A stretch of DNA of 64,000 nucleotides from Ligilactobacillus pabuli. Lineage in GTDB: Bacteria; Bacillota; Bacilli; Lactobacillales; Lactobacillaceae. A program made the translations under genes and the position numbers. The stretch spans positions 71,699 through 135,698 of the forward strand of contig NZ_BQXH01000005.1 of the NCBI RefSeq assembly GCF_022836475.1, in the 5' to 3' direction. The notes beneath the pieces were generated by a model. That model was given only the letters and a program-made list of their open reading frames with translations. It searched no databases and was not told where the DNA came from. This document shows positions 1 through 64,000 of this stretch, in pieces (position 1 is the first letter of the stretch; every line of letters starts with the position of its first letter).

Positions 1-707
1 AGATGCAAACCATGCGACTACCTCAGCAACATCAGCGGGTGTCCCCTCACGACCAAGTGGAATTTCTGCTAAACAACTTGCTTGTTGTGCAGGAACTGTT
101 TTGCCTTTAATCGCCGCGGTCTTTGCATCGATCGCATCCCGCATCTTAGTCCGAACGATGCCCGGATTATAAGCGTTAACCGTGATTTGGTCTGCTGCTA
201 GTTCCTTAGCGGCTGACTGAGTCAAACCACGAATCCCAAATTTGGAAGCAGAATAAGCGCTCTGCAAAGCCGAAGCCTCGTAGCCTGCCAAGGAAGCAGC
301 GTTGACGATTCGTCCACCATGACCCTGCTTTTTAAACTGTGTCGCAGCAGCTTGGATTCCCCAGTATGTTCCTTTGAGGTTCACATCTAACAAACGCTCG
401 ACATCATCTGGTGCAGAATCTACGAAACTATCAATAAACGCAATTCCGGCATTGTTAACGAATAATGCCAACTCGCCCAAATCAGTCACTGCTTTTTGCA
501 CAAGGTCAAAAACTTCTTGCCGCTGTGCAACATCAACATGATAAGCTCGAGCTTGATAGCCTTGAGCGGTCAAATCTGCAGCCACCTTTTGCGCAGTCTC
601 ATCATTAATATCTGCCACCGCAATGGCGTAATCATCTTTGACCAAACGACGAGCAATTCCCTCGCCAATTCCCTGACCAGCTCCTGTAACAATCGCAAGT
701 TTACTCA
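1..707 (-). CDS. Acetoin (diacetyl) reductase / 2,3-butanediol dehydrogenase, SDR family. 3' end truncated by the window edge; the N-terminus is complete.
   Basis: Minus-strand translation from ATG at 705-707 gives MSKLAIVTGAGQGIGEGIARRL..NNAG..YSASKFG.. with the SDR Rossmann and catalytic motifs. RBS AGAGAGGGG lies upstream. Confidence 0.75.
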
Positions 708-735
708 TATCTTTTCCCCTCTCTAATAAAATTGC

Positions 736-1209
736 TTAAATTACGTGGCGTTCAAATGGGTCATCACTGATTCCTGCGTCCAAAATATCTCGTGACCACT
801 GCTTAGCTGAAAACAAGGAGTGATCCCGGTAATTGCCACAACTATAAATATCAGTTCCTTGCACATCTTCCCAAGTCACTTGCTCAGCGATTTCTGTTAG
901 AGAACCTTTTAAAGCCTCGGCGACTTCTGTTGTAGAATGTTCACCCCAAGTGATCAGATGAAAGCCAGTCCGACAGCCAAATGGTGAACAATCAATGACA
1001 CCATCGAGCCGATCACGTAACAGACCAGCTAAGAGGTGTTCAATCGTGTGCAAACCGGCCGTAGGAATCGCATTTTCATTTGGTTGCACTAAGCGTAAAT
1101 CGTAGTTGCTGATAGAATCGCCTTTTTCTCCTTGCACCTCCGTGATCAAACGAACGTAGGGTGCCTTAACTTGTGTGTGATCCAATGTAAAACTTTCAAC
1201 TTTAGCCAT
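736..1209 (-). CDS. luxS: S-ribosylhomocysteine lyase LuxS
   Basis: 157 aa with the HTIEHL metal-binding motif; AAGGAG RBS. Confidence 0.9.
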
Positions 1210-1233
1210 GATTAATAATCTCCTTTTTTAACT

Positions 1234-2784
1234 TCAATTTTGGTTCCATAGTATTTTTTCTGAATGTACTTTTGAATCTCTTTTTGATGATACAATTTGA
1301 CCAATTTTTTTGTATTCCTGGTTGTCTTTATTCTTCGCCGCCGTTACCAAAATATTGACGTTAGCCTTCGTACTCTGATCCACTTTTTCATGGAAAATCG
1401 AGTCCTTCAAAACGTTCAAATCACCTTCCAAAGCAACCGTGTTAGAAATTAACACTGCATCAACATTGTTGATCACCCGCGGGCCCGTGGTATCATCAAT
1501 TTTTTTAAACTGTAATTTTTTAGGATTAGCAACAATATCATTAACCATCCCTAAGTTACCGAAGCCCTTTTTCAAGGTAATCAAGCCCGCCTTTTGCAGC
1601 AACAGTAAGCCACGAGTTGCTTGAGAAGGATTATTTGCAATCGCGACTGTTGCTCCAGTAGGAAGATCCACAATATTTTTGTATTTTTTGGAATAGATTC
1701 CCATTGGTTCTAAGTAAGTCGTTCCTAAAACTGCTAGTTTATTACCCTTATTTTGTTGATTATAAGCTTGGACATAAGATAAAGATTGGAAGGCATTCAC
1801 ATCCACGTTGCCCTGCGAGGTGGCTTGATTCAGCTGGACACCATCGGTAATTTGCTTGACCTTAATTTTCAAGCCGAGGTCTTTAGCTGACTGCGACTTA
1901 GCGATATATTTCCATGTTTCGTAATCGGTCCCCTGTGACCCAATGGTGATCGTCTTAGTTTGATCTGCTTGAGCAGCCTGAGTAGTCATCGTATGGATTC
2001 CGACAAAAATGAGACTGACTACCGCCAAAGAACCTGCTAACCACCAGAAACTCTGCTTCACCCCCTTTCCGCTTTTTTCTGTCCGAGCTGGATTTGTTGT
2101 TCTGCCTAATGGTCGGTGTTCAATGAGACCCACGCACCAGTCACCAATAATTTGAACGGCGAACACCAAGATCAAGATAATCAGCATCGCCACCAAGATC
2201 ACATCGTTTTGAAAGCGGGCATAGCCAATACTGATTGCAATGTCACCTAAGCCGCCAGAGCCGATCGCGCCAGCCATGGTAGTTAAGCCAATCAAGCTAA
2301 TGATTGTTACGATCGAAACGCGGACAATGTCGGCCAATCCTTCCCGCAAATAAATCCGAAAAATTATCGCAGCTGGACTAGAACCCATCGCCTGAGCCGC
2401 TTCAATCACACCATCGTCTACATCCAACAACGCGTTTTGCACCTGGCGCGCATAGAACGGAAAAATCCCACAGATCAACGGAACTAAAGAAGCCGTAGTT
2501 CCAACAGTCGTGCCAATTAAATACTGAGTTAACGGCGAGATGACCGCTAACAAAATAATAAATGGAATCGACCGTAAGAGATTAGTCACCTTGTCTAGGA
2601 GTGAATATGTGACCCGGTCTTCTAAGATCCCGCCTGGTTGGGTGATTACCAGAAAAATTCCTAAAAAGAGCCCCAAAAACGCTGAGATCACTGCCGACCC
2701 AAAGGTCATATACAAAGTCTCCCAGGTGGCTTGGATAAACTGTCCCTTCATTTGGAAAACATTTGGCAGCAACTTTTCTAGCAT
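1234..2784 (-). CDS. Methionine ABC transporter, fused permease (MetI-like, EAA loop) and C-terminal NlpA/MetQ-type substrate-binding domain
   Basis: 516-aa ORF. The N-terminal ~220 aa is a polytopic permease with an IEAAQAMGSSP EAA motif. A further TM segment follows, then an NlpA/MetQ-like lipoprotein domain. Confidence 0.8.
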   Translation of the reverse strand: MLEKLLPNVFQMKGQFIQATWETLYMTFGSAVISAFLGLFLGIFLVITQPGGILEDRVTYSLLDKVTNLLRSIPFIILLAVISPLTQYLIGTTVGTTASLVPLICGIFPFYARQVQNALLDVDDGVIEAAQAMGSSPAAIIFRIYLREGLADIVRVSIVTIISLIGLTTMAGAIGSGGLGDIAISIGYARFQNDVILVAMLIILILVFAVQIIGDWCVGLIEHRPLGRTTNPARTEKSGKGVKQSFWWLAGSLAVVSLIFVGIHTMTTQAAQADQTKTITIGSQGTDYETWKYIAKSQSAKDLGLKIKVKQITDGVQLNQATSQGNVDVNAFQSLSYVQAYNQQNKGNKLAVLGTTYLEPMGIYSKKYKNIVDLPTGATVAIANNPSQATRGLLLLQKAGLITLKKGFGNLGMVNDIVANPKKLQFKKIDDTTGPRVINNVDAVLISNTVALEGDLNVLKDSIFHEKVDQSTKANVNILVTAAKNKDNQEYKKIGQIVSSKRDSKVHSEKILWNQN

Positions 2785-3860
2785 GATGCTTCCCCCTCTC
2801 TGACTGTTCTTCCACTTAGTATCTGGGTCTTAACTCCTTGCGAGCGTAAATCTTCAAGTGCCTGGTTAAACGGCGGCAAATCTCCTGCTATGATTGCGAT
2901 CATATAGCCAACACTTTCTCCGTCAATTTCATCAATATTGGCAAACAAGATATTTTCAGACACGTGGTAAGTCTGCGACAATTCCGAGAGAATGCTTTGT
3001 TTAGTTGCATTTCCAATGAAATTAAAGTAAACCAATTCTTGATTTGCTGGCAATTCATCCAGCTTGACCGTTTTAGTCACTCTCTCAATGGCCGCCTTAA
3101 CATTCGTGGAAGTCTCCACAAAATCAGTCGTCAATTTTTCTTGCGGCGCAGTGAAAATTTGACTAACTGGTCCGCGTTCGATCACCCGTCCCTCATCCAT
3201 CACCGCCACATTATGGCAAATTGACTTGATCACCTGCATTTCATGCGTGATCAAAACGATCGTTAATCCCAACTCTTCGTTGAGCTTTTTTAGCAGTTCT
3301 AAAATTGACTGAGTAGTTTTAGGATCCAAAGCACTAGTAGCTTCGTCAGAAATCAAAACTTCCGGTTCAGTCGCTAAGGCTCTGGCAATTGCGACTCGCT
3401 GCTTTTACCCACCTGACAGTCTTTCTGGAAAAGTATTTGCGTATTCTTCTAGTCCGACCCGTTGTAACAGGCTGAAAGCTCGTTTTCGCCTGTCTTGTTG
3501 ACTAATTTTCTTGCCCAAGAGCGGATATTCAACGTTACCCAACACGGTGCGCGATTTCATTAAATTAAAATGCTGGAAGATCATCCCAATTTGCTGACGA
3601 GCGTGCCGCAGCTGAGGTGCTGTTAAAGTCCGTAAATCCTGACCACCCACGAACACTTGCCCTGCGCTGGGTTGTTGCAAGAGATTGATCACCCGGACCA
3701 AGGTACTTTTTCCAGCTCCTGAGTAGCCAATTATCCCGTAGATATCACCTTGCTTAATTTGCAAATTCACATCGTCTACTGCTCTAAGCTCCTGCCCGCT
3801 ATTTTTGAATGTGACCCTGACATTTTGTAAATCAATCACGTTGCTAGTCTCTGCTACCAT
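2778..3860 (-). pseudogene. metN: Methionine ABC transporter ATPase MetN interrupted by an in-frame TAA (CAA to TAA) at the Gln of the LSGGQ signature
   Basis: Track ORFs 3405..3860 (Walker A GYSGAGKST, ends ..ERLSGG) and 2778..3356 (continues KQRVAIARAL.., Walker B, C-terminal MetN NIL domain) are in the same frame. The only break is TAA at 3405-3407, giving LSGG*KQR. Confidence 0.75.
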
Positions 3861-3866
3861 TCAGTT

Positions 3867-4340
3867 TCACTCCCCAATCTCTGCTTTTTCACCGAAGATC
3901 AGCGGGCCAATTTCTGCCAAATATTTGGCATCCACTTTGTCAAAAGTGTTGTATTCTGGGCTGTCTAAATCAAGCACTCCCCAGAACTGCTGATTTTTAA
4001 AGATTGGCACCACCACTTCAGACTTAGATGCGCTATCACAGGCGATATGTCCTTGAAACTCATGAACATTTGAGACAATTTCTGCTTTTTTAGTAGCTGC
4101 AACCGTTCCGCAGACGCCTTTGCCCACCGCAATATGCATGCAAGCTGGCTTGCCTTGAAACGGACCCAGTAGCAGTTCGCCATCTATCAGGCGATAAAAG
4201 GTCGTCCCGTTTAGTCGTGGCAACTCATTAAACACCAATGACACCAGATTACTCATGTTCGCAACCAGATCAGATTCATTTTTCAATAATGCTTGCGCCT
4301 GTTGTTTTAACAGTTCATATCGTGCTGCTTTTTCACTCAT
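3867..4340 (-). CDS. GAF-domain protein, free methionine-(R)-sulfoxide reductase (fRMsr/YtsP-like)
   Basis: 157 aa GAF fold with conserved Cys residues; AAAGGAG RBS. It is the first gene after the T-box leader, 6 nt upstream of metN. Confidence 0.75.
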   Translation of the reverse strand: MSEKAARYELLKQQAQALLKNESDLVANMSNLVSLVFNELPRLNGTTFYRLIDGELLLGPFQGKPACMHIAVGKGVCGTVAATKKAEIVSNVHEFQGHIACDSASKSEVVVPIFKNQQFWGVLDLDSPEYNTFDKVDAKYLAEIGPLIFGEKAEIGE

Positions 4341-4375
4341 TTAAAGTCACTCCTTTCTAACTAAATTGTAATGAA

Positions 4376-4707
4376 ACACAAAAAAGCATTCCCATCCCCA
4401 TCTATTTCTAGACCAGGACGAAAATGCTTTTCGTGTTACCACCTTAGTTTGACTGCCCCTCACGGAACACTCCTCATCGGGTACGACAAACTAAAGCTGT
4501 GCTTAAAATCAGTACTTACTTATGTGTGCATACCTTAACGCTGTAGCGGGCGTCCCCGGCAACACCTAGCCTGAGCTCAGTGTTGCAACGAATCATAAAG
4601 ACCATCTTCACCCAGTTTCCATCGTTGTCTTCCACCATGATTGACAACTCTCTTGAGATCTCCGCTGAGTTACTCATCTTCTCGTTTATTTTTCATTTAA
4701 ATTTAAT
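4376..4707 (-). ncRNA. T-box riboswitch leader (probably Met-specific) of the fRMsr-metN-metIQ operon, with intrinsic terminator
   Basis: Minus-strand promoter TTGACA-17-CATAAT (4715-4742). A stem-I region with AGAGA follows. The T-box sequence AACTAAGGTGGTAACACG maps to 4428-4450. The terminator is AAGCATT..AATGCTTTTTT at 4384-4430, directly upstream of the fRMsr RBS. Confidence 0.65.
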
Positions 4708-4767
4708 GTAGTTATTATGCAACTAAAACAAATAGCTGTCAACCATTAAGTTTAATTTTTTATTTAC

Positions 4768-4826
4768 GTAAAAAAACTGGCCTCACTAATTTGACAGTTA
4801 TTGCCAAATCTGTGAGACCAGCCAGT
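4768..4826 (-). terminator. Rho-independent terminator downstream of csbD
   Basis: Minus-strand hairpin ACTGGCTGGTCTCAC..GTGAGGCCAGT followed by TTTTTTT. Confidence 0.55.
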
Positions 4827-4834
4827 TACATTAC

Positions 4835-5041
4835 TTAGTCTTCGTCTTTGTCGGTGCCTTTTTTCAAACCTTCAACGGCACCTTTCGCCGTATCCTTAGC
4901 GTCATCGAGTTTCTCTTTAGCTGCGTTTACTGCGCCTTCAGTTTTACCTTCAGCCTCAGTCTTCTTGTCACCTGTAACCTTACCTAGGGCTTCTTTACCC
5001 TTGCTTTTTGCCTGATCCAATTTATCATCAAAGTTGCTCAT
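4835..5041 (-). CDS. CsbD-family general stress protein
   Basis: 68 aa, lysine-rich, KGK..GK..AKG repeats typical of CsbD; AAGGAG RBS before ATG at 5041. Confidence 0.7.
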   Translation of the reverse strand: MSNFDDKLDQAKSKGKEALGKVTGDKKTEAEGKTEGAVNAAKEKLDDAKDTAKGAVEGLKKGTDKDED

Positions 5042-5134
5042 TATCCAACACTCCTTCAAATTAGATTTGCTATACGTCAGCACCATTATTATAATTGCTG
5101 GCTAACTAAAACACCATTTAAATGCTCACTGAGC

Positions 5135-5452
5135 CTACCAATAAGCTGGAATATCCCGACCATTAGACTGCCAGATCTCCCCTTGAAAGCCGGTAAACCG
5201 CAACGTAAAGTTGACTCGCCGGTGAAGCTCCGTCACGATTTCTTCAAAATAAACCCAGTCATACTCTTGAATCACACGGATCGGGACCGAATGCGTGTTT
5301 TCTTGCCCACGTTTGTAGAGAAAAAAGAAGTTAAAATGGCGGTCAAACTTATCATTCACGATCTGGATCTGATAGCGAGCCCTGATATGGGGTTTGAAGT
5401 GTTGGTTGATCCGTTGTTCCATCACATCCACCTGTTGGTGCGCTGTCTGCAT
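5135..5452 (-). CDS. Hypothetical protein (about 105 aa)
   Basis: ORF with GAGGTGG RBS before ATG at 5452; no recognisable motif. The overlapping plus-strand ORF 5183..5611 lacks an RBS. Confidence 0.45.
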   Translation of the reverse strand: MQTAHQQVDVMEQRINQHFKPHIRARYQIQIVNDKFDRHFNFFFLYKRGQENTHSVPIRVIQEYDWVYFEEIVTELHRRVNFTLRFTGFQGEIWQSNGRDIPAYW

Positions 5453-5611
5453 TTTTACCACCTCTGCTCTCATTATACGAACATCTGTTTGATTAGTAAA
5501 GAAATTTCCGCAACGAGGACCAAACTGCACCCATTTAGCCTGAAATCATTAATCTTTTTCACCAACTATGGTATGGTAAAAGTAAGCATGAAATTAAAGG
5601 AGGACCAGTAA

Positions 5612-6004
5612 ATGGCCGGAGACGATTTAAATGACCGTTTGACTGAAAGCCTGTATGGCACACCCAAAGTCAAGCCGGACGAACAACGCAAATATCTGGG
5701 TACGTTTCGTGAGCGCGTCGCTTTGACGCTCGATCAAGGCGAGGCTCAGCAGCCGCAATTCATCGACGTTTTGCACAAGGAGCTCGACCAGCATCCCGAA
5801 TACCAGTTACGGATTAATGGTAATGCCTCGGAAACGGCGCTCGACAACTTGACTGACCTGTCAAATATGGTCGCCAACCACTCGACAGTGCTCGCCGGGA
5901 AAGCTGCCCCAGACGACATAGACGCTCTCGCAGCAGTCGTTTGCACGGTAGACACGGCTTTGCATCTGGATGAAGTCGACGTTGCCAAACGTTTTCCAAA
6001 ATAA
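5612..6004 (+). CDS. YueI-like protein (DUF1694)
   Basis: 130 aa; AAAGGAGG RBS; resembles the YueI family. Confidence 0.6.
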   Translation: MAGDDLNDRLTESLYGTPKVKPDEQRKYLGTFRERVALTLDQGEAQQPQFIDVLHKELDQHPEYQLRINGNASETALDNLTDLSNMVANHSTVLAGKAAPDDIDALAAVVCTVDTALHLDEVDVAKRFPK

Positions 6005-6012
6005 ATAGTAAA

Positions 6013-6076
6013 AGCGCCCCCCGCTGGCGGACCCTTCTCCAAAATTACTGGATGGGGCCACTGGTGGGAGGCGCTT
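6013..6076 (+). terminator. Rho-independent terminator
   Basis: AAAGCGCCCCCC..GGGAGGCGCTTTTTT. Confidence 0.6.
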
Positions 6077-6096
6077 TTTTAGTGAAATAGCGAGAA

Positions 6097-6330
6097 ATTA
6101 CATTCAACTTAGCACTGTACACGTTACTTTACCGGACTTATGTCTACAGAAACTGCTGTACACGTTACTTTTCCAATCTTATGTCTACAGAAGCTGCTGT
6201 ACACGTTACTTTCGCATTCTTATGTCTACAGAAGTTGCTGTACACGTTACTTTTCCAATCTTATGTCTACAGAAGTTGCTGTAAACGTTACTTTCGTATT
6301 CTTATGTCTACAGAAGTATGTCTCAACAAA
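6097..6330. repeat. Tandem array, 41-bp unit, about 5.5 copies (family B, orientation 1)
   Basis: ATGTCTACAG recurs at 6140, 6181, 6222, 6263 and 6304. Unit is ATGTCTACAGAAGCTGCTGTACACGTTACTTTTCCAATCTT. Confidence 0.9.
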
Positions 6331-6331
6331 A

Positions 6332-7315
6332 TCATTGCCGTTCCCAGTTAATTCGCTGTTGAATTTTGCGAAAATAATCAGATTTATCTGCAAACCAGTA
6401 TTGGAATCTAATACCTTTGTTGATATAAGCAAAATTTCTTGCTCTTCTTTTTCCCTTTGAAACAAAGTGCTTACTTAATACGAATGTTAAATACCGCTCG
6501 CTATATCCTTCCCCGAAAAACTCGCATAAGTCCCGCCGGCGAAGGTCTCGCTTGAAAAACAGCACACCATAGTCACAAATTGTCCGAACATAGGCGTGTT
6601 CCTTCGCTTCACTCGTGCCGCAATGTTGACACGTCACCGCATACCGCCCCTGGCTCATGGCAAATTGGCCGCAGTGAACGCACCGAATTCCATGGCGGTA
6701 GTGGCGTCGCGGCGTGTCCCCTAAATCTTGCCGTGGTCGATAGCCGGGCACCTCATAATGGCGCACTGCTTGCTTCCATGGAGGTGTCACCATCGCAAAC
6801 TTCTCCTGGTTCAGTGACACTAGCCAAGCATAAGCGTCCGCCGCTGACTTAATTTCAATGTGCGCCGGCGGATCCGTCAAATCCAGCTGAACCCGCGGAT
6901 CCATAAATACCAAAACACTCTTGACCTGCAGCTTAACATGCTGGTCACTCAAACAACGGGCCAGCAAATCTTGGGCGCGCGTGAGCTGTTCAAAAATATT
7001 GTGTGCCAAGACCCGGCCATTGTAATACCAGCAACCTGCCTGGTAACTGTACGCCCCGTTATAATTTTTGACATCAATCACATACAGGTCCGAACCGTGC
7101 ACGAACAATTTGTCCATTTGACAGCGACTTCCTTGATAGCTTAAGTTCACATCATCCAAACAATCAGTAAGCAACTCAGCACTCCAGCGATCAAAGGTGC
7201 ACTCTCCTTGGTAACCAGCTTGGGCCCGCTGAAATTTTGCTTGTTCCGTCGTCGTTAATTGGACTCGTTCCTGCAGAACCTGTAAATATTGAGTTTCTAA
7301 AGCTTCTTTTCTCAT
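6332..7315 (-). CDS. NERD (nuclease-related domain) protein
   Basis: 327 aa with a NERD-like N-terminal region and Cys-rich CxxC..CxxC segments. Confidence 0.65.
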   Translation of the reverse strand: MRKEALETQYLQVLQERVQLTTTEQAKFQRAQAGYQGECTFDRWSAELLTDCLDDVNLSYQGSRCQMDKLFVHGSDLYVIDVKNYNGAYSYQAGCWYYNGRVLAHNIFEQLTRAQDLLARCLSDQHVKLQVKSVLVFMDPRVQLDLTDPPAHIEIKSAADAYAWLVSLNQEKFAMVTPPWKQAVRHYEVPGYRPRQDLGDTPRRHYRHGIRCVHCGQFAMSQGRYAVTCQHCGTSEAKEHAYVRTICDYGVLFFKRDLRRRDLCEFFGEGYSERYLTFVLSKHFVSKGKRRARNFAYINKGIRFQYWFADKSDYFRKIQQRINWERQ

Positions 7316-7350
7316 TATGTTATGTGTACCTCCTACTAGAAGATACGCAA

Positions 7351-8523
7351 TTAATTGGAATTTTGGTTATTTTTTGCCAAATGTTTGATCTCAGCCCGCA
7401 AAATAAATGGTGCCATCAACGTGGTGACCACTATTGCGCCGATCACCGCTGAATAATTATCGGTCGATAACAAATGCGCGTTGAATCCCATTTGTGCAAT
7501 GATCAACGCCATTTCTCCCCGCGAGATCATTCCGGCGCCAATCATGCTCGAACTGTTCAAGTTAAACTTAGCAACACCAGCTCCCAGCGCGGATCCGCCC
7601 CATTTAGTCAACGTCCCGACAATTGTCAGCACGGCAAATAAACCAAAGTCCTCCACTAGACCCGTCATGGTCATGTTTAAACCAACACTTACAAAGAAGA
7701 CTGGGATAAAGATGGCGTAACCGACAGGCTCGATCTCACGATCAACTTTTTGCCGAAAGTCAGTTTGACCCACGGCAAGTCCAGCAAAAAATGCACCGAT
7801 CGCGCTGCTTAATCCCACGGATTCTGCCAAATAAGCGGCACCCAGGCACAAAATTAGTGCCATCACTGTTTCAGCAACTGGAATCAGCCACCGTTCACCC
7901 AACCGCATTAAATGTGGTACACCCCAGCGGCTAACTACAAATAAGACGATAAAAAAAGCAACCTGTAATAATAAACTCATCCATAACGGCCGGGCATTGC
8001 CAGCCGCAATCTTATTGCCAGCAAAACTGACCAAGACACTCAAGACAATGATCGACAACACATCATCGACCACTGCAGCACCTAAAATCGTGGTACCTTC
8101 TGGCGTATCTAGCTGGCGCATATTCTTTAAGACCTCGACCGAGATCGAGACTGAAGTCGCCGCAAAGATCACACCTAAAAACATATTTTCCAAATGGTTC
8201 AAGCCAAAAGACTGCCCCACTAAATAGGCTCCGACAATCGGAAAAATCATACCTGCCACCGCAACTAATAAGCTGGGTTTTAAATATTTTTTAAGCAGAC
8301 GCAAATCACTTTCCAGTCCGCCAATAAACATTAAGATCACCACTCCAAGTTCTGAAAAGATTTCTACCAGTGACCCGGGCTTGACCCAATTTAACATGGC
8401 CGGGCCTAAAACGACCCCCACCAATAGTTGACCAATCACCGGTGGAAAATTAAGCCGAGCACTGAAATGCCCCGCTACCGCCGTTGCTAACAAAATTAAC
8501 GCTAATGTTCCAATCTCTGCCAT
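7351..8523 (-). CDS. Monovalent cation:proton antiporter (CPA family, NapA/KefB-like)
   Basis: 390 aa polytopic membrane protein with a Na+/H+ exchanger fold. Confidence 0.8.
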   Translation of the reverse strand: MAEIGTLALILLATAVAGHFSARLNFPPVIGQLLVGVVLGPAMLNWVKPGSLVEIFSELGVVILMFIGGLESDLRLLKKYLKPSLLVAVAGMIFPIVGAYLVGQSFGLNHLENMFLGVIFAATSVSISVEVLKNMRQLDTPEGTTILGAAVVDDVLSIIVLSVLVSFAGNKIAAGNARPLWMSLLLQVAFFIVLFVVSRWGVPHLMRLGERWLIPVAETVMALILCLGAAYLAESVGLSSAIGAFFAGLAVGQTDFRQKVDREIEPVGYAIFIPVFFVSVGLNMTMTGLVEDFGLFAVLTIVGTLTKWGGSALGAGVAKFNLNSSSMIGAGMISRGEMALIIAQMGFNAHLLSTDNYSAVIGAIVVTTLMAPFILRAEIKHLAKNNQNSN

Positions 8524-8779
8524 TTTAATTTAAACTCTCCCTTGCAAACTACAAAAAAAGCCCGACTTCAAGCTGTCCTAGCAACCCAAACGAGGACAAA
8601 TTCTTGAAAGCCGGAGCTCCAACCAGTTTTTATATTAAAAGTATTTTAACATTATTTACTCAAACTCTCAACTCTCAATGTCTTACATTGCGCGGTCTAA
8701 ACACGAATTTCTGAATCACAAAGCTACCATATTAAATAACAAAAATCAAACATTCTTAACAAAGAAAGCGTTTCAACCC

Positions 8780-8808
8780 TTGACGTTAGTGCAAAAGTTA
8801 AGTACAAT
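8780..8808 (+). promoter_or_regulatory. Sigma-A type promoter of dld
   Basis: TTGACG (8780-8785), 17 nt, TACAAT (8803-8808). Confidence 0.5.
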
Positions 8809-8913
8809 TGACTGTTGTACTACATATTTACTAACTAACTTACAAAAAGAGTACGATTGATAGTGCAGGGATTTAAACGCTTACTTTAAGTGTTACAGAG
8901 AGGAGAAATTAAC

Positions 8914-10593
8914 ATGGACTTAGTTAACGAACTAGTCTCAATCGTCGGTAATAAGAATGTCATTACCGACAAAGCAAAATCTTTACGTTTCCGGAAAGGG
9001 TATCGTTCAGGTGAAGGCGATGCAGTCGCTGTTGTCTTCCCTACTACTTTGATGGAAATGTGGCGTGTTTTGAATGTTTTGCATGACAACGACATCATCA
9101 TTATTATGCAAGCATCCAACACTTCTTTGACAGAAGGCTCAATTCCAGCTCCTGGTTATGACCGCCAGGCAGTTGTGGTTAGTGGCTCAAAAATTAAAGA
9201 CCTTCAACTACTTAACCATGGGGAACAAGCACTAGCATTCCCTGGGACAACCTTGTTCCAACTTGAAAATGAATTAAAACCGCTCAAACGCGAACCACAT
9301 TCAGTGATCGGTTCATCTAACTTAGGTGCATCAGTCATTGGTGGGATCAACAACAATTCTGGTGGTGCCTTGATTCGTCGTGGACCAGCTTACACAGAAC
9401 TTTCACTGTATGTTTGGATCGACGAAAACAACGAAATGCACTTGGTTAACCATTTGGGCATTGACTTGGGTGACACACCTGAAGAAATCATTACTAACTT
9501 GGAAAACCGGAACTTTGATTTGAATAATGTTCCAGCCAGTGAACGCCATGGCTCAATGTATGACCATGAAGAAGTTGTCCGTGATGTTGACTCTGATCAA
9601 CCAATCCGTTACAACGCCAATCCTAAAGAATTATATGAGGTTGCTGGTTCAGCTGGTCACGTGGCCGCACTTGCTGTTCGTTTGGATACATTCCCAATGG
9701 ATGAAAAAACACAAATGTTTTACATTGGGACTAACAACCCTGACGAATTGGAAGATGTCCGTCGTTACATCATGAAGAACTTCAAGAACTTACCTGTTTC
9801 TGGTGAATACATGCATAAAGATGCTTACCGTTTGGCCAAGAAGTATGGTAAAGATTCATTGATCGTCATTGAAAAGATCGGGACAGCACATCTACCAGAA
9901 ATGTTTGCACTTAAAGCTTGGGGCGAACGCTTCTTGAAGCACATTCCATTCTTCAAGAACTACTTCCCAGATCGTTTATTGCAAACAGCAGGTCACTTGT
10001 TCCCTAACCAAATGCCGACAAGACTAGATAACTACTATGTTAAGTATGATCATTATCTACAATTGAAGATGGCTGGTGAAGGAATCGAAGAAGCACGCCA
10101 ATACCTGAAAGAATACTTCTCAAAGGCTAGCGGTAACTACTTCGAAGCCACTGCTGACGAAACAAGCAAGGCTGCAACTCACCGTTATGTAACAGCCGGT
10201 GTCGCTATTCGTTATCAAGAATTAAAGCAAGATAGCATTGACATTTTGCCATTGGATATTGCTTTAGCAAGCAACGATTACCACTGGTTCGAACATCTAC
10301 CAAAGGAAATCGACGACAAGATCGAATACAAGATCTATTATGGTCATTTGCTTGATCACGTTATGCATCAAGATTACATCTTGAAGCCTGGCGTTGATGC
10401 TCATGAACTCAAGATGGAAATGTTGAAGCTTTTGGACGAACGCCATGCTGTTTACCCAGCAGAACACAACGTTGGTCACTTATACTTGGCAGCTCCAGCT
10501 TTGGTTGACCATTACAAGAAGAACGACCCAACTAACAGTTTCAACCCTGGGATTGGTTTACAATCAATGAACAAAAACTGGGGAGAATACTAA
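8914..10593 (+). CDS. dld: FAD-dependent, membrane-associated D-lactate dehydrogenase (quinone), Dld type
   Basis: 559 aa from ATG 8914 (AGGAG RBS). Colinear similarity to E. coli Dld along the whole length (..VVFP..LNVLHDNDIIIIMQASNTSLTEGS.. C-terminal NDPTNSFNPGIG). Confidence 0.9.
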   Translation: MDLVNELVSIVGNKNVITDKAKSLRFRKGYRSGEGDAVAVVFPTTLMEMWRVLNVLHDNDIIIIMQASNTSLTEGSIPAPGYDRQAVVVSGSKIKDLQLLNHGEQALAFPGTTLFQLENELKPLKREPHSVIGSSNLGASVIGGINNNSGGALIRRGPAYTELSLYVWIDENNEMHLVNHLGIDLGDTPEEIITNLENRNFDLNNVPASERHGSMYDHEEVVRDVDSDQPIRYNANPKELYEVAGSAGHVAALAVRLDTFPMDEKTQMFYIGTNNPDELEDVRRYIMKNFKNLPVSGEYMHKDAYRLAKKYGKDSLIVIEKIGTAHLPEMFALKAWGERFLKHIPFFKNYFPDRLLQTAGHLFPNQMPTRLDNYYVKYDHYLQLKMAGEGIEEARQYLKEYFSKASGNYFEATADETSKAATHRYVTAGVAIRYQELKQDSIDILPLDIALASNDYHWFEHLPKEIDDKIEYKIYYGHLLDHVMHQDYILKPGVDAHELKMEMLKLLDERHAVYPAEHNVGHLYLAAPALVDHYKKNDPTNSFNPGIGLQSMNKNWGEY

Positions 10594-10602
10594 AATTAGT
10601 AT

Positions 10603-10645
10603 TTTCCAAGGAACTCTATCGCAAGGTAGGGTTCCTTTTTTGTTG
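10603..10645 (+). terminator. Rho-independent terminator after dld
   Basis: AAGGAACTC..GGGTTCCTTTTTT. Confidence 0.6.
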
Positions 10646-10654
10646 AGTAATTTT

Positions 10655-10790
10655 CTATTGTGTTTGTAGACATAACTTTCCCGGATTAACGTGTACAGAT
10701 GCTGCTGTACACATAACTTTCCCCGATTAACGTGTACAGATGCTGCTGTAGACATAACTTTTCCGGATTAACGTGTACAGCAACTGGATC
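10655..10790. repeat. Tandem array, 41-bp unit, about 3.3 copies (family B, inverted relative to the 6097 array)
   Basis: AACGTGTACAG recurs at 10688, 10729 and 10770; the unit is the reverse complement of the 6097 family with variant CATAAC. Confidence 0.85.
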
Positions 10791-10947
10791 GTGCAAACTA
10801 AGAGACGAATTTATCAATTAAAGCCATTCTTTGAAACAATTTACGTAAAAAATTATCTACCAGGCAGAGCTTTTGACTTTTACTAGCTAGTTAATTATGC
10901 TTGATATTAAAGAACTTAAATATAGTCTGGTGAATTAAACAGAACTG

Positions 10948-11096
10948 ACCACTTTGCTCCGCTCTGTTATTTTAGTCGAGCTCCGTAAAGCAACTCCTTC
11001 CGTCTATCCAAGAATAGCCTTCAATGCCAAAAGTGCATCAAAGGCCATTCTCCGATAGTGCTCGGGAGTTAACCGCTTTGCTCCGCTCTGTTATTA
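10948..11096 (+). repeat. Family A structured repeat (about 125 bp), 1 copy plus flanking partial tail
   Basis: TAGTCGAGCTCCGTAAAGCA..CAATGCCAAAAGTGCATCAAAGG..CGCTTTGCTCCGCTCTGT. The same GCTCCGCTCTGT tail sits just upstream. Confidence 0.85.
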
Positions 11097-11114
11097 ATTG
11101 GAGGTTTTACTGAT

Positions 11115-11981
11115 ATGGAACAAAAAATTGCAGTGCTCTCCGATAGTCATGGAAACTCAACTGCTCTGCAAGCAGCCATCGACGATGCTACTGCCCAGGG
11201 GGCCAGCGAATTTTGGACCCTTGGCGATATTGCCTTTGGTGGAGCGACCTCCGAAGAATGTCTCCAGCTGTTAGACCAAGTTAATTTAACTCAAGTTTTA
11301 ATGGGTAACTGGGAAAGCGACTTCAACCAGGAAATGACTCAGCCTAACTGGGATCTTAGTGATCCGACTAATGTCTACTTCACTGTGCTTGTCAAGTATG
11401 AAAATGAACATTTGAGCGCCAAACACCGGCAACAACTAGTCCACCTGCCAATGTCTGGCCGTAAGCAAGTTGGCGACCTGCTCTTTTCATTGAGCCATAA
11501 CCTGCCAGGGCAAAACCATGGGCATAGCCTTTACCCCACCCAGCCTCAGGCTAATTTTGACCAGCTAGCGCTCGACTCGGCCATCGATGTGGCCATCTAC
11601 GCTCATATCCATAGTCCCCTCTGGCGTTACAGTGATCAGGGCCAAATTATTTTGAATCCCGGCGCCGTTGGTCGTCCCTGGAACACCCGAGCCAAGTTGC
11701 TGCAAAATCGGGCTGCCAGCTACCTTTTGCTGACAGTCAATGACACTGGGCTCGCTAAAGTCGATTTCCGCCGCGCCGCCTACGACTTAAACATTGAACT
11801 GCAAAAAGGCCGTGACCGAGGCTTCCCCTATGTCGACCTGGAACAAAAGCAGCTGTTAACGGGTCATTCATCGACCCACAACACCGCTTTACTAGCAGAA
11901 ATTAATGCCAAACGCGGTTATGACAAACTCGCAGCCAAATATTTGAATGAGCTAAAAGAACAAACACGAGCTGCACAATAA
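11115..11981 (+). CDS. Metallophosphoesterase (calcineurin-like phosphoesterase)
   Basis: 288 aa with DSHGN, GDIAFGG, GNWE and HIH motifs; GGAGG RBS. Confidence 0.75.
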   Translation: MEQKIAVLSDSHGNSTALQAAIDDATAQGASEFWTLGDIAFGGATSEECLQLLDQVNLTQVLMGNWESDFNQEMTQPNWDLSDPTNVYFTVLVKYENEHLSAKHRQQLVHLPMSGRKQVGDLLFSLSHNLPGQNHGHSLYPTQPQANFDQLALDSAIDVAIYAHIHSPLWRYSDQGQIILNPGAVGRPWNTRAKLLQNRAASYLLLTVNDTGLAKVDFRRAAYDLNIELQKGRDRGFPYVDLEQKQLLTGHSSTHNTALLAEINAKRGYDKLAAKYLNELKEQTRAAQ

Positions 11982-12012
11982 TCAGACCACACACTGGTCG
12001 TTTTCCAAAGTA

Positions 12013-12040
12013 ACCAGGCCTTTGAACCTGGTTATTTTAG
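12013..12040 (+). terminator. Rho-independent terminator
   Basis: AACCAGGcctttgaaCCTGGTTATTTT. Confidence 0.55.
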
Positions 12041-12206
12041 TGCACAAAAAAGCCCAGCGACTAAGTTTAAGGGGTCACTGGGCTTGAAGCATAGTTGTTT
12101 TTAGAGTAATCAACAAATTTTGGGAGGTCATTGATTACAATTTATATTGTATCAAACATTTCTCCGCTTGTTAAGTTTTATGCCCGAAAAGAATTATGGT
12201 AATCAC

Positions 12207-13277
12207 TTAGAATATTTGTAAGTCATTGCCGACCACAAAGTTCACTAGTGACCACAGGAAAATAACTCCCAGCATCACCAAATGGAACTTTTTATGGTTG
12301 GCCAACAAAGCAATGTACTCCCGGATAAACGCGTTCGGAATGAAAAAACGACTCGTTTTGGCGCCCAGACCGGCGATATTCAAACCGACATAGCGGGCAT
12401 AACCTGCGGCGCGGAAAGTATGGTAATCGCTGGTTGCGAAGAGGCCATGTTTCAGATCAACTTGATGGTCTTGCAAGATTTGTTTGGAAAAAGCCATGTT
12501 TTCGTACGTATTCTTCGACTTTTCTTCGGCAAGGCTCCGGGCAGGGTTCGCTCCATGAGCCAAGGCATACTCCTTCATAGCTGTCCCTTCCGGTTTGGTC
12601 TCATCGCCGCCCTGACCACCAGAAAAAATCAGCCAAGGATAATGGTGGGTCTTTTGTTCTTGTGCATTCGCAAAGTCTAAGGCACACTGGATGCGAGAAG
12701 CTAGCAGCGGCGAAACTTGGTCACCATTTAACAGCCCTGCTCCTAAAACAATAATGTAATCCTGGTTGTAGCTGGGCCGATACAGGCGCGTAATGATAAA
12801 GGACGTAATGAACGCTAAAAACCAAAAGACAAAGTAACCAAGGACTGGCACCACGAAAGAAGTGTAAAAGGTGACTGAATCTTGTGAGAAAAAGCTCCGG
12901 TCAACGAACCTGATCACTGGCAAAACCACCAGGATCAAGACTCCCAGACCTAGCGTCAGCATATTGCCTAAAGTGTGGCTTTCCTTGTGCCACACGGTGA
13001 TCGCGTTCCACAACAACAGCACGCCTAATAATGAATAAAGCAATAAGAGCGGGAAACCAATCACCGCTAACACTACGATCAACATTGTGTTGAGCCAGTG
13101 AATATTTGTGGCCTCGATTGCCAAAATCACTGTCACCGCAAACGATAGTAACGCTAGGTTACACAGGACTCCATTGAGGATCCGGAATTTATTTTGATGT
13201 AAACTAATTGCTAGTAAAACTACACAGACCAAGGTGAAAATCGTCCCGCCACTGATCAAAATTGCTGTTTGCCCCAT
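12207..13277 (-). CDS. Membrane protein with C-terminal YdcF/SanA (DUF218) domain
   Basis: 356 aa; about 6 N-terminal TM helices followed by a DUF218-like region (IIVLGAGLLNGDQVS..SGGQGGDE..TSDYHTFRA). Confidence 0.7.
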   Translation of the reverse strand: MGQTAILISGGTIFTLVCVVLLAISLHQNKFRILNGVLCNLALLSFAVTVILAIEATNIHWLNTMLIVVLAVIGFPLLLLYSLLGVLLLWNAITVWHKESHTLGNMLTLGLGVLILVVLPVIRFVDRSFFSQDSVTFYTSFVVPVLGYFVFWFLAFITSFIITRLYRPSYNQDYIIVLGAGLLNGDQVSPLLASRIQCALDFANAQEQKTHHYPWLIFSGGQGGDETKPEGTAMKEYALAHGANPARSLAEEKSKNTYENMAFSKQILQDHQVDLKHGLFATSDYHTFRAAGYARYVGLNIAGLGAKTSRFFIPNAFIREYIALLANHKKFHLVMLGVIFLWSLVNFVVGNDLQIF

Positions 13278-13454
13278 AAAAAAATACCTCGATCATCGTA
13301 AAATTAGTTGCTGGCCTGATTCGACCAGTTCATTTCTAATTTTACAAGAATTTGGTATTTTTTCAAATTTAATAATTGCTGGTTATCGCAAAATGGTTTT
13401 CCATAACCTATGAGTTCATTTTTTCTTTCAGTGACAGGACCTCATCCCGCATAA

Positions 13455-13765
13455 TCAAAAAGGAGCTTCAATGCAAGTACGCATTAAAACTCCTTTCTAC
13501 TTATTTTGCTCGGGTGTATTTAGTCGAGCTCCGTGAAACAGGAAGCTCCGCCTATCCATGACCAACCCTCAATGCCGAAACCGCATTAAAGGCCGGTCTC
13601 CGATATGCTCGGAAGCTAAACGCTTTGCTCCGCTCTGTGTTTAGTCGAGCTACTCAAGCCAGGACTTTCCGTCCATCTAAACCCAGCGGCCAATGCCTAA
13701 AGCGCATTAGCCACTAGGTTCCGATGGTACTCGAGTCCTCCCGGCTTGCTCCACTCTGTGTTTTT
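13455..13765 (+). repeat. Family A repeats: a fragment plus two tandem copies (period 123 bp)
   Basis: Copies at about 13518-13640 and 13641-13762. The array ends ..CTCTGTGTTTTTTA, where TTA is the complement of the rgg stop codon. Confidence 0.85.
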
Positions 13766-14625
13766 TATAAAGCGTAGCCCTGGGCATTTAATTCTGCCAC
13801 TGCTCGCTCCTTAACTTCATCATTATGGATGTGGTCAGCAAAAGTATACGCCATATACAAGGCCTGGATGGCTTCTGGGATCCATTTGCCATTGACACCC
13901 GCTAAAGCATAGGCCATGTTAATATACAACTTGTCGACTGGGCCCGAAATCATTTCCTTTTGTGCCATCGCAATTCCCTTACGTGTGATTTTCAAAGTTT
14001 CATCGTACTGCTTCATATTTAAATAGTAATAAGATGCATTGGTCCACAGCTGCAAGGTCGCATAGCTTTGTTTTTCTGGGTCGTGGTCCGCAAAGGCTTC
14101 CCGTGCCTGGTCGATGTAATACTTGGCTGGTTCAACTTTTCCAGCAATCAAGTATTCGACCGCTAAATCACTGGCAACTAATGGCCATAAAACGCCAATT
14201 TCGTGGTGTGTGACCTGCAAGATCCGGTTATAAGTGAAAATTGCGTCGGAGCGATGGTCAGTCGTTGAGTGCGCTAAGATCCATGCCCGCATATAGTCGC
14301 GCCACAAAGTCAGTTCAAGTGTCATATCATCTAATGTATCGAGTTTGTCCAAGATCTCGCTCGCAGCATCAAATTGGTGGTGCAAAATTCTGACCACTGC
14401 ACTCAAGACCAGCGAGTTGCCATCAATAAATTCTTCAGTGCCAACTGCTTCGGCAAAGCTCATATTCAAACGTGTAACAATTTTTTCCAAGGTTTCCCCA
14501 GAAGGAACGGCTGACCGAGTTTCGATCTGACTGATCATCCCTTGCGAAGTGATGCCCTCGGCGAGTTCCCCTTGGGACATTTTAAGTTCTTTTCTTCTTT
14601 TTCGAATTAATCCACCATTAATCAT
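13765..14625 (-). CDS. Rgg/GadR/MutR-family transcriptional regulator (XRE HTH plus C-terminal helical-repeat domain)
   Basis: 286 aa. N-terminal LIRKRRKELKMSQGELAEGI..SQIE HTH with an Rgg-like C-terminal domain; AGAGGT RBS. Confidence 0.6.
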   Translation of the reverse strand: MINGGLIRKRRKELKMSQGELAEGITSQGMISQIETRSAVPSGETLEKIVTRLNMSFAEAVGTEEFIDGNSLVLSAVVRILHHQFDAASEILDKLDTLDDMTLELTLWRDYMRAWILAHSTTDHRSDAIFTYNRILQVTHHEIGVLWPLVASDLAVEYLIAGKVEPAKYYIDQAREAFADHDPEKQSYATLQLWTNASYYYLNMKQYDETLKITRKGIAMAQKEMISGPVDKLYINMAYALAGVNGKWIPEAIQALYMAYTFADHIHNDEVKERAVAELNAQGYAL

Positions 14626-15096
14626 CTTATCTGTACCTCTTAACTAAAGTTTGTTTAACCGATTCTACTATTTCACTGTTACTTCTTAGCCGATAGATTC
14701 ACAATATCTATTATTATACATAATCAAATGTGATTCAACTAGAAGATTCCCCTGAGATTTACCACCAAGTAATACGTTTTACCTAAAAATAATCAACAGG
14801 CTTTTCCGACAGAGCAATCAAGTCAATTGTCTGGGTTTAACTATGGTAATTTGCCAGTTAATTTTTACCAGACCAATTCCACTAAATAGATTATACCATG
14901 CTATTGCGGAACTGTTCGAAATTAATGCTTGATTTAGGCAGGGGATTATCTAGTGCTAGCCGGTCAATTACGGTTAAATCTGCCTGGAAAACAACCAGTT
15001 TGGCTCACCGTCTGCATGACAGCGCTTTAATTTCCGAACATTTACCGCCATTTTGGTAGCTTTTTTCAATTTTAATGCAATAATTTCAACTTTTCA

Positions 15097-15125
15097 TTGA
15101 CTTTTACTCATTTTACCTTTAAAAT
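15097..15125 (+). promoter_or_regulatory. Promoter of sstT
   Basis: TTGACT (15097-15102), 17 nt, TAAAAT (15120-15125). Confidence 0.5.
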
Positions 15126-15175
15126 TCTAATAATATTATAATTTAAATGAGAAGAATTTAGTTGGAGGGAAAAAT

Positions 15176-16432
15176 ATGTTTCAAAAGTATACCAGGATCC
15201 CATTAATTGGGCGCATACTAATTGGCATTATCATCGGTGTCTTCGTAGGGGTGGTCCTTCCTTCTTGGACCTGGATCGACCTATTAGGAGAACTCTTTAT
15301 TGGTGCCTTGAAAGCCATCGCACCGCTGTTAGTCTTTATGGTCATCATGTCCTCGATCTCGGGCTATGAAAAAGGAACTGAAAATCATTTTGGAACTGTC
15401 ATTATTTTATACTTAGGAGCCACCTTCTTATCGGCCGTGGCTGCCGTGTTAGCTTCGTACTTATTTCCAATTAAGCTGGTTTTGTCAAAAGCTACAACCG
15501 CTTCGGCTGCGAATGCTCCCAAAGGCCTAGGGCAAATTGTCAGTGACCTGCTGACCAACGCCGTCTCAAACCCAGTGCATGCACTCATGAACGGTGACTA
15601 TTTGACGATTTTGTTCTGGGCCGTTTTGTTGGGGATCGCCCTTCAGGCTGCCAGTCAAACGACGAGAACGGTCATCAAAGACTTTTCACAGATGATTGGG
15701 AAAGTTACCGGCTGGATCATCGAATTCGCTCCATTTGGGATCGTTGGTCTGGTTCACCAAGCCTTAGTTGAAACAGGTACAAAGGGTGTCTTACGTTACG
15801 GCCAACTCGTTTTAATGCTGGTCGGCACGATGATTTTCGTCTATCTGGTCGTTTATTCATTAATGGTGTGGTCACTGACCCGCCAAAATCCATTTCCACT
15901 CGTTTTCTGGACGTTGAAGGTCTCGGGGATCCCCGCTTTCTTCACGCGAAGCAGTGCCGTCAATATTCCAATTAACCTGGAAGCCTGCGAAGATCTCGGG
16001 TTAAATGAAAAGAGTTATGGCGTTTCGATCCCACTGGGCGGTTCAGCCAACTCTGGCGGCGCGGCGATCACGATCTCGATCATGACCCTAGCTGCCACGC
16101 ACACTCTGGGAATGGACTTTTCTATTCCACTAGCTTTGGTCCTTTGTTTCCTAACGGCCATCGCTTCCACTGGTGTTTCCGGAATCGCCGGCGGTTCCCT
16201 CTTACTGATCCCCATGGCCTGCAGCCTCTTTGGTATCAGTAACGACATCGCCATGCAAGTGGTTGGGATCGGCTTTGTGATCGGTGTGATCCAAGATTCC
16301 GTTGAAACAGCCGTGAACTCAGCGTCTGACCTCTTGTTCACCGCCGCTGCCGAATACGGGGACCTGCGCAAGAGCGGGAAGCCTGTTAACATTTCCGCCG
16401 CGATCAAACGTGCAAACCAGGCCCGCGGGTAA
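15176..16432 (+). CDS. sstT: Serine/threonine:Na+ symporter SstT (DAACS family)
   Basis: 418 aa polytopic protein with clear SstT-like sequence; GGAGGG RBS. Confidence 0.8.
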   Translation: MFQKYTRIPLIGRILIGIIIGVFVGVVLPSWTWIDLLGELFIGALKAIAPLLVFMVIMSSISGYEKGTENHFGTVIILYLGATFLSAVAAVLASYLFPIKLVLSKATTASAANAPKGLGQIVSDLLTNAVSNPVHALMNGDYLTILFWAVLLGIALQAASQTTRTVIKDFSQMIGKVTGWIIEFAPFGIVGLVHQALVETGTKGVLRYGQLVLMLVGTMIFVYLVVYSLMVWSLTRQNPFPLVFWTLKVSGIPAFFTRSSAVNIPINLEACEDLGLNEKSYGVSIPLGGSANSGGAAITISIMTLAATHTLGMDFSIPLALVLCFLTAIASTGVSGIAGGSLLLIPMACSLFGISNDIAMQVVGIGFVIGVIQDSVETAVNSASDLLFTAAAEYGDLRKSGKPVNISAAIKRANQARG

Positions 16433-16636
16433 TATTCACAGAATAAAAAAGCTTGTTTAGAAGATGAACACTCAGAAGAAAAGACCTTCAATGCAACTTG
16501 GCATTGAAGGTCTTTTTTTAGGTGGACTGTTTTGAGACATTTGGGTACACAAGTCTATCTCAGTCACAATAATTGACTCTTTACCCTTAGCCTTGCATAC
16601 TTGGAAGTGAATTAACCTAGAAAAGAGGTTTTTCCA

Positions 16637-17359
16637 ATGAAAAAAATCAATCGTGGTATCGATGCCCCACTAGTTCCGTTAATTTTTATCCTAGCTAGTT
16701 TAATGGCACTGTTCTTTTGGATCACTTATCGCGCCTATCCCTTCGCTTGGCTCAATTCATTATTTGCCATTGCCATGTTGGCGGGTGCAGTCATTTTTCT
16801 GCATACTAGTTTACGAGGAAAATACCAGATTTGGGAACAGCTAACTAGTGAACTAACGATTCCGAAAGACGCGAAAATTTTAGACCTGGGTTGTGGACAT
16901 GGCCTAAATTTGATCAAATTTGCTCAACTAATTAGTCCGACCGGCAAAGTTGTTGGTGTTGACCTTTGGCGGTCCGTCGATCAATCGAAGAATAGCCGCG
17001 CTGCCACTGTCAAAAATTTAATTGCCGCTAACGTTCAGCAAAAAGTCTCTCTAAAAACTGCCGATATGGCTGACCTACCCTTTGGGGACGAAACTTTTAA
17101 CTTTGTCATTTCCAGTCTAGCTTTCCATAATATCAAACCAGCCGCCAAACGCCAGCGCGCACTGCAAGAAGCCATCCGCGTCTTACAACCGGGGGGACAA
17201 TTATTGCTGGTCGATACTGGTCACTATTTCAAACAATATCAGGCCGTCCTAGCCGCCCATAATTTGACAAACATTCAGCTCACTTCCGCCGGGGTCAATG
17301 GTTGGTGGACTGGACCTTGGATGCGGACCATGATCCTTACCGCACAAAAAGCGGCATAA
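16637..17359 (+). CDS. Class I SAM-dependent methyltransferase with N-terminal TM helices
   Basis: ILDLGCGHG motif I and VGVDLW post-I motif. Confidence 0.75.
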   Translation: MKKINRGIDAPLVPLIFILASLMALFFWITYRAYPFAWLNSLFAIAMLAGAVIFLHTSLRGKYQIWEQLTSELTIPKDAKILDLGCGHGLNLIKFAQLISPTGKVVGVDLWRSVDQSKNSRAATVKNLIAANVQQKVSLKTADMADLPFGDETFNFVISSLAFHNIKPAAKRQRALQEAIRVLQPGGQLLLVDTGHYFKQYQAVLAAHNLTNIQLTSAGVNGWWTGPWMRTMILTAQKAA

Positions 17360-17374
17360 TTTACGCTCAAAAAT

Positions 17375-17420
17375 AGCGTTAGTCACAAAAAGTAGATTCT
17401 TTGCTGACTAACGCTATTTC
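17375..17420 (+). terminator. Rho-independent terminator
   Basis: AAATAGCGTTAGTCA..TGACTAACGCTATTT. Confidence 0.6.
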
Positions 17421-17451
17421 GGTTGCTTGCCGCTCGCACGCGGTGGTTTGT

Positions 17452-17601
17452 CTATCTGCATGATTTGATCCATTGGAGATGTTCTTTTAACTTTGGATCC
17501 TCTGAAATTTCAGGATCTTGCGCCCAGTTATCTCCATAAGTTTGATCTAGATAGCTAATAATTTTATGTGTACGGATCCGCATTTCTTCACGGTCTGACA
17601 T
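17452..17601 (-). CDS. Small hypothetical protein, 49 aa (MSDREEMRIRTHKIISYLDQTYGDNWAQDPEISEDPKLKEHLQWIKSCR); not in the ORF track because it is under 60 aa
   Basis: ATG at 17601 preceded by AAAAAGGGG at 9 nt; stop TAG at 17452-17454. Confidence 0.3.
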   Translation of the reverse strand: MSDREEMRIRTHKIISYLDQTYGDNWAQDPEISEDPKLKEHLQWIKSCR

Positions 17602-17859
17602 GTCATTCGCCCCTTTTTTACTGCCTGATATTTCTACTTCTGTTACCCCGTATCTCTATCATACTTCATTTTGAACGAATAAGTTAAAAATAAGTCTCAA
17701 AAGGACTCTTTTTCGACTATTCTTTTGAAATAACAAGTCGGATCCGCTAATTTCTGCTTAACTTGCAGCACTTCTTGACTCCTACAAATGGCAGCCAACG
17801 TAGTCGCTCAGTAAATCACCCAAAAAAAAGAACCCTACCTTTACGATAGAGTTCAATTG

Positions 17860-17996
17860 CTAGTCACACTATGATAGTCGGGTTCTGCTAAACAAGGCTC
17901 TCAGCTTATCTAAGCCCAGCCTTCGATGCCAAAAATGCATCAAAGACTATGCTCCAATCATGCTCGGGAGCTGACCGCTTTGCTCCGCTCTGTGTT
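17860..17996 (+). repeat. Family A repeat, diverged copy, ending at the pncB stop codon
   Basis: ..CAGCCTTCGATGCCAAAAATGCATCAAAGACT..CGCTTTGCTCCGCTCTGTGTTTTTA, then the pncB stop (complement of TTA at 17998-18000). Confidence 0.75.
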
Positions 17997-17997
17997 T

Positions 17998-19458
17998 TTA
18001 GTCCACTCGATTATTTTCAATCAGTTCTTGCTGGACATCATATAATTCCTTCGAAATATAAACAGGATATTCGTCTGGATACAGTAAACGTTTCTTCGAT
18101 GCAGGTAATTCAGCTAATTTTTCCTGACTATACTGCTGGATCTCAAACACGCTTGGATTTCCCGTCAATAATTCTCCCTGTTCATTTAAAGCTTCTTTTT
18201 GTAGTTCAACTGCCTTCACGTTTCTTAATGTCTGGAAACGTTTGATAGCTTCTGGATCAGCACTTAGGACCTGCATATCTTCAATGTTGTCCAAAACTTC
18301 TTCTTCCCGTAATGTGACCAGGTCAGCAATTGGTTCGTCAGTCCGCGGATCATAGACCCGATAAACTCGTTTTCGTCCTGGAAGAGTTAGTTTGCCAAGG
18401 CTCGCACTAACTTTAACTTTTGGCAGCCAAGTGCCATCGGCTTTTTTCACAGCACTTAATTTGTAAACACCACTCAAAACTGGTGAGCTAGCGCTTGTGA
18501 TCAAGTTTTCACCGACCCCAAAGTTATCGATGGCAGCCCCTTCATTAACCAAAGACTGAATAATTTGTTCATCTAAGGCGTTTGAAGCTGTGATCGTTGC
18601 ATCCGGATAACCGGCGTCATCCAACATTTGGCGAGCTTTCGTTGATAATTGGGTAATGTCTCCAGAATCGATTCTCACACCAAATGAACTACTGTCAGAG
18701 CCCTTGGCTGACAACTCATCAAAGACCTGGATCGCATGCGGCATCCCAGAATGCAAAACATCATAAGTATCAACTAGTAATGAACAATTTTCAGGATAGA
18801 TCTTGGCCCAAGCCCGGAAAGCATCCAATTCCGTGTCAAAGGCTTCGATCCATGAATGTGCCATCGTTCCGGCAACCGGGATCCCGAATTTCTGTCCGGC
18901 CAACAAATTCGAGGTACTTGTACAACCGCCGATTACTGCGGCCCGTGCACCATAAACCGCACTTGCTGGTCCCTGTGCTCGACGTGCACCAAATTCCATG
19001 ACTGCCTTGTCCTTGGCTGCTGCCGAGATTCGGCGGGCCTTGGTAGCAATCAACGTTTGATGGTTAATGATATTTAATAATAAGGTTTCAAATAACTGAG
19101 CTTGGAGCAATGGTCCCTCAACCGTCACAACTGGTTCTCTTGGAAAGACTGGCGTCCCTTCTGGAATTGCATAGACCTTGCAGGTAAACTTAAAGTCCCG
19201 CAAGTAGTCCAAAAATTCTGGGGTAAACAACTGTAACCCACGCAAATATTCCAAATCAGCAGCGTCAAAGTGGAAGTTTTGCAACTCCTCTAAGGCTGTC
19301 CCAATTCCGGCTAAAACAACAAACCGTCCGTTATCTGGTAGTGTCCGGAAAAAGATGTCGTAAGACCCGCGTTCTTCCGCCATTTCTTCGTGAAAACCAT
19401 TTGCCATAGTATATTCATATAAATCGGTCAGTAGTGCCATATTTCCTTGCTCGATCAT
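17998..19458 (-). CDS. pncB: Nicotinate phosphoribosyltransferase
   Basis: 486 aa with PncB N-terminal and catalytic domains; AGGAGG RBS. Confidence 0.9.
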   Translation of the reverse strand: MIEQGNMALLTDLYEYTMANGFHEEMAEERGSYDIFFRTLPDNGRFVVLAGIGTALEELQNFHFDAADLEYLRGLQLFTPEFLDYLRDFKFTCKVYAIPEGTPVFPREPVVTVEGPLLQAQLFETLLLNIINHQTLIATKARRISAAAKDKAVMEFGARRAQGPASAVYGARAAVIGGCTSTSNLLAGQKFGIPVAGTMAHSWIEAFDTELDAFRAWAKIYPENCSLLVDTYDVLHSGMPHAIQVFDELSAKGSDSSSFGVRIDSGDITQLSTKARQMLDDAGYPDATITASNALDEQIIQSLVNEGAAIDNFGVGENLITSASSPVLSGVYKLSAVKKADGTWLPKVKVSASLGKLTLPGRKRVYRVYDPRTDEPIADLVTLREEEVLDNIEDMQVLSADPEAIKRFQTLRNVKAVELQKEALNEQGELLTGNPSVFEIQQYSQEKLAELPASKKRLLYPDEYPVYISKELYDVQQELIENNRVD

Positions 19459-19598
19459 AGATCGTTCCTCCTAGAAAACAATAAAGGTATTTTTTACTTT
19501 TAATTGAATAAAAAACAAAAGCCTGGTTCTTTGCAGTTGATACTACTCTTCTTACCGAATAATTGCAACCACGAACCTACAGACCTGCTGTTATCAAA

Positions 19599-19881
19599 CC
19601 GGTGATAGTGCTAGTTTGCCCCACTCTGTTTTTGTAGTCTGGGTTCCGTGAAACAGAAAGTTCCGCCCATCTAACCCCAGGAACCAATGCTAAAAGCACA
19701 TTAGTCCCTAGGTTCCGATGGTGCTCGAGTCTTAACCGGCTTGCTCCGCTCTGTTTTTGTAGTCGAGCTGCTCAAAGCAGCTTCTTCCGCCTATCCAAGA
19801 CCAACCTTCAATGCCCAAAACGCATTAAAGGTCAGTCTCCGATATGCTCGGAAGCTAATCGCTTTGCTCCGCTCTGTTTTT
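19599..19881 (+). repeat. Family A repeats: partial tail plus two tandem copies, between the nrtR-like stop and the pncB start
   Basis: Copies at about 19635-19757 and 19758-19880 (period 123 bp); ends CTCTGTTTTTA at the nrtR stop codon. Confidence 0.85.
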
Positions 19882-20650
19882 AGGCTTCCTTCAAGCGATA
19901 AACCTTCGCAGGGCGCCCACGCTTCTTGGAGACCGAGATCCCCGTTTCTTCAAAGAGCTTACTGTGTGTTTTAGTGAAATTAGAATTGTCGATCTGTTCC
20001 ATCTTCGTTTGTAAGAATGGTGCATAAACACAGCGCGCCTCCCTAATGGTAAAGCTGTCGCCCAAAATTAATAAAATATTTGGCTGATAATCCAGCTTAT
20101 TTCTGATGCGTAAACAAGCAACCTTAATGATCCACTCATAATCAAAGGCCAATCGATGCGGCGTTTTTTTGACATAGGCCGCCAAATTAGCGTAATAATC
20201 CTCTTGCTTTTGTTCCGCTGCCACCTGAAACTGCACTAGCCCATTGCTAAAACAGTAACGGGAATCGACCGTCGACAGCGCAAACCAGCGTGCGTCACTA
20301 GCACCATAACCTGGATTTAATGGCGGCATTTCCGGCAAAAAAGTCATATACGCCAACGATAAATTGCGGTGGTGAGCCGTGACCCGTTGTGGGGCCGTGA
20401 AAGTTTCTAACTGTTCCGTATGGAAAGCTGCCAATTTCAAACCGATTTTATCCTGTACTAAACGAAGCGCCGCTTGATCCGCACTTTCATGTTCACCCAG
20501 AAATGTCTCTGGCAACGCCCACATTCCGAGCGCTGGTCGTTCAGATCGCTTGACTAACAACAAATTGACCTGATTTGTTTCCCGGTCAAAGCTCCAGATC
20601 AAATTAACAATATTAATTTGTGTCAAACGATTTTCTTCCTTCATGAACAT
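19880..20650 (-). CDS. NrtR-like Nudix-related transcriptional regulator (degenerate Nudix domain plus C-terminal winged HTH)
   Basis: 256 aa. The Nudix-like segment GX5EX7RLVQDKIGL is degenerate. The C-terminus KTHSKLFEETGISVSKKRGRPAKVYRL is wHTH-like. It sits directly upstream of pncB. Confidence 0.5.
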   Translation of the reverse strand: MFMKEENRLTQINIVNLIWSFDRETNQVNLLLVKRSERPALGMWALPETFLGEHESADQAALRLVQDKIGLKLAAFHTEQLETFTAPQRVTAHHRNLSLAYMTFLPEMPPLNPGYGASDARWFALSTVDSRYCFSNGLVQFQVAAEQKQEDYYANLAAYVKKTPHRLAFDYEWIIKVACLRIRNKLDYQPNILLILGDSFTIREARCVYAPFLQTKMEQIDNSNFTKTHSKLFEETGISVSKKRGRPAKVYRLKEA

Positions 20651-20784
20651 TTCCTCCTGAATACTGGTTTGTATCTATTATAACTGATTAACGAACCCGT
20701 GAAAATCATTTTAGCCGACGCATTGCACCAACTATTTACAAATTTGGCTGACTTATTACTTGTAATTAATGAAATTTGCTTATA

Positions 20785-20808
20785 AAATGTAAGTGATACA
20801 AATTAAAG
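20785..20808. promoter_or_regulatory. Candidate NrtR-type operator (GT-N7-AC core)
   Basis: TAAAATGTAAGTGATACAAATT is partly palindromic around a GT-N7-AC core, in the divergent nrtR/oxidoreductase promoter region. Confidence 0.3.
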
Positions 20809-20822
20809 AGGAGGCTTTTTTC

Positions 20823-21473
20823 ATGACAAAAGTTGGAATTATTGGTGCAACTGGAATGGCCGGTTCCGCCACATTTAAAGCAGCAAAACAAGCAGGTTTG
20901 GACGTTACAGCGGTTGTTCGCAATGCTGCCAAAGCCAAAGAATTATTGGGTGCTGACATTCAGATTTTGGAAAAGGACGCTTTTGCGTTGACAACTGAAG
21001 ACTTGGCTGGCTTTGACGTAATCGTTGATGCATTTTCTACCGCCCCAGCTCAAGCATATTTACACGTGGACTTAACTGCTCATTTGATCAGCTTATTCCG
21101 TGAAACTAAACAACCACGCTTAATTTTCATCTTAGGTGCTGGTAGTTTGCACACTGGTGCTGACAATCATTTGGTAGTCGAAGACATTAAGAAGATGCCT
21201 GAAGCAGCTGCTTGGGTCAATACTCCAGTTAACCAGCTTGCTGAATTACACTTCTTACAAGACGTGACAAATGTGAACTGGGTCGGCGTTTCTCCTGCCT
21301 CATCTTTCGTTGCAGGACCTGCTGCTGACAAGATTTTATACGGCACAGAAGACCTCTTGGTCAACGCTGCTGGTGAATCTGAAACAACTGGCGATACAAT
21401 GGCACAAGCAATCGTCAAAGAAATTCAAGAACCTACTCATAAACAAGAACGTTTTACCGTTGCTAACGGCTAA
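20823..21473 (+). CDS. NAD(P)-binding atypical SDR / NmrA-YwnB-like oxidoreductase
   Basis: 216 aa from ATG 20823 (AAAGAGGAGG RBS) with GIIGATGMAG Rossmann motif. Confidence 0.7.
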   Translation: MTKVGIIGATGMAGSATFKAAKQAGLDVTAVVRNAAKAKELLGADIQILEKDAFALTTEDLAGFDVIVDAFSTAPAQAYLHVDLTAHLISLFRETKQPRLIFILGAGSLHTGADNHLVVEDIKKMPEAAAWVNTPVNQLAELHFLQDVTNVNWVGVSPASSFVAGPAADKILYGTEDLLVNAAGESETTGDTMAQAIVKEIQEPTHKQERFTVANG

Positions 21474-21487
21474 ATTTAAAGTTCAGC

Positions 21488-21528
21488 AAAACCTCCGCCT
21501 CAATTTAATTTGGGCGGAGGTTTTTTGG
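21488..21528 (+). terminator. Rho-independent terminator
   Basis: AAACCTCCGCC..GGCGGAGGTTTTTT. Confidence 0.65.
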
Positions 21529-21580
21529 TCAAGTTGCACTGTGCTATAATAGCCAGTATCAAAACTTTCGGAGGTCAAAA

Positions 21581-21922
21581 ATGTTCAACTTAATTCCTAA
21601 CGATATGGGCGAAGTTGCCCAAAAATTGGCTTACTTACAAACCCATGGTCAACCAGACGCAACAGAAAATGACGTCTTACTAGACACAGCTCGTGCTGGT
21701 GCCCAAGATTTGTTAGACGAAGCGCTGGAAGGTCCTTACTACAACGTTCGTTGGCAAACACCCGACCAAGTCTTAGTAGTGACTGGTGCGCTCAAAAATG
21801 AGATTGGCACGCTCACTCCCCGGGCAGACTGCGAAACATTTTCAGCTGATTTCAAGGGAAATGAAATCCTATTTTGGCGGAATTTAAGCGGACAAATCGC
21901 TGCCCTGATCCGCCAGGAATAA
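21581..21922 (+). CDS. Hypothetical protein (113 aa)
   Basis: ORF with GGAGG RBS. Confidence 0.5.
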   Translation: MFNLIPNDMGEVAQKLAYLQTHGQPDATENDVLLDTARAGAQDLLDEALEGPYYNVRWQTPDQVLVVTGALKNEIGTLTPRADCETFSADFKGNEILFWRNLSGQIAALIRQE

Positions 21923-21955
21923 TTTCTATTAACTAAGTAGGAAGGAGTCCTAAAC

Positions 21956-22201
21956 ATGAATTCATCGCAAAAGCGGAAACTTGCTTTTTTGGTCGGTGCG
22001 ATCTGGCTGACAGCCATCATTTTGACTGGAATCAGCATTGCAGCCTGGTATTTTCGGCCTGGAAAGCTGGTCTTACTAGGATTAGTTATCTGTGACTTTT
22101 TAGTTTTCAGTGCTGCATGCACGACTTTGACAGTGCCCTTGGTGAACTATCTGCGTAAACGACGCGAGCGCAAACAGGACTCATCCAAACGACCACATTA
22201 A
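21956..22201 (+). CDS. Small membrane protein (81 aa, two TM helices)
   Basis: AGGAGG RBS; two hydrophobic helices. Confidence 0.5.
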   Translation: MNSSQKRKLAFLVGAIWLTAIILTGISIAAWYFRPGKLVLLGLVICDFLVFSAACTTLTVPLVNYLRKRRERKQDSSKRPH

Positions 22202-22209
22202 TTTAACAA

Positions 22210-22250
22210 ACTCCCAACAAGCAAATCAGTGTTGATTGGGAGTTTTTATT
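22210..22250 (+). terminator. Rho-independent terminator
   Basis: AACTCCCAA..TTGGGAGTTTTT. Confidence 0.6.
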
Positions 22251-22269
22251 TGCAAATAGGTGCCACCAC

Positions 22270-22400
22270 AGATTTTGGTGCTGTACACATTACTTTGGTG
22301 AACTTATGTCTACAGATTCTGCTGTACACATTACTTTCGCGAACTTATGTCTACAGATTCCACTGTACACATTACTTTCCCGGACTTATGTCTACAGATT
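22270..22400. repeat. Tandem array, 41-bp unit, about 3.3 copies (family B, orientation 1, variant CATTAC)
   Basis: ATGTCTACAG recurs at 22306, 22347 and 22388. Confidence 0.85.
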
Positions 22401-22449
22401 CTTGGTTACTCAGACAATGCAAACTTCCAGACTGCTTCTTCACTAAAAA

Positions 22450-22492
22450 ATCTGCAACGAAAAAAGACGCTCATCAATCTGAGCGTCTTTTT
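22450..22492. terminator. Bidirectional rho-independent terminator (serves msrA on the minus strand)
   Basis: AAAAAGACGCTCA..TGAGCGTCTTTTT, symmetric with runs on both sides. Confidence 0.6.
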
Positions 22493-22503
22493 AGTAGTGG
22501 AAC

Positions 22504-23019
22504 TTATTTCCATTGATCCTGGATAAATTTCTCGCGGCCACCCATTTCCTCCATTTGATAACGGAGTGGGTTTTTGCGATAAAAGTTCTGGTGATAATCT
22601 TCAGCTGGATAAAATGGTTTGGCATCTTCAATTTGCGTCACGATCGGGTCCGAAAAACGGCCACTCTCTGCTAACTTCTGCTTAGAGGCTGTCGCAATTT
22701 GACGTTCTTCCTCATTTTGCACAAAAATTACTGGCCGGTAACTGTCACCACGGTCCTGGAACTGGCCCATCGCATCGGTCGGGTCAGTTTGGCGCCAGTA
22801 AATTTCAACTAAATCTGCATAAGACACGATTGCTGGGTCGTAGTGAATTTCCACAGCTTCAGTGTGTCCCGTCGTATGACTGCAAACTTGTTCATAGGTT
22901 GGGTTAGCCACGTGTCCGCCAGTATAGCCCGAAACTACTTGCTTAATACCTGGCTGTTCGTCAAATGGTTTCACCATACACCAAAAACAACCTCCGGCAA
23001 AAATTGCTGTTTTTTCCAT
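22504..23019 (-). CDS. msrA: Peptide methionine sulfoxide reductase MsrA
   Basis: 171 aa from ATG 23019 with the GCFWC active site; GGAAGGGAAG RBS. Confidence 0.9.
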
Positions 23020-23090
23020 CAAATTAACTTCCCTTCCTAGCACAAAAGGACACCGCTTGAGTGGCTAGTGCCCTTTTGTTAGCTGACTAA

Positions 23091-23408
23091 TTAGTCAGTG
23101 TATTGTTCCAAGATTTGTTTTAATTGTTCCTTAGGATGATAACCGATAATAGTATCGATCACTTCACCATCTTTTTTAACCATCATCGTTGGAATTGACA
23201 TAATGCCAAAATGTGCTGGTGTTTCAGGGTTTTGATCAATATCCATCTTAGTGAAAGTCACCTTGTCACCCATTTCTTCGGATAGTTGATCAACTGCTGG
23301 TCCTTGCATCCGACATGGACCACACCATGTTGCCCAAAAGTCTGTGAAAGTTACACCCTTGCTTGTAGCTTCTTCAAAATCTGCATCTGTAATTTCTTTA
23401 ACTGCCAT
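23091..23408 (-). CDS. trxA: Thioredoxin
   Basis: 105 aa with WCGPC; GGAGG RBS. Confidence 0.9.
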   Translation of the reverse strand: MAVKEITDADFEEATSKGVTFTDFWATWCGPCRMQGPAVDQLSEEMGDKVTFTKMDIDQNPETPAHFGIMSIPTMMVKKDGEVIDTIIGYHPKEQLKQILEQYTD

Positions 23409-23517
23409 AATTTAATTTCCTCCTATTTCTGGTGATCGTTCACGCTGGTTGTTTTCTATCAAACAATTCCAATTACATCGTGCCCGACTTATCTTCTAAC
23501 TCTATGATACCGCATTC

Positions 23518-23994
23518 CTACGAGTTTTGCACTGCTTCTGCAATATCCGCACTAAATTCTTCAGGGGTTGTTTTCGGTTCATACCTCCCAATAATTTGCC
23601 CGTTTCTGCCAATTAAAAACTTGGTATAGTTCCAGGCAATCTCTTCTCCCGTGGTCTCTTTTTTCAAATACGTAAAGAGCGGGTCCGCTTGCTCGCCATT
23701 CACCCAAACACGCTTGGTCATTGGAAATGTCACACCAAAGTGCAACTGACAATACTCGGTTGCTGCCTGATCTGAGTCTAGTTCCTGGTTAAACTGATTA
23801 GAAGGCAAACCAATGACAGTGAACCCTGCCTGATGGTACTGTTGATACAAGGCCTCTAACTGTTCTAATTGTGGTGCAAGACCACACTTACTAGCAGTAT
23901 TGACTAGCAGTAAAACTTGGCCTTTGTAGTCTGCCAAATCAATTGGTTGACCGCTAACTTCCTCTTCAGAAAAATCATAAATTGTCGCCATCAT
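23518..23994 (-). CDS. Glutathione peroxidase family protein
   Basis: GPx fold with NTASKCG and WNYTKFL motifs; start choice at M4 based on AAGGA spacing. Confidence 0.8.
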   Translation of the reverse strand: MMATIYDFSEEEVSGQPIDLADYKGQVLLLVNTASKCGLAPQLEQLEALYQQYHQAGFTVIGLPSNQFNQELDSDQAATEYCQLHFGVTFPMTKRVWVNGEQADPLFTYLKKETTGEEIAWNYTKFLIGRNGQIIGRYEPKTTPEEFSADIAEAVQNS

Positions 23995-24181
23995 GCTCAC
24001 CATCCTTTGTTGCTGTCATGACTTAACATCTTTACTATCAGTAATGTACCATGATTTTTCACCAACATCAATAATTTTGCTTACAAAAAGAAAGCTTTTT
24101 TTATTCAGTAGGCTTTTTAATATTTTTCTCGCGAACTGCGCGTTACAATTAAGTTGAAAACACTAGCAAGGAGATGGTTTC

Positions 24182-24550
24182 GTGTTACAACTGCAACGAA
24201 TTTATGCATCTGACCAGGACTACGATAGCTACCGGATCTTAGTTGACCGGCTTTGGCCACGGGGAATGTCCAAGGAAAAAGCGCAACTCAACGATTGGGT
24301 CAAAACAATTGCTCCTTCGCCAGAACTACGGAAATGGTTCAACCACGATCCTGCCAAATTTGCAGACTTCCGGGTCGCTTATTTGAAAGAACTAGCCGAA
24401 AATCCTGCCACCGTTGAATTTTTAAAAACAACCAGAGTTCAATTAGCACAGGGTTCGGTAACTCTCTTGTATGGTGCCAAAGATGAGCAATACAACCAAG
24501 CTGTGGTCTTGCTGGACTATTTGCGCGAGCATTTGCCAAAAACAGACTAA
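24182..24550 (+). CDS. DUF488-family protein
   Basis: 122 aa with GTG start and AAGGAG RBS 8 nt upstream. Confidence 0.55.
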   Translation: MLQLQRIYASDQDYDSYRILVDRLWPRGMSKEKAQLNDWVKTIAPSPELRKWFNHDPAKFADFRVAYLKELAENPATVEFLKTTRVQLAQGSVTLLYGAKDEQYNQAVVLLDYLREHLPKTD

Positions 24551-24631
24551 TTGATTGCACCGGTCGCCAGGATAATATATGATAACGTTATCAACACAGA
24601 GGGGAACAAAGCATAAACAGGAGGTCTTTCC

Positions 24632-24928
24632 ATGGAATTTGAATTCGAACACAACTATGAAGCAGGTCACGACCGTTTCGTTCATTATGCCGCTGACCGG
24701 AAGATCGACGCTGAAGTTGACTTAACAGTCGATAACTCCGCGCAAACCTACACCATCGACTCAACTAAAACAGACCCAGCCTTGCGCGGCCAAGGAATTG
24801 CGGGTCAATTAATGCAAGCCGTTGTTGGGCGTGCCCACGAAACTGGCTATCACATTATTAACGTTTGCCCGTACGCCGTCAATTATTTTGACAAACATCA
24901 CGACGAGTACGCCGATGTACTCCAATAA
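24632..24928 (+). CDS. Small GNAT-like acetyltransferase (YjdJ-like, about 98 aa)
   Basis: AGGAGG RBS; RGQGIAGQLM acetyl-CoA-binding-like motif. Confidence 0.55.
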   Translation: MEFEFEHNYEAGHDRFVHYAADRKIDAEVDLTVDNSAQTYTIDSTKTDPALRGQGIAGQLMQAVVGRAHETGYHIINVCPYAVNYFDKHHDEYADVLQ

Positions 24929-24939
24929 GCTAATTTTTA

Positions 24940-24997
24940 AAGCTCAGTCCTATTGTTTGCTCTCTTAATGAGCAAACTTAGGATTGAGCTTTTTTTC
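24940..24997 (+). terminator. Rho-independent terminator
   Basis: AAGCTCAGTCC..GGATTGAGCTTTTTTT. Confidence 0.5.
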
Positions 24998-25012
24998 TGA
25001 CTCTCAGTTTAC

Positions 25013-25112
25013 GAAAGTTTGGTACATAAACCTATCTTTCGTACTTAACTCTGGCAAAGTTTGGTACATAAATCCATTTTGGGACCCAACTTTGAGCGAT
25101 TTTGGTCCACAA
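25013..25112 (+). promoter_or_regulatory. Three phased direct repeats (AAAGTTTGGTACATAAA twice, plus a degenerate TTTTGGTCCACAAA) at 42-bp spacing upstream of the pox promoter
   Basis: Exact 17-mers at 25013-25029 and 25055-25071, a degenerate copy at 25099-25112. Repeat 1 lies in the loop of ACGAAAG..CTTTCGT. Confidence 0.55.
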
Positions 25113-25286
25113 ATTCCCATCAGCTTCTTCCAGAAAATTCACTCCTAAAACTAGTCCCGAATCCCCTAATTTATTTCAGAAAATATTTTTATTTTTTCAC
25201 CGTATTCCTCGAAAATATCGTCTCAAGCCCTGGTATTATCACGTTTATAGGACTTTTTTTATTTTCAAAAAAGTTAGTTAAAAAGA

Positions 25287-25341
25287 TTGACTTACAAAAA
25301 GTAAGTGATATACTTAATCTTGTTCCGTTGAACAGCAACGG
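25287..25341 (+). promoter_or_regulatory. pox promoter (TTGACT-16-TATACT) followed by a perfect palindrome CCGTTGaacagCAACGG in the 5' UTR
   Basis: -35 at 25287-25292, -10 at 25309-25314, palindrome at 25325-25341. Confidence 0.5.
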
Positions 25342-25405
25342 ATGATTTCCAAGATTAATTTGATAAAAAATAAAATGCTTTACACAAAGAAAGGGAGTTT
25401 TTGAA

Positions 25406-27154
25406 ATGGCTACAATGATGGCAGGACAAGCACTCGCAAAAGTTTTAGAGAAATGGGATATTGATCACGTTTATGGAATTACCGCCGATTCAATCAACAA
25501 CACAGTCGATGGTTTATACCAGGAACGCGACCAGATCAAGTATATTCAGGTTCGTCACGAAGAAGTTGGCGCCTTGGCAGCCGCTGCTGACGCTAAGTTA
25601 ACTGGAACAATTGGTGTTGCATTTGGCTCAGCCGGCCCCGGTTCCGTGCATATGTTAAATGGTTTGTATGAAGCTAAGATGGATCATACTCCAGTTTTGG
25701 CCTTAGTTGGTCAATCAGCAACTGGTGTGATGAACACGAACTTCTTCCAGGAAATGAACCAGGATCCAATTTTTGCCGACGTGGCAGAATTCCACAAGCA
25801 AGTTGTTAACGCTGACCAGATTCCTAAGGTCATTGACGAAGCGATTCGTTCAGCTTATGCAACGAAGTCAGTTTCAGTTGTGATCTTACCAGATGACTTA
25901 TCTGGTCAAGAAATCGACTATCATGAATTAAAGACTGCTAACTTAAGCAAAAAGACTGTTAAACTACCAGTTGACCAAGCTGAAGTTCAACAAGTCGCTG
26001 AAGCAATCAAAAACGCCAAGCGTCCAGTAATGTGGTTAGGTCAAGGTGCTGCTTCAGCCAAAGCTGCCGCTGTGACAGTTGCTGAAAAATTGGGGATGCC
26101 TGTTTTGACAACTGCACCAGCTGCCAACGTCTTCCCAACTGACCATGCTAACTACATGGGAGCTCGTGGTCGTTTGGGTACTAAGCCAGCCTTTGAAGTT
26201 TCACAGGTTAGTGATTTGATCTTGTTTGTTGGGACAAACTACCCATTTGCACGCTACATGCCTGCTGACAAGACAATCATCCAAGTTAACAATAATTTGG
26301 CAGACCTTGGCAAGCAATACGACGCTGACATCACTGTTTTAGCTGATGCCGCTGCCTTCTTGGCAAGTCTTGCACAGACAGATTACCAAGCACCAGTTAG
26401 TGATTTCTTAAAGGCTGCCCAACAGGACCGCGTTTTATGGATGAACTGGTTAGAAAAATTAGCCGCTGATGATCAAAACGGTTTACGCGCTGAAGGTGTC
26501 ATCAAGGCTATCAAAGATAACTCGACTAACAATGCAGTCTTTGGACTTGATGTTGGTAACAACACAGAATGGTCATTACGTCAGCTACCATTTGACAAAG
26601 ACCAAACTTACGCAATGTCACCATGGTATGGCACAATGGGCTTTGGCTTACCAGCAGGTTTGGCCGGCAAATTGAGCTTTCCTGACCGTCAAGTTTGGAC
26701 AATTTCTGGCGATGGTGGTTACGCAATGGTCATGCCAGACTTACTGACAGAAGTTAAGTACCACTTACCAGTAATTAACGTTGTCTTAGAAAACAAAGCC
26801 TTTGGTTACATTGGTCATGAAAAGATCCAGGCTAACCAAGCCCCTTATGGGATCGACTTAGTTGGTGCTGACTGGGGCAAGGCCGCTACAGACATGGGTG
26901 CAATTGGCTTTACAGTTACAAACTTGGCTGAATTAAAGGATGCCATGGCTCAAATCAACGAACTCCAAAAGAATGGTAATGATTTGCCAATCGTCTTGGA
27001 CGCTAAGATTCAAAACATTGACCCAATCGATACTTCCTTTGTACCATTGGATGAGGCCGCTTTTGGCGCTGAGATGGCCGCTAACTATCGTGAAACTTAC
27101 GCAATTTCAGCTGAAGACCAACCATCTTTGAGCGAAATCATGAAGAACCTTTAA
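25406..27154 (+). CDS. pox: Pyruvate oxidase (TPP/FAD dependent)
   Basis: 582 aa; strong resemblance to lactobacillal Pox/SpxB across N-terminal, FAD and TPP-binding (GDGG) domains. Confidence 0.9.
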   Translation: MATMMAGQALAKVLEKWDIDHVYGITADSINNTVDGLYQERDQIKYIQVRHEEVGALAAAADAKLTGTIGVAFGSAGPGSVHMLNGLYEAKMDHTPVLALVGQSATGVMNTNFFQEMNQDPIFADVAEFHKQVVNADQIPKVIDEAIRSAYATKSVSVVILPDDLSGQEIDYHELKTANLSKKTVKLPVDQAEVQQVAEAIKNAKRPVMWLGQGAASAKAAAVTVAEKLGMPVLTTAPAANVFPTDHANYMGARGRLGTKPAFEVSQVSDLILFVGTNYPFARYMPADKTIIQVNNNLADLGKQYDADITVLADAAAFLASLAQTDYQAPVSDFLKAAQQDRVLWMNWLEKLAADDQNGLRAEGVIKAIKDNSTNNAVFGLDVGNNTEWSLRQLPFDKDQTYAMSPWYGTMGFGLPAGLAGKLSFPDRQVWTISGDGGYAMVMPDLLTEVKYHLPVINVVLENKAFGYIGHEKIQANQAPYGIDLVGADWGKAATDMGAIGFTVTNLAELKDAMAQINELQKNGNDLPIVLDAKIQNIDPIDTSFVPLDEAAFGAEMAANYRETYAISAEDQPSLSEIMKNL

Positions 27155-27226
27155 GAGCAAAAACAGATATATAATATGTAGTAACTAGAAAATATGGCTG
27201 GAAAAAACAGCTTTAAACAAATAAAA

Positions 27227-27277
27227 CAGGTGCAAAGCTTTGGGAAAGTCCAAAATTTTGCACCTGTTTTTTTGCAG
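27227..27277 (+). terminator. Rho-independent terminator after pox
   Basis: AACAGGTGCAAA..TTTTGCACCTGTTTTTTT. Confidence 0.7.
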
Positions 27278-27295
27278 TAGTGTTATAATTTTAGT

Positions 27296-27587
27296 TAACA
27301 AGAAGTTTTAAGGGCGGTGGCTGTCTTATCCCCTGCGAGGTGAGGTCTATGGGAACATGGAATAATCTGCAGAAAGGTTTCACGGTCAGTGAGCGTATTC
27401 GAAGCGCTGTCGCTAATGATTGCTTTTGGCACATTAGTGGCTGTCTTGTCCGACAAAAAGGACAAATAAAAAAGCCGCCCCTCATAAACTTTGGCGAGTT
27501 GAGGGCGACTATGTCTAGTCTCTGATACTAACCACCGTCTTTGAAACGGCTTGTGGGAGCTATGTTGACGCATAGCTCCTTTTCTTT
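27296..27587 (+). ncRNA. Candidate plus-strand RNA (about 290 nt) with own extended -10 promoter and terminator; possible type I toxin mRNA
   Basis: TGTTATAAT at 27281-27289. Terminator GGGAGCTATGttgacgCATAGCTCC plus TTTTCTTT at 27555-27587. Internal direct repeats GTGGCTGTCTTRTCC at 27317 and 27437. Small ORFs: 58 aa (27349-27525, SD AGGTGAGG) and 17-26 aa hydrophobic with KKDK tail (27389 or 27416 to 27469). Confidence 0.4.
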
Positions 27588-27589
27588 AC
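27466..27589 (-). ncRNA. Candidate antisense sRNA (about 120 nt), fully complementary to the 3' end of the plus-strand RNA
   Basis: Minus-strand promoter GTGACT-17-TGcTATAAT (-10 at 27596-27601, -35 at 27619-27624). 5' stem-loop GGAGCTATGcgtcaaCATAGCTCC. Terminator GCCCTCA..TGAGGGGCGGCTTTTTT at 27468-27507. Confidence 0.45.
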
Positions 27590-28200
27590 GCCTAAATTAT
27601 AGCATCGTTTTAGCAAAAAGTCACCTGACAGACGATTACTTAATAGTGGGCTTATTTAGCGCAGCCCCAACACGTACCACATTTCGCTGAATTATCATAA
27701 ATTTTGGCCATAAAAATAATGATCAGACTTAATTACTCGTTCACGGCAACTAGTAAAAGTGGATAAGAACCGTTACAATGTTGATTCCCCACCAACACAG
27801 AATTCATTATCACACTATAGTCGAGTCTGACCATTATCTAATAGAGAATTTGACAAGCCCTTAACCTCTTTTCGCTTAGGTTTAAATGAAACAACCGACT
27901 AATTCATAAAAACAATTTACAAATTATGAGCTGTTCATTCTCTACGCCCTTATTGTAATCGCTTTCCGAAAGAAATACAAGTCAAAGATGTAGCAATTTG
28001 ACCAAATTTATGCGGTTAACTCACGGTACTACTCTCATTTGGTTAAGGACCACTTGAAGTGCTTAGCTTAAGTCTAAAAAACACTCGTCATCAATTGGTC
28101 TAGGTGAAATTTTCATCACTAAAACTATCCCCTCCTAGCTAAAATATGGTATTCTATACTTAGTATTATTAAAAATAGATTAGTTAAAGGAGTGGAACCG

Positions 28201-29640
28201 ATGCGGAAAAGTAAAATCAGCAAAATCTTAATGTCAGTCTTTGCACTACTCTTATTCATGACAGTGGCGCCAAAGGTACACGCAGAAAAAACTTACACGA
28301 TTGGGACGGATGTTACCTATCCGCCATTTGAGTTTGCTAATAAAGACAACAAATACGTCGGAATCGACGTTGATTTGTTAAAGGCAATTGCTAAAGAGGA
28401 AGGTTTCAAAGTTAACATCAAAGCTTTAGGATTCAACGCGGCTGTCCAGTCGCTGCAATCTAACCAAATCGATGGTGTCATTGCTGGGATGTCCATTACG
28501 CCTGAACGTTTGGAAAAGTTTGATTTTTCAGATCCTTACTATAAAACTGGGGTTGTCATGGCCGTGCGTCAGGATAGCAAAATCAAAGGCCTCAGCGATT
28601 TGAAAGGCAAGAAAGTCGCCCTTAAAACTGGGACAGCTGCCGCAGCTTATGCCCAATCTCAACAAAAGAAGTATGGCTTCAAAACCGTGACTTTCGATGA
28701 TTCCGACAATATGTATAACGACGTCGTCAATAAAAACTCAGTCGCCACTTTTGAAGATGTGCCCGTGATGCAATATGCGATCAAGACTGGGACTAAGCTT
28801 AAAATTGTGACCAAACCAGCCGAAAGCGGCAACTATGGTTTTGCAGTCATGAAGGGACAAAATGCTGACTTGCTGAAGAAATTCAACCATGGCTTAAAGG
28901 TCCTCAAGCAAAATGGTGAGTACAAAAAAATCACTGACCGTTACCTTAGTACCGACAAAGTTAACGCCGAGAAAAAGAAAAGCAATGAGCACACCATCGG
29001 CGGACTGCTCCACCAAAACTCTGGCGTACTTTTGAAAGGTTTAGGGCAAACTCTCTACTTAACAGTGGTCGGTATCATTGCCGCCACAGTCTTCGGGGTA
29101 ATTTTTGGTTTGTTGGGTGTCTTACCTAACAAATTCGCCCGGGGCGTTTCCACGACTGTCATTTACATTTTCCGTGGTTTACCGCTGTTAGTCTTAGCAC
29201 TCTTTATTTATAACGGAATCCCAAGTTTGACAGGCACAAAAATTCCAGCCTTTATTGCAGGGACAATTACCTTAATGCTAAATGAAGGTGCCTATACAGC
29301 TGCCTTTGTCAAAGGCGGAATTGAGTCAGTTGATGCTGGACAAATGGAAGCCGCACGCAGTTTGGGACTCCCGTTCGGTAAAGCGATGAGTAAAGTGATC
29401 TTACCTCAGGGGATCAAGATCATGGTACCATCGTTTATCAACCAGTTCATTATTACCTTGAAAGACACCTCGATCCTCTCAATTATTGGGATCCTAGAAT
29501 TAACGCAAACTGGGAAAATCATTATTGCCCGTAACTTGGAAGGCTTCAAGGTCTGGGGAATCGTGGCATTGATGTACCTGATCATCATCACCTTGTTGAC
29601 CTGGTTATCGAAATACGTTGAAAAGAAAATGAACAATTAA
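28201..29640 (+). CDS. Polar amino-acid (glutamine-type) ABC transporter, fused substrate-binding and permease protein (GlnP-like)
   Basis: 479 aa from ATG 28201 (AAAGGAG RBS). Signal peptide, SBP_bac_3-like domain, then a permease with an EAA-like loop. No ATPase gene adjacent. Confidence 0.8.
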   Translation: MRKSKISKILMSVFALLLFMTVAPKVHAEKTYTIGTDVTYPPFEFANKDNKYVGIDVDLLKAIAKEEGFKVNIKALGFNAAVQSLQSNQIDGVIAGMSITPERLEKFDFSDPYYKTGVVMAVRQDSKIKGLSDLKGKKVALKTGTAAAAYAQSQQKKYGFKTVTFDDSDNMYNDVVNKNSVATFEDVPVMQYAIKTGTKLKIVTKPAESGNYGFAVMKGQNADLLKKFNHGLKVLKQNGEYKKITDRYLSTDKVNAEKKKSNEHTIGGLLHQNSGVLLKGLGQTLYLTVVGIIAATVFGVIFGLLGVLPNKFARGVSTTVIYIFRGLPLLVLALFIYNGIPSLTGTKIPAFIAGTITLMLNEGAYTAAFVKGGIESVDAGQMEAARSLGLPFGKAMSKVILPQGIKIMVPSFINQFIITLKDTSILSIIGILELTQTGKIIIARNLEGFKVWGIVALMYLIIITLLTWLSKYVEKKMNN

Positions 29641-29688
29641 GCTTAAGTCCGCTTTTAGCCTTTAAAAGCCAACACTTCAGTTGCCAAA

Positions 29689-29745
29689 AAGCACTAATCA
29701 GTCTAGACGAGCAAGTTGCCACTAGTGCTGATTAGTGCTTTTTAT
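29689..29745 (+). terminator. Rho-independent terminator
   Basis: AAGCACTAATCAG..CTGATTAGTGCTTTTT. Confidence 0.6.
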
Positions 29746-29797
29746 TTACCAGACCAAACAAAAAGTCGGGCCTCTCGCAATGAGTGGCACCGACTTT

Positions 29798-30256
29798 TTA
29801 TTTTTTAGTAATTAGCACGTCACATTGCGCTGCTTTCGGGACATAGGACGCCACCGAACCGGCAACCATCCGCTTAAATAAGCTCATCTCAGTTCCGCCG
29901 ATTACCAAGAGATCATTGTGATACTCCGGTTGAAAGTCGTTTAAAATAACTTTTTTGGGATCACCGAATCTCAGATGCACAAAAACCTGTTCCGGTTTTA
30001 AATGATTTTCTGTTACCAAACGTTCTTTGATCTGCAGCAAGAATTTTTCGTTATCTTCTTCAATATCGACGATTTCTTGCCCATTGATCAACGTCTGGTC
30101 CCCTGCTTTATACTGTAACGAATTCACGTCGATCACCCGTAAAATATCCAGACGGGCATCGTTGCGTTTCGCGGTTGCGACAGCTTTTTGCAACGCTAGC
30201 TCAGCCCCTTCGGACTGATTGACCGCAACCAAAATTCGTTTGTAGTTAAGTGTCAT
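29798..30256 (-). CDS. Universal stress protein UspA family
   Basis: ILVAVNQSEGAE..GGTEMSLFKRMVAGSVASYV motif set. Confidence 0.8.
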   Translation of the reverse strand: MTLNYKRILVAVNQSEGAELALQKAVATAKRNDARLDILRVIDVNSLQYKAGDQTLINGQEIVDIEEDNEKFLLQIKERLVTENHLKPEQVFVHLRFGDPKKVILNDFQPEYHNDLLVIGGTEMSLFKRMVAGSVASYVPKAAQCDVLITKK

Positions 30257-30353
30257 GTTGTCACTCACCCCTGACTAAATAAATCTATGCTTAATATCAT
30301 ACTCTCTTTTGCCGGTGAAAACCATTTCAAACAACATTTTTCCAAAAATAATC

Positions 30354-31274
30354 CTATTTAGCTTCAATTTGGCTCACCATAATTATTAGTGACACCAGCG
30401 TAAGGATGATTCCAGCCCAATTCAGAAAAACATGTCTAAGATCTTCTGATTTCGGACGCTGAGTTCTATACCAATTTTTAAAAACGGGTAACTGACGCCA
30501 TAAAAGGTATAAGCCTAAACCAGCACCCCCGACAAAAACCAGTAAGTTCACAATCGAACTGGCGGTCTTAGGTAAAATTCCTAACAGCCATCCTAGTCCA
30601 TCGCCCAACACCAAGTTATTAAAAGCATGGAGCGTGATTGACCACTTGATTCCATACTTTAAAGCGACATAGCCCAAGACCACTCCCAAAATCAGCGCAA
30701 ATGGGCTTTGCATAATGTTCAAGTGGTACAGACCGAACAAGTATGCCGACAACGCCACGGCCGGCACGGGTCCAAAGGGCTGCATCGTCCGCAAGATAAA
30801 GCCTCGAAAGACTAGTTCCTCGGTGATTGGTGCCAAAAAACCTGCATAGATAAACATCGACCAAGTCTCGCTACCGGCAGTGGCAGCATCAACTTCTGCG
30901 TTGGCAGTTAAATGAAAGCTGTTTAGCAGACTTTCTAAGCCATTAGAATAACCAGTAAAAATCAGTTGTACTAATAAAGTGACCGCAACTAGACCCCCGA
31001 ACGTTCGCCAGTTCATCGGTGCGTCCCCGGGTTTAAAAAAAGTCTGCCGGATCCGTGGCGAACTAGCTGCTAAAATTACTAACAGACCTGCAGCAACGGC
31101 AAAAAAATACGGCGAACCAATCTGTTCGAGCTGATCACCCGAGAGTAACTGAGGCTTCAACAAGACTTCAACGGCCACTGCGACCACAGCGGCAATCTGA
31201 AAGACAATCGTGTAGGTAGCGCTGGTCAACCAAACTTTCTTGATTGTTTGGCGATAAGTTGCAGGTTCTTTCAC
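30354..31274 (-). CDS. CPBP-family intramembrane metalloprotease (CAAX protease / Abi)
   Basis: EELVFRG and FGLYHL motifs in a polytopic protein. Confidence 0.75.
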   Translation of the reverse strand: MKEPATYRQTIKKVWLTSATYTIVFQIAAVVAVAVEVLLKPQLLSGDQLEQIGSPYFFAVAAGLLVILAASSPRIRQTFFKPGDAPMNWRTFGGLVAVTLLVQLIFTGYSNGLESLLNSFHLTANAEVDAATAGSETWSMFIYAGFLAPITEELVFRGFILRTMQPFGPVPAVALSAYLFGLYHLNIMQSPFALILGVVLGYVALKYGIKWSITLHAFNNLVLGDGLGWLLGILPKTASSIVNLLVFVGGAGLGLYLLWRQLPVFKNWYRTQRPKSEDLRHVFLNWAGIILTLVSLIIMVSQIEAK

Positions 31275-31626
31275 TTTAGCTGACTCCTCCTTTGAAAATA
31301 AGTCTATTTGTCTATGGTAACACAGAGTGAAGTGAGACGGGAGAACTCAAGCATTATTGTAGACGGAAACCAGATTAGTGGAAACTCTCGCCTCAAGTAG
31401 CTCAACTACAACTACAATTCAGGATTCGAACACAAGTCTAGCAGACTTATGTAGGTAAATGAAAATGCAAACACTAGTCTGTCAGACTTACGTTCGCAAG
31501 CAACAAAATTAATCTCTACTCGACCCTCACCCAACTATTTTTAGTTCAAAAAAATGACCAGCACTTTGTGGGACTCATTTGTTAACTAAATGAGACGCCC
31601 AAAATACTGGTCGTTAATATTTAATG

Positions 31627-32373
31627 CTATTTTGCTTGTGCTAGTAAATCAACATGCTGAGCATGGAATTGTTTCAGCTGTGCATCGTTCAAGTTTCCTA
31701 ATTCATGCAGTTTGTTTTCAATGGTATCGAAAACTTCGATCCGGTCTGGCAAACTATCAACGAAGTCGTACTGATCACCATCGATCACCAATAGTGGCGA
31801 AGCATCGTAATCACTCATCCATTCGTCGTAGCAGGCCAACAAACGCTGGTAGTAATCAACCAACGATGGATCCTTTTCTACTAACTCATAATCACGGCCG
31901 CGCTTTTCGATCCGCTTGATCATCGTTTCGTATGAAACTTTGATTGTGATCATCAAGTCTGGTGATTTCTTATGGGAAGCAAATGGTAATTCTTCCATCA
32001 TGTTATTCAATAAGCTCTTATAGATGTCATATTCAACCTGAGTGGCGTTACCCATCTCCGTGTTGATTTTCATGAAAATTTCGTCTTCATAAATCGAACG
32101 ATCTAAAATATTGTTGTCCTCACGCATTGCAGCCTTGATCATCGAAAAACGACGATTTAAGAAAAATGTCTGTAATAAATATGCGTAGGGGTTAGTGGCC
32201 TCTTGGTCTCCAGCTGCCCGTTTTTGTGCGGCAATCTCATTTCCTTTATAAAAAATTGGCAAGACAGGATTATCTTGCACTGGTTCGTAATATGCTTTTG
32301 TTCCGAGTTCTGCTGAAAGGATATCCGTTAAACTAGACTTTCCTGACCCGATAATACCAGATAATGTAATCAA
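31627..32373 (-). CDS. Deoxynucleoside kinase (dAK/dGK family)
   Basis: GIIGSGKSS P-loop and dNK fold. Confidence 0.85.
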   Translation of the reverse strand: MITLSGIIGSGKSSLTDILSAELGTKAYYEPVQDNPVLPIFYKGNEIAAQKRAAGDQEATNPYAYLLQTFFLNRRFSMIKAAMREDNNILDRSIYEDEIFMKINTEMGNATQVEYDIYKSLLNNMMEELPFASHKKSPDLMITIKVSYETMIKRIEKRGRDYELVEKDPSLVDYYQRLLACYDEWMSDYDASPLLVIDGDQYDFVDSLPDRIEVFDTIENKLHELGNLNDAQLKQFHAQHVDLLAQAK

Positions 32374-32617
32374 AATGATTGAAGCATCCTTTCCCTAAAT
32401 ATCAAAGACAAGGAGTGCTCCTCGTCTGTTTCCTTCTATTCACCTTAACAATCATACGCGGGTTTAGCCTAAAAATAAAGAGCTAAATCGTGTTCAACTT
32501 GCACGAAAAAGTTACCGGTCTCGCTTTCATTGGCTGTTAACGGTCATTTCTAAAAAAATTACAATTGAGTTACTTAATGAAGAAAGGTAGGCTCTGCAAG
32601 CAATAATTGGGAGTTGA

Positions 32618-32880
32618 CCGTTCTGTGTTCTTAGTCGAGCTACTCAGGGCAAGAGATTCCGCCCATCCAAACCCATGAACCGATGCCGAAAGCGCATCAG
32701 TCCCTGGGTTCCGATGTTGCTCGTCTCTTAACCGCCCTGCTTCGCTCTGTGTTTTCTTAGTCGAGCTACGCGAAACAGAAAGCTCCGCCCATCCAAGCCA
32801 GGCCTTCAATGCCAAAAGCGCATTAAAGGTCTGGCTCCGATAGTGCTCACTTTCTCCCGTTTCACTTCGCTCTGTGTTTT
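32618..32880 (+). repeat. Family A repeats, two tandem copies; the 3' end overlaps the last codons of the MFS gene
   Basis: Copies at about 32630-32754 and 32757-32880. The MFS ORF reads ..AKHRAK* through the repeat tail CGCTCTGTGTTTTG (stop is the complement of 32862-32864). Confidence 0.85.
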
Positions 32881-34247
32881 GCACCCAGCACCGTTGCTAA
32901 ACTAACCAGTGCTAACAGTACTAAGAAACCAAAGTCAAAGCGACTTCCCAGTAGAGTTGCCCGCGACATACTGCCCTGACTTGCCATTTGACGAGCAGAA
33001 ATAATGGCTGATAACACACTAGTTCCAAGTGAGCCAGCATACTGTTGAAAAGTGTTAAACAGTGAATTAATTTCAGCCTTTTGTGCTGGTGGAACCTGGG
33101 TACTTGCGTCCGACATCGAATTACTAAAACCAAAGTTAAAGCCACCACGTAAGAAAATATAAATCAACGTCACAGAAATGACACCCAACACAGGAGTCAA
33201 ACTAAAAAATAACAAACTACCACAAGTCACCAACAAGCTCGAAATTAATAATGGTAAGAAAGCACCATGCTTGTCAAATAATCGTCCAGCCAACGGTGAC
33301 ACTGCTGCCCCAACGAGCGCCCCTGGCAATAAAATAAAGCCCGCCACAAACGCACTCACATGTAAGTAACCCTCAGTAAAGATCGGCAAAACAAATGAAA
33401 TTCCGATATTGACAAACTGCAAGATGAAAAAGTTTAACCAGCGTAAGCCGATTAATGGGTGGAGCAAGAGCTTAAAGTTCAAAATTCGCCGGGCAGAAAA
33501 ATGCAAATGAACGGCTAACAAGCTCACACCAATCACGAAGGCCAGTAAAAACCACCAGAATCGTCGGTCGCCAAAGCCATAGTTGCCTGCTTGAGCGAAA
33601 GCTGTACTTAAACTAAAGAAGGTCACACTCAACAAAATAACGCCCAGCCAGTCAAACTTCTCAGTGGTTGAACTAGCAGCCAAGCGGATGTTTCGTTCGC
33701 CAAGCCAAGCCGTCAGTAACAAGATTGGCAGAACAATGATGAAAATGCCCCGCCACGACCAAAAAGCAACCAAGGTTCCGCCATAGGTCGGTCCTAGTGC
33801 CGGTGCTAGCGAAATCACCATCGCTGCAATTCCCATATAAGTGCCTAGTTTTTCTTGCGGTACTAATGACATCACCAAATGAAACATTAACGGTGTCGAA
33901 AGTCCGGTCGCTACCGCCTGTAGTAACCGTCCTCCCAGCAGAACTGCAAAACTTGGGGCACTCGCACACAACAAGGTTCCCACCAAATTAAAACAGATGG
34001 CCGTCGTAAATAATGTCCGGGCAGCAAACTTTTTAGTTAAAAAGCCTGTCGTTGACATGACCAAAGTGACCATTAACAAATACCCTGAAGTGACCCACTG
34101 CATACTTCCCAAACTCACATGAAATTCTTGGGTCAAAGTTGGAAAAGAGACGTTCAACGACGTTTCAACCAAAATTCCTAAAAATGATAACAACGCTACT
34201 GCGCCGATTGCCAGTTGTGTTTGCCGGCTAACTGTCGTTTCATTCAT
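32862..34247 (-). CDS. MFS transporter, DHA2/EmrB-like (14 TMS)
   Basis: 461 aa polytopic protein with MFS motifs. Confidence 0.85.
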   Translation of the reverse strand: MNETTVSRQTQLAIGAVALLSFLGILVETSLNVSFPTLTQEFHVSLGSMQWVTSGYLLMVTLVMSTTGFLTKKFAARTLFTTAICFNLVGTLLCASAPSFAVLLGGRLLQAVATGLSTPLMFHLVMSLVPQEKLGTYMGIAAMVISLAPALGPTYGGTLVAFWSWRGIFIIVLPILLLTAWLGERNIRLAASSTTEKFDWLGVILLSVTFFSLSTAFAQAGNYGFGDRRFWWFLLAFVIGVSLLAVHLHFSARRILNFKLLLHPLIGLRWLNFFILQFVNIGISFVLPIFTEGYLHVSAFVAGFILLPGALVGAAVSPLAGRLFDKHGAFLPLLISSLLVTCGSLLFFSLTPVLGVISVTLIYIFLRGGFNFGFSNSMSDASTQVPPAQKAEINSLFNTFQQYAGSLGTSVLSAIISARQMASQGSMSRATLLGSRFDFGFLVLLALVSLATVLGAKHRAK

Positions 34248-34355
34248 ATTAATTGACTTCTCCTTTATTACTATCTTATGATGAAACTAAATTTAGTTTC
34301 CCACTTATTTTACTGGTAATTTTAAGTTATTTCTAGCATAGAAAGGATCGATCAC

Positions 34356-35207
34356 ATGCAAATACCAACCATTACCTTACGAGACGGGCTTGAACTACCA
34401 GCCATCGGCTTTGGGACCGCCGGCTTACGTGGGCCTGCCGGAATCACTGCCATTAATTCAGCCATCAATGCGGGCTACCGTTTGCTAGATACTGCCTATA
34501 ATTATGAAAATGAAGGAACTGTCGGCCAAGCTATCAAGAAGGCCCAGTTACCCAGAGAACAGCTCTTCATTTCTTCTAAACTACCAGGGCGCCACCACAA
34601 GTACCACCAGGCCATCACTGCCATTCAAGAATCTTTGTACCGCGCGGGCCTCGACTACTACGACCTCTACCTGATCCACTGGCCCAATCCGCAACGCGCC
34701 GAGTACGTCGAAGCATGGCAAGCATTACTAGACGCCAAACGTTTCGGTCTCGTGCGAGCAGTGGGCGTTTCCAACTTCTTACCTGAACATTTGGAAAAGC
34801 TAGCAACAGAGACCGGCGAGTTACCCGAACTTAACCAGATTGAGCTCCACCCACTTTTCAGCCAACCAGAATTGCGTAGTTATAATGCAGAACACGAAAT
34901 TGTAACTCAGGCTTGGAGTCCGCTCGGCGGTAAAACTCAGGATCTCAGCCAGCCGATTCGCAACTTGCCGTTACTGCAAAGTCTCGCTGACAAATACGGT
35001 AAAAATAGCGGGCAAATTATTTTGCGTTGGGAACATCAACTGGGCGTCCTACCGCTACCACTCTCGCACAATCCCCAGCGTCAAGCTCAAAACCTGGATA
35101 TTTTTGACTTTAAATTAACCACTGCTGAAGTTAAACAAATCTGTGCCTTGGATCAAGAAAATGCCCGTGTTTCTCAGCAAGATCCGCGCACTCATGAAGA
35201 ACTATAA
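34356..35207 (+). CDS. Aldo/keto reductase (2,5-diketo-D-gluconate reductase-like)
   Basis: 283 aa AKR fold. Confidence 0.85.
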   Translation: MQIPTITLRDGLELPAIGFGTAGLRGPAGITAINSAINAGYRLLDTAYNYENEGTVGQAIKKAQLPREQLFISSKLPGRHHKYHQAITAIQESLYRAGLDYYDLYLIHWPNPQRAEYVEAWQALLDAKRFGLVRAVGVSNFLPEHLEKLATETGELPELNQIELHPLFSQPELRSYNAEHEIVTQAWSPLGGKTQDLSQPIRNLPLLQSLADKYGKNSGQIILRWEHQLGVLPLPLSHNPQRQAQNLDIFDFKLTTAEVKQICALDQENARVSQQDPRTHEEL

Positions 35208-35292
35208 ACGTCGTTAAGATAGGCTGGCCCTGTGCTAGGCCTATTTTTTGACGCCAAAAAGGCTCCGTTTCGATAACGGAACCTGGCTAAAT

Positions 35293-36426
35293 TTATTCTC
35301 CCCAGACCTCTTTAGCTGTTGCCACAACCAGGCGGATCTTGTCCCACTGCTGGTCTTCTGTTAGTTTGTTTCCTTCCTCAGTCGAAGCAAAGCCACACTG
35401 CGTGCTTAAAGAAAGATTTTCTAATGGAACTTCCTGTGCTGCTTCTTTAATCCGCGCAATTAATGTTTCAGGTTGTTCTAACTGTGCTTTTTTACTGGTG
35501 ACTAGACCCAAGACAACTTTTTTGCCAGCAGGTACTTCCGCTAGCGGTTCAAAGTCACCGGAACGATCATCATCAAATTCGAGATAAAAAGCATCGACCT
35601 TTTCTTGTGCCAACAAATGGCTGGCAACCGGAGCATAACCACCACTAGCGGCCCAAGTTGAATGGTAGTTTCCACGGCAAACATGGGTACTCAGTCGAAG
35701 ATCAGCAGGCAGATCACTTAAAGCGGCATTATTGACCTGAAGATAAATATCCTGAAGTTCCTCTAGGTCATAGTCGCCATTCGTTTGATTTTCCCAAAAA
35801 TCGTGGTCAACTACCATCCCCCAAGTACAATCATCAATTTTTAAGTCCCGACACCCAGCTTGATATAAGGTAAGGATCAAATCATGGTAGGCCTGACCAA
35901 TATCAGTAATTAACTCTGCTTGATCAGGATAAACTTGTTGCAAAGCTGCTAAATTATCTTCACCACGCAAGAGTTCGGAATAAAATTGTGCAGGTGCAGG
36001 AATACTTTGACGCGCGGTCACTCCTGGCTGGTCGGCTACTAGTTCCTGCAGAAATTTAAAGGCTTGAATATCAGGATGACTTGGTTTAAAGGCAATTTTT
36101 CCAACAACCCGCGCTGAGTCAGCTCGTGTTTCTTCATCATGGAAGAAATATCCGTGTTCCGGACGAGTATGTTCAATCCCAGCAAAGCCCCAGAAAGTAT
36201 CTAAATGCCAGTAACTCCGCCGAAATTCACCATCGGTTACAACCTGCAACCCAGCTGCGATTTCTTGTGCCACTAATTTTTTGATTTCGCTATTCTCGAC
36301 TGCCGTCAATGCTGACTGATCAATTTGGCCTGCCACAAACTTTTCTCGCGCCTCTTTTAACTGTGCTGGACGTAAAAAACTACCGACAATATCATAATGT
36401 AACTTAGTTGCTGTTTGTTCTACCAT
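35293..36426 (-). CDS. Cobalamin-independent methionine synthase family protein (MetE C-terminal-domain-like, YxjG/YxjH type)
   Basis: 377 aa with UROD/MetE-like fold, behind a T-box leader. Confidence 0.75.
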   Translation of the reverse strand: MVEQTATKLHYDIVGSFLRPAQLKEAREKFVAGQIDQSALTAVENSEIKKLVAQEIAAGLQVVTDGEFRRSYWHLDTFWGFAGIEHTRPEHGYFFHDEETRADSARVVGKIAFKPSHPDIQAFKFLQELVADQPGVTARQSIPAPAQFYSELLRGEDNLAALQQVYPDQAELITDIGQAYHDLILTLYQAGCRDLKIDDCTWGMVVDHDFWENQTNGDYDLEELQDIYLQVNNAALSDLPADLRLSTHVCRGNYHSTWAASGGYAPVASHLLAQEKVDAFYLEFDDDRSGDFEPLAEVPAGKKVVLGLVTSKKAQLEQPETLIARIKEAAQEVPLENLSLSTQCGFASTEEGNKLTEDQQWDKIRLVVATAKEVWGE

Positions 36427-36760
36427 TTAAATCTCTCCTTTACTTTTCACCAAACCAAAAACGCCCCACAAAGACAATTTCCATCATCTTTGTGGGGCGT
36501 GTCTTTTACAAATTAAAATTCACGCGGTACCACCCACTTCGCTGTTAGTTTGACTAACAGCCTCATCAGGGACACTAACTGAGCTATCCCCTGCCGCGGT
36601 AACGGGCGGACCCGCAAGTCGCTCACTAGTTTTAGCTCACAACTTGATTGCATTCCAAGACCATCTTCACCGACCTCTTCTTCTCGCTTCCCAGCTCCCG
36701 CGATTCTCTGGTAAGATTTAATCAGTTACTCATCTTTTTTTAGCAAATATTCATTAAGTT
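36427..36760 (-). ncRNA. T-box riboswitch leader (probably Met) with terminator and promoter
   Basis: Promoter TTGACA-17-TATTAT (36768-36796). T-box CGAAGTGGGTGGTACCGCG at 36523-36541. Terminator ACGCCCCACAAAG..CTTTGTGGGGCGTTTTTGG at 36461-36500. 5' end shares AAGATGAGTAACT with the first T-box leader. Confidence 0.8.
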
Positions 36761-36879
36761 GTAAGTAATAATAAAACAGACACTGACCGTTGTCAAGCAT
36801 GACGGTTTAATTTATTTTTGGTGGGCTAACTTTTAGCCAGTCTCGAGCTCTAGAACATACTTCGACTGACTTTGGGTTC

Positions 36880-37040
36880 AGTCTGGCTCCTTCTTCCTCA
36901 ATTTTGGAGCCAGACTGCTTTCGTTTGGACCATCCCTCCTCATTCTTGGGGCCAGACTGCTTTCGTTTGGTCCCTATTTCCTCAATCTTAGGGCCAAACT
37001 CCCAAACTTAAGCTCCCATCCACCAAACCTCCCCAAAACT
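36880..37040. repeat. Perfect 12-bp inverted repeat (CAGTCTGGCTCC..GGAGCCAGACTG) followed by a 42-bp tandem repeat, 2 good copies plus a degenerate one (family C)
   Basis: Units GGAGCCAGACTGCTTTCGTTTGGACCATCCCTCCTCATTCTT at 36905 and 36947. Confidence 0.8.
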
Positions 37041-37110
37041 CTCATTTCTCTGAACACAAAAAGGTCGAGGCCAGTTGTACTACACAACTAGCCCCGGCTT
37101 TTAGTTTCAA

Positions 37111-38379
37111 TTAATCTTTGTAGAACGTATCTCGAACCGCATTAGTAATCGCAATCTTATCGTGCTGGAATGACAAACCACCCTGAATATACAAAATGTA
37201 TGGGTCACGTAACGGGCCATCGGAGGATAGTTCAATCGTTGAGCCCTCTGTAAAGCTCCCTGACGCCATGATAACTTGATCTTCATAGCCATCTTGGTAA
37301 CTTGGTTCTGGATCAACAAAAGCATTCATTGGTGAGTAATGTTGGATAGCAGCACAGAATTGAATCATTGGTTCTGGCTTACCAAAAGCAATCGTTTCTA
37401 CAATATCTGAACGTGGATCACTCCATTTTGGTGCAGCAACCATGCCCATCTTCTCCAATAAAGCTGCAGTAAAGACCATTCCCTTCAAAGCTTCCGCTGT
37501 AGTATGTGGAGCTAAGAAGAATCCTTCATAAAAATCACGCAAATAGCCGTATGTTGCACCTTCGTACTTACCAGCACCTGGTACGATCAATTGTGAGCCG
37601 CAGTCTTGAATCAAATCCGCCCGGCCAACGATATATGCACCAGATTTGGCGATACCGGCACCAGCGTTCTTGTACAGGGAACCAGCCATTAAATCTGCCC
37701 CAAAGAAGGTTGCTTCTTCAGTTTCAGTAAATTCACCGTAACAGTTATCAATGAAGATGATGGCTTGTGGTGCCAAACGTTTGGCCGTTTCCACCATCTT
37801 TTTAATTTTATCAAGGGTGAACGTTGCTCGAGTAGCGTACCCTAAAGAACGTTGAATCGTCACAACTTTGATCGTTGGGTCGCCAGCCAGATCTTTTTCC
37901 ACGTTTTCGTAGTCAACTTCACCATTTGGTAAGAGTTCAGTACATTTGAAGTTAATGCCACGTTTCTTCATGTTACCGGGTTTGTCGCCCGCTAAACCAA
38001 TCACTTCTTGAATCGTATCGTAAGGAGTCCCAGTCATATAGTATAAAGTATCGCCATAATAGAGTTGTGAGAACAATGCTGTGGCAATCGCATGGGTCCC
38101 AGAAGTCAACTGTGGTCGCACGAGAGCATCTTCTGTCTTAAAATAACCCGCATAAATTTTTTCCAATTTGTCACGGCCAATATCATCGTAGCCATAGCCG
38201 GTTGAACCAACTAAGTCCTCTTCAGCGACATGGTTTTCGCGGAATAAATTCAAAACGCGCTGTTGGTTATATAATGAAACCTCATTAATTTCATTCAACC
38301 GAGGAGCGATCATTTCGTCGACTTCGGCAATTTTTTGTTGTAGATCTGCTGGTAAATTTTCTTGCCAATTATGTTTCAT
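37111..38379 (-). CDS. PLP-dependent Cys/Met-metabolism family protein (YnbB / aluminium-resistance-protein type)
   Basis: 423 aa from ATG 38379 (AAAGGAG RBS); CGS/MGL-like fold. Confidence 0.7.
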   Translation of the reverse strand: MKHNWQENLPADLQQKIAEVDEMIAPRLNEINEVSLYNQQRVLNLFRENHVAEEDLVGSTGYGYDDIGRDKLEKIYAGYFKTEDALVRPQLTSGTHAIATALFSQLYYGDTLYYMTGTPYDTIQEVIGLAGDKPGNMKKRGINFKCTELLPNGEVDYENVEKDLAGDPTIKVVTIQRSLGYATRATFTLDKIKKMVETAKRLAPQAIIFIDNCYGEFTETEEATFFGADLMAGSLYKNAGAGIAKSGAYIVGRADLIQDCGSQLIVPGAGKYEGATYGYLRDFYEGFFLAPHTTAEALKGMVFTAALLEKMGMVAAPKWSDPRSDIVETIAFGKPEPMIQFCAAIQHYSPMNAFVDPEPSYQDGYEDQVIMASGSFTEGSTIELSSDGPLRDPYILYIQGGLSFQHDKIAITNAVRDTFYKD

Positions 38380-38617
38380 GTATTTTTTTCTCCTTTTCAT
38401 ATTAAACGAGCAGTTTGTGTCCAACCGGTGAAATTTAACTCACGTAACTGACACGGTGACGTCCGCTAAACTACATTAGCACCACAGAGATGCTGTCATT
38501 TCCAGTCTACCCATCTCATAGCTAATAAGCAAGTTTAGACTCCGTTAACTGCGGGTTACTTCCAATTTTAAGCACAAGCAAACCCCACAACTGCTCGCTG
38601 TGAGGTTTGTTAGTTTA

Positions 38618-39016
38618 TTATTTAGTTGCTTCAACCAAAGCAGCTACTTCTTCTAACTGCTTATCGTTTAATTCTGACTTAATTTTTGGTGCAAAGCCGT
38701 GCAAGAAAAGTGAATGATCACTGATTTTAACGCCGCTCTTTGTCAAAGCCTTGGTAAATTCTGTTTTGATTGAGAATGCACCGCCGGAAGTTCCAAACAT
38801 CACAACTTCGCCAACTTGGCTTGGATCGATCTTTTCAGCATACTTCCGTAAGGCTGAGTACATCTTACCGTGGACAGCACCACCTAAGTACAATTTATCA
38901 ACCTTATCTGGTAGCGGCTCTTCGATTGAAGCAGCTTGAACACCTAATTTTTCTCCCAATAAATTAGCGACTTTCTCTGTGTTCCCAGATTTTGAACAAT
39001 ATCTTACAGCTATCAT
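38618..39016 (-). CDS. Flavodoxin (short-chain)
   Basis: 132 aa from ATG 39016 (GAGGGGG RBS) with SKSGNTEKVA FMN-binding motif. Confidence 0.75.
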   Translation of the reverse strand: MIAVRYCSKSGNTEKVANLLGEKLGVQAASIEEPLPDKVDKLYLGGAVHGKMYSALRKYAEKIDPSQVGEVVMFGTSGGAFSIKTEFTKALTKSGVKISDHSLFLHGFAPKIKSELNDKQLEEVAALVEATK

Positions 39017-39340
39017 GAATATTTCCCCCTCGTAGAAATATGAAGCGTTTTTTATTACAAAACCATTATACGCTTTGCTCATTAATTAAATCAAATCTTA
39101 CTTTGGAAAAATTAAAATCTGTCTGAAAATGTAATCGATTTCTGATAATATTATTAGACATCAATATACTGTCTGTCCCAAAAGCACCCCCTGGACTACC
39201 TTGGGATCACTTTGCAAAATATTCAAAGCAACTGCCTTGGCCCATTTTCATTAAGATAACTTTTTGACTTCCTGTTTTAGTTCTGGCCATGCTTTCATCT
39301 ACAACCTTCCTCCATTCAACACCAATTTCCAAAAATCTCA

Positions 39341-39392
39341 AAAAAACACATAACAACATCAAATATCTAGATGTTGTTATGTGTTTTACTTA
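39341..39392 (-). terminator. Rho-independent terminator downstream of the flotillin gene
   Basis: AACACATAACAACATC..GATGTTGTTATGTGTTTTTTT on the minus strand. Confidence 0.6.
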
Positions 39393-39441
39393 ATCATACC
39401 TAAGCATAAAATCCACTAAATTCGTCGAACCTTTTCTTAGC

Positions 39442-40860
39442 TTACTGCTGATCTTCTCCATCATCGAAATAATCTTTAGCAGTTGGTGCTTGTTTTGGTT
39501 CAGCCTGAACTTGGGTTGTTTCCTTAGTTGGAACAGGTTCGTTCAAAGAAACTCGTCCATCGGCACGTTTGCCAACGATTTCTGCGATATCGATCCCCGT
39601 TGCTTGTTTGATGAATTGGCTTGATTGAACGAAACCAGTATTCATTTGGTCACCAACACCTTGGGCACCATCAAAAACCGTTAAGTTATCAATATTGGCA
39701 ATGGCTGAAGCATAAGCTGACATAATTTCTGGCAACTTATCGATTAGTTGCTGTTGCAAGGCCTTGTCATTTTCAGCCAGAGCCTGTGACATCATCCGTT
39801 GAGCATCGGCAGAAGCCTTCCCTTCGGCTTGGATCTTCGCTGCGTTAGCTTCCGCAGTTTGTCTAGTCGTATAAGCTTGGGCGTCAGCAGCTATTCGTTG
39901 TGACTGCGCGTCAGCTTCTTGGCTAGCAATCGTCGTGGCCTTAAATTTGTTTTGTGCGACAATAATTTGATTTTCAGAAACTTGTTGTTGCTGTTTAGCC
40001 TTTTCAATTTCTCCGGCTTGTTCAGCCACAGCGTTTTTCTGATTGACATCGGCATTGTATTCCGCCTTAGCCACGTTCGTATCACGCTGTGTTTGTGCGA
40101 TTTCTTTATCTGCCCGGGCTTTAGCCTGTTGAGCTTCCTGGGTATTTTGTGCTTCTACCAAACGAGCTTCTTTATCACGTTGGGCAATTTCTTTTCTGGC
40201 TTCTGCATCGGCTGAAGCTTGCAGCTTTTTGGCATTAGCTTGCTTTTCAGCAATTTCACCAGCAGACAATGATTCATAGTAGCCATGTTTGTCAGAGATC
40301 CGCGTAATTTGCAGACTAGTGATTTCCAACCCCATATTAGCAAAAGTTGCTTCAATCGAACGCACAACTTGAGTTTGGAAAGCCGAGCGGTCATTGGCTT
40401 CTTTTGGTGTTAATGATGATAAGACTTCACGCAAACCACCTTTAACCACTTCGATCATCTGTGCGCTTAACTCGTCATCTGACAAGCCCATGATTTTTTC
40501 TGCAGCGATGGCAATCAATTCTGGTGTTGAACCGATCCGTAAGACCGCGTTGACTGATGCATCTACTGGGACTGAATCAACCGTCATAATTTCTTCAACA
40601 TCAGCATTGATATTAAAGGTATCCAATGAATAAACATTGGCCTGTTGGATCACCGGGATCACAAAGGCTCCCCCACCTTTAACAACCTTCATGTGGGTCC
40701 CTAAATCGGCATTTTCCTGGATATTCTTTCCCTTCAGCAAACCACCAGTTACGATCAGGACTTCATTGGGTCCAACTTTCCGATACAGCATAGAACCAAT
40801 TACGATAAACAAGATGATCAGTACTATAATTGAAATAATTGTCACTAAAAAACTAGGCAT
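39442..40860 (-). CDS. Flotillin-like SPFH/band-7 protein (FloT/YuaG type)
   Basis: 472 aa with N-terminal TM, SPFH domain and a long Q/A/E-rich coiled coil; AAAGGAG RBS. Confidence 0.85.
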   Translation of the reverse strand: MPSFLVTIISIIVLIILFIVIGSMLYRKVGPNEVLIVTGGLLKGKNIQENADLGTHMKVVKGGGAFVIPVIQQANVYSLDTFNINADVEEIMTVDSVPVDASVNAVLRIGSTPELIAIAAEKIMGLSDDELSAQMIEVVKGGLREVLSSLTPKEANDRSAFQTQVVRSIEATFANMGLEITSLQITRISDKHGYYESLSAGEIAEKQANAKKLQASADAEARKEIAQRDKEARLVEAQNTQEAQQAKARADKEIAQTQRDTNVAKAEYNADVNQKNAVAEQAGEIEKAKQQQQVSENQIIVAQNKFKATTIASQEADAQSQRIAADAQAYTTRQTAEANAAKIQAEGKASADAQRMMSQALAENDKALQQQLIDKLPEIMSAYASAIANIDNLTVFDGAQGVGDQMNTGFVQSSQFIKQATGIDIAEIVGKRADGRVSLNEPVPTKETTQVQAEPKQAPTAKDYFDDGEDQQ

Positions 40861-41546
40861 ATTACCACTCCTTTAAAGTTTTACTACTTATTATTCTAGC
40901 AGACCGTGCTACAAAACTCCTATTAAACGTCCCAGTTAATAGACATATCCGATAAAAACCTAGGCTAAGCCATGATTTTTTGATACTAAAGTTGACCTGA
41001 GATGCTGGGCTTTTCGTTTCATAGTCTGATGCTTAAGGCGAAACTACTAAAGTATATTTTTAATATGTACTTTCAATGCTACATACTTTTAACCGACCAA
41101 ATTACCGGCCACTCCTTTATGGTATCGAATTCATTAGAAAGTTGTCAAACAATTTGATTGTGCACGATATATTATATAGATACTACTAGCATTAGCTTTT
41201 TATAACAGTCTATTTTCCTGCAGAAGCTGTGGACTTTTAGTGACAACTACCGCCGCAAAACAATTTCACAGTCTTGGCATTTCTTGTGAGATTGATTACA
41301 CTAGCTCTCTGTGTATTTATTTGAAGTAATAAAGCTTCTTAAAATTTTCCTAAAATGTAGTTCAATTCTTTATTAGTTAAAGGTTACTTAATTAGCTCAT
41401 ACTTTCTGTCAGACTAATTTTTCAAAGTCTGCAAACTTTCAGCAGATTTTTAGCCGAAATTATGCTATTCTTGAGTGAACAATACTTACTTGTTGTCAGC
41501 AAACTAGTCCGACAACCAAACTAACAATAAAAAGAGGTAATTTAAA

Positions 41547-42359
41547 ATGGTTAATCAATTTCCCCAGGTGCTGACAATTGCCGGCTCTGATAGTGATGGT
41601 AGTGCCGGCTTGCAAGCTGACATGAATACTTTTCAGCGTTGTGGAGTTTATGGAATGAGCGTCTTAACCGCCGCAGTTGCTGGTAATTCATATGGCATTT
41701 TTGCCAGCCACCCAATGCCGCTTGACTTCATCAACCAACAGTTCAAGGTTCTAACTGACGATTTTGTGATCAAAGCTTGCAAAACTGGGATGCTCACAGA
41801 CACAGCTACCATTAAAACTGTCGCCGACAACTACCGTCAATATGATTTAGGACCACTAGTTTTAGATCCAGTTATCATTACCAAACATGGTGACATGTTA
41901 CTTGAAGAAGACGCATTTGAAACACTCAAGTCTGAACTGATCCCACAAGCCACAGTGTTAACCCCTAACTACTATGAGGCCGTCAAACTAACTGGGACCG
42001 AAATCGACAGTCCGGCTGATGCCTTACAGGCTGCCCATATTCTCCAGAAGATGGGGGCTAAAAACGTCATGGTCAAAGGACGCCACACTTCGACCACTCA
42101 AGCCGAAGTTACTGACACCGTCTTATTAGAGGACGGAACTTCTTTTACTTTAAGCGCACCCTATATCAATACCACCCATATCAACGGAACCGGCGACCTG
42201 TTGTCCGCTTGCATCGCCGCTGAAATTGCCAAAGGAACCAGCATTGAAGCAGCCATTCGTCAAGCAAAGAAATTCGTCACGGCTGCAATTGCGGATGAAC
42301 TTTTCGTCGGTCATAAGTATGGCCCAGTCAACCATTTGACAGACTACAACTTCGATTAA
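41547..42359 (+). CDS. ThiD-family kinase (pyridoxal/pyridoxine kinase PdxK or HMP/HMP-P kinase)
   Basis: 270 aa with TIAGSDSDGSAGLQAD and the ribokinase-like fold. No TPP riboswitch upstream, which favours PdxK. Confidence 0.75.
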   Translation: MVNQFPQVLTIAGSDSDGSAGLQADMNTFQRCGVYGMSVLTAAVAGNSYGIFASHPMPLDFINQQFKVLTDDFVIKACKTGMLTDTATIKTVADNYRQYDLGPLVLDPVIITKHGDMLLEEDAFETLKSELIPQATVLTPNYYEAVKLTGTEIDSPADALQAAHILQKMGAKNVMVKGRHTSTTQAEVTDTVLLEDGTSFTLSAPYINTTHINGTGDLLSACIAAEIAKGTSIEAAIRQAKKFVTAAIADELFVGHKYGPVNHLTDYNFD

Positions 42360-42362
42360 ATC

Positions 42363-42412
42363 AAAAACTCACCAAGTACTGTTCAAATGACAGTCACTTG
42401 GTGAGTTTTTTT
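42363..42412 (+). terminator. Rho-independent terminator
   Basis: AAAAACTCACCAAGT..ACTTGGTGAGTTTTTTT. Confidence 0.7.
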
Positions 42413-42654
42413 CACATCCATTCCCATAGCTCTGGACTAATTTTTAACTGCTAACAATCAGTTAATTCTGGTTGCAAAAGCGGACAGGACTAGTTGGAAA
42501 ATGCTATAATAGTTCAGTATTACTCAGCAATGAAGTTGTAATTTTTTCTTATTATCTAATCAAGGGTCTTGTACTTGCTGAGCTCGCGCTATATAAAGAT
42601 TGCAGGGGCATTGCTCAAGTTATTGATTCATTATATGAAATGGGAGTACTTATT

Positions 42655-44724
42655 GTGAAATTCTTTAAACCAACTAAATCAACTGACGATTCAACTAGAG
42701 TTAATAAATCACGAATTCCGAACCGGTTAAACATCCTGTTTTTTATCACCTTTCTGTTGTTCGCCTTACTGATTGGCCGGCTCGTGCAGCTGCAAATTAT
42801 CCAAGGTGATCGTTTTCAAAGTGAAATTACCAGTGGTGACATTAAAACCGAAACTAGAAATGTCCAACGTGGGATGATTTACGATTCAGCGGGTAAACCG
42901 TTAGTCGCAAACAACACTACTCGGGCCATTAGTTACTCTAAGCCACTCAATGTCTATCCGAAAACGATGCATTCTGTTGCAACTGATTTGGTAAAATATG
43001 TCGCAATTGACGACGAAGCAACAACCAGTTCCATGCTGATCAATTTTTATTTGGCCAAGCATGAAGATGACGTCAAAAAACAAATTCCAAACGTCAATAA
43101 AATCACCGACGATAAGAAATTGGCTCAGTTAGAATTTGACTACGTTAAACAGCACAAACTAACTGAAAACATGTCCGACCAACAAAAAAAAGCTGCTGCC
43201 ATCTATAATAAGATGAACAACGCCTATTCATTATCGACCATTTATTTGAAAACTAAAGACGTTTCTGACGAAGAAATGGCGCGGATCGGTGAACACCAGT
43301 CTGATTTGCCCGGAATTAAAATCACGACCGACTGGACCCGTAGCTATCCAAATGGCGATTCGATCAAGAATGTCGCCGGAACTGTCACCTCACAAAAGCA
43401 AGGTTTGCCAAGCGAACGAATCAATGAATTACTCGCCCAGGGCTATTCCCGAGATGACAACGTCGGTTCCAGTTATATTGAATCTCAGTATGAAAACATT
43501 CTGAAGGGAACCAAGGAAGCCATTAACGTCGAAACCCAAAACGGCAAGATTTTACAGCGAACCAAGCAGTACGGTGGAAAAGCTGGGGATGACATCCAGC
43601 TAACAATCAACTCCAAGTTCCAAAACCATGTGCAAGACATCGTTGAAAACGCGGTTAAATCTGGTTCCGGTAATGGTAACCCGCTGATGACCGGGGGCTA
43701 TGCCGTGGTCATGAATCCCAATACTGGGGGAATTTATGCTTTAGCAGGAGTTGACCGGGATAACAAGACTGGCAAATTAACCACTAACTCACTGGGACCA
43801 TTGAACCAAACCATGGTAATGGGTTCAGTTGTCAAGGGTGCGCAAGTCATGGGTGGTTTGCGTTCTGGCGTCATCACCCCGACAAATAACACTCTGACTG
43901 ATATTCCAATCAAGCTAGCCGGAACTGCCACAATTGCTTCCATCTTTAACCAAGGTGGGAATAATAACATGGTCCTTTCAGCCGCTGACGCTTTGGAGGT
44001 TTCCTCTAACTCGTACATGATGCAATTAACCATGAAAGAAGCTGGTTTCCATTATGCACCAGGTGTTGGACTAAACATGCCAGTCTCAATTTTTGATAAA
44101 CTACGCTCTAACTTTAACCAGTACGGCTTGGGGGTTAAGACTGGGGTTGACATTCCTGGTGAAGCACCCGGCTTTAAGGGTGGTTCGACTCAAGCAGATA
44201 TTGGGAAAGCATTGAACTTATCTTTTGGTAACTACGATGCCTACACACCAATTCAGGTGGCACAATATATGTCAACAATCGCCAATGGCGGCTACCGGAT
44301 GCAGCCACACGTTCTTCAATCCGTGCGCGGTCGAGGTAAAAATGGCAAACTAGGGCCAACTCGTTACGAATTCCAACCACGAGTTCTAAACGTCGTTCCG
44401 GGAACTAAGGCCCAATGGGATATCGTCCATCGTGGTCTCTGGCAAGTGGTCCACGGCAATAACCAATGGCGGACTGGCCGCCGATTGGAAACACTCAAGC
44501 CGGAAGTTTCCGCTAAGTCTGGTACTGCCGAAACTATTACTAATGGTGCTGAAACTACCACTTTAACGGCGGCTAGTTATGCTCCATCAGATAATCCACA
44601 AGTTGTCATCGCCGTTGCCTATCCTGGTTCAGGTTCTACCAATGAAGGTTTCAACATGGATTCTGTCAAATCTATTTATGATGCTTTCTGGAAAGACGTT
44701 ATGTCGAGCGATGAATTTAAATAA
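42655..44724 (+). CDS. Penicillin-binding protein 2B-type transpeptidase
   Basis: 689 aa from GTG 42655 (GGGAG RBS). N-terminal TM, dimerisation domain, transpeptidase SxxK/SxN/KTG motifs. The longer track ORF from 42472 has no RBS. Confidence 0.8.
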   Translation: MKFFKPTKSTDDSTRVNKSRIPNRLNILFFITFLLFALLIGRLVQLQIIQGDRFQSEITSGDIKTETRNVQRGMIYDSAGKPLVANNTTRAISYSKPLNVYPKTMHSVATDLVKYVAIDDEATTSSMLINFYLAKHEDDVKKQIPNVNKITDDKKLAQLEFDYVKQHKLTENMSDQQKKAAAIYNKMNNAYSLSTIYLKTKDVSDEEMARIGEHQSDLPGIKITTDWTRSYPNGDSIKNVAGTVTSQKQGLPSERINELLAQGYSRDDNVGSSYIESQYENILKGTKEAINVETQNGKILQRTKQYGGKAGDDIQLTINSKFQNHVQDIVENAVKSGSGNGNPLMTGGYAVVMNPNTGGIYALAGVDRDNKTGKLTTNSLGPLNQTMVMGSVVKGAQVMGGLRSGVITPTNNTLTDIPIKLAGTATIASIFNQGGNNNMVLSAADALEVSSNSYMMQLTMKEAGFHYAPGVGLNMPVSIFDKLRSNFNQYGLGVKTGVDIPGEAPGFKGGSTQADIGKALNLSFGNYDAYTPIQVAQYMSTIANGGYRMQPHVLQSVRGRGKNGKLGPTRYEFQPRVLNVVPGTKAQWDIVHRGLWQVVHGNNQWRTGRRLETLKPEVSAKSGTAETITNGAETTTLTAASYAPSDNPQVVIAVAYPGSGSTNEGFNMDSVKSIYDAFWKDVMSSDEFK

Positions 44725-44726
44725 AT

Positions 44727-44765
44727 TAAAGTCGGTCTCCGTTAATGGGGGCCGGCTTTTTTTCT
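44727..44765 (+). terminator. Rho-independent terminator
   Basis: AAGTCGG..CCGGCTTTTTTT. Confidence 0.6.
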
Positions 44766-44794
44766 AGCTACAATGCTTATATTTTCCAGTGCTA

Positions 44795-45080
44795 CTTTAC
44801 CTAAGTTCAACCAGCAATCTCATTTGCCGGTCCTAGTTCGCCTAAGTTCAACCACCAAATCCAGTTGCCGGCGCTACTTCGACGAAGTTCAACCACCAAA
44901 TCCTGTTGCCGGTGTTACTTCGCCTAAGTTCAACCAGCAATCTCATTTGCCGGTCCTACTTCGACGAAGTTCAACCAGCAAATCCTGTTGCCGGTGTTAC
45001 TTTGCCGAAGTTCAACCACCAAATCCAGTTGCCGGCGCTACTTTGCCGAAGTTTAACCACCAACGCAAAAAACGGCTGCT
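44795..45080. repeat. Tandem array, 41-bp unit, 7 copies (family D)
   Basis: AAGTTCAACC recurs at 44803, 44844, 44885, 44926, 44967, 45008 and 45049. Unit AAGTTCAACCACCAAATCCAGTTGCCGGCGCTACTTCGCCT. Junctions form quasi-palindromes ACTTCGnCGAAGT. Confidence 0.9.
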
Positions 45081-45120
45081 GTTCGCTGCTAATCAGTGAA
45101 CAACAACCGTCCGTCAAAAT

Positions 45121-45831
45121 TTATTTCTTTTGAAATTTCTGGGCCAGCTCTATCGTCTGATCAACCAGGATCGATTGTGCGTCTGTGACTGGGTATTTCA
45201 CATAAGGCTCCCGGGCCTGGGCCAATGATAGTTCTGTACAACCCAAGACCACCGTATCACACCCCCGTTCCTCAAACATCTGGTTTAAGATACCATGATA
45301 CAAGTCGCGGTCGACGTGATTTTTTTCCTTCACATTATCGTAAATCAACTCGTTAGTTTGTGCTTGAATGGCATCATCTGGTAAGACTAACTCGTAGCCC
45401 GCTGCTTGAATCTCATCATCATAAATATGGTCAGCTCGGGTCCCCGCCGTTGAAATCAAGCCAACTCGCTTCGCTTGTGGCAAATGCTGACCGATCCACG
45501 CCACAGCCTCACGCGGCATGTGCAAAATGGGAATGTCTGTGACAGACGCCAATTCGTCATAAAAATAATGAGCCGTATTGCATGGTAACGTGAAGAAATC
45601 CGGTCCAAGTGCCGCCTGCTGCTCGAAGTCTGCCCGCAATGGTACGAGCGGGTTAGGCTGGTCGTGATCCAAAATATAGGCCGTCCGGTCCGGCACCGTC
45701 GCATGGTTCACCAAGATATAGTTCAAATAATCTTGGTCCCGGGCAGCTGGGGTGCGCTCATTGAGCTGGTGCAGATAAGTTTCTGTTGCCTGCGTCCCCA
45801 TTCCACCAATAATCGTAAAGAAATGTTCCAT
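45121..45831 (-). CDS. racD: Aspartate racemase
   Basis: 236 aa Asp/Glu racemase family with two conserved Cys; adjacent to a D-Asp ligase. Confidence 0.8.
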   Translation of the reverse strand: MEHFFTIIGGMGTQATETYLHQLNERTPAARDQDYLNYILVNHATVPDRTAYILDHDQPNPLVPLRADFEQQAALGPDFFTLPCNTAHYFYDELASVTDIPILHMPREAVAWIGQHLPQAKRVGLISTAGTRADHIYDDEIQAAGYELVLPDDAIQAQTNELIYDNVKEKNHVDRDLYHGILNQMFEERGCDTVVLGCTELSLAQAREPYVKYPVTDAQSILVDQTIELAQKFQKK

Positions 45832-45840
45832 GACTTTAAC

Positions 45841-47100
45841 CTACCCTTTGTTTTGCTGGAAGAACTGGGCAAAATTCTTGGTGTAATTATGATTCATCCA
45901 CTTGATCAACGCCCAGCGCTTGGGATTCATATCATCCTTGTATTCGTATGTCGTGCCCACTCGATGGTCCTTGATCAACTTCAAGGCAGCCTGTTTGTCG
46001 GGATTATTTCTAGCATACTTCTTGAACACTTTCACCGGAACACCTAACCACAAATGATGGTTTGAAGTATTATCATTTCCGTAAACGCATGGTGTCTCAG
46101 CCAATGCACCAGTCACGTAATCTTGCACAACATAGTCTGCCAAATTATAACCGTTCAGCGTGACAAAAAAGCTGCTGCGACCCTGACGCAAGTTGATTTC
46201 AAATAACTTGTACTGCTGGTCGCGGACATCATATTTCATATCAAAGTTAGCATAACCAGTAAAGTTAACGGCTTCTAGGAAAGTCTTGATTGTTTGATAA
46301 ATGTCTTCGTTATATTCTGGCAAAATCGCAACATAATTTCCAATGGCTGCTGGTGCTGGATCTTCTAGTAATGGATGACCCAGGCACATCATCTTAACCT
46401 GATGATTTTGATCAACATAAGCATTCAAAACGCGCATGTTGCTATCATCACCGGGGATAAAGTCTTGTAAAATGAAATCAGATTGGTAGCCGTTTTCGTA
46501 GGATAAACGTAAAATCTCGTTAAACTCCTCCCGACTTTGAATCCGAAAAGCTTTTTTACGTCCTTCAAAGTGGACATCCAACCATTCCACACTATTAGTT
46601 GCCTTAAGTGCAACTGGATAGTCAAATGGTTGTGGGACTTCGGTTGGTGCTGCTTCCCATTGTGTCCGGCTGATAATTTGCGTCTTCGGATAAGGCAGGT
46701 CATATTTTTCACAAATTTCGTAAAAACGTTCCTTGTTATTCAAAGTCTTCAATAAATCATAATCGATATATGGACAAACAAACACGTCCTCTAACTCAGC
46801 TTTATGCTGCGAGATCAGTTCTGCGTAGCCATCGCCACAGCCAATCAAAATCACGGGTTCTTCGTGGTCTCGATATTTTTCTTTGAGTTTGCGCATCGTT
46901 TCGATCCAGACTGGGTCCTTGTCAAAACCAGCGATGATTTCCACGTTAACGATCTTAGTGAAACGTGTTGGTGCTAATTCTGCAGCTGCATAAGCCTGAA
47001 CCGGCCGTTGATATTTTTGATAAAATGAGCGGGCCATCCCGTAAACGTTAAAATCGCTTCCTAGTAGGACCGGCGTAAATTCAACTTGTTTTTCTGTCAT
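45841..47100 (-). CDS. D-aspartate ligase (ATP-grasp; adds D-Asp to the Lys side chain of the peptidoglycan precursor)
   Basis: 419 aa ATP-grasp protein resembling Aslfm/AslA, between racD and murE. AAGGAGAG RBS; 1-nt gap from the murE stop. Confidence 0.8.
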   Translation of the reverse strand: MTEKQVEFTPVLLGSDFNVYGMARSFYQKYQRPVQAYAAAELAPTRFTKIVNVEIIAGFDKDPVWIETMRKLKEKYRDHEEPVILIGCGDGYAELISQHKAELEDVFVCPYIDYDLLKTLNNKERFYEICEKYDLPYPKTQIISRTQWEAAPTEVPQPFDYPVALKATNSVEWLDVHFEGRKKAFRIQSREEFNEILRLSYENGYQSDFILQDFIPGDDSNMRVLNAYVDQNHQVKMMCLGHPLLEDPAPAAIGNYVAILPEYNEDIYQTIKTFLEAVNFTGYANFDMKYDVRDQQYKLFEINLRQGRSSFFVTLNGYNLADYVVQDYVTGALAETPCVYGNDNTSNHHLWLGVPVKVFKKYARNNPDKQAALKLIKDHRVGTTYEYKDDMNPKRWALIKWMNHNYTKNFAQFFQQNKG

Positions 47101-47103
47101 TGT

Positions 47104-48642
47104 CTATCTCTCCTTGAGCAAATCTTCCACAATTTTAACATCAGATTCATAGGGAACGTCTTGCCCCTGAATTTTCTGAGTAGCATCGCGGCCCTTTCCC
47201 GCAACTACGACGATTTCTCCTGGCTGGCTCAATTGTACCGCCTGGGTGATCGCAGTTTTACGGTCCGCCACGATTTGAACTGTGACTTGGTCGTTATTAA
47301 TATGTGACGCAATTTCTTGTGCGATCGCAATTGGGTCTTCAGTTGCTGGATCATCGGCGGTCAAAATTGCGACGTCAGCTACTTCGCCGATGGCCTGACC
47401 TAAACCGCTCCGGCGAGAAATCCCTTTATCTCCCGCGCTGCCAGTCACGACGAGTAATTTTTCATCCGGTTCCTGTTGATGCAAGAAACTCAACAAGGAT
47501 TTCAAACTAGCGTAGTTGTGCGCGTAATCAACATAGACTGTTCCATGATGTTCAGTCTGAAAAACTTCCATCCGGCCAGGAACGCGAACTGCTGGCAACT
47601 GTTGGCGAATCTCTGTCGCACTCGCTCCAGCCATTCCCGCTGCGATGATTGCCGCCAAGGCATTTTGTTGGTTATAGTCACCTGGGATGTCAATTTCATA
47701 CGTTCCATCCAACTGCAACTGTTCACCTTTGTCTGAATACGAGTGTACATTAATTTCACTGGCTGACAAGTCTTGTCTAGTTTCTGCAAATTCAAAATCA
47801 ACCTGGGTTTCAAAGGAAATCAGCGAATTTTCTCGAGCATATAAGTAAATATTTTCTTCTGGTAAAAAGCCCTGCGCTGCACTATAGATTTCATCAAAAT
47901 GGTCCGTTTCTGCATTAATAATCACATTTTTCGAATTTCGCAACAACTGCTCTTTACAATAGAGGTAGTCTGCAAAAGTCGGATGCTCGTTGCGGCCAAT
48001 ATGATCCGGTGAAATATTCAAAAAGATCCCCAGATCATATTTCAAGCCGTAAACACGGTTTTTCTTAAAGGCCTGCGAAGAAACTTCCATAATCAACTGT
48101 GTCATGCCACTTGCCACTGCCTCAGCCATATCATGAAATAAGTCCAGTGACTCTGGCGTCGTTAAATTAGACTTAAATTGCTGTTCCGGCTTGGGTCCCA
48201 CGATCCGGTCGATCGTCGAAAAAAGTGCAGTTTTACCCTCTGTCTGGGCGTTTTGAATGCCATGCGCAAAATACGCAGTCGTTGTTTTGCCCTTGGTACC
48301 GGTGATCCCAGTAATAAAGAGTTTGTTTTGTGGGAAATCATAAAAAGCTGCGCCCAGTAAGGCCATCGCCTGTTGCACATTGGACACAATAATCGCGGTC
48401 AATCCCGTACCTTCTTGGTAGTAGTGTTCAGCAACATAGGCTGTTGCTCCCTGATTCTTAGCCTGAGTTAAATATGCTGCCTGAAAATTTCCCTTACAAA
48501 AAAAGAGGGTCTGTGGCACAACTTGGCGTGAATCATAAGTCACATGTGCGAAGTTTGTCGGCTCATTTGGTTCATTATTTTTTTCAATTAGTAAGTTATG
48601 TTCTGACAATAGTGTCATGATTTGAGACATTGTAAGTGCCAT
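47104..48642 (-). CDS. murE: UDP-N-acetylmuramoyl-L-alanyl-D-glutamate--L-lysine ligase MurE
   Basis: 512 aa Mur ligase with GITGTKGKTTT P-loop and Lys-type features. Confidence 0.9.
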   Translation of the reverse strand: MALTMSQIMTLLSEHNLLIEKNNEPNEPTNFAHVTYDSRQVVPQTLFFCKGNFQAAYLTQAKNQGATAYVAEHYYQEGTGLTAIIVSNVQQAMALLGAAFYDFPQNKLFITGITGTKGKTTTAYFAHGIQNAQTEGKTALFSTIDRIVGPKPEQQFKSNLTTPESLDLFHDMAEAVASGMTQLIMEVSSQAFKKNRVYGLKYDLGIFLNISPDHIGRNEHPTFADYLYCKEQLLRNSKNVIINAETDHFDEIYSAAQGFLPEENIYLYARENSLISFETQVDFEFAETRQDLSASEINVHSYSDKGEQLQLDGTYEIDIPGDYNQQNALAAIIAAGMAGASATEIRQQLPAVRVPGRMEVFQTEHHGTVYVDYAHNYASLKSLLSFLHQQEPDEKLLVVTGSAGDKGISRRSGLGQAIGEVADVAILTADDPATEDPIAIAQEIASHINNDQVTVQIVADRKTAITQAVQLSQPGEIVVVAGKGRDATQKIQGQDVPYESDVKIVEDLLKER

Positions 48643-48896
48643 TCTTCAAAAATATCCCCTTTTATCGATCTTAGAATGGGTCGTTGATTTGGGTGTTAAA
48701 TTAGCAATCGTTTTAGCAGACCCCGCGACCTAAATTATAGTATGATATAAGCAAAATAGTTGCGAGAAAAATGCCCACAATCAGCCTTTTTAGCAACTAA
48801 AGTTATTGCTATTGTACCATAGAACTACGTAAGTTTCTGGCTGGAACGTCCAGTTCAAAGCGCTTTATCAATGTTTTTTAAAATAAATTAAAAATC

Positions 48897-49146
48897 ACGG
48901 AGTAAAGTAACCCGGTTAGAAGATGAGCACTAACAAGCTTTCGGGCATGATGCGGTTTAGGTATCGTGACAGAAAGTAGGTTAGGCGGAAAGTTCTGGGT
49001 TAAGTAGCTCGTCTATAATCACAGAGCGGAACAAACCGGGAGAACTCGAGCACCATCGGAACCCAGGAATTAATGCGTTTTTGGCATTGACCCTGAGTTT
49101 AGATGGGCGGAAAGTTCTGGTTTGAGTAGCTCGCCTACAATCACAA
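48897..49146 (-). repeat. Family A repeats in inverted orientation (variant A2 copy plus one standard copy)
   Basis: 48897-49030 is the reverse complement of the A2 variant seen at 57913-58043. 49025-49145 is the reverse complement of a standard copy. Confidence 0.85.
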
Positions 49147-49181
49147 ACTTACACTCACACCTAAGAAAGCAGGAAAAGCCT

Positions 49182-50069
49182 ATGACAAAAAATTATGGTG
49201 TTTTTTTCAACAAGAATTCTGGCGATGGCAGTGGTACTAACATCGCTAAGTTGTGTCAAGAAAAACTAACTACTAAAGACATTAACAGTTGTCTCATTAC
49301 CGGGGACTCCTTAGAAGATTCCCAAGAAAACCTCGCCAACACTTTGTCCAAACTCGACGCCTTAGTTGTAATTGGCGGAGATGGGACTTTAAATGGTGCT
49401 TTCAGCGTCTTGCTCCAACGCGACCATCCACTGCCAGTCGCCATTATTCCAGCGGGAACGGTTAATAATTTTGCCAAAAGATATCGTATCCCGCAAGAAA
49501 CTGATGCGGCGATTGCCAATCTGCTGGAACCTGGCAAGATCAAGAAAGTTGGTCTGGGAAAATGTAGTGCAGGTCAGGCCATCGTTAGCTCGCTCACCTT
49601 TGGTAATTTAGCTGACATGTCTAATGAAGTACGGCAACAAGATAAGCAAAAATTCGGCTTAGGTGTCTACTTGCTGCAAGCTCTCCAACAAATCGGACAC
49701 AATAAGTCCTATCTGATCAAATATGAATACGGCAACCACCACGTTAAAACTCTACGGACTTGGTTTGCTCTGCTGACTACTACCCGTTCTGTGGGTGGAT
49801 TTCCTTATGATGATGGAGCAAAAGGCAAACTACATGTTTCGTTGTTAAATAATATTCATCTCAGACAAGTAGGTGCGTACTTGTATTTTGCGATCACTGG
49901 TCGTTTACGTTCGTCTAATAATATTACAGCCTTTAGTACCCAAAAAATCACAGTCAGCCCGGTAGATGGACAAGAAGTTGTTTCACGAATCGATGGTGAT
50001 GAGGGCCCCAAGCTTCCACTGACCATCGAATTTCTCCCTGAATATTTGCCATTAATGGTCCCACGTTAA
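49182..50069 (+). CDS. Diacylglycerol/lipid kinase (DagK/YegS family)
   Basis: 295 aa from ATG 49182 (AGGAAAAG RBS) with the GGDGT motif. The longer track ORF begins inside the repeat. Confidence 0.8.
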   Translation: MTKNYGVFFNKNSGDGSGTNIAKLCQEKLTTKDINSCLITGDSLEDSQENLANTLSKLDALVVIGGDGTLNGAFSVLLQRDHPLPVAIIPAGTVNNFAKRYRIPQETDAAIANLLEPGKIKKVGLGKCSAGQAIVSSLTFGNLADMSNEVRQQDKQKFGLGVYLLQALQQIGHNKSYLIKYEYGNHHVKTLRTWFALLTTTRSVGGFPYDDGAKGKLHVSLLNNIHLRQVGAYLYFAITGRLRSSNNITAFSTQKITVSPVDGQEVVSRIDGDEGPKLPLTIEFLPEYLPLMVPR

Positions 50070-50186
50070 TTGCATTAATTCAAGTTACTTTACTATCCAA
50101 AATTCACCAAACTCGTTACAATAAGGATGAGAAGTGAAGTCGTTAAACACAACGAGTCACTCACTGATTTAGAAAGGATGATTAGT

Positions 50187-50639
50187 ATGTATCGTAATAT
50201 TTTAGTTCCCCTTGATGGTAGTTCTAATTCAAAACGTGCTCTCGATGAAGCCATCGATCTATCCAGTAAGTTTGGTTCAAAAATTTTTATACTTTCTGTC
50301 ATCAATGACAGTAACTTAATTTTTACGACTGGCTCTCCTGACATGATTTTACAAGGACTTCACAGTAACGCTGAAGAAGTTGCAGCTAATGGTAAAAAAC
50401 AAGCTGCCGACCGTGGTATTGCCGTTGAAGCCTTCGTTGAACGAGGAATTCCTAAGCAAATTATCGCCGAACAATTTCCTAAAGAACACGACATTGACTT
50501 GATCGTCATTGGTAAGTCTGGTGCCGATGCTTTTGACCGACTGCTAATTGGTTCTACTACCAGTTATGTAGTCCGGAGAAGTAAGGCGAAAATTTTAGTG
50601 ATTAATGATGAAGAACCTGAAGAAACAAAAGAAAACTAA
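50187..50639 (+). CDS. Universal stress protein UspA family
   Basis: 150 aa from ATG 50187 (AAAGGA RBS). Confidence 0.8.
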   Translation: MYRNILVPLDGSSNSKRALDEAIDLSSKFGSKIFILSVINDSNLIFTTGSPDMILQGLHSNAEEVAANGKKQAADRGIAVEAFVERGIPKQIIAEQFPKEHDIDLIVIGKSGADAFDRLLIGSTTSYVVRRSKAKILVINDEEPEETKEN

Positions 50640-50658
50640 CTAGCACTACCCAAAATTA

Positions 50659-50712
50659 ACCCAAAAAAACAGGCACTAGAAAGCGAAATTTACTTTCTAG
50701 CGCCTGCTTTTT
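50659..50712 (+). terminator. Rho-independent terminator
   Basis: CAGGCACTAGAAAG..CTTTCTAGCGCCTGCTTTTT. Confidence 0.6.
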
Positions 50713-50741
50713 AGTATTTTTTAAATTCACAACGTTTAAGC

Positions 50742-51020
50742 CTAGGCTCTAACCACTAAATTATTTTCTAAATATTCAACGACACCTGTCCCAGTGCCAA
50801 ATAAAATATACTCACGCTTCCCCACATAAAATGCGAGCCGTTTGACACCCAAATACAGTTCATTGGTCAAGCCGCTGATTTGTCGCAGGTCCACTTGCCA
50901 TTTTAACGGCCGTCTCAACCCCTGGCTCACACAAATTTTCATATATCCTGCCTGAAACTGGATATTTAAAAAGCCAAAATAAGTTCGTGGTCCCTCAATA
51001 ATTTGTGCGTAAGTATTCAT
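50742..51020 (-). CDS. Hypothetical protein (92 aa)
   Basis: ORF only; no recognisable motif. Confidence 0.4.
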   Translation of the reverse strand: MNTYAQIIEGPRTYFGFLNIQFQAGYMKICVSQGLRRPLKWQVDLRQISGLTNELYLGVKRLAFYVGKREYILFGTGTGVVEYLENNLVVRA

Positions 51021-51211
51021 CGTCTTTCTCTCCCTTAATGTACCAATTTGATCAGTCTTCTCTCACATTCATCCTAGCATTTAACCGCTTTCATCTCAAG
51101 AAAAATCTATGGTACACAATTAAAACCACAGTATTTTCCTTGGAAATTTTCCATTAAAAAAAGCCGTCCCCCCTTATAGGAAACGACCGTTAATAATTTA
51201 ATTAATAGGTT

Positions 51212-52153
51212 TTATGGCAAATCGTTGCCAGCTGCCAAGTAAACATCATACCATTCTTGGCGTGTCAACTGGACATCAGCACCAGTAGCTGTATCCTTCA
51301 AATGTTCAGGATTCATCGTTCCAGCAATCACTTGAATCTTAGCTGGATGACGTAAGATCCAGGCTGCACCGATTGCATTCTTAGAAACGCCGTACTTATC
51401 AGCCAGTTTTTGCAAAGCAGCGTTAACTTCTGGGAAGTCAGGATTGTTAATAAATGTACCTTCAATTTGCCCATACTGGAATGGTGACCAAGCTTGCACA
51501 GTCATTTGATGCAACTGTGAGTATTCCAAGATCCCGCCATCGTGATCGATACTGCGAGCATCTGTCATGTTAGTATGAATACCAAAGTCAATTGGACCCG
51601 TATGCATGACACTGACCTGTAACTGGTTGATCAGTAGTTTTTGACTAACAGCTGATTGTAATAAGGCTACTTGACCAGGGTTCATGTTAGACACACCAAA
51701 GTGACGAACTTTCCCAGAATTTTGTAATTCATCAAAAGCAGATGCAACTTCTGCTGGATCCATCAAAGCATCAGGACGGTGTAATAAGAAACTATCCAAA
51801 TGATCAACGCCCATCCGTTGTAAGATACCATCAACAGTCTCTAACAAATATTTCTTAGAGAAATCATAGCGTGTTGCTGCACCACCACGAGCAGGATCTT
51901 TAAAAATTCCACCCTTTGATTGAATGGCAAAATCATCAGCTGTTAAGGACGATTTTTTCAAAGCAGCTCCAAAAACTTCTTCTGCCTTGCCGCTGCCATA
52001 AACATCAGCTGAGTCAATATAGTTGATTCCACTTTCCTTTGCGGTTTCCAATACTTTAACAGCTTCATCAACTGTTAAAGCGTCCATCCGCATGATCCCT
52101 AAAATGATTTCTGAACCTGTAAAACCTGTTCCACCAATTTTTACATCTTTCAT
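51212..52153 (-). CDS. Aldo/keto reductase family oxidoreductase
   Basis: 313 aa AKR fold. Confidence 0.85.
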   Translation of the reverse strand: MKDVKIGGTGFTGSEIILGIMRMDALTVDEAVKVLETAKESGINYIDSADVYGSGKAEEVFGAALKKSSLTADDFAIQSKGGIFKDPARGGAATRYDFSKKYLLETVDGILQRMGVDHLDSFLLHRPDALMDPAEVASAFDELQNSGKVRHFGVSNMNPGQVALLQSAVSQKLLINQLQVSVMHTGPIDFGIHTNMTDARSIDHDGGILEYSQLHQMTVQAWSPFQYGQIEGTFINNPDFPEVNAALQKLADKYGVSKNAIGAAWILRHPAKIQVIAGTMNPEHLKDTATGADVQLTRQEWYDVYLAAGNDLP

Positions 52154-52328
52154 TCTGTGAGGTCCTCCTCTTTTGTGGTCAAAGTTTGCAGACGTGAGTT
52201 TCCGCCTGACTTTCTACTTATATTCACTAGTATAAAGCTTTTGAAACGAGTAAAACAAGTAACTCGCAATCTAAAAATAAAAATTTTAACTAAAAGAAAA
52301 AAACGTAATTACACTATTAGCTATTTGA

Positions 52329-52514
52329 CTAATGACTGTTCCCTTTTCTTTTCTTAATCAGCTGTTTGGTAAACAAAATTACTATTACCGCAGGAAGTTC
52401 AATCGCTATCGCAATTAGAAACTGATTCCAATTGTTTGGCGAAAGACACAGAAAATAAACAAGTGAAATTGCCACCACAGAAAGATAATCTAGTAGAATT
52501 CTTTTCAAACTCAT
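52329..52514 (-). CDS. Small membrane protein (61 aa, two TM helices, KKRKGNSH tail)
   Basis: Strong AGGAGG RBS 6 nt before ATG. Confidence 0.5.
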   Translation of the reverse strand: MSLKRILLDYLSVVAISLVYFLCLSPNNWNQFLIAIAIELPAVIVILFTKQLIKKRKGNSH

Positions 52515-52752
52515 ATGTGCCTCCTAACCTCCACAACAGTGCAGCTAACTCGTAGAGAATATGAAGTATGATAATCCTGATAGTCTGTTACAGTTATTTG
52601 TATTCAATACTATCAAATAAAAACATCCTTCAAAAAAGACAAAAGTCTGCGATAAGGAAAGTAGTATTTCTTTCTTATAGCTTAACCGTAGCAAAAAAAT
52701 AATTTATTTGTCAAACGTTTACATTGTTATGCTAGTGTCAATTTTTGTTACA

Positions 52753-52894
52753 AGCCAGACTCTGTTTTTAGTCGAGCTCCACCAGTCAGGACTTTCCCCT
52801 ATCCAAGACCAGCCTTCAATGCCAAGTACGCATTAAAGACTAGGCTCCGATAGTGCTCGAGTCCTCCCAACTGGCTCCGCTCTGTTTTTTGCTT
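52753..52894 (+). repeat. Family A repeat, one copy plus partial tail; its T-rich end runs into the -35 of the downstream promoter
   Basis: TAGTCGAGCTCCACCAGTCAGG..CAATGCCAAGTACGCATTAAAGAC..GGCTCCGCTCTGTTTTTTGC. Confidence 0.85.
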
Positions 52895-53213
52895 GACATC
52901 CTCACTTAGTTTTTCTATACTTAAAACAATTAATTAACGGAAAGGACGAAAAAGAATGCAACAGTCAGTCGCTCACATTTTGAATATGGCTTGGCAAAGC
53001 CGGCACGCAAGGTCGTAAATGTCTTGAACGGATACGATCTGGCAAACAGTTTGTATCCGTGCCGACTGCTTTTTCGTTTGTCGAAGTCTGCATGGTCTAA
53101 CATGGCAGGCTTTGGCGTCAATACCTTTAAGGGTAAACCAGAGTATGCTGGTTTGCCCTTATTTTTTTGCACTACTTTCAACTACTTACTACAGAAACGG
53201 AGTGAATTTACCG
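52893..53213 (+). promoter_or_regulatory. Promoter (TTGACA-17-TATACT) and about 285-nt leader with intrinsic terminator upstream of the PF04392-type ABC transporter. Includes a short leader ORF (MQQSVAHILNMAWQSRHARS, 52956-53018).
   Basis: -35 at 52893-52898, -10 at 52916-52921. Terminator GGGTAAACCAG-agtatg-CTGGTTTGCCC plus TTATTTTTTT at 53131-53168. Upstream GGCAAACAG (53041-53049), in the loop of hairpin GGATAC..GTATCC, can pair with the terminator 3' arm. Confidence 0.55.
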
Positions 53214-54221
53214 ATGAAACGAATTATCACATTTATCAGCGCTATCATCATTTTCTTAGTTGCCATGCTGCTCACCCAGCCGGCACAAAATGCTCAACAA
53301 AAACTCACCCACAAAAAGGTGATCAAGGTCGGAATTCTCCAACTGGTCAGTCACCCAGCACTAGATCAGATCCATGCTGGTATTATTAGCGGCTTAAAGG
53401 ATGAGGGCTTCGTTGCTGGCAAAAACATTCGGGTCGACTTTCAAAATGCCCAAGGGGACCAAAGTGACTTAAAAACGATGGCGCAACAATTAGCGGATCG
53501 GTCTGACATTTTATTTGGGATCGCCACCCCGGCTGCACAGTCGTTAGTTAACTCGGCCAGCAAAACTACCCCCATCATGATGGCGGGAATCAGTGACGCA
53601 GCTGGTAGCGGTTTGGTCAAATCCGAACAGCACCCCGGTGGCAACGTCACTGGTGCTTCCGGCGACTCGCCTCTAGAAAAACAGCTCAAGTTAATTCAAG
53701 ATATCATGCCTCAAGCGAAAAAAATTGGCGTGATTTATACTTCTTCCGATGCGGGTGGTCAAAGTAACGCCAGAAAGTTTGCCAAATTAGTGACTAAAGC
53801 CGGACTACAACCCAAAATGTACACCATCGCCAACACCAACGACATGCAGCAAATCAGCCAACAAATGGCCAGTCAAGTCGATGCGATTTACGCTCCGCAA
53901 GATAACGGTGTGGCTTCTGCCATGAAAACTTTAGTCAATAATGCCAACCAAGCAGGCAAACCTGTTTTCCCTGCCGCTGACACCATGGTTAAAGACGGTG
54001 GGACTGCTGCTTACGCCATCGACCAACATGATTTAGGCCGCTTAGCTGGTCACATGGCTGGCCAAGTACTCAAGGGCAAACAAAAAACTGCCACTTATCC
54101 AGTGGGTTTTGTCGTTAAGGGCAAGTATGTCATTAACCAAGCTCAAGTTGACCGGCTGCACATTTCAATTCCAGCAAACATCCTGGAACAAGCACACAAG
54201 AATGGGAGGATCATCAAATGA
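53214..54221 (+). CDS. ABC transporter substrate-binding lipoprotein, PF04392 (ABC_sub_bind) family
   Basis: 336 aa from ATG 53214 (GGAGTG RBS) with a signal peptide. Confidence 0.85.
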   Translation: MKRIITFISAIIIFLVAMLLTQPAQNAQQKLTHKKVIKVGILQLVSHPALDQIHAGIISGLKDEGFVAGKNIRVDFQNAQGDQSDLKTMAQQLADRSDILFGIATPAAQSLVNSASKTTPIMMAGISDAAGSGLVKSEQHPGGNVTGASGDSPLEKQLKLIQDIMPQAKKIGVIYTSSDAGGQSNARKFAKLVTKAGLQPKMYTIANTNDMQQISQQMASQVDAIYAPQDNGVASAMKTLVNNANQAGKPVFPAADTMVKDGGTAAYAIDQHDLGRLAGHMAGQVLKGKQKTATYPVGFVVKGKYVINQAQVDRLHISIPANILEQAHKNGRIIK

Positions 54222-55120
54222 GTTTAATTACATCTAGCATTGGGCAAGGACTCTTATGGGCGATTTTAGGGATTGCCTTATTTCTAACTTTTCGCGTCCT
54301 TGATTTTCCTGACATGACTGTTGAAGGAACTTTTCCGTTGGGTGCCGCTGTGACCGTTACTGCAATCACCCATGGAGCAAGCCCTCTTTTAGCAACCTGT
54401 GCCGGCTTTTTAGCAGGAGCTTGTGGCGGCTTAGTGACAGGTTTGTTATATACTAAAGGAAAAATTCCGATTTTGTTAGCGGGGATCCTCGTAATGACCG
54501 CCTGTCTGTCAATTAACTTACGGGTCATGGGCGGTTCTAACGTCTCCTTGATTGGACAACAAACCTTTTTTTCAGCTAACTTTTTCCAAAGTTTGCCAAA
54601 ATACTTTGATAGTGTCTTAATTGGGGCTGCCACGATCCTCGTGATCACTGGTCTAGTTGCCCTCTTCTTAGAAACTGAATTGGGACAAGCCTTTATTGTC
54701 ACTGGCGATAATCCCATGATGGCACGTTCTCAGGGGATCAACACTGACAACATGACCATTTTAGGCTTAACCTTATCCAATGGATTAGTTGGTCTCTGTG
54801 GCGCATTAATCTCGCAAAGTAACGGCTACGCAGATGCTAACATGGGGATCGGCATTATCGTTGTCGCCCTGGCTTCTATTATTATCGGTGAAGTCGTTTT
54901 TGGTGATCTAACTTTAAACCAACGACTAATTGCCGTCACGCTAGGTAGTATCATTTATCGCTTTGTTTTGTTGCTGGTCTTGCAACTTGGCTTTTCAACC
55001 AACGACCTCAACTTAATTTCTGCTATCATTTTAGCTTTATGTATGATGTTACCCAACTTACGTAACTCGCTACACTTAAATGGAATTCTACGAAAGGGGC
55101 TCAGTCATAATGACCGTTGA
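54218..55120 (+). CDS. ABC transporter permease partner of the PF04392 binding protein
   Basis: 300 aa polytopic; start overlaps the upstream stop by 4 nt. Confidence 0.85.
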   Translation: MSLITSSIGQGLLWAILGIALFLTFRVLDFPDMTVEGTFPLGAAVTVTAITHGASPLLATCAGFLAGACGGLVTGLLYTKGKIPILLAGILVMTACLSINLRVMGGSNVSLIGQQTFFSANFFQSLPKYFDSVLIGAATILVITGLVALFLETELGQAFIVTGDNPMMARSQGINTDNMTILGLTLSNGLVGLCGALISQSNGYADANMGIGIIVVALASIIIGEVVFGDLTLNQRLIAVTLGSIIYRFVLLLVLQLGFSTNDLNLISAIILALCMMLPNLRNSLHLNGILRKGLSHNDR

Positions 55121-55883
55121 TCAACCAGCTGTTTTAACCTTAAAAAATGTCGCTACGCTTGTTAATCGTAACACTCCCAACGAAACCAAAATTCTCAAAA
55201 ACCTGGATCTGCAAGTTTTCCCTGGGGATTTTATTACTGTGATAGGGTCCAACGGTGCAGGAAAATCGACCCTTTTCAACACCATTTCAGGTGATATTGT
55301 GCCCGATGAAGGCCAAGTCTTGCTGAATGGTCAAGATATTACCCATGATTCCGTTGAAAAACGGACCAAGTTTCTAAGTCGTGTTTTTCAAGACCCAAAA
55401 ATGGGGACAGCACCCCGGATGACTGTTGCCGAAAATCTCTTATTAGCTGTCAAACGCGGACAAAAGCGTGGACTCGGACTACGACATTTGCACGCTAATA
55501 AAGCCCGTTTTAAAATGTTGGCAGCAACCATGGGCAACGGTCTAGCTGAACGGCTGGACACTCCGACCGAAAATCTTTCTGGTGGACAGCGCCAAACTCT
55601 GAGCTTCTTAATGGCGACGCTCAACCGCCCCGAAATTTTATTACTAGACGAACACACCGCAGCTTTAGATCCAAAAACTAGTGCAGGTTTAATGGAACAA
55701 ACCAGCAAAACTGTCGCTGAACAACAGTTGACTTGTTTGATGATCACTCATCACATGGAAGATGCCCTGAAATACGGCAACCGCTTATTAGTCTTGCATG
55801 CTGGTAAAATCACCCTTGATGTCCGGGGTGAACAAAAGGCACAAATGACCAAGGAACAAATCATGCAACTCTTCGTTGACTAG
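55110..55883 (+). CDS. ABC transporter ATP-binding protein
   Basis: Walker A GSNGAGKST, signature LSGGQRQ, Walker B LLLDE; overlaps the permease end. Confidence 0.85.
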   Translation: MTVDQPAVLTLKNVATLVNRNTPNETKILKNLDLQVFPGDFITVIGSNGAGKSTLFNTISGDIVPDEGQVLLNGQDITHDSVEKRTKFLSRVFQDPKMGTAPRMTVAENLLLAVKRGQKRGLGLRHLHANKARFKMLAATMGNGLAERLDTPTENLSGGQRQTLSFLMATLNRPEILLLDEHTAALDPKTSAGLMEQTSKTVAEQQLTCLMITHHMEDALKYGNRLLVLHAGKITLDVRGEQKAQMTKEQIMQLFVD

Positions 55884-55897
55884 TAGTAATTAATTTG

Positions 55898-55945
55898 GCA
55901 GAGAACAACCCACTTCAGGGGCCTGTTTCTCTGCCATTTTTTGTT
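55898..55945 (+). terminator. Rho-independent terminator
   Basis: GGCAGAGAACA..TGTTTCTCTGCCATTTTTTG. Confidence 0.65.
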
Positions 55946-56068
55946 GAACTGCCCCAAAGCCCATTTTTCTGAAAATAGTACATTAGGCATAACATTTTAC
56001 TAAAACGTTTTCTTTCGTTACCATTAAAGTGTACTCAAACTTAAAAACCGAGAAAGGAAGCGATTTTT

Positions 56069-57292
56069 ATGGATACCACAGCATTTTGGCAGTCATTTCA
56101 AAACACTTTACCCTCGATCATAAAAGGGGTAGTGCTGCTCTTGATTGCGTGGCTCGTTGCCACATTACTCAAGAACTTAGTGACAAAAGGTTTCAAGAAG
56201 ATTAAGTTGGATGAACTCTTAGTCAAATGGAAGCTATTTACGGACAAAAAACAAGCTGATAGTTTGTTAGATGCCTTGGGCAAAATTTTCTACTACCTGG
56301 TTTGGCTGTTATTCTTACCCGGAATTTTTACGACCTTCGGATTAAATTCAATTGCCACACCAATTACAGACATGATGAATTACATTTTGCAGTACCTGCC
56401 TAACATTCTATTGGCAGCCGTGCTCTTAACGATCGGGATCTTAGTCGCTAAACTCGTTAAAAGTTTAGTGTACAATCTCTCTGTGACTCTCAAAGTTGAT
56501 CATTATCTGCATAAATTTATTGGAACGTCTGACAAAGAAGAAACTCCTGAAAAAGATTCGGTTGCCAACGTTTTGGCAATGATCTGTTACTTGTTTGTAC
56601 TGATTCCAATTGCAATTGTTGCCCTAGAAGCCTTAAAAATCGCGACAATTACCAAACCGCTAGTCACAGTCTTAAATAGCATTCTGGGAGCAATTCCTGA
56701 TATTTTAGTCGCTGTGATCTTACTAACAGTTGGGATCGTGATTGCCAAAGTTGCCGGGAACTTAATCGCTAGTTTATTATCCAATACTGGGATCGATAAG
56801 ATGGCTGCTAGCTTATATCCCGCAGAAAAAACACCCGCAACGACTCTTTCCAAGATCTTAGGTCAAATCGTTGCCGTTGTCATTGGGCTATTCTTTGTCG
56901 TTGAGGCAATCGGTGCTTTGCATCTGCCAGTCTTAGACCATGTCGGGACTGCGATCATCGGCTACTTGCCAAACCTCTTATTTGCCGTAATTATCTTGGG
57001 ATTAGGCTTTTTCGGCGGTCAATTTGTTGGTAAACTGCTCACCAAAGCTACTAAAAATAAATGGTTGGGCATGATCACTCAGTCTGTCTTTGGGATCTTT
57101 GCCGTCTTCATGGCATTAGACCAGCTCAACTTCGCTAACAGTATCGTAAATATTGCGTTCTTGTTTATTATCGGTGGTTTATCCGTGGCCTTTGCGGTTG
57201 CCTTTGGTCTAGGCGGACGTGACTTTGCCCACCACCAATTGGACAAGTTAGATAAAAAATTAGATGAAGAAGATCACGACGAACAAAATTAA
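56069..57292 (+). CDS. Membrane protein built from four repeats of a conserved TM-helix motif (mechanosensitive-channel N-terminal-like), acidic C-terminal tail
   Basis: Repeated LPxIL..AVxLLxxGIxxAK segments at about residues 13, 108, 205 and 300. Confidence 0.65.
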   Translation: MDTTAFWQSFQNTLPSIIKGVVLLLIAWLVATLLKNLVTKGFKKIKLDELLVKWKLFTDKKQADSLLDALGKIFYYLVWLLFLPGIFTTFGLNSIATPITDMMNYILQYLPNILLAAVLLTIGILVAKLVKSLVYNLSVTLKVDHYLHKFIGTSDKEETPEKDSVANVLAMICYLFVLIPIAIVALEALKIATITKPLVTVLNSILGAIPDILVAVILLTVGIVIAKVAGNLIASLLSNTGIDKMAASLYPAEKTPATTLSKILGQIVAVVIGLFFVVEAIGALHLPVLDHVGTAIIGYLPNLLFAVIILGLGFFGGQFVGKLLTKATKNKWLGMITQSVFGIFAVFMALDQLNFANSIVNIAFLFIIGGLSVAFAVAFGLGGRDFAHHQLDKLDKKLDEEDHDEQN

Positions 57293-57307
57293 CAGTAAGT
57301 GATTCCC

Positions 57308-57352
57308 TTTTGCAGTACCAACTCCCCGAACTGGGTGATTGGTGCTGCTTTT
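57308..57352 (+). terminator. Rho-independent terminator
   Basis: AGCACCAACTCCCC..GGGTGATTGGTGCTGCTTTTTTTG. Confidence 0.55.
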
Positions 57353-57386
57353 TTTGTTTGGTTGAAGCGCAGAATTCCATCAAAAT

Positions 57387-57440
57387 AAAACTTACACCAC
57401 CAAGAAAATTATCCTGTGTGCTGTAAGTTTTATTTTTGTT
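57387..57440 (-). terminator. Rho-independent terminator downstream of the vanZ-like gene
   Basis: AAAATAAAACTTACA..TGTAAGTTTTATTTTT. Confidence 0.55.
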
Positions 57441-57894
57441 TGCTAATTTTTATCTGTAGCCATGCAACGATAAGATAACCCAGGCACAGACCAGCTGCGT
57501 TGGCCAAAATATCATTCACGTCAATCCAACGTGAGGTCAACTCTAAGTTATCTAGAATGAGTTGTGTCAGCTCAATCGTTGCCCCGACTGCCAGACCAGT
57601 TCCAATGACCTTTAAACTTGACCACTTCTTTTGGCGCAGTAATGCAATAAACACACCAAATGGCAAGGTCATCACAATATTTAAATAGAAGTCTAAGTGC
57701 GTTAATTCAGCAAATGGTAAATAAATAAACGGTGCCTTTCCTAAATAAATATATGGCACCGGCTCACTAGCCGGAATTACTAACGGCAAGGTTGGTGCAA
57801 AACACAAAACCCCCACTGTTGCCAAATAAATAATAAATGCGCCCCAAATTGCACGACGCACGACTTTGTTCCTTAAATTCACTAACTCATTCAC
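57430..57894 (-). CDS. VanZ-like family membrane protein
   Basis: 154 aa, 4 TM helices. Confidence 0.7.
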   Translation of the reverse strand: MNELVNLRNKVVRRAIWGAFIIYLATVGVLCFAPTLPLVIPASEPVPYIYLGKAPFIYLPFAELTHLDFYLNIVMTLPFGVFIALLRQKKWSSLKVIGTGLAVGATIELTQLILDNLELTSRWIDVNDILANAAGLCLGYLIVAWLQIKISKQK

Positions 57895-57900
57895 ACCTTA

Positions 57901-58292
57901 TCTCGGGTTAATTCTGTGATTGTAGTCGAGTTCCTTAACTCAGAAGATTCCGCCTAACCTGCTTTCTGTCACGATGCCTAAACCGCATCATGCCCGAAAG
58001 CTTGTTAATGCTCATCTTCTAACCGGGTTAATCCGCTCTATGATCTTTAGTCGAGCTACTTGAAACAGAAAGTTCCGCCCATCCAAACCCAGGACCCAAT
58101 GCCAAAAACGCATTAGTCCCTGGGTCCCGATGGTGCTCGCTTTCTAATCGTTTCATTCCGCTCTGTGATCTTAGTCGAGCTACTCAAGCCAAGACTTTCC
58201 GCCTACCCTAGCCCAACCTTCAATGCCTAATGCGCATTAAAGGCTAGGCTCTGATAGTGCTCGAGTCTTAAACGGCTTGCTCCGCTCTGTGA
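57901..58292 (+). repeat. Family A repeats: variant A2 copy plus two standard copies in tandem (period about 124 bp), between a dehydrogenase stop and the vanZ start
   Basis: Copies at about 57913-58043, 58045-58167 and 58169-58291. The array ends CTCTGTGATTTTA at the stop of the 58295 gene. Confidence 0.9.
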
Positions 58293-58294
58293 TT

Positions 58295-59260
58295 TTAGTA
58301 CCCCTTTTTCAAATCTACTTCATTTCTGACCAATGTTCCATCAACTTCATATTGTTGTAGATTTTCCTTGAAAATCTTGATCACATCTTGCGCATATTCT
58401 TGATACAAGCCCGAAACATGCGGTGTGATCAAAACATTATCCATTTGCCACAATTGACTGTCCTCTGGTAGTGGTTCCGGTGCCGTTACATCTAGTCCTG
58501 CCGCACTAACCTGTCCAGCTTTCAAAGCGGCTACCAAATCATCCGTGACCACACTTGGACCACGCCCAATATTGATAAACAATGGGGCCGCTTCTAAGGC
58601 TGCAAAAAATTCTGCATCGTATAATCCGCGTGTTTCATCAGTTAGTGGCAAAGTATTAACGATCACCGCAGCATCTTTGACTGCCTCCGTCATTTGGCTG
58701 AGAGGCAAAGTTTGGTTGAAACCATCAGCTGGATGACCTGAGTGATTAACCCCGACCGTCTCCATGCGGAAGGCCTGCCCTAGTTCGGCAATTCGTGTAC
58801 CAATATGGCCAGTTCCAATGACTGCTAGTTTTTTATCACTCAAAACAGTGTAGCCAAAGTCAGCCGGTTGCCAGTGATTTTTCTGTTGCTGCACAACTGC
58901 ATCCTTGATACCGCGAAAATGGCTCAACATCATTCCAAGTACTGTTTCAGCAATTGGTTCTGCATGGATCCCGCTCACATTTGACAATAAGATCTGTCGC
59001 TTAGCGAGTTGGTCTAATGGAAAATAATCAACCCCCGCAGAAAAAGCTTGGATCCATTTTAACTGCGGTTTTTCTAAACTAAAGATTCGGTCTAAGATTC
59101 CCGTGGCATTCCCCAGTAAAATGTCAATTTCAGCTAACTGCTGGTCAGATAATTCATCATTGGCAAAGAAATATTCATGCTCTGATTCTGCCGCTAATTT
59201 TTTTAATGCATCCTTAGCGCCCTCGTGATTTAAAGTTCCGCCTAATACTAAAATTTTCAC
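58295..59260 (-). CDS. NAD-dependent D-isomer-specific 2-hydroxyacid dehydrogenase
   Basis: 321 aa from GTG 59260 (AGAGAGG RBS) with GTGHIG NAD motif and catalytic R/E/H. Confidence 0.8.
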   Translation of the reverse strand: MKILVLGGTLNHEGAKDALKKLAAESEHEYFFANDELSDQQLAEIDILLGNATGILDRIFSLEKPQLKWIQAFSAGVDYFPLDQLAKRQILLSNVSGIHAEPIAETVLGMMLSHFRGIKDAVVQQQKNHWQPADFGYTVLSDKKLAVIGTGHIGTRIAELGQAFRMETVGVNHSGHPADGFNQTLPLSQMTEAVKDAAVIVNTLPLTDETRGLYDAEFFAALEAAPLFINIGRGPSVVTDDLVAALKAGQVSAAGLDVTAPEPLPEDSQLWQMDNVLITPHVSGLYQEYAQDVIKIFKENLQQYEVDGTLVRNEVDLKKGY

Positions 59261-59403
59261 TCTGCTCACCTCTCTATTTGAAATTAATTATACACTAGAT
59301 TAGTTGTTTTTCTAAAGAAAACGCTAATGCAGCCGTTCTTGTTCGACTGATCAGCTAAAAAAAGCCAAAGTCTCCTATTAACAAGAAACTTTGGCAACTT
59401 TAT

Positions 59404-59913
59404 TTAAGCATTAGCTGGTTTGCTTGGAGCTAACATAAAATGACTAATATACGGCTTGGAGTTTTCATTATAACCGAACTGGTTAATTTGATTGTTTTTC
59501 GAAGTGTTCCAATCGAAAAAGTCGATGTCCGAATCCCAGACATTGATCATCAAGTACTGCAAATTCTTCCGCGGTACATGGAGAATCAGGCTGTATCGTA
59601 AGCCCACCGGGATCTCATAACCATTTTCCCACTTCTGCAGTATTGCCTCTAAGATTCCCCGTTGTTTGGTACTGAGAGTAAAGTATCGTAATTCAAAATA
59701 CCCATCCCAAACTTCCTGCCCAATTTCATGTTGGGTCACATAATTGAGTCCTGAACCAAAAACCGTTTTTTGGTTTGATTTATCAAGTAAAATAAATTTA
59801 TCTTCATCAACCACCGATTTTAATAATTTCAAATCTCTTTCTGGATATTTCTGTTGCTTGGCACGTAAGTCCTCTTCTGGTCCTAAGGCTAAGCTAATTT
59901 TTTCAACAGCCAT
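59404..59913 (-). CDS. Hypothetical protein (170 aa)
   Basis: GGAAGGAG RBS before ATG 59913. The longer track ORF has no RBS. Confidence 0.5.
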   Translation of the reverse strand: MAVEKISLALGPEEDLRAKQQKYPERDLKLLKSVVDEDKFILLDKSNQKTVFGSGLNYVTQHEIGQEVWDGYFELRYFTLSTKQRGILEAILQKWENGYEIPVGLRYSLILHVPRKNLQYLMINVWDSDIDFFDWNTSKNNQINQFGYNENSKPYISHFMLAPSKPANA

Positions 59914-60063
59914 AATGAATCTCCTTCCCAATCGTAATTTGCACAGCTCCATTATAACATCTTTGTGAACAAAGACGCTTGATTTTACAAAGTCAGTCTC
60001 ATTTCTAACAAAAAACATCCTGTCCCGCCAACTGCAGTTCAGAATGTTTCACGTGAAACTATC

Positions 60064-60633
60064 TTAATTTTCTGGTTTAAATAATTTTGGTGCTCGAACA
60101 GCTAACAACCAAACAATGATCATGGCTGCAATAGCTTCAGGAATCATATAAGTTGCATTGTAAATAGTCGAGTAAGCAAAGACTGACTGACCCTTAGGAG
60201 TATATTCACCATAGAAAACGATCCCGGAAATTACGTTGTTCAAATAGGCCATGAAAGCACCCAAGAAACTAGCAGCCAAGGTATAACCAAAAACTTGGCC
60301 CTGCTTTTTTTCAGTTAAAGCGTTTTGTAGTGGTTTAGCGAAGAAACCAGCGAAGCCGACTGTCCCAAAACAAAAGACATAGTCAAACAATACTTGGAGC
60401 GGATTCAAGAAGTAGCCGCCAAACATTAACTGCACGATTCCACAAATAGCACCAGCCGTGCAACCCCAAATTGGTCCCCGACGCAATGACAAGAAAATCA
60501 AAGGAACCAAAACAAGTGAAACACTTCCGCCTTGCGGCATCCGGAAAATAACAATGTAACTTAACACTAGTGATAAAGCCGCCATGATGGCCGTTTCGGT
60601 CAAAAGACGGGTCGAACTTTTAGCTTGTGACAT
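60064..60633 (-). CDS. thiT: ECF-transporter S component for thiamine (ThiT)
   Basis: 189 aa, 6 TM helices. GAGGAGG RBS. Preceded by a TPP riboswitch. Confidence 0.8.
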   Translation of the reverse strand: MSQAKSSTRLLTETAIMAALSLVLSYIVIFRMPQGGSVSLVLVPLIFLSLRRGPIWGCTAGAICGIVQLMFGGYFLNPLQVLFDYVFCFGTVGFAGFFAKPLQNALTEKKQGQVFGYTLAASFLGAFMAYLNNVISGIVFYGEYTPKGQSVFAYSTIYNATYMIPEAIAAMIIVWLLAVRAPKLFKPEN

Positions 60634-60839
60634 AAAAATCCTCCTCAGGATAATAACTACGGTGTGCCTGTACAATAATTGCCTAAAATTGATCATTTTT
60701 GAATGAACAAAATTTTTACTGGCACGCCATTTGAATTAAAAAATTGCTAACACCGAAACCAATCATTTACCAAGTCTAGTCTTTCTCTCTCCTAATCTTG
60801 ACCAAAGAATCAAATTGTTCTTTGGTATCTAAAATACCA

Positions 60840-60995
60840 CAAAAAAATCTCCCACAGCATACAGCCACAGGAGATTTGTTTTAATCACTACATTTAAAAT
60901 TGCACGAATAATTAAGTCTGTCTCCCTTCGCCGGTATGATCCGTATCAGGTTCAATGGGTGTTTTCTCAGCCTAGCGGCACCCCAGATGTCTTAT
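60840..60995 (-). ncRNA. TPP (THI-box) riboswitch with terminator, controlling thiT
   Basis: Minus strand reads CTGGGGTGCCgctagGCTGAGAaaacACCCattGAACCTGATacGGaTcATaCCgGCGaAGGGA (60905-60990), then terminator AAATCTCCTGTGGC..GCTGTGGGAGATTTTTTT (60841-60884). Confidence 0.85.
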
Positions 60996-61055
60996 TTAAT
61001 TTAGTTTCGACCTTAATCATAAGCCTTGTATCCAATAAAAGCAACTCACTTTTGC

Positions 61056-62225
61056 CTAGTTCGTTCCTTCTGGCTGACGCACTAACAAAATCATGCCAGT
61101 CACTACCACATGTGCCAAAAAGAAGATCCAGAAAGTTTGACCATAACCAAGTGCCGTGATCAAACTTCCACCTGCAAGCGGTCCAAGTGCTCGTCCCAAT
61201 GAACCCGATAAACTACTAAGCGATTGCAGCCGCCCCCGGTTATTATCATGGGCATAGCGGTTCAGCAACATCGGAATCGCAGTTAGGGCTAAAATTTCAC
61301 CAACAGATACAAAAGTGATCCCAACTACAAACTGCCAGTAGACCTTGGCATAAACCAAGGTCAAATAGGAACCCGCAAAAATTAATGTCCCTAAAATCAC
61401 TCGCAAACGGTCAGCGCGAAAACTATTTCGAAACAGGCGAGTCAACAATGGCTGCAGCACCACAATTTCAACTGTTGAAATTGTAAACAGCATACTATAA
61501 GAAGTTACAGAAATTCCCTGTTCGGTCATCAAAACCGCAACATTACTATTCCACTGCTCATAGCATAACCAGATCGTGATCATCGTGATACAAATTAACA
61601 CCACACTCCAGGGATGTCGGCTATTAGCTGCTGATTGCTGTTTTTGACTTTCATTATTAGTCTGCGCCACAGTAAATGTGGGAAATTTAATTCGAATTAG
61701 CAGTATAGTTAGTAAAAATAAAACAGCTGCCCCAGCAAAAATCAGGCGAATACTAATATCGAACAACACCCCGGATAACAAAGTTGCAACCGCCATCCCA
61801 ATATTGGCCATCCAATAACCATTATTGAAAATCTGGGCATCTTCTTTTTGTAAAAAAGCTAGAAAACCGTTAATAGCAGAATTTAAAATCCCGAGACCCA
61901 GACCATAAACGCCTAATAACACTGGGTACCACGGCCAAATGGGAAAAATTGCCAGTAAAATCAAAGCGAGTACTTGGGTAATGCCACCCACATACATCGT
62001 TTTTTTCTGGTGCCAACTATCAAATAATTGTCCACCGATCAAATTTCCCACTGTCATCGCCCCAGAAAAGCCTAATAAGACATAGCCCGCAACCACCAAG
62101 CTTTGATGGAGCGAATTATGCACATATAAAGTGGTGATTGGCATGATCAATCCGATCCCCATATTGACCAGCATATCCGCTAAGAGCACAAATTTGTTTT
62201 TCACATCCCATAATCTACCTTCCAT
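61056..62225 (-). CDS. MFS transporter (12 TMS)
   Basis: 389 aa polytopic with MFS motifs. Confidence 0.8.
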   Translation of the reverse strand: MEGRLWDVKNKFVLLADMLVNMGIGLIMPITTLYVHNSLHQSLVVAGYVLLGFSGAMTVGNLIGGQLFDSWHQKKTMYVGGITQVLALILLAIFPIWPWYPVLLGVYGLGLGILNSAINGFLAFLQKEDAQIFNNGYWMANIGMAVATLLSGVLFDISIRLIFAGAAVLFLLTILLIRIKFPTFTVAQTNNESQKQQSAANSRHPWSVVLICITMITIWLCYEQWNSNVAVLMTEQGISVTSYSMLFTISTVEIVVLQPLLTRLFRNSFRADRLRVILGTLIFAGSYLTLVYAKVYWQFVVGITFVSVGEILALTAIPMLLNRYAHDNNRGRLQSLSSLSGSLGRALGPLAGGSLITALGYGQTFWIFFLAHVVVTGMILLVRQPEGTN

Positions 62226-62335
62226 TACACCTCAAGTGTATGATTTGTGTTAGTACTATCGTACTGATTGATTGCTTAATTTGCAACAACTCAGTACAAT
62301 TAGACCATTAACTAACATTTTGGAGGTGTACTAGC

Positions 62336-62896
62336 ATGTTTTCTTATCAAATCGATGACCAGCTTAGCCTAACCATTCCGCGTCCACAACTTGACGCTGA
62401 ACCGTTATTTAAGTTAGTCGATGAAAATCGCTCTTATCTCAGTCCCTGGCTGCCTTGGGTCCCTAAAATGGCTAGTGTTCGCGACGAAGAACAATTTTTA
62501 ACCAGCGTTTTACAACATTTTGGCAACGGCAGTTCCGTCAACTTGGTGATTCGTGACACCCGCCAACCAGTAGGCATGATCAGCTTAAATAGTTTCCGCC
62601 AGCAAGATCACAGTACGGAGATCGGCTACTGGCTAGGGCAACAATTTGCCGGACAAAATATTATGCACCGGGCAGTTTTAGGACTATGCGACCTCAGCTT
62701 TACCGATTATGATTTAAATAAAATCGAGATCCACGCTGCCGTCGAAAATCTTCCTAGTAACAATGTTGCTCAAAAAGCCGGTTTTCATTTGGACGGTCAA
62801 GTTCGGGCACAGGAGTTACTAGTTGATGGCTATCATGATGGCAATGTCTGGTCTCTACTCAAAGATGAATGGCAGCAACAAAGGAGTGTACTATGA
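62336..62896 (+). CDS. GNAT N-acetyltransferase (RimJ/RimL-like)
   Basis: 186 aa; GGAGG RBS. Confidence 0.8.
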   Translation: MFSYQIDDQLSLTIPRPQLDAEPLFKLVDENRSYLSPWLPWVPKMASVRDEEQFLTSVLQHFGNGSSVNLVIRDTRQPVGMISLNSFRQQDHSTEIGYWLGQQFAGQNIMHRAVLGLCDLSFTDYDLNKIEIHAAVENLPSNNVAQKAGFHLDGQVRAQELLVDGYHDGNVWSLLKDEWQQQRSVL

Positions 62897-63648
62897 AGCT
62901 TGATTTAAACGTGACGCTTTCTGACACTGAAACCAAAATTGTCCTTCCTGCAGAGCAATTGCAGCTCACACTCACTGATTCTGCGACGGCAAGTCAGACC
63001 AAGGAAGCGGCAGTTTGTCTCTTATTTGACCAGCATCAGTTAACGGGGATCACAACCACTCCCTTACTAAAACGGATCTCTGCTCCTGAAGCAGCAATGG
63101 TTCAGAGTACCAGCGCTCAGCTAGACCAGCAGGACTTAGCTTTGGCGCTGACCGAACTGACCAACCCCTCTGTGGCCAAACAACCAACTAGTGACAAAGC
63201 TGCTCAGGCCAGTGCCAAAACTGTTTTGGTGGTTTTAAGCCGCTTTGGCTACCGCTGGCAAACTAACAAGCCTCGCAAAAAGGCCGGCAAACCACAACAT
63301 AAATGGTCCAAAGAACTGGCAACTGTCCCCTTTTACTTAGATTATGGCGGGGCCACGGCAACTGTCTTCTGGCAAAAGCGTAACCAAATGCTGATCCAAG
63401 CTGGGGCACAGTTACAATCAGAAGTCCCCTTAAATAAAGACGGTTCCGTCGGCTTTTCAGCACGTTTCGCCCAGAAACTGCGCAGTGAACATCAAGCTGC
63501 CATCGCCGGAACGCAAACTAAAACTGATGTGATCTTAAAAAGTCCGAATGAAGTAGGTCTCTTCCTCTATTTTGGCGGCACCAATTGCTGGTTACAACTT
63601 AAAGATGAGACTGGTCGGACCCTAGCCGATTGGAGTCAGACTAACTAG
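62893..63648 (+). CDS. Hypothetical protein (251 aa), translationally coupled to the GNAT gene (ATGA overlap)
   Basis: AAAGGAG RBS inside the GNAT 3' end. Low-complexity Q/A/T-rich N-terminal half and a conserved-looking C-terminal region. Confidence 0.55.
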   Translation: MKLDLNVTLSDTETKIVLPAEQLQLTLTDSATASQTKEAAVCLLFDQHQLTGITTTPLLKRISAPEAAMVQSTSAQLDQQDLALALTELTNPSVAKQPTSDKAAQASAKTVLVVLSRFGYRWQTNKPRKKAGKPQHKWSKELATVPFYLDYGGATATVFWQKRNQMLIQAGAQLQSEVPLNKDGSVGFSARFAQKLRSEHQAAIAGTQTKTDVILKSPNEVGLFLYFGGTNCWLQLKDETGRTLADWSQTN

Positions 63649-63749
63649 TCTTCTTTCATTGACTAATAGGCACTTATCCACGTATATTAGACTAGTGGTC
63701 AATTTGTATTGTGCGCAATACAGCACAGCAAACTGACTACTAGTCTTTT

Positions 63750-63890
63750 TGTTGTGCTCTTGTGTTTGTAGTCGAGCTCCGTGAAACAGAAAGCTCCGCC
63801 TATTCTAGTCCGACCTTCCATGCCCAAAGCGCATTAAAGGTCGGACTATGATAGTGCTCACTTTCTCCCGTTTCACTCCGCTCTGTTATT
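63750..63890 (+). repeat. Family A repeat, one copy plus partial tail
   Basis: TAGTCGAGCTCCGTGAAACAGAAAGCTCCGCC..CATGCCCAAAGCGCATTAAAGG..CCGCTCTGTTATTTTTAG. Confidence 0.85.
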
Positions 63891-64000
63891 TTTAGACATG
63901 TGGTTTTAAGTCAAGCGAAGGTGATAAATAAATTTTAAAAACTTTCTAGAAAAGACTTGATTTTTGGCGCACTTTAACAAGCCCCAAAGTTTCAATTTTT

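Follow-up and report, generated by a model that had tools for sequence, protein, structure and literature searches.

ERIC (IRU) elements of enterobacteria are imperfect palindromes of ~127 bp that lie in transcribed intergenic regions in both orientations and form long RNA hairpins; their copies vary little in sequence and are not arrayed head to tail. In Neisseria, the Correia (NEMIS) elements are high-copy repeats of 100 to 155 bp that lie next to genes, are cotranscribed, and fold into hairpins. Their terminal inverted repeats measure 26 nt, and TA is duplicated at the target. Within the Lactobacillales, BOX, RUP, and SPRITE of Streptococcus pneumoniae are small structured intergenic repeats that lie near gene ends and jointly account for a few percent of the genome. 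BOX consists of three modules, A-B(n)-C, with tandem repetition of modules, and RUP has inverted repeats at its termini and a link to an insertion sequence of the IS630 type. REP/REPIN sequences, extragenic and ~100 nt long, number in the hundreds and form a hairpin predicted in single-stranded DNA or mRNA; in REPINs, compensatory changes are common, clusters form as copies insert into or beside others, excision leaves asymmetric remnants, and the families are lineage restricted and vertically inherited (PMC3116915).

In the 64-kb window analyzed here (the whole stretch of DNA under study), we found a repeat family that appears to be a so far undescribed group of small mobile elements, similar in kind to REP, REPIN, and MITE sequences. 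An initial annotation had proposed at least 15 copies at nine loci, and an nhmmer profile built from 10 units recovered the same nine loci, with 15 full-length copies (E = 1e-13 to 1e-35). In the orientation of the initial annotation, plus-strand matches are at 10973, 13521/13642, 17875, 19642/19760, 32632/32758, 52769, 57923/58048/58172, and 63769, and inverted copies at 49137 and 49015. Three diagnostic motifs occurred 5, 12, and 16 times in the window, against 0.04, 0.15, and 0.5 expected from shuffles. A covariance model added two diverged copies, and several internally deleted mini-copies accompany the 15 full and 2 diverged units. Units occupy 1,957 nt (3.06%) of the window. Each has an A-rich leader of 5 to 6 nt followed by 118 nt, the tandem period is 121 to 127 bp, and pairwise identity among window copies averages 68% (48 to 87%). 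The hundreds of copies per genome suggested initially are an extrapolation from ~1 copy per 3.8 to 3.9 kb.

The repeat shares with the RAYT-mobilized REP/REPIN sequences of Pseudomonas and Enterobacteria its extragenic hairpins, compensatory changes, clusters formed by adjacent insertion, asymmetric remnants, and lineage restriction. However, a REPIN joins two REPs in inverted orientation and has two invariant 16-mers, whereas the unit here is not built as such a doublet and its conserved blocks are asymmetric. REP heads read GTAG or GTGG; the structured strand here has ACAG instead, and its complement begins (G/T)TAG. The copies are also far more diverse (68% identity) than a REPIN-type population around one master sequence. 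All RAYT hosts in the table of PMC2817692 are proteobacteria, whereas the present host is a Firmicute. No RAYT gene was found for the repeat, and the published annotation of Ligilactobacillus acidipiscis, which also carries the family, lists only an IS200/IS605 pseudogene and no IS630. ERIC elements are similar in size and fold and are set apart by description, with no sequence similarity apparent by eye; BOX and RUP, again judged by their descriptions, differ from a single 41-bp hairpin that lacks such terminal repeats. Neither hallmark of Correia elements was found in the repeat. The family had been thought uncharacterized in lactobacilli, and we found no match in Rfam and no account of it in the searchable literature.

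A conserved, strand-specific hairpin

The initial annotation had described a central inverted repeat forming a long hairpin. The hairpin is real, but it is not limited to the center: the whole unit folds into one rod-like hairpin of 41 pairs, with four covarying helices (P1 to P5, numbered from base to tip) parted by conserved asymmetric G/A-rich internal loops (GGAG facing GAGnA; CGA facing GGAA). The 5′ head of the unit is ACAGAGCGG and its 3′ end is GCTCGACTA; terminal inverted repeats reach only 4 to 5 nt, the ends having just GAGC/GCTC in common. RNAalifold, run on the 15 window copies only, gave 41 pairs with compensatory changes in 27. Across 31 copies, 92.8% of cells were paired, compared with 70.4% in shuffled and 31 to 44% in slid controls, and 38 of 41 pairs covaried; in 102 independent metagenome copies the values were 94.9% and 39 of 41 (score of 0.69 versus 0.22). 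Overall, 133 copies give 93 to 95% paired cells and 38 to 39 covarying pairs of 41. Covariation is massive, and a secondary structure of the sort first suspected is conserved.

All 29 copies tested folded better on one strand than on the other (mean, −50.5 versus −36.7 kcal/mol). This is the reverse complement of the strand written in the initial annotation, and strands are given below for the structured orientation. G-U pairs outnumbered A-C pairs ~5:1 on either replication strand (G-rich strand, 261:49; C-rich strand, 186:39); because the excess is present on both, it is not a replication mutation bias. The structure is kept through compensatory changes and is strand specific.

Arrays and their placement at gene boundaries

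Units are arranged head to tail, every junction between them carrying an A-rich stretch whose length varies, and the 3′ sides of arrays usually finish in internally deleted mini-copies. Such remnants largely account for the partial tail copy that had been reported before each locus: most are mini-copies that keep both termini (e.g., 10923-10967 and 63741-63768), and none is present at 17875. Among 58 arrays, 18 (31%) begin just past a stop codon, 13 of them at 0 to 6 nt, and in 23 (40%) a gap of 8 to 12 nt separates the head end from the complement of a Shine-Dalgarno sequence. In 23 of the 58, the structured strand runs antisense to the 5′ UTR of the neighboring gene.

Within the window, arrays past stop codons include the unit at 13642..13758 (−; 126.8 bits), which starts 5 nt past the TAA of an HTH regulator gene (13765-14625, −) and is followed by a second unit at 13521..13637 (−; 97.7 bits) and, as read from the sequence, by a shortened degenerate copy at 13446..13520 (−; nhmmer partial match, 13435-13516). 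The unit at 19760..19876 (−; 124 bits) starts 2 nt past the TAA of an NrtR-like gene (19880-20650, −); a second unit (19635..19753, −; 90.7 bits) and a degenerate, internally deleted copy (19578..19634, −; again a sequence reading) complete the array. Unit u3 (58172..58289, −; 128.2 bits) starts 4 nt past the TAA of a D-2-hydroxyacid dehydrogenase gene (58295-59269, −), followed by u2 (58048..58165, −; 129.1 bits) and u1 (57923..58040, −; 111.6 bits), which has a variant apical stem; a head remnant of u1's basal-stem type (57902-57922) then reaches the vanZ ribosome-binding site. A diverged unit at 16439..16547 (+; 43.7 bits, E = 4e-9) lies directly past the sstT stop codon (15176-16432, +). 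The single unit at 17875..17992 (−; 94 bits) lies in a 3′ UTR, with the NAPRTase stop codon (17998) on one side and, on the other, a hairpin that a terminator scan marked as terminator-like (17854-17830). Copies had all been called intergenic, but this does not hold for the unit at 32758..32874 (−; 121.2 bits), which supplies the last codons of an MFS transporter ORF (32862-34247, −), overlapping its final 13 nt including the stop codon. The second unit of that array (32632..32749, −; 125.7 bits) is followed by a head remnant (32609-32631).

At 5′ boundaries, the unit at 10973..11090 (−; 121.7 bits with covariance model R2) lies in the 5′ UTR of a metallophosphoesterase gene (11115-11981, +), its head end 9 nt from the Shine-Dalgarno sequence on the opposite strand. 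A promoter-like site lies upstream (10873-10901), and the array ends 3′ in a mini-copy (10923..10967, −) that we read as ~28 nt of head and ~20 nt of tail ending CCAGACTA. The divergent murE/lipid-kinase intergenic region holds units at 48898..49015 (+; 104.1 bits; variant apical stem) and 49022..49137 (+; 113.9 bits), followed by a short head remnant (49138-49154). Unit 48898..49015 and u1 have one apical stem type in common, confirming the variant core with unchanged ends first noted at 48897 and 57913. A single unit at 52769..52884 (−; 112 bits), with a head remnant at 52754-52768, adjoins the promoter region of the trpX operon. A further single unit (63769..63885, −; 119.4 bits) is closed by the mini-copy at 63741-63768, and the second diverged unit (31323..31408, +; 37.7 bits, E = 2e-7) is short and has no apical stem.

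Such positions raise the possibility of host-selected, cis-acting RNA modules in UTRs, with structure held by selection at each copy and spread secondary. In the structured orientation, the units would be 3′-UTR stabilizers or processing sites; their complements, just upstream of the Shine-Dalgarno sequence, would modulate translation initiation. RNA typically shows G-U pairs and conserved G/A-rich internal loops, and the frequent starts right past stop codons, the unit between stop codon and terminator, and the Shine-Dalgarno spacing all fit. In a predicted 5′ UTR fold, the adjacent GGAG can pair with the CUCC/CUCUG conserved at the unit end, and in L052 and L064 the GGAGG of a gene downstream comes from a head remnant. 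We nevertheless consider this explanation rather unlikely. The predicted Shine-Dalgarno pairing is weak and missing from the centroid structure, and the well-folding strand is antisense to the neighboring mRNA in 40% of arrays, so local RNA function does not explain the structure. Moreover, units are replaced, added, or lost at one site between strains with nearly identical flanks, and close relatives lack units at the same sites.

Distribution and turnover between strains

Beyond the window, 21 kb of L. acidipiscis yielded 6 copies, 21 kb of L. salitolerans yielded 5, and related metagenome contigs another 102; the family is genome-wide and not restricted to the window. No copy was present in the sampled DNA of three related species (L016, L020, and L080), although that of L016 spans the orthologue of a window stretch carrying two arrays. 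The site of unit 17875..17992 is empty in L016, in which a promoter region directly follows the stop codon at the orthologous site of unit 19760; the site of unit 10973..11090 is empty in L020. Searches of plasmids, phages, and viral contigs returned no match. Only a narrow clade carries the family.

Conspecific strains differ by whole units at common sites (2 versus 4, 3 versus 4, 1 versus 3, and 0 versus 1). They hold four different units at the murE/lipid-kinase site (48898-49137), and all that strain L024 has at the site of unit 52769 is a head remnant 36 nt long and of a different type. Three units occupy the site of unit 63769 in strains L041 and L043, and unit a′ of L038 at this site has the same basal stems and a different apical stem. 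The window has a solo 29-nt head-like sequence at 50142..50170 (−), defined by filled/empty alignment; six conspecific contigs (L022 and L038-L042) carry there a full diverged unit between two imperfect head copies (29 nt). In the 58172/58048 array, one additional unit lies precisely between u3 and u2 in L038 and L042; that of L038 (uY), with a resident unit immediately on either side, is nearly identical to unit 1 of a different L022 array. Orthologous arrays in L046, L048, and L071 have no units in common. Gain and loss between conspecific strains thus proceed as precise whole units, one unit type is present at two loci, and whole-unit presence or absence between strains, together with empty orthologous sites in relatives, demonstrates mobility or turnover. 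With the wider distribution and the covariation, these differences uphold the proposal of a MITE/REP/RUP/Correia-like small mobile or RNA-structured family.

Unit gain and loss could also come from recombination or gene conversion via the conserved ~25-nt junctions, without transposition. Old hairpin repeats would then lack dedicated mobility and would have been spread and homogenized by recombination, gene conversion, and junction slippage, with hairpin-forming copies surviving preferentially. Homology of 13 to 25 nt flanks whole-unit differences on both sides, and arrays contain near-identical tandem units (L018 8664-9029; L046 904-1275). Modules are swapped between units: basal-stem and apical-stem identities are almost uncorrelated (r = 0.15), c58048 and c63769 have 100% identical basal stems and only 44% identity in the apical stem, and unit a′ of L038 is another example. 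We judge this explanation very unlikely, since it leaves unexplained the colonization of new sites that relatives have empty, the 5:1 G-U over A-C asymmetry tied to element orientation, and 93 to 95% pairing at a mere 68% identity.

Mosaic modules are also what template switching would give if the units were SINE-like retroposons, with structured-orientation transcripts (e.g., from 3′ UTRs) reverse transcribed by a resident enzyme (a group II intron protein, for example) and then integrated where the DNA is A/T rich. Strand-specific, G-U-rich structure without replication-strand bias and the variable A-rich stretch at every junction fit this scheme, and L. acidipiscis ACA-DC 1533 has ~20 group II intron reverse transcriptase genes, two of them inside L018. 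However, no reverse transcriptase was found in the window ORFs scanned or in genes called on conspecific contigs, remnants are internal deletions with both ends kept rather than 5′-truncated copies, and variable target duplications were not seen. To our knowledge, a SINE-like retroposon would be without precedent in bacteria, and we regard this origin as very unlikely indeed.

The filled 50142..50170 site, with its 29-nt imperfect direct head repeat, resembles what Campbell-type integration leaves, as expected if small single-stranded circles recombined at the head through a site-specific recombinase. Cassette-like units of this sort (integron attC-like or Xer/dif-module-like) would likewise show conserved structure over varying sequence, a strand-specific fold, tandem arrays, and strain-specific array content. 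Yet GTTRRRY/RYYYAAC core sites are not seen in the aligned units, the units contain no cassette ORFs, neither the window ORFs scanned nor the genes called on related loci yielded an integrase domain, and arrays are spread over dozens of loci rather than a single platform, which makes such cassettes the least credible origin.

A candidate mobile element beside genes

We therefore favor, with moderate confidence, a population of small non-autonomous, structure-selected mobile DNA elements of the REPIN/MITE type that insert beside existing copies. Copying would proceed via a single-stranded intermediate of the structured strand, and a trans-acting, structure-recognizing enzyme encoded elsewhere would read the conserved loops and ends, which would leave the stems free to drift while still pairing. 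New units would enter 5′ of an existing head or at A/T-rich sites adjoining a coding-region boundary, so that arrays grow; they may shrink and be reshuffled through internal deletions provoked by the hairpin, through unequal recombination, and as units exchange modules.

In the window ORFs scanned with NCBIfam or Pfam, no transposase, reverse transcriptase, or integrase domain turned up, and no multicopy ORF lay beside arrays in 280 kb of metagenome contigs. The 5′/3′ target duplications raised in the initial annotation were not found: none could be defined, and the TA-to-head distance is variable. In the absence of a target duplication, terminal inverted repeats longer than 4 to 5 nt, and a mobilizing enzyme, the family is not assignable to any one named family. 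The balanced replication-strand orientation (67 versus 56 copies) counts against the favored reading, as insertion of the IS200/IS605 type into the lagging-strand template would be expected to give a bias, and function, rather than target choice, might explain why units lie so tightly against gene boundaries. Because units sit inside 5′ and 3′ UTRs, they probably affect the expression of neighboring genes. That effect follows from their position and is not why the structure is conserved.

Density and distribution of the repeat family

The initial annotation described a dense family of structured repeats with at least 15 copies at nine loci. An nhmmer-type profile built from ten units recovered 15 full-length copies at the same nine loci (E = 1e-13 to 1e-35), in full agreement with that description, and a covariance model added two diverged copies on the forward strand (16439-16547 and 31323-31408). 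Three motifs drawn from the annotated consensus occurred 5, 12, and 16 times in the window, versus 0.04, 0.15, and 0.5 occurrences expected from dinucleotide-preserving shuffles of the window. Units are 116 to 119 nt long and are separated by A-rich linkers of 4 to 8 nt, which accounts for a tandem period of 121 to 127 bp. They sum to 1,957 nt, or 3.06% of the window, which is ordinary chromosomal DNA carrying housekeeping genes. Across two samples picked without regard to the repeat, the density was ~1 copy per 3.8 to 3.9 kb. By extrapolation from this density rather than by count, a genome of an assumed 2.3 to 2.6 Mb would carry ~600 to 700 copies, and it is in this extrapolated form that the earlier figure of hundreds per genome is retained.

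To determine how broadly the family is distributed, we examined relatives, conspecific contigs, and metagenomes. The nicotinate phosphoribosyltransferase (NAPRTase) encoded in the window shares 81% identity with its counterparts in Ligilactobacillus acidipiscis and L. salitolerans and 88% with the enzyme of a metagenome organism; conspecific contigs include the NCBI metagenome-assembled genome GCA_019114105.1, and ENA record names suggest a farm-animal origin for some of them. As the initial annotation had anticipated, the family extends beyond the window: L. acidipiscis carried six copies in 21 kb, plus three in another strain, L. salitolerans carried five copies in 21 kb, and the family was present in 33 of 36 metagenome stretches picked by a degenerate pattern (all 36 to 44% G+C). 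An earlier, strict pattern applied to a genome collection matched only L. acidipiscis, apart from chance hits. The covariance model, run with speed filters off, detected no copy in 12 kb of the 88% relative (locus L016), in 21 kb of a 77% relative (locus L020), or in 21 kb of Ligilactobacillus sp. WC1T17. An origin in plasmids, phages, or viral contigs was rejected, as these yielded zero matches. Rfam 15 gave no match overlapping any unit at the gathering score across the whole window and nothing at E ≤ 10 for a three-unit array. The family is absent from the text of the L. acidipiscis genome paper, and literature searches by topic and by motif strings returned only unrelated primer hits. We conclude that the family is real, dense, undescribed, and confined, within Ligilactobacillus, to the L. 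acidipiscis clade.

Other small elements were observed in the same window. Units of 41 bp (consensus about TGTAGACATAACTTTCCCGGATTAACGTGTACAGATGCTGC), repeated in tandem three to five times per site, make up a second repeat family, unrelated to the first; it occupies the intergenic sites 6115-6317, 10665-10780, and 22279-22402, one of which lies only 190 nt from the hairpin unit at 10973. Tandem repeats of 41/123-bp units occupy 44789-45063, just past a penicillin-binding-protein gene (42472-44724) and overlapping an open reading frame (ORF; 44773-45099), and a 42-bp repeat lies at 36895-37000. Two nearly identical terminator-like hairpins (GAACTCTATCG(C/T)AA(A)GGTAGGGTTC, then a T-run) are located at 10608-10637 (+) and 17854-17830 (−), behind the unrelated genes for D-lactate dehydrogenase and NAPRTase; they may represent a third small repeated element. 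Rfam placed a match to the Listeria small RNA family rli28 above the gathering score at 27274-27459 (+; 62.7 bits, E = 2.5e-5), downstream of the pyruvate oxidase gene of this Ligilactobacillus genome, and an ordinary TPP riboswitch at 60906-60995 (−; 62.6 bits), upstream of a thiamine-transporter-like gene (60064-60696). An ABC-transporter ATPase appears split between two reverse-strand ORFs (2778-3356 and 3405-3860), with the ABC_tran domain in one and the NIL domain in the other, and may be a frameshift or a pseudogene.

Conserved structure and strand asymmetry of the unit

The initial annotation placed an inverted repeat at the center of the element. The hairpin is indeed present, but alignment of the 15 copies revealed that the whole unit, and not the center only, forms one rod-like hairpin, whose helices we numbered P1 to P5 from base to tip (P1 to P3, basal stems; P5, apical stem). 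P1 (4 bp, GAGC/GCTC) is followed by a first conserved internal loop, GGAG opposite GAGnA; P2 (6 bp) is followed by an unpaired GGTTA; P3 (6 bp) leads to a second conserved loop, (C/T)GA opposite GGA(A/G); and P4 (7 bp, with one bulged A) leads to P5 (18 bp), capped by a terminal loop of 7 nt. By inspection, tandem G-A pairs are possible in the CGA/GGAA loop. A K-turn was considered for the same loop and rejected because the loop sizes misfit the canonical motif. On the strand that folds best, hereafter the structured orientation, the unit reads as an A-run, ACAGAGCGGAGC ... GAGCAC-TATCGG ... TAATGCG-TTTT-GGCATTG ... GGATAGGCGGAA ... CTG ... GAGnAGCTCGACTA, and every copy finishes in ...GACTA at the 3′ end. 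Conservation is asymmetric between the two terminal blocks (head, or 5′ end, ACAGAGCGGAG; tail, or 3′ end, GAGnAGCTCGACTA), and complementarity between them is confined to GAGC/GCTC.

Compensatory base changes, proposed earlier as a check on the hairpin, point to a conserved structure in three data sets. For the 15 window copies, RNAalifold predicted 41 pairs, and compensatory changes were seen at 27. In 31 copies, taken from the window plus three reference loci, standard pairs filled 92.8% of cells, versus 70.4% in column shuffles and 31 to 44% in slid controls; double changes occurred at 38 of the 41 pairs, and the covariation score was 0.61 versus 0.22, with 0 of 500 shuffles as high. Among 102 metagenome copies that played no role in model building, 94.9% of cells were paired and 39 of the 41 pairs covaried (score, 0.69 versus 0.22). 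Model-fitted alignments are biased towards structure, and plain MAFFT alignments gave the same picture.

The structure is strand specific. All 29 copies tested folded better on the reverse complement of the strand initially annotated (mean, −50.5 versus −36.7 kcal/mol), and in the window set G-U pairs outnumbered A-C mismatches 62 to 18. Copies on the two replication strands of a larger set gave similar ratios, 261:49 where the unit lay on the G-rich strand and 186:39 where it lay on the C-rich strand. Because the excess is alike on both strands, a replication mutation bias was ruled out as its source, and the asymmetry is therefore a property of the element. A scan of 10500-20000 for intrinsic terminators classed 0 units as terminator-like, the structured-strand stem being followed by GACTA and an A-run, and no outward promoter or terminator was found inside the unit.

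Pairwise identity among window copies averaged 68% (range, 48 to 87%), and the identities of the basal and apical stems showed almost no correlation with each other (r = 0.15). The units starting at 58048 and 63769, for instance, have identical basal stems and only 44% identity in the apical stem. The units are therefore mosaics, with interchangeable stem modules between conserved loops.

Array architecture, gene-boundary placement, and turnover

The 133 modelled copies group into 64 arrays of adjacent units (26 single, 16 double, 14 triple, seven of four, and one of five), a few of which are one locus seen in two samples. Within arrays, units run head to tail without exception. In structured orientation, the 5′ end of an array is clean, with an A-run as in the linkers (positions −5 to −1, 63 to 95% A), and the 3′ end is usually trailed by a shortened copy, or remnant, with a head-like start. 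These remnants are mostly internally deleted mini-copies with both termini (10923-10967, 63741-63768, and one in the fetched locus L057, ACAGGGCAAAGTAGCTCGACTA). Hairpin-provoked replication slippage would cause loss of the central palindrome.

Placement relative to genes was precise. With ORFs of at least 80 codons, the head end faced the start of an opposite-strand ORF in 23 of 58 arrays, and a Shine-Dalgarno complement lay 8 to 12 nt from the CAGAG at the head in 23 of 26 motif-level cases. In a further 18 of the 58, the head end lay behind the stop codon of a same-strand ORF, at a distance of 0 to 6 nt in 13 of the 18; in two of these 18, the unit itself furnishes the stop codon. Most other arrays sit after a T-run. 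The unit at 17875-17992 separates the NAPRTase stop codon from a distinct terminator-like hairpin and therefore belongs to the 3′ untranslated region (UTR); the unit at 10973-11090 has a promoter-like site, conserved with L020, on one side and a ribosome-binding site on the other and therefore belongs to the 5′ UTR. We infer that mRNA decay and translation are likely to be affected by long hairpins placed 0 to 6 nt past stop codons or immediately before ribosome-binding sites. For the gene at 11115, the minimum-energy 5′-UTR fold shows that the CUCC/CUCUG conserved at the end of the unit can pair with the GGAG next to it, through a weak helix that is missing from the centroid structure. The structured strand is antisense to the adjacent 5′ UTR in 40% of arrays, and co-orientation with transcription was rejected (four sense versus three antisense among arrays between codirectional genes). 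In two fetched loci (L052 1914-1945 and L064 10327-10360), a head remnant following the array (ACAAGGCGGAGG and ACAGAGTGGAGG) supplies a GGAGG 6 to 8 nt before the downstream ATG, which suggests co-option of element debris as a ribosome-binding site.

Comparison with relatives and conspecifics revealed gain and loss of whole units. In L016, the NrtR stop codon is directly followed by the NAPRTase promoter region, where the window has ~310 nt of units, and the NAPRTase stop codon is followed by a terminator, with the unit that occupies this position in the window missing. The metallophosphoesterase 5′ UTR, occupied in the window, is empty in L020. An insertion within the coding region that displaced the NrtR C terminus was also considered and was dismissed after protein alignment. 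Conspecific contigs with identical flanking proteins likewise differ by whole units. The murE/lipid-kinase spacer holds two units in the window versus four different units in six other samples, and the Usp/lipid-kinase spacer holds a full unit in the same six samples versus only a 29-nt head-like sequence in the window. To the three-unit array at 57923-58289, the conspecific loci L038 and L042 add a fourth unit exactly between two resident units; this extra unit has a near-identical counterpart in the murE array of L022, which indicates that one unit type has recently come to occupy a second locus. The single unit at 63769 corresponds to three units in L041 and L043, and its counterpart in L038 has the same basal stems and a different apical stem. 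Orthologous arrays in three related metagenome organisms had zero units in common, and one of them contained three near-identical tandem copies, from which we conclude that local duplication also happens. Right of the last unit, the window (63886-64000) is unrelated to L038 (19803-19900) and L039 (19669-19770), in which a ribosome-binding site and the start of a Trep_Strep-domain gene abut the unit; this places a rearrangement breakpoint exactly at the unit head.

Short-read assemblies of the window species end inside arrays, as seen for 17998-19458 and the contigs for P0001, L030, and L034 to L037: contigs with the NAPRTase gene break off in the flanking arrays and are at most 2.5 kb long, and L030 is bounded by arrays at both ends.

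Propagation and comparison with known families

In 40% of arrays, the well-folding strand runs antisense to the one mRNA in the vicinity, and units are freely exchanged between strains; a local RNA function at every copy is therefore unlikely to be what maintains the strand-specific structure. The structure is better explained as a requirement for propagation. Under a propagation requirement, only copies with one correctly folding strand would be copied, by a factor reading the conserved loops and ends, which would let the stems drift by compensatory changes and shuffle as modules. New units would insert 5′ of an existing head, or at A/T-rich sites beside coding regions, and would afterwards decay by internal deletion and unequal recombination. 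The clean 5′ ends, the decayed 3′ copies, and the precise insertion between units all fit insertion 5′ of an existing head or at such A/T-rich sites. REPINs are described as behaving in this way (PMC3116915): they show compensatory changes, insert into or beside copies already present, and leave asymmetric remnants on excision.

Recombination alone could drive unit gain and loss inside arrays, but it leaves the new sites and the strand asymmetry unexplained. As for a mobilizing enzyme, no transposase, integrase, reverse-transcriptase, or recombinase domain was detected in the window ORFs scanned, and the metagenome loci had no multicopy ORF adjoining the arrays. In the published annotation of L. 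acidipiscis, IS200/IS605 is represented only by a pseudogene, and IS630 is not in its list of insertion sequences. In IS200/IS605-derived palindromes, the active strand is on the lagging-strand template, whereas the units exhibited no orientation bias (67 copies on the G-rich versus 56 on the C-rich replication strand; by locus, 12 versus 5), which argues against a mechanism of the IS200/IS605 type. A bias had been considered because 13 of the 15 window copies lie on the G-rich strand; the effect vanished with more data. TIR-type MITEs (IS630/Tc1-like, such as RUP and Correia) carry the terminal inverted repeats of a parent insertion sequence, whereas the unit has no real terminal inverted repeat, its ends sharing 4 to 5 nt, and the target duplications that the initial annotation suggested looking for were not definable at unit flanks. 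Most arrays have a TA upstream of the head, the last one 0 to 8 nt away, in flanks that are A/T rich in any case; at such variable spacing, it is no evidence for an IS630-like TA duplication.

Alternatively, the units may be copied through an RNA intermediate. The ~20 group II intron reverse transcriptase (RT) genes of L. acidipiscis ACA-DC 1533 favor this reading; however, no RT was seen on contigs of the window species, and the remnants lack 5′ truncation. Two RT/maturase genes lie within 21 kb of the ACA-DC 1533 chromosome (L018 412-1806 and 19237-20631), and the gene tables of this strain list many identical paralogs among the ~20, such that a group II intron appears to be very active there. 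In its most specific form, which we regard as a long shot, the units would be SINE-like replicators that use a fixed-strand RNA (or other single-stranded) intermediate, are recognized only through their conserved loops, and home 5′ of their own head and to coding edges (8 to 12 nt from the Shine-Dalgarno sequence, 0 to 6 nt past the stop codon), with arrays as strain-specific records of successive insertions that also tune the translation of neighbors.

The MITE/REP/RUP/Correia-like reading offered initially is supported. The family works like REP/REPIN, ERIC, BOX/RUP, and Correia elements, with the likeness to BOX and ERIC being one of architecture rather than of compared sequence. At the same time, for each named family the defining features are missing or could not be demonstrated. 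Like REPINs, the unit is a high-copy extragenic hairpin palindrome with compensatory changes (~1 copy per 3.8 kb, 93 to 95% paired, 38 to 39 of 41 pairs covarying). A REPIN, however, comprises two inverted REPs with invariant ~16-mers at both ends, whereas the unit is asymmetric and is no doublet. REPs have a conserved GTAG/GTGG 5′ of the hairpin (consensus sequences from PMC2817692); in the present family, the structured strand begins with an A-run and then CAGAG, and the complementary strand begins with (G/T)TAGTCGAGC. REP-RAYT systems include a single-copy RAYT gene flanked by repeats, and none was found in the window ORFs scanned or in the fetched loci. Unlike integron attC sites, aligned units have no visible RYYYAAC ... 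GTTRRRY (R″/R′) cores, are adjacent with 4- to 8-nt linkers and without ORFs, and occupy dozens of loci rather than one platform.

To our knowledge, mechanistic work on REP/REPIN, ERIC, BOX, and Correia elements, classic yet poorly understood, has been done almost entirely in Proteobacteria. The present family adds a very dense case from lactobacilli (~3% of the DNA) in which (i) the structural signal is unusually clean, with 41 pairs, nearly all covarying, and a 5:1 strand asymmetry; (ii) units are positioned very precisely at translation starts and stops; and (iii) whole units turn over between conspecific strains. In practice, the family fragments metagenome assemblies of these organisms, and its arrays are candidate strain-typing markers. 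It makes three questions testable: how such elements are mobilized when no transposase is obvious, whether they pass through a DNA or an RNA intermediate, and how long hairpins beside ribosome-binding sites and stop codons affect expression.

Follow-up and report, generated by a model that had tools for sequence, protein, structure and literature searches.

Small hairpin repeats of the REP, BOX, and MITE types are common, and the basis of their site choice is poorly understood. The pneumococcal BOX elements are small interspersed repeats of Lactobacillales with extensive hairpins that are cotranscribed with their neighbors, and in 36 coding sequences the stop codon is encoded by the repeat without clear truncation (PMC3049150). 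The termini of REPs often give a TAG stop to the flanking open reading frame (PMC3733652). The supply of stop codons by repeat ends is already on record for BOX and for GTAG REPs, and it has never been explained. Terminating ribosomes in Escherichia coli reportedly stall at REPs that begin no more than about 15 nt from the stop codon, as described by Liang, Rudd, and Deutscher in 2015. A different route, transposition in trans that targets and duplicates TA or TAA, has been proposed for the RUP and Correia elements. Elements of the IS200/IS605 family have no known preference for stop codons.

The repeat described here, family A, has as its host a Ligilactobacillus species of the acidipiscis/pobuzihii group. 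In the window, by which we mean the whole 64-kb stretch of DNA analyzed, it makes up about 3% of the sequence, with 15 full units of approximately 124 nt in nine arrays, plus remnants. All arrays are direct tandem copies whose neighboring units are joined via a conserved linker, with no inverted doublets and no alternating orientation. On the better-folding strand, a unit starts with a single-stranded 5' end, (TAA)AAACACAGAGCGG, continues into an imperfect hairpin some 105 nt long with the conserved apex TAATGCG-N3-5-GGCATTG, and finishes with the conserved 3' end AGCTCGACTA. Two nucleotides separate the foot of this palindrome from an invariant TAG, which is GTAG in 5 of the 15 copies. Terminal inverted repeats are lacking: TAGTC... 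and ...GTGTTTTTA (or CTCTGTGTTTTTA) are without complementarity, and base pairing begins subterminally, 5 and 12 nt inside the termini.

Family A resembles BOX in the properties given above, in the variation of internal module number between strains, and in a distribution that is largely fixed in the species and sparse among relatives; BOX is regarded as parasitic. Its end also provides the stop of the adjacent coding sequence without truncating it, as for the 2-hydroxyacid dehydrogenase (2HADH) and PncB. The two differ in that the family A consensus has direct tandem whole units instead of a boxA-boxB(n)-boxC mosaic with terminal inverted repeats and in that family A is strictly oriented toward the stop codon. 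No relationship to BOX was seen at the sequence level: the boxA-derived BOXA1R primer sequence had no match in the window even when 3 mismatches were allowed. Like REPs, BIMEs, and REPINs, family A consists of extragenic palindromes, often clustered, that lie between unidirectional and convergent genes; as in REPs, a short conserved tag sits by the hairpin foot (the invariant TAG here, on a palindrome of about 105 nt; the GTAG of the RAYT-mobilized REPs, or CGTC, there), and G-T/G-U pairing is biased by strand. Unlike REPs, which are 20 to 40 nt long, the family A unit has 124 nt; it forms direct tandems rather than the alternating or inverted doublets of REPINs and BIMEs, the end by which it supplies the stop is T-rich (TTA) and lies across from the (G/T)TAG tag, and its host is a Firmicute, with no RAYT gene seen in the 64 kb. 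Taking these likenesses together with the evidence below, we regard family A as probably, though by no means certainly, a new nonautonomous mobile hairpin repeat of a REP/BOX/MITE-like kind that would insert in one orientation just 3' of TAA or TAG. The literature held no description of it in Lactobacillaceae, and the comparative-genomics paper on L. acidipiscis does not mention it. In Rfam, no family covered the elements at the gathering threshold, and at E values up to 10 there were only chance miRNA-like matches.

The initial annotation had stated that in five cases the TAA stop codon of a minus-strand gene is the complement of the TTA that ends an element tail, and in four of them this is exact. 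A two-unit array (13513..13767, plus strand) closes with the tail CTCTGTGTTTTTTA at 13754-13767, and its last TTA (13765-13767) serves the rgg-like HTH gene (13765..14625, minus strand) as its TAA stop; a decayed partial unit (13444..13515, plus strand), found as a weak nhmmer match, lies distal to this stop. The exact 14-mer was found only once, and other tails deviate from it at 1 to 3 positions. At pncB (17998..19458, minus strand), a single chimeric unit (17870..18000, plus strand) supplies the stop at 17998-18000, while the nrtR-like gene (19880..20650, minus strand) ends at 19880-19882 with two units plus a decayed head-side remnant (19622..19882, plus strand). The fourth gene, encoding 2HADH (58295..59269, minus strand), meets at 58295-58297 a three-unit array with a hairpin-deleted remnant in front (57911..58297, plus strand), which occupies the operon spacer ahead of vanZ (57430..57894, minus strand). 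The fifth case was the MFS gene (32862..34247, minus strand), for which the statement does not hold: its open reading frame runs 18 nt into the tail of a two-unit array (32618..32882, plus strand) that ends in TTTTGCA, and the stop at 32862-32864 reads TCA (TGA on the gene strand), inside the element.

Chance is excluded as the source of this placement. With uniform placement in intergenic DNA, the probability of at least four of nine arrays being flush with a stop codon was 2.5e-9, and when insertion was confined to TTA/CTA (YTA) sites it was 2e-4, so that a YTA target alone is insufficient to account for the enrichment. Orientation at stops was strict, with the head facing the stop in none of the 11 stop-flush junctions. 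The single unit at 63760..63894 (plus strand), located 112 nt downstream of the gene at 62869..63648 (plus strand), was considered as a sixth case and rejected, the open reading frame that meets its TTA having only 17 codons and being no real gene end. In a second context, the tail lies 0 to 10 nt from the Shine-Dalgarno sequence of a co-oriented gene, and the TAA/TAG rule is not always followed; thus, the array at 10942..11100 (plus strand), a tail fragment plus one unit, stops 4 nt before the GGAGG of a phosphoesterase gene (11115..11981, plus strand). Copies in such 5' leaders have the opposite orientation to the stop-flush copies. Two further arrays lie between divergent genes, namely, a two-unit array at 48889..49148 (minus strand), which has four units in other strains, and a single unit at 52759..52894 (plus strand). 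A degenerate remnant was found at 31308..31423 (minus strand).

Companilactobacillus genomes and metagenome contigs show the same pattern, with seven further stop-flush cases: one at a TAG in C. mishanensis (L012), two at TAG in C. nodensis (L013), two at TAA in contig L014, and one each at TAA and TAG in L016. At the orthologous loci, a comparison the initial annotation had called for, the sister species, L. acidipiscis, and L. salitolerans have no element. The empty pncB site of the sister species reads GAT TAA ATAGTC... followed by the terminator, and the filled site of strain L008 reads GAC TAA (AAACAC...CCCGACTA) TAAATAGTG. Between the 2HADH gene and vanZ, L. salitolerans has an element-free spacer of 24 nt (TAT TAA AGGCAG...), and the window has TAC TAA (three units plus a remnant, ...GAGATA) AGGTG. 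The nrtR-pncB spacer is element-free and 113 to 142 nt long in L018, L019, and L021 versus 422 nt in the window, and the MFS-dNK spacer of the sister species is likewise without the element. A contig that seemed to offer an empty site for the unit at 52759 (L038) proved to be a deletion derivative of a divergent lineage with about 20 nt of the tail left. No strain of the window's own species was found with a virgin empty site, and at pncB and rgg every contig read has the element, with no sign of recent mobility. Since relatives have empty sites and the C-termini of PncB and 2HADH are native (see below), we conclude from these alignments that the elements are lineage-specific insertions exactly at a preexisting stop codon; with the same end always toward the gene, this agrees with the first of two earlier suggestions, insertion targeting at gene ends. 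The insertion sites lie upstream of the native terminator or within an operon spacer.

The hairpin of family A shows strong covariation. Of the cells, 91.7% were paired, compared with 71% in shuffled and 28 to 42% in slid controls, and 31 of 34 pairs showed changes on both sides. When both strands were folded, the strand in mRNA sense with respect to the abutted gene was the more stable one in 40 of 41 copies, with a mean energy of -51.7 versus -38.3 kcal/mol and with 5.0 versus 1.8 G-U pairs per copy. The consensus energies of the aligned copies from RNAalifold were -43.6 (mRNA sense) and -24.5, and the mRNA-sense consensus structure contained 100 G-U cells versus 39 A-C cells. A strand test on the structure taken from the strand of the initial annotation had given no G-U/A-C bias; this structure omitted helices that form on the opposite strand only with G-U pairs, and the result was reversed by folding both. 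The strand asymmetry fits selection at the RNA level as much as processing of single-stranded DNA, and the quality of the hairpin was equal across contexts.

One could ask whether the flush stops are an artifact of reading open reading frames, in which an element lies at or close to the end of a gene and the TAA of its tail truncates any frame that enters. The MFS gene does behave in this way, taking its stop and its last five residues (KHRAK) from the element, and its orthologues have longer and different C-terminal tails. The C-terminal alignments contradict such a reading. The 2HADH C-terminus (...GY*) recurs in every one of 21 homologues, and PDB chains align with the protein end to end, PncB ends in NNRVD* as its closest homologue does, the winged-helix domain of the nrtR-like protein is complete, and all five gene junctions keep one common frame relative to the element. 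On these alignments, insertion at the stop codon leaves PncB and 2HADH at native length, and we give the artifact almost no credence. The second earlier suggestion, a terminator or stabilizer module, divides into two proposals. That the repeat bears an intrinsic terminator is suggested by its position at gene 3' ends and by the T-run that ends the strand shown in the initial annotation, but no terminator was predicted inside any element on either strand, and in mRNA sense the hairpin is followed by GACUAAAAACAC, with no U-tract. Furthermore, native terminators are kept downstream, as at pncB (17854-17830 on the minus strand, a 10-bp stem followed by T8), and copies also lie within operon spacers between cotranscribed genes (2HADH-vanZ and in C. 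nodensis). This proposal is therefore extremely improbable. A special case is the decayed unit at 13444..13515, whose gene strand forms a short hairpin with a T-run after it and which, from its sequence, is likely the present terminator of the rgg-like gene. The other proposal, that the host has selected the element as a 3'-untranslated region or intercistronic RNA module whose stable hairpin shields the mRNA from 3' exonucleases or modulates translation termination, is in our opinion unlikely, though it deserves more weight. It is consistent with the better fold of the mRNA strand and the dependence of its extra helices on G-U pairs, with the constant spacing of the main stem (which begins 13 to 16 nt past the stop codon), with the fixation of the element at both pncB and rgg across the strains read, and with the copies inside operons. 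The stop-proximal REPs of E. coli offer a likeness, since the stable hairpin of family A starts about 5 to 16 nt from the stop, which is a functional analogy only. Against such a module, the positions are not conserved (the relatives lack the element at the same genes), the abutted genes have no common functional theme (Pfam matches to an HTH_3 regulator, NUDIX plus NrtR_WHD, MFS_1, 2-Hacid_dh, and, for pncB, NAPRTase), copies in 5' leaders are oriented the other way, and two to four hairpins per array would be redundant. In addition, some strains bear chimeric units with mismatched arms, and hairpins in all contexts are of like quality.

The reading that we prefer is an oriented mobile repeat. 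A copy enters in one orientation, immediately 3' of TAA or TAG; where this triplet is the stop of a gene, the protein stays as it was, the element forms the first part of the 3' untranslated region or operon spacer, and the native terminator remains downstream. Later copies could enter at the same stop, which would place the newest unit beside the gene and decayed units distally (an order of addition that we infer), and the arrays are afterwards remodeled as units recombine unequally and hairpins are deleted. The excess at stop codons may reflect target choice combined with purifying selection against insertions elsewhere, and a further determinant of stop-codon specificity is probably needed. 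As for the enzyme, a single-strand HUH/Y1 mechanism of the IS200/IS605 or RAYT type would fit best because terminal inverted repeats are lacking, the hairpin is strand asymmetric, and insertion is oriented by a short target. As in IS200/IS605 elements, the hairpin is subterminal and strand specific and the target, which flanks one end, is reusable for further insertion; these features are compatible with the family without proving membership, and, in contrast to that family, no Y1 transposase or full-length element with family A ends is known. No transposase or other partner gene, RAYT included, was present among the genes of the window, and a TnpB element of L. salitolerans (L048, 14014-15228), the sole IS200/IS605-family member encountered, was rejected as a partner, its ends being unrelated to family A. 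We also considered the tail fragment before arrays as an obligatory terminal direct repeat, which would imply that a copy exceeds one unit in length and so arose by rolling circle or reverse transcription. This was set aside because the fragment is absent at pncB and in L014 and because hairpin-deleted units and interunit recombination are seen as strain polymorphisms. It appears quite improbable to us that family A is a classical cut-and-paste MITE for which a DDE transposase (IS630- or IS5-like) that targets and duplicates TA or TAA acts in trans. Family A is similar to TA-targeting MITEs such as RUP (with IS630-Spn1) and the Correia elements of Neisseria in its size, its hairpin, its position near genes, and the TA at both junctions, with TA in front of nearly all heads and at the end of nearly all tails. 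At the pncB insertion (L008 versus L019) and the 2HADH-vanZ array (window versus L048), the only two clean junctions that bear on duplication, TA or TAA flanks both sides, which can equally be read as the element's own terminal TA. Unlike family A, those MITEs are bounded by clear terminal inverted repeats and can insert in both orientations; the subterminal pairing, the strand-asymmetric hairpin, and the strict orientation despite a symmetric TA target all speak against such a transposase. Furthermore, in most single-unit copies the base 5' of the TA differs between head and tail, so a 3-bp (YTA) duplication was rejected. A bolder view is that insertion is coupled to gene expression, with the stop-codon specificity not being a by-product of selection; we hold this to be very improbable. 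In one version, a single-strand DNA enzyme could act on the coding (nontemplate) strand, which becomes accessible once the ribosomes have halted and RNA polymerase continues uncoupled, so that the in-frame TAA or TAG would be the first target within reach. In another, a U-tailed element RNA could prime on the A-rich stop context, as in retroposition; an inflated number of reverse transcriptases has been reported for L. acidipiscis (PMC6004923). If true, either version would mean that a mobile element senses the boundaries of translation.

Family A is an unusually clean case, with strict orientation, most junctions exact to the nucleotide, element-free sites in relatives, native C-termini, a strand-asymmetric hairpin, and a high density in the window, and its hosts are culturable lactic acid bacteria or close relatives. 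Because of these features, the questions of target choice versus selection and of DNA versus RNA as the active form are directly testable. The repeat also has practical consequences, since it breaks short-read assemblies (many contigs end inside repeats), can, as the MFS gene shows, change the C-terminus of a protein, and puts hairpins of -45 to -65 kcal/mol right behind stop codons and within operons.

Family A has diverged relatives in L. acidipiscis, L. salitolerans, and Companilactobacillus. An exact-pattern scan with the conserved apex gave only three single matches in the genome collection (Lactiplantibacillus nangangensis, C. mishanensis, and C. nodensis), four short contigs in JGI, and no match in viral contigs, and BLAST of the arrays against plasmids and phages found no match. 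Exact look-up of the proteins of the 2HADH gene and the gene at 62869 returned no record. A further 40 kb of L. salitolerans (L048 and L049) and the region left of the window contained almost no extra copies, showing that the density is patchy. Within the window, the nearest relative of each unit was in a different array in 15 of 15 cases, with an identity of 0.615 within arrays and 0.67 between arrays (maximum, 0.89). Between strains, arrays change through unequal recombination and hairpin deletion. The pncB locus has one or two units depending on the strain, one chimeric unit replaces the two at rgg in some strains, and strain L002 has a hairpin-deleted unit. In the chimeric units of some strains, the two arms no longer match and the hairpin is spoiled.

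The initial annotation had claimed, for five minus-strand genes, that the TTA ending the family A tail is the complement of their TAA stop codon, and this was confirmed for four of the five and extended to other taxa. The exact cases are the HTH regulator gene (rgg-like; tail CTCTGTGTTTTTTA at 13754-13767, TTA at 13765-13767), pncB (TTA at 17998-18000), the NrtR-like gene (19880-19882), and the 2-hydroxyacid dehydrogenase gene (2HADH; 58295-58297), the names of the abutted genes being backed by Pfam. At the minus-strand MFS gene, the tail ends in TTTTGCA, not TTTTTA, and the open reading frame enters the element for 18 nt before stopping at a TGA (32862-32864). The stop-flush pattern was present wherever related copies could be fetched: the element is flush with a TAG stop once in Companilactobacillus mishanensis (L012) and twice in C. 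nodensis (L013), while on two JGI metagenome contigs (L014 and L016) convergent genes each have their own copy with the tail against the stop. In all 11 exact junctions from the window and other taxa, one and the same element end faces the gene. At least four exact junctions among nine arrays have a P value of 2.5e-9 under uniform placement in intergenic DNA and of 2e-4 when insertion is confined to TTA/CTA trinucleotides. The junctions are not due to chance, and target preference by itself does not explain the enrichment; either there is strong selection against other intergenic sites or target choice has a further determinant.

Family A makes up about 3% of the window (G+C content, 43%), with 15 full units of about 124 nt in nine arrays of one to three units and a few remnants. 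In the orientation in which the tail ends in TTA, a unit starts with (T/G)TAGTCGAGCT, has the conserved apex CAATGCC-N-AAA-N-CGCATTA, and ends with TTTGCTCCGCTCTGTGTTTTTA; in tandem units, the tail joins the TAG of the next unit directly. The family had no Rfam match, and the window carries only ordinary housekeeping genes and no transposase. The window's PncB shares 88% identity with its counterpart in an uncultured sister species and 81% with those of L. acidipiscis and L. salitolerans; for the MFS protein, identity to the L. pobuzihii version is 76%. Proteins identical to the window's were found only in metagenome contigs of ENA and Logan. Scanning one genome per GTDB species for exact pattern matches turned up none with multiple copies. 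Diverged copies are present in the L. acidipiscis genome. Many metagenome contigs of the window's species (among L001-L047) start or stop inside a unit, so the repeat breaks short-read assemblies. A diverged copy scoring 60 bits with the covariance model lies between DAGK and Usp in other strains (contig L034, 5975-6118, corresponding to about 50040-50170 of the window, where none was reported).

Orthologous loci without the element were found in relatives, and comparison with them points to insertion at the stops, not truncation of the genes. The 2HADH C terminus (GY*) is identical in all 21 homologues retrieved, and the protein aligns with several solved structures right up to their final residue; the PncB C terminus (NNRVD*) matches that of the closest homologue, and the NrtR winged-helix domain is complete. 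At pncB, the sister species has GAT TAA ATAGTCAATATC followed by a terminator; in the filled site, the TAA and the ATAGT flank are separated by the element, behind which the native terminator (17854-17830, minus strand) persists. The nrtR-pncB spacer is element free and 113 to 142 nt long in three relatives versus 422 nt in the window, and the sister species has no element between the MFS gene and dNK. Between 2HADH and vanZ, L. salitolerans has a 24-nt operon spacer (TAT TAA AGGCAGAAAGTTGGAG...TTG), and in the window an array of three units, with a hairpin-deleted remnant, sits precisely after the TAA. At the loci examined, the elements are fixed within the species, with no virgin empty site found. 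A secondary event best accounts for the MFS exception. In orthologues, the C-terminal tails are longer and basic; in the window, some 27 nt of the native 3' coding sequence is missing, and the junction falls within AAAACAC, which is also the element start and plausibly native coding sequence as well (AKH, as in P0132). Deletion by slippage between two copies of AAAACAC would give exactly the observed junction.

A unit folds as a single long, imperfect hairpin with strong covariation. Across 43 distinct copies from several species, 91.7% of cells formed pairs, compared with 71% after shuffling and 28 to 42% when partners were slid, and 31 of 34 pairs showed compensatory change on both sides. 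The reverse complement, 5'-UAAAAACACAGAGCGG..., is the mRNA strand of the abutted gene, and it folds more stably in 40 of 41 copies (mean, -51.7 versus -38.3 kcal/mol), with lower Z-scores in 36 of 41, 5.0 versus 1.8 G-U pairs per copy, and an RNAalifold consensus-fold energy of -43.6 versus -24.5. The mRNA-sense consensus structure holds 100 G-U cells versus 39 A-C cells; a G-U/A-C test on the structure predicted for the other strand masks this asymmetry. On the mRNA-sense strand, an outer helix of 3 to 4 bp starts 5 to 9 nt past the stop codon and the main stem starts 13 to 16 nt past it.

The closest relative of every unit (15/15) lies in a different array, with identities of up to 0.89 between arrays and an average of 0.615 between neighbors within an array. 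Since the closest relatives are always elsewhere, the arrays are not local duplications but consist of units of different subtypes, each of which arrived or was copied in independently. Remnants consisting of tail alone, like decayed units, are always found distal to the stop codon, which fits entry of new units next to the gene. Unit number varies by strain (one or two at pncB and at rgg, two or four in the array at 48889), and the single unit of both sequenced comparisons is a chimera with mismatched arms, a product of unequal recombination between the two units. In one strain (L002), the hairpin has been deleted from a unit, joining tail to head, and in a divergent lineage (L038), just ~20 nt of tail is left at the 52759 site.

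About one-fourth of the arrays are reversed relative to transcription and lie within a short 5' leader, with the tail ending 0 to 10 nt before the Shine-Dalgarno (SD) sequence of a co-oriented gene. Such copies occur in the window at 10942-11100, before the gene starting at 11115, in L. salitolerans (two, L021 1559-1933 and 5623-5840), in C. mishanensis (L012 2573-2718), and in another strain (L044 20180-20322). For one such gene, the element-free leaders of three relatives measure only about 20 to 25 nt between the -10 box and the SD sequence, so limited room partly explains the nearness to the latter. A TAA or TAG directly adjoins the same element end on the better-folding strand in four of these five cases.

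These data agree with a selfish, non-autonomous repeat that would insert in a fixed orientation immediately 3' of TAA or TAG on its structured strand. The stop codon would be the one such site where insertion cannot harm the protein; the insertion would displace the native terminator or downstream cistron, and that stop would still be open to the next insertion. A single-strand, hairpin-guided enzyme mechanism of the IS200/IS605 or RAYT type is favored because of the lack of terminal inverted repeats, the strict orientation, and the strand-specific hairpin; a MITE of the DDE type that duplicates TA(A) is less likely, but has in its favor that TA(A) flanks the two clean junctions on either side. 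The strand asymmetry has a natural alternative reading in a hairpin selected by the host for a role in the 3' UTR. Such a role is possible, but element positions are not conserved between species, both transcriptional orientations occur, multi-unit arrays are redundant, and strains tolerate spoiled hairpins. The initial suggestion of a terminator module is contradicted by the retained pncB terminator and by the absence of a U-tract after the hairpin on the mRNA-sense strand and of any predicted promoter or terminator inside the family A elements.

Supplying stop codons is a habit shared with BOX and GTAG-tagged REP repeats. BOX repeats of Streptococcus pneumoniae encode the stop codons of 36 CDSs without clear truncation, vary in module number by strain, and are considered parasitic (PMC3049150), and the termini of GTAG-tagged REPs often give flanking open reading frames a TAG stop (PMC3733652). 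On the features that could be tested, family A appears to fall outside both families: a search with a BOX probe sequence found no BOX modules in it, and, unlike REPs, it has no inverted-doublet arrangement, has a palindrome of about 105 nt, and provides the stop from the end opposite the (G/T)TAG tag. We found no description of it in the literature, including a comparative-genomics paper on L. acidipiscis. The kind of element is known, but the family is new, and its association with stop codons is unusually strict and well documented. An IS605-type TnpB element of L. salitolerans (L048 14014-15228; OrfB_IS605, Cas12f1-like TNB) was rejected as a possible partner, as its ends show no similarity to family A.

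Other features were observed alongside family A. Tandem 41-nt units, each with a small inverted repeat, form a second repeat family at 6072-6355, 10662-10785, 22238-22439, and 44742-45110 in the window and at about 1940-2150 of L021. The family A copy at 10942 has one window array ~170 nt upstream of it, and in L021 five units directly adjoin a family A array in the 5' leader of a 113-amino-acid gene. A tandem triplet of 42-nt units, every one of them an inverted repeat (GTCTGGCTCC...GGAGCCAGAC), occupies 36881-37006, between the genes at 35293..36426 and 37111..38424. The Listeria small RNA rli28 of Rfam matched 27274-27459 (plus strand; 62.7 bits against a gathering threshold of 45) in this Ligilactobacillus host, overlapping a 92-amino-acid minus-strand open reading frame. 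A methionine-type ABC ATPase at 2778-3860 (minus strand) is split into two open reading frames (ABC_tran, 3405..3860; NIL domain, 2778..3356); in other strains (L044 and L045), it is a single gene of 358 to 360 amino acids, and the split is probably a frameshift or pseudogene in the window's strain. A TPP riboswitch (60906-60995, minus strand; 62.6 bits) lies upstream of the minus-strand genes at 60064..60696 and 59404..60018.

Follow-up and report, generated by a model that had tools for sequence, protein, structure and literature searches.

A predicted chromosomal rli28/RatA-type toxin-antitoxin module with a Hol-Tox family toxin downstream of pox in Ligilactobacillus pabuli

Features of the locus and predicted transcripts

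The DNA analysed here is a stretch of 64,000 nucleotides, referred to as the window. Judged from its sequence, the segment from 27276 to 27620, located directly downstream of pox, is one compact type I toxin-antitoxin module (Table 1). The plus strand carries a toxin open reading frame (ORF) of 26 codons, the only toxin-like ORF within the window, and a longer leader ORF that begins upstream of it in another frame and is nested in a GTG-started ORF for 61 amino acids (27340-27525). The minus strand is predicted to encode a convergent antisense RNA. A second copy of the module was not found within the 64-kb window.

Transcription of the plus strand would start from an extended -10 promoter without a recognisable -35 region, which is why it was omitted by a consensus scanner. 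Homologues belonging to four bacterial families have the TGnTATAAT box in the corresponding position. A preliminary description of this DNA had recognised this promoter but let it overlap the pox terminator; in fact, it is adjacent to the terminator and begins 9 nt past its T-run. The transcript of about 290 nt that had been proposed to end at the plus-strand terminator is upheld by a scanner match and by homologues, 28 of 29 of which possess the hairpin and U-run, with compensatory changes in the stem. The strong promoter claimed for the minus strand is likewise present and its -10 element is kept in homologues. By sequence, it is stronger than the weak extended -10 promoter of the toxin. The same holds true for the terminator of the minus RNA, whose length had been put at roughly 120 nt. 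A simple scanner missed this terminator because of its loop of 15 nt; the hairpin and U-run are again found in 28 of 29 homologues, and compensatory changes are apparent (GUCGCCCUC/GAGGGGCGGC here, UAACCAUCUA/UAGAUGGUUA elsewhere). Relative to shuffled sequences the predicted plus and minus RNAs fold with z scores of -6.96 and -4.3, respectively.

The two predicted RNAs overlap by about 122 nt, that is the last 122 nt or so of the plus RNA, in agreement with the earlier claim that the small RNA is complementary to the 3' part of the plus transcript. The antisense RNA would thus cover the toxin stop codon, the entire 3' UTR and the terminator of the predicted toxin mRNA. It had also been put forward that the terminator of each RNA forms the 5' stem-loop of the other. 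This is correct in one direction, as the plus terminator corresponds to the 5' hairpin of the minus RNA, but the minus terminator hairpin corresponds, on the plus RNA, to a hairpin inside the 3' UTR and not to the 5' stem-loop. A cis-encoded antisense RNA that has its own promoter and terminator and overlaps the toxin mRNA, the general hallmark of type I systems, is therefore predicted for this locus.

Table 1. Coordinates of the features of the predicted module (positions in the window)
Feature	Position	Strand	Basis
Extended -10 promoter of the toxin mRNA, TGTTATAAT	27281-27289	+	read from sequence; rli28 model starts here
Predicted toxin mRNA, about 291 nt	27296-27587	+	ends predicted from promoter and terminator
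5' arm of the long-range closing helix (equivalent of P1 of bsrG mRNA)	27307-27320	+	RNAalifold, 29 homologues
Direct repeat, copy 1, GTGGCTGTCTTATCC, overlaps the 5' arm	27317-27331	+	
Stem-loop SL1, holds the strong Shine-Dalgarno sequence and leader ATG	27333-27372	+	MFE and centroid structures
Strong Shine-Dalgarno sequence GAGGTGAGG and leader ATG	27337-27351	+	conserved in plasmid homologues and rli28 consensus
Leader ORF, 58 codons, out of frame with the toxin, ATG at 27349	27349-27525	+	ORF listing
Toxin Shine-Dalgarno sequence AGAAAGG, 11 nt 5' of the GTG start	27371-27377	+	sequence
Toxin ORF, 26 aa, (M)SVFEALSLMIAFGTLVAVLSDKKDK, GTG start	27389-27469	+	Pfam Hol_Tox
Direct repeat, copy 2, GTGGCTGTCTTGTCC, in toxin codons VAVLS	27437-27451	+	
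Predicted antisense antitoxin RNA, RatA-like, about 124 nt (start ~27589, end ~27466)	27466-27589	-	ends predicted
SL3, the antisense-terminator hairpin as read on the plus RNA; loop with invariant CUUU at 27489-27492	27468-27509	+	invariant columns C196-T199
Antisense RNA terminator, stem 27474-27509, U-tract 27473-27468, overlaps the toxin stop codon	27468-27509	-	
3' arm of the closing helix, inside the antisense-covered region	27532-27545	+	RNAalifold, 29 homologues
Intrinsic terminator of the toxin mRNA, stem 27555-27580, T-run to 27587	27555-27587	+	scanner match
Antisense promoter GTGACT-17-TGcTATAAT	27596-27624	-	10/12 consensus positions, TG extension

The toxin, its RNA families and relatives

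The predicted peptide matches the Pfam family Hol_Tox (PF16935) with 35.2 bits (cut-off 23.3, E = 1.1e-8), a score similar to that of the proven toxin BsrG (34.5 bits), the sequence of which was verified to 100% on phage SPbeta. By sequence, it is a BsrE/TxpA-like member of the TxpA/BsrG/BsrE 'Hol-Tox' family. The only NCBIfam match, ComI, is weak. As expected for toxins of this type, the peptide is shorter than 60 residues and consists of a single hydrophobic helix (FEALSLMIAFGTLVAVL) and a charged C-terminal tail (SDKKDK), a pattern that recurs in the homologues. It is 88.5% identical to an ORF on an L. brevis plasmid. Its N-terminus, MSVF(E/Q)ALSLM, is kept in homologues, and across four bacterial families the nucleotides vary while the protein pattern MSxF/YxALxLMIAF...KK remains constant. 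The Shine-Dalgarno consensus G(A/G)A(A/G)GG of the toxin is likewise kept in the alignment. A hydrophobic peptide of 17 to 26 residues had been suggested earlier. The 26-residue, GTG-started form stands, whereas a 17-residue version starting at an internal ATG is ruled out by the conservation of the nine N-terminal residues. With 26 residues and a hydrophobic core of about 17, the toxin lies at the short end of the family and, as it also starts with GTG, might have little or no activity left; toxins of 26 residues and starts with GTG or TTG are, however, common among the homologues.

A search of Rfam, as advised in the preliminary description, assigned the plus RNA to rli28 (RF01492; 62.7 bits, cut-off 45; model positions 1-186 of 186 at 27274-27459 of the plus strand). 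The minus RNA matches RatA (RF01776) over its full length (1-91) at 27512-27599, on the expected strand and in the expected position, with a score of 38.2 bits that stays below the cut-off of 49. The BsrG model yielded a weak match of 22 bits. Homologous modules pass both models, with up to 163 bits for rli28 and 49-64 bits for RatA in eight loci. As orthologous segments such as those of L009 (60.1 bits), L014 (64.3 bits) and L016 (58.2 bits) pass the RatA model while the segment in the window, 75% identical to L009 over the module, remains below threshold, the match argues for relatedness to RatA, but judged by the curated threshold the segment does not count as a member.

The homologues come from blastn and tblastn searches of plasmids and phages and from scans with DNA patterns. 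The whole module of 310 nt (blastn match over 27299-27605) has counterparts with about 75% identity on 528 Lactobacillaceae plasmids, in which PGAP annotates the gene as 'putative holin-like toxin'. With the toxin as a tblastn query, relatives were found on plasmids of Listeria, Enterococcus and Lactococcus and also in phages; related modules are furthermore present on prophage-like contigs. Promoters, Shine-Dalgarno sequences, toxin ORF, both terminators and the 3' arm of the closing helix described below are conserved in 29-40 homologues. The sequence of the module recurs identically on five independent metagenome contigs and an identical toxin is encoded on another contig, L123.

The earlier reading of the locus as a type I system of convergent, 3'-overlapping RNAs similar to txpA/RatA and bsrG/SR4 is thus backed by Hol_Tox, by rli28 and by the sub-threshold RatA match, and also by plasmid homology and by covarying or conserved promoters, terminators and closing helix. 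With a probability of about 85% we regard the locus as a chromosomal copy of the rli28/RatA-type module, the Lactobacillales and Listeria branch of the TxpA/BsrG/BsrE ('Hol-Tox') family. The element is ordinary, a further member of a well-known Gram-positive toxin-antitoxin family, and the gain for the field is modest, since cassettes of this kind abound on plasmids of lactic acid bacteria and the locus is one more chromosomal example. Genome annotation would gain, since gene callers report the frame for 58 amino acids or nothing and overlook both RNAs. Such a 58-aa gene is predicted on L001, L002, L004 and L005, and a 62-aa 'hypothetical protein' on a Lacticaseibacillus paracasei plasmid.

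Several characterized systems share this family. The bsrE/SR5 and bsrH/as-bsrH pairs of Bacillus subtilis and ComI-type plasmid copies encode Hol_Tox peptides of 26-30 residues with the N-terminus MS(V/T)F(E/Q)AL..M, and in bsrE/SR5 and bsrH/as-bsrH a convergent antisense RNA covers the 3' end, as predicted here. The antisense RNAs of the bsrE and bsrH systems are longer (163-200 nt versus a predicted 124 nt or so), and outside the coding and Shine-Dalgarno region the nucleotides of the Bacillus loci cannot be aligned with those of the window. A BsrE-like query gave 92% for Bacillus plasmid toxins and 60-80% for about 350 Lactobacillaceae plasmids, and bsrE/bsrH-like systems have been reported in Lactobacillus and Enterococcus (PMC6562991). 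RatA, the Rfam family of the antisense strand, is the antitoxin of txpA in the B. subtilis skin element and of EF3263 in Enterococcus faecalis, and pairing takes place at the 3' end in both. On the other hand, TxpA comprises 59 residues and B. subtilis RatA 222 nt, and the RatA score of the window is below threshold. EF3263 is toxic and its 3' UTR is overlapped by an antisense RNA of about 110 nt (PMC2887945); both RatA and txpA are expressed in E. faecalis (PMC7724050). The same Rfam family, convergent layout and leader Shine-Dalgarno sequence with ATG are found for rli28/rli50 with RatA or Rli112 in Listeria and for rli28 of L. casei Zhang. On Listeria plasmids, rli28 and ratA are convergent and highly expressed (PMC9484302), and Rli50 (306 nt) overlaps the antisense RNA Rli112 (PMC8079631). 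Evidence for transcription has also been obtained for rli28/ratA of L. casei Zhang (PMC8249650). Most of the Listeria literature treats rli28/rli50 RNAs as non-coding. In our reading the 'sRNAs' catalogued as rli28 and RatA in Listeria and lactobacilli belong together in a single conserved toxin-antitoxin unit, the closing helix of which resembles that of bsrG.

The gene order around pox is common to L. acidipiscis, Ca. L. excrementavium and L. salitolerans, all of which lack the module. Since the closest relatives keep the gene order, the module is, by comparison of the sequences, a lineage-specific chromosomal insertion into an otherwise syntenic region. Synteny downstream of pox, which the preliminary description had wanted checked in relatives, does not extend to the module: at this site it is absent in 30 related species, and no toxin-like ORF is present in any pox locus of the related species scanned. 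The sole find was an orphan RatA-like fragment without a toxin in Lactobacillus sp. ESL0679 (L024), some 1 kb away from pox.

Structure of the toxin mRNA and possible antisense action

[quoted passage not shown] Across 29 homologues 97.6% of the cells are paired, compared with 44-67% in slid controls; five pairs show compensatory double changes, and the observed covariation score was reached in none of 500 shuffles. The bsrG/SR4 system of SPbeta has a toxin of the same Pfam family, an mRNA of about 290 nt, a P1 helix of 5' and 3' end before the terminator followed by an SL1 that bears the Shine-Dalgarno sequence, and an antisense RNA overlapping some 120 nt of the 3' end, as predicted for the window. 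P1 of bsrG has been probed experimentally and pairs nucleotides 1-35 with 232-262 directly 5' of the terminator (PMC3834814). Here, SL1 would pair AGGU (27338-27341) with AUCU (27365-27368) and UCUAUG (27346-27351) with CAUGGA (27356-27361), and one of its pairs (alignment columns 57/91) covaries, being GC in 16 and AU in 13 sequences. BsrG differs by its length of 38 residues and, unlike the locus studied here, bsrG lacks a separate strong upstream ribosome-binding site with ATG.

In the mechanism that we propose, the weak extended -10 promoter would drive synthesis of the mRNA for a single-helix membrane peptide of 26 residues, closed by its 5'-3' helix as in the probed bsrG mRNA, and the stronger convergent promoter that of the antisense RNA, which by analogy with txpA/RatA, bsrE/SR5 and bsrG/SR4 would be present in excess. 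The first contact would, again by analogy, be made between the antisense terminator loop and the complementary loop of SL3 with its invariant, U-turn-like CUUU(G) motif. In bsrG/SR4 the terminator loop of the antisense RNA likewise contacts a complementary mRNA loop with a YUNR motif (PMC3834814), and the window contains an equivalent hairpin with invariant CUUU in the loop. Pairing would then zip to a duplex of about 120 bp, and cleavage by RNase III would destroy the toxin mRNA before it is translated. This degradation-only course is extrapolated from Bacillus systems; all B. subtilis antitoxins of this group form duplexes of 100-140 bp with the 3' end of the mRNA, and in every case but bsrH this leads to cleavage by RNase III (PMC6562991). 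Since the antisense segment GUUUCAAAGACGGUGG resembles the 5' arm of the mRNA (GUUUUAAGGGCGGUGG), pairing would also displace the 5' end from the closing helix and probably expose it to 5'-dependent decay. In constraint folding, occupation of the antisense target freed the 5' arm in all 10 homologues modelled. SR4 additionally blocks translation by lengthening a helix that sequesters the Shine-Dalgarno sequence, whereas in the same 10 homologues antisense occupancy had no consistent effect on accessibility of the toxin Shine-Dalgarno sequence, and an SR4-like effect was not consistently seen; thermodynamic modelling leaves room for an additional effect of the antisense RNA on translation. Once the labile antisense RNA falls, the peptide would be made, insert into the membrane and stop growth. 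Post-segregational killing would be the task of the module on plasmids; for the chromosomal copy, stabilisation of the region or a response to stress may be considered.

The Fst/par system of pAD1 and the Lpt systems of Lacticaseibacillus plasmids, to which the toxin had been likened, resemble the locus in possessing convergent RNAs and a small, hydrophobic toxin that ends in a charged tail; their antitoxin, too, has a stronger promoter than the toxin (PMC5608710), and they reside on plasmids of lactic acid bacteria. Kinship is excluded by the different toxin family, Hol_Tox being the only Pfam match at E <= 10 and no Fst model being matched, and by the extent of the antisense RNA. In Fst/Lpt it also pairs with 5' direct repeats over the start codon, whereas here it reaches neither the start codon nor the 5' region. 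The direct repeats that had been noted are present, one base off the positions implied earlier, with 0.16 chance matches to GTGGCTGTCTTRTCC expected within the window. In contrast to those of Fst/Lpt they are same-sense and not conserved. L011, the closest plasmid homologue, is the only one to share them, which makes a role as interaction repeats of the Fst type unlikely, and they were rejected as interaction sites also because the antisense RNA is not complementary to them.

Competing explanations and the leader frame

The plus RNA could, in principle, be the 3' UTR or a read-through tail of pox and the antisense promoter and terminator chance matches. The module does begin only 9 nt after the pox terminator and its plus promoter lacks a -35 region. 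Yet more than 500 plasmids, and prophage-like contigs as well, carry the same module without any link to pox, the nearest species have no module behind pox, and the -10 boxes and terminators are conserved with covariation, so that the comparative sequence data already contradict this reading, which can practically be dismissed. An inactive relic of a plasmid-derived cassette, devoid of a functional toxin but possibly keeping the RNAs, deserves more attention. The GTG start, the short toxin, the promoter without -35 and a RatA score below the gathering threshold all point in this direction; absence from the closest species implies that the module is dispensable, and the fragment in Lactobacillus sp. 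ESL0679 demonstrates that such remnants exist. We nevertheless consider decay unlikely: every element is intact (both promoters, terminators, Shine-Dalgarno sequences, the ORF and the closing helix), the metagenome contigs carry it unchanged, homologues with equally short toxins and GTG or TTG starts are numerous, and the toxin ORF differs from that of L011 mostly by synonymous changes.

Both remaining explanations deny the 26-codon frame its leading role. The plus transcript might mainly be a regulatory RNA, acting in trans or with dual function, with the small ORF as an incidental feature. This idea derives from the listing of rli28 as an sRNA in Rfam, from reviews that treat Rli50/Rli28 of Listeria as non-coding RNAs with predicted mRNA targets and virulence phenotypes (PMC8079631), and from L. 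casei Zhang, in which knockout of rli28c gave better growth that was ascribed to sRNA function (PMC8249650). It is improbable because the ORF is conserved as a protein in four bacterial families and passes a curated toxin family model; toxicity has been shown for the family members TxpA, BsrG, BsrE and EF3263 (PMC6562991, PMC2887945), and loss of a toxin would fit the better growth of the knockout equally well. The leader ORF, which the preliminary description had listed as a 58-aa ORF with a strong Shine-Dalgarno sequence, might encode the real product, a toxin or small protein, leaving the 26-aa frame secondary. Frame, Shine-Dalgarno sequence and ATG are real, the ribosome-binding site is the best at the locus (ATG, a spacer of 5 nt and 7 nt that can pair with the 3' end of 16S rRNA) and automatic gene callers predict the gene. 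However, a conserved protein is not apparent. The 58-aa product matches no Pfam or NCBIfam family and is not hydrophobic, the leader varies in length (21 to 61 codons in close Lactobacillaceae homologues, 4 to 15 in Enterococcus, Listeria and Lactococcus), and conservation is limited to the first 14 codons or so, coinciding with an RNA hairpin conserved at all three codon positions. We therefore rule out this ORF as a protein and see hardly any room for it as the true product.

Within the preferred reading, a toxin-antitoxin module with the 26-aa peptide as the toxin, the conserved start of the leader calls for another explanation. Strong Shine-Dalgarno sequence and ATG are present in 38 of 56 independently sampled loci, compared with 3% of shuffles, and missing in 15. 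A first pattern used on viral contigs demanded both elements and was thus circular in this respect; a second scan, of a metagenome collection, was anchored on toxin codons and the 3' arm. In Bacillus bsrE/comI-type loci (L206, L207) the homologous element, GGGGGTGATGC(T/CA)ATG with the motif GG(A/G)GGTGAT followed by ATG, is the Shine-Dalgarno sequence and start of the toxin itself, whereas in the window it starts the leader. An insert between this motif and toxin codon 2, 35-40 nt long in the rli28/RatA branch and 40 nt in the window, carries an anti-Shine-Dalgarno sequence, a second Shine-Dalgarno sequence and, in the window, a new GTG start, and has thereby created the leader ORF. The upstream element would accordingly be the ancestral ribosome-binding site of the toxin, and the leader that it opens probably modulates access to the toxin start. 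It is a tentative and rather doubtful proposition that the rli28/RatA branch has uncoupled the ancestral site from the toxin and that toxin synthesis, provided that ribosomes do translate the leader, would hinge on this translation. The route would be termination-reinitiation or an unfolding of the mok/hok type. The hok/mok/sok system of plasmid R1 is a functional analogy only, with 5'-3' closure of the mRNA and an out-of-frame upstream frame with the better ribosome-binding site; its sequences are unrelated, its host is Gram-negative and Sok targets the mok ribosome-binding site at the 5' side rather than the 3' UTR. In most Enterococcus and Listeria copies the leader (10-13 codons) reads through the toxin Shine-Dalgarno sequence and stops 1-4 nt before the toxin start, while in Lactobacillaceae copies it overlaps the toxin out of frame, as do the 58 codons in the window. 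A universal coupling by termination-reinitiation is weakened by the unbiased sample, in which 12 of the 56 leaders end 13-34 nt upstream, in addition to the 15 loci without the strong start. If true, leader coupling would give Gram-positive type I systems a level of control for which the literature searched contains no description. The conserved leader frame, which descends from the start of the ancestral toxin, is a candidate for translational control that would be simple to test.

The 600 bp following the module, described earlier as non-coding, include a block of about 210 nt that is strongly conserved between species.

Family assignment of the RNA pair downstream of pox

With a probability that we put at about 0.85, the convergent RNA pair downstream of pox is a type I toxin-antitoxin module of the TxpA/BsrE-RatA type and, as such, a further member of an already known toxin-antitoxin type. 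All promoters, terminators and other elements claimed for the pair in the preliminary description were found between 27281 and 27625, and its type I toxin-antitoxin reading is supported, with corrections. Fold z-scores are -6.96 for the predicted plus transcript and -4.3 for the minus transcript. Their predicted overlap of about 122 nt comprises toxin stop codon, 3' UTR and terminator. A second module or second toxin-like ORF was not found in the 64-kb window.

Features of the pox-toxin-antitoxin region (window coordinates) and of homologous loci or contigs (designated by L-numbers, own coordinates)
Feature	Position	Strand	Remarks
pox (pyruvate oxidase)	25406-27154		three TPP-enzyme domains
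pox hairpin terminator	27223-27275		strong
Plus-strand -10 TGTTATAAT	27281-27289	+	nine bases 3' of pox terminator; no -35; promoter not picked up by consensus scanner
Predicted toxin mRNA	~27296-27587	+	
Toxin ORF, 26 aa, MSVFEALSLMIAFGTLVAVLSDKKDK	27389-27469	+	GTG start
Toxin mRNA terminator	27555-27580 + T-run	+	consensus scanner
Antisense promoter GTGACT-17-TGcTATAAT	27624-27596	-	consensus scanner, 10/12 matches
Predicted antisense RNA	~27589-27466	-	
Antisense terminator	stem 27474-27509, U-tract 27473-27468	-	15-nt loop; not picked up by consensus scanner
Two-module contigs	L058 597-786 + 1296-1476; L079 6919 + 10070; L101, L140, L161, L175, L193		
Annotation-affected copies	L001, L002, L004, L005; L013 955-1143; L015 968-1084; L012 1618-1680; L018 1118-1180		L001, L002, L004 and L005: metagenome copies of the window locus

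BsrG of prophage SPbeta is an experimentally established type I toxin; its sequence was matched at 100% on the SPbeta phage genome and belongs to Pfam PF16935 (Hol_Tox) with 34.5 bits. The 26-aa toxin ORF passes the same model with 35.2 bits (cut-off 23.3), and the 61-aa and 49-aa ORFs remained without a match in family-model searches. The comparison with Rfam proposed in the preliminary description gave a divided result: positions 27274-27459 of the plus strand are a full-length RF01492 rli28 (62.7 bits, cut-off 45), whereas the minus strand (27599-27512) matches RF01776 RatA over its full length but stays under the cut-off of 49 with 38.2 bits. The Rfam BsrG RNA model responds weakly to the module (22 bits). 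Homologous modules carry rli28 at gathering thresholds with up to 163 bits, and in eight of them RatA also reaches its threshold (49-64 bits). Since three of these eight, the Lactobacillaceae modules L009, L016 and L018, are about 75% identical to the window module, its antisense half is a homologue of bona fide RatA-family members, though under the cut-off itself. That the module is functional today is a claim that we would make, from sequence, with less confidence than that of its identity.

A blastn search of PLSDB with 27270-27630 returned 528 plasmid records (Lactiplantibacillus 266, Lacticaseibacillus 54, Levilactobacillus 49, Pediococcus 38, the remainder from other genera), with about 75% identity over 27299-27605, that is over toxin mRNA and antisense region together. 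These homologues are labelled 'putative holin-like toxin' at NCBI. With the toxin peptide as query, tblastn added plasmids of Listeria (97), Enterococcus (41) and Lactococcus (10) as well as phages or satellites of Listeria, Enterococcus, Brevibacillus and Streptococcus; the nearest peptide, 88.5% identical, comes from a plasmid of Levilactobacillus brevis. Alignments of 11, 40 and 29 modules keep both -10 boxes, the 5' segment GAAGTTTTAAGGGCGGTGGCT, a strong SD with ATG, toxin SD and ORF, an A-run with GC-rich hairpin, the box CCACCG(Y)3TTnnAACGG and the terminator hairpin.

The TxpA family has been extended to the Lactobacillales by Fozo et al. (PMC2887945), who showed E. faecalis EF3263 to be toxic and to have an antisense RNA of about 110 nt across its 3' UTR. 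The bsrE/bsrH-like systems are present in Lactobacillus and Enterococcus (Brantl and Mueller, PMC6562991), Listeria plasmids carry a convergent rli28/bsrH-like ORF/ratA arrangement (Anast et al., PMC9484302), and L. casei Zhang has five rli28 copies plus ratA (Wang et al., PMC8249650). The window module is not related to the Lpt system, which is Fst-like and carried on Lacticaseibacillus plasmids (PMC5608710). Several prophage-like or metagenome contigs bear two modules within a few kb, which recalls reports of several rli28 copies per genome from L. casei Zhang and of multi-copy rli28 loci from Listeria. The SPbeta bsrG locus and a B. subtilis plasmid locus are nearly identical in 5' UTR and promoter region, the latter encoding a BsrE-like toxin in place of BsrG; this likeness fits the toxin-swapping inside conserved bsrG/SR4 frames mentioned in PMC6562991.

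RNA structure and proposed antisense action

RNAalifold retained two helices in 29 homologues. In the 13-pair closing helix the mRNA 5' end (27307-27320) pairs with the 3' UTR (27532-27545) directly before the terminator; 97.6% of cells are paired, the first homologue-search pattern having fixed part of the 3' arm and not the 5' arm, and five pairs exhibit double-sided changes. The strong upstream SD is sequestered in the second helix (AGGU 27338-27341 with AUCU 27365-27368 in the window), one pair of which alternates between G-C (16 sequences) and A-U (13). When both helices were tested jointly, none of 500 shuffles reached the observed covariation score, and pairing fell to 44-67% once the 3' partner was shifted by 1-3 columns. 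The architecture is the same as that of P1 in bsrG mRNA, where probing has established pairing of nt 1-35 with nt 232-262, one nucleotide before the terminator, with the SD in SL1 atop P1 (PMC3834814). A 15-nt direct repeat (14/15 identical; 27317-27331 in the 5' arm of the closing helix and 27437-27451 in toxin codons VAVLS) is common only to the window and the L. brevis plasmid, whose toxin is of the same short type.

Both terminators consist of hairpin and U-run in 28/29 homologues; their stems differ yet stay complementary. On the plus strand the antisense terminator hairpin is an internal mRNA stem-loop with an invariant CUUU (27489-27492) in its loop, corresponding to the site of first contact between bsrG loop 3 and the SR4 terminator loop (PMC3834814; PMC6562991). 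As the antisense segment GUUUCAAAGACGGUGG nearly copies the mRNA 5' arm GUUUUAAGGGCGGUGG, both would compete for the same 3' arm. Antisense occupancy was modelled in ten homologues by barring pairing in the covered region: the unpaired share of the 5' arm rose from 0-14% to 28-75% in nine of them and from 31% to 42% in locus L017, and toxin SD/start accessibility did not shift consistently among the ten. On these grounds a RatA/SR5-type mechanism seems likelier to us than an SR4-type translational block: antisense RNA and toxin mRNA would form a duplex, RNase III would cleave it and the toxin mRNA would then decay.

The leader frame and the upstream start site

Of the 58-aa ORF with strong SD put forward in the preliminary description, SD and ATG GAGGTGAGGTCTATG (27337-27351) are conserved and the ORF behind them is variable. 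A first sample of modules came from a pattern requiring this motif and is circular for it. In Enterococcus- and Listeria-type copies of this sample the leader has 10-15 codons and extends across the toxin SD; its stop mostly precedes the toxin start by 1-3 nt, and in a few copies follows it by 4-8 nt. Lactobacillaceae leaders have 21-60 codons and are out of frame. Owing to the circularity, a second sample (56 distinct loci) was anchored only on toxin codons and 3' arm. In 38/56 loci the toxin start is preceded, at a distance of 35-50 nt, by an ATG with an SD of 6 nt or more, compared to 3% of shuffled upstream regions; 15/56 have no such site. Among the 38 leaders, 19 terminate 1-4 nt ahead of the toxin start and 12 terminate 13-34 nt upstream, while 7 run into the toxin ORF. 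Three variants from metagenome loci are in-frame leader-toxin fusions, N-terminally extended peptides of 39-40 aa (MNVSIKSGERRAELSVFEAL..., MGTWKNRQKVSQPMSVFQAL..., MVLTKSSLKEVKPMSTYEAL...), which may be working variants or copies in decay, or may stem from assembly errors.

In Bacillus bsrE/comI-type plasmid loci, GGGGGTGATGC(T/CA)ATG serves the toxin itself as ribosome-binding site and start, reading ATG TCA ACA TTT CAG. Since the same motif starts the toxin there, the upstream site of the rli28 branch, i.e. the Lactobacillales/Listeria members of the TxpA/BsrG/BsrE (Hol_Tox) family, would most simply be the ancestral toxin start. An insert of 35-40 nt, with 40 nt in the window, lies between it and toxin codon 2 and supplies anti-SD, second SD and new start codon. 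A non-exhaustive literature search yielded no description of leader translation or its coupling to the toxin, and of the whole module only the leader frame from the presumed ancestral start may be worth further study. The cassette is annotated inconsistently: gene callers pick a 58-62-aa out-of-frame ORF and not the toxin, PGAP 'putative holin-like toxin' entries range from 20 to 38 aa due to differing start choices, and several plasmid copies bear no annotation at all.

Genomic context

Pox is most similar to that of Ligilactobacillus acidipiscis (88% identity), followed by Ca. L. excrementavium (84%) and L. salitolerans (83%); its exact sequence is confined to metagenome contigs, which bear an identical module. 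The synteny comparison suggested in the preliminary description showed a shared gene order without the module: the order glutathione peroxidase, DUF488, acetyltransferase, pox, intergenic region, glutamine-type ABC transporter, Usp is common to these three species and the window, and the module was not found in their pox intergenic regions, which are otherwise unalignable. Since gene order is kept and the module absent in the relatives, it is a lineage-specific insertion in a variable intergenic region of the chromosome; the L. acidipiscis counterpart sits on a 2.66-Mb contig.

About 1 kb downstream of pox in Lactobacillus sp. ESL0679 (L024 6681-6848), there is an orphan fragment with similarity to the 3' (RatA) half of the module alone (39.5 bits against RatA, under threshold), and no toxin-like ORF was found near it. 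Between module and ABC-transporter gene in the window lies a non-coding block of about 210 nt (27775-27985, within 27702-27985), 77-81% identical across four Ligilactobacillus species and conserved as much as the flanking genes. It contains no ORF above 33 aa and has no Rfam match. Its consensus fold is -33 kcal/mol on the minus versus -14 kcal/mol on the plus strand, and it may represent an sRNA or leader that has escaped annotation.
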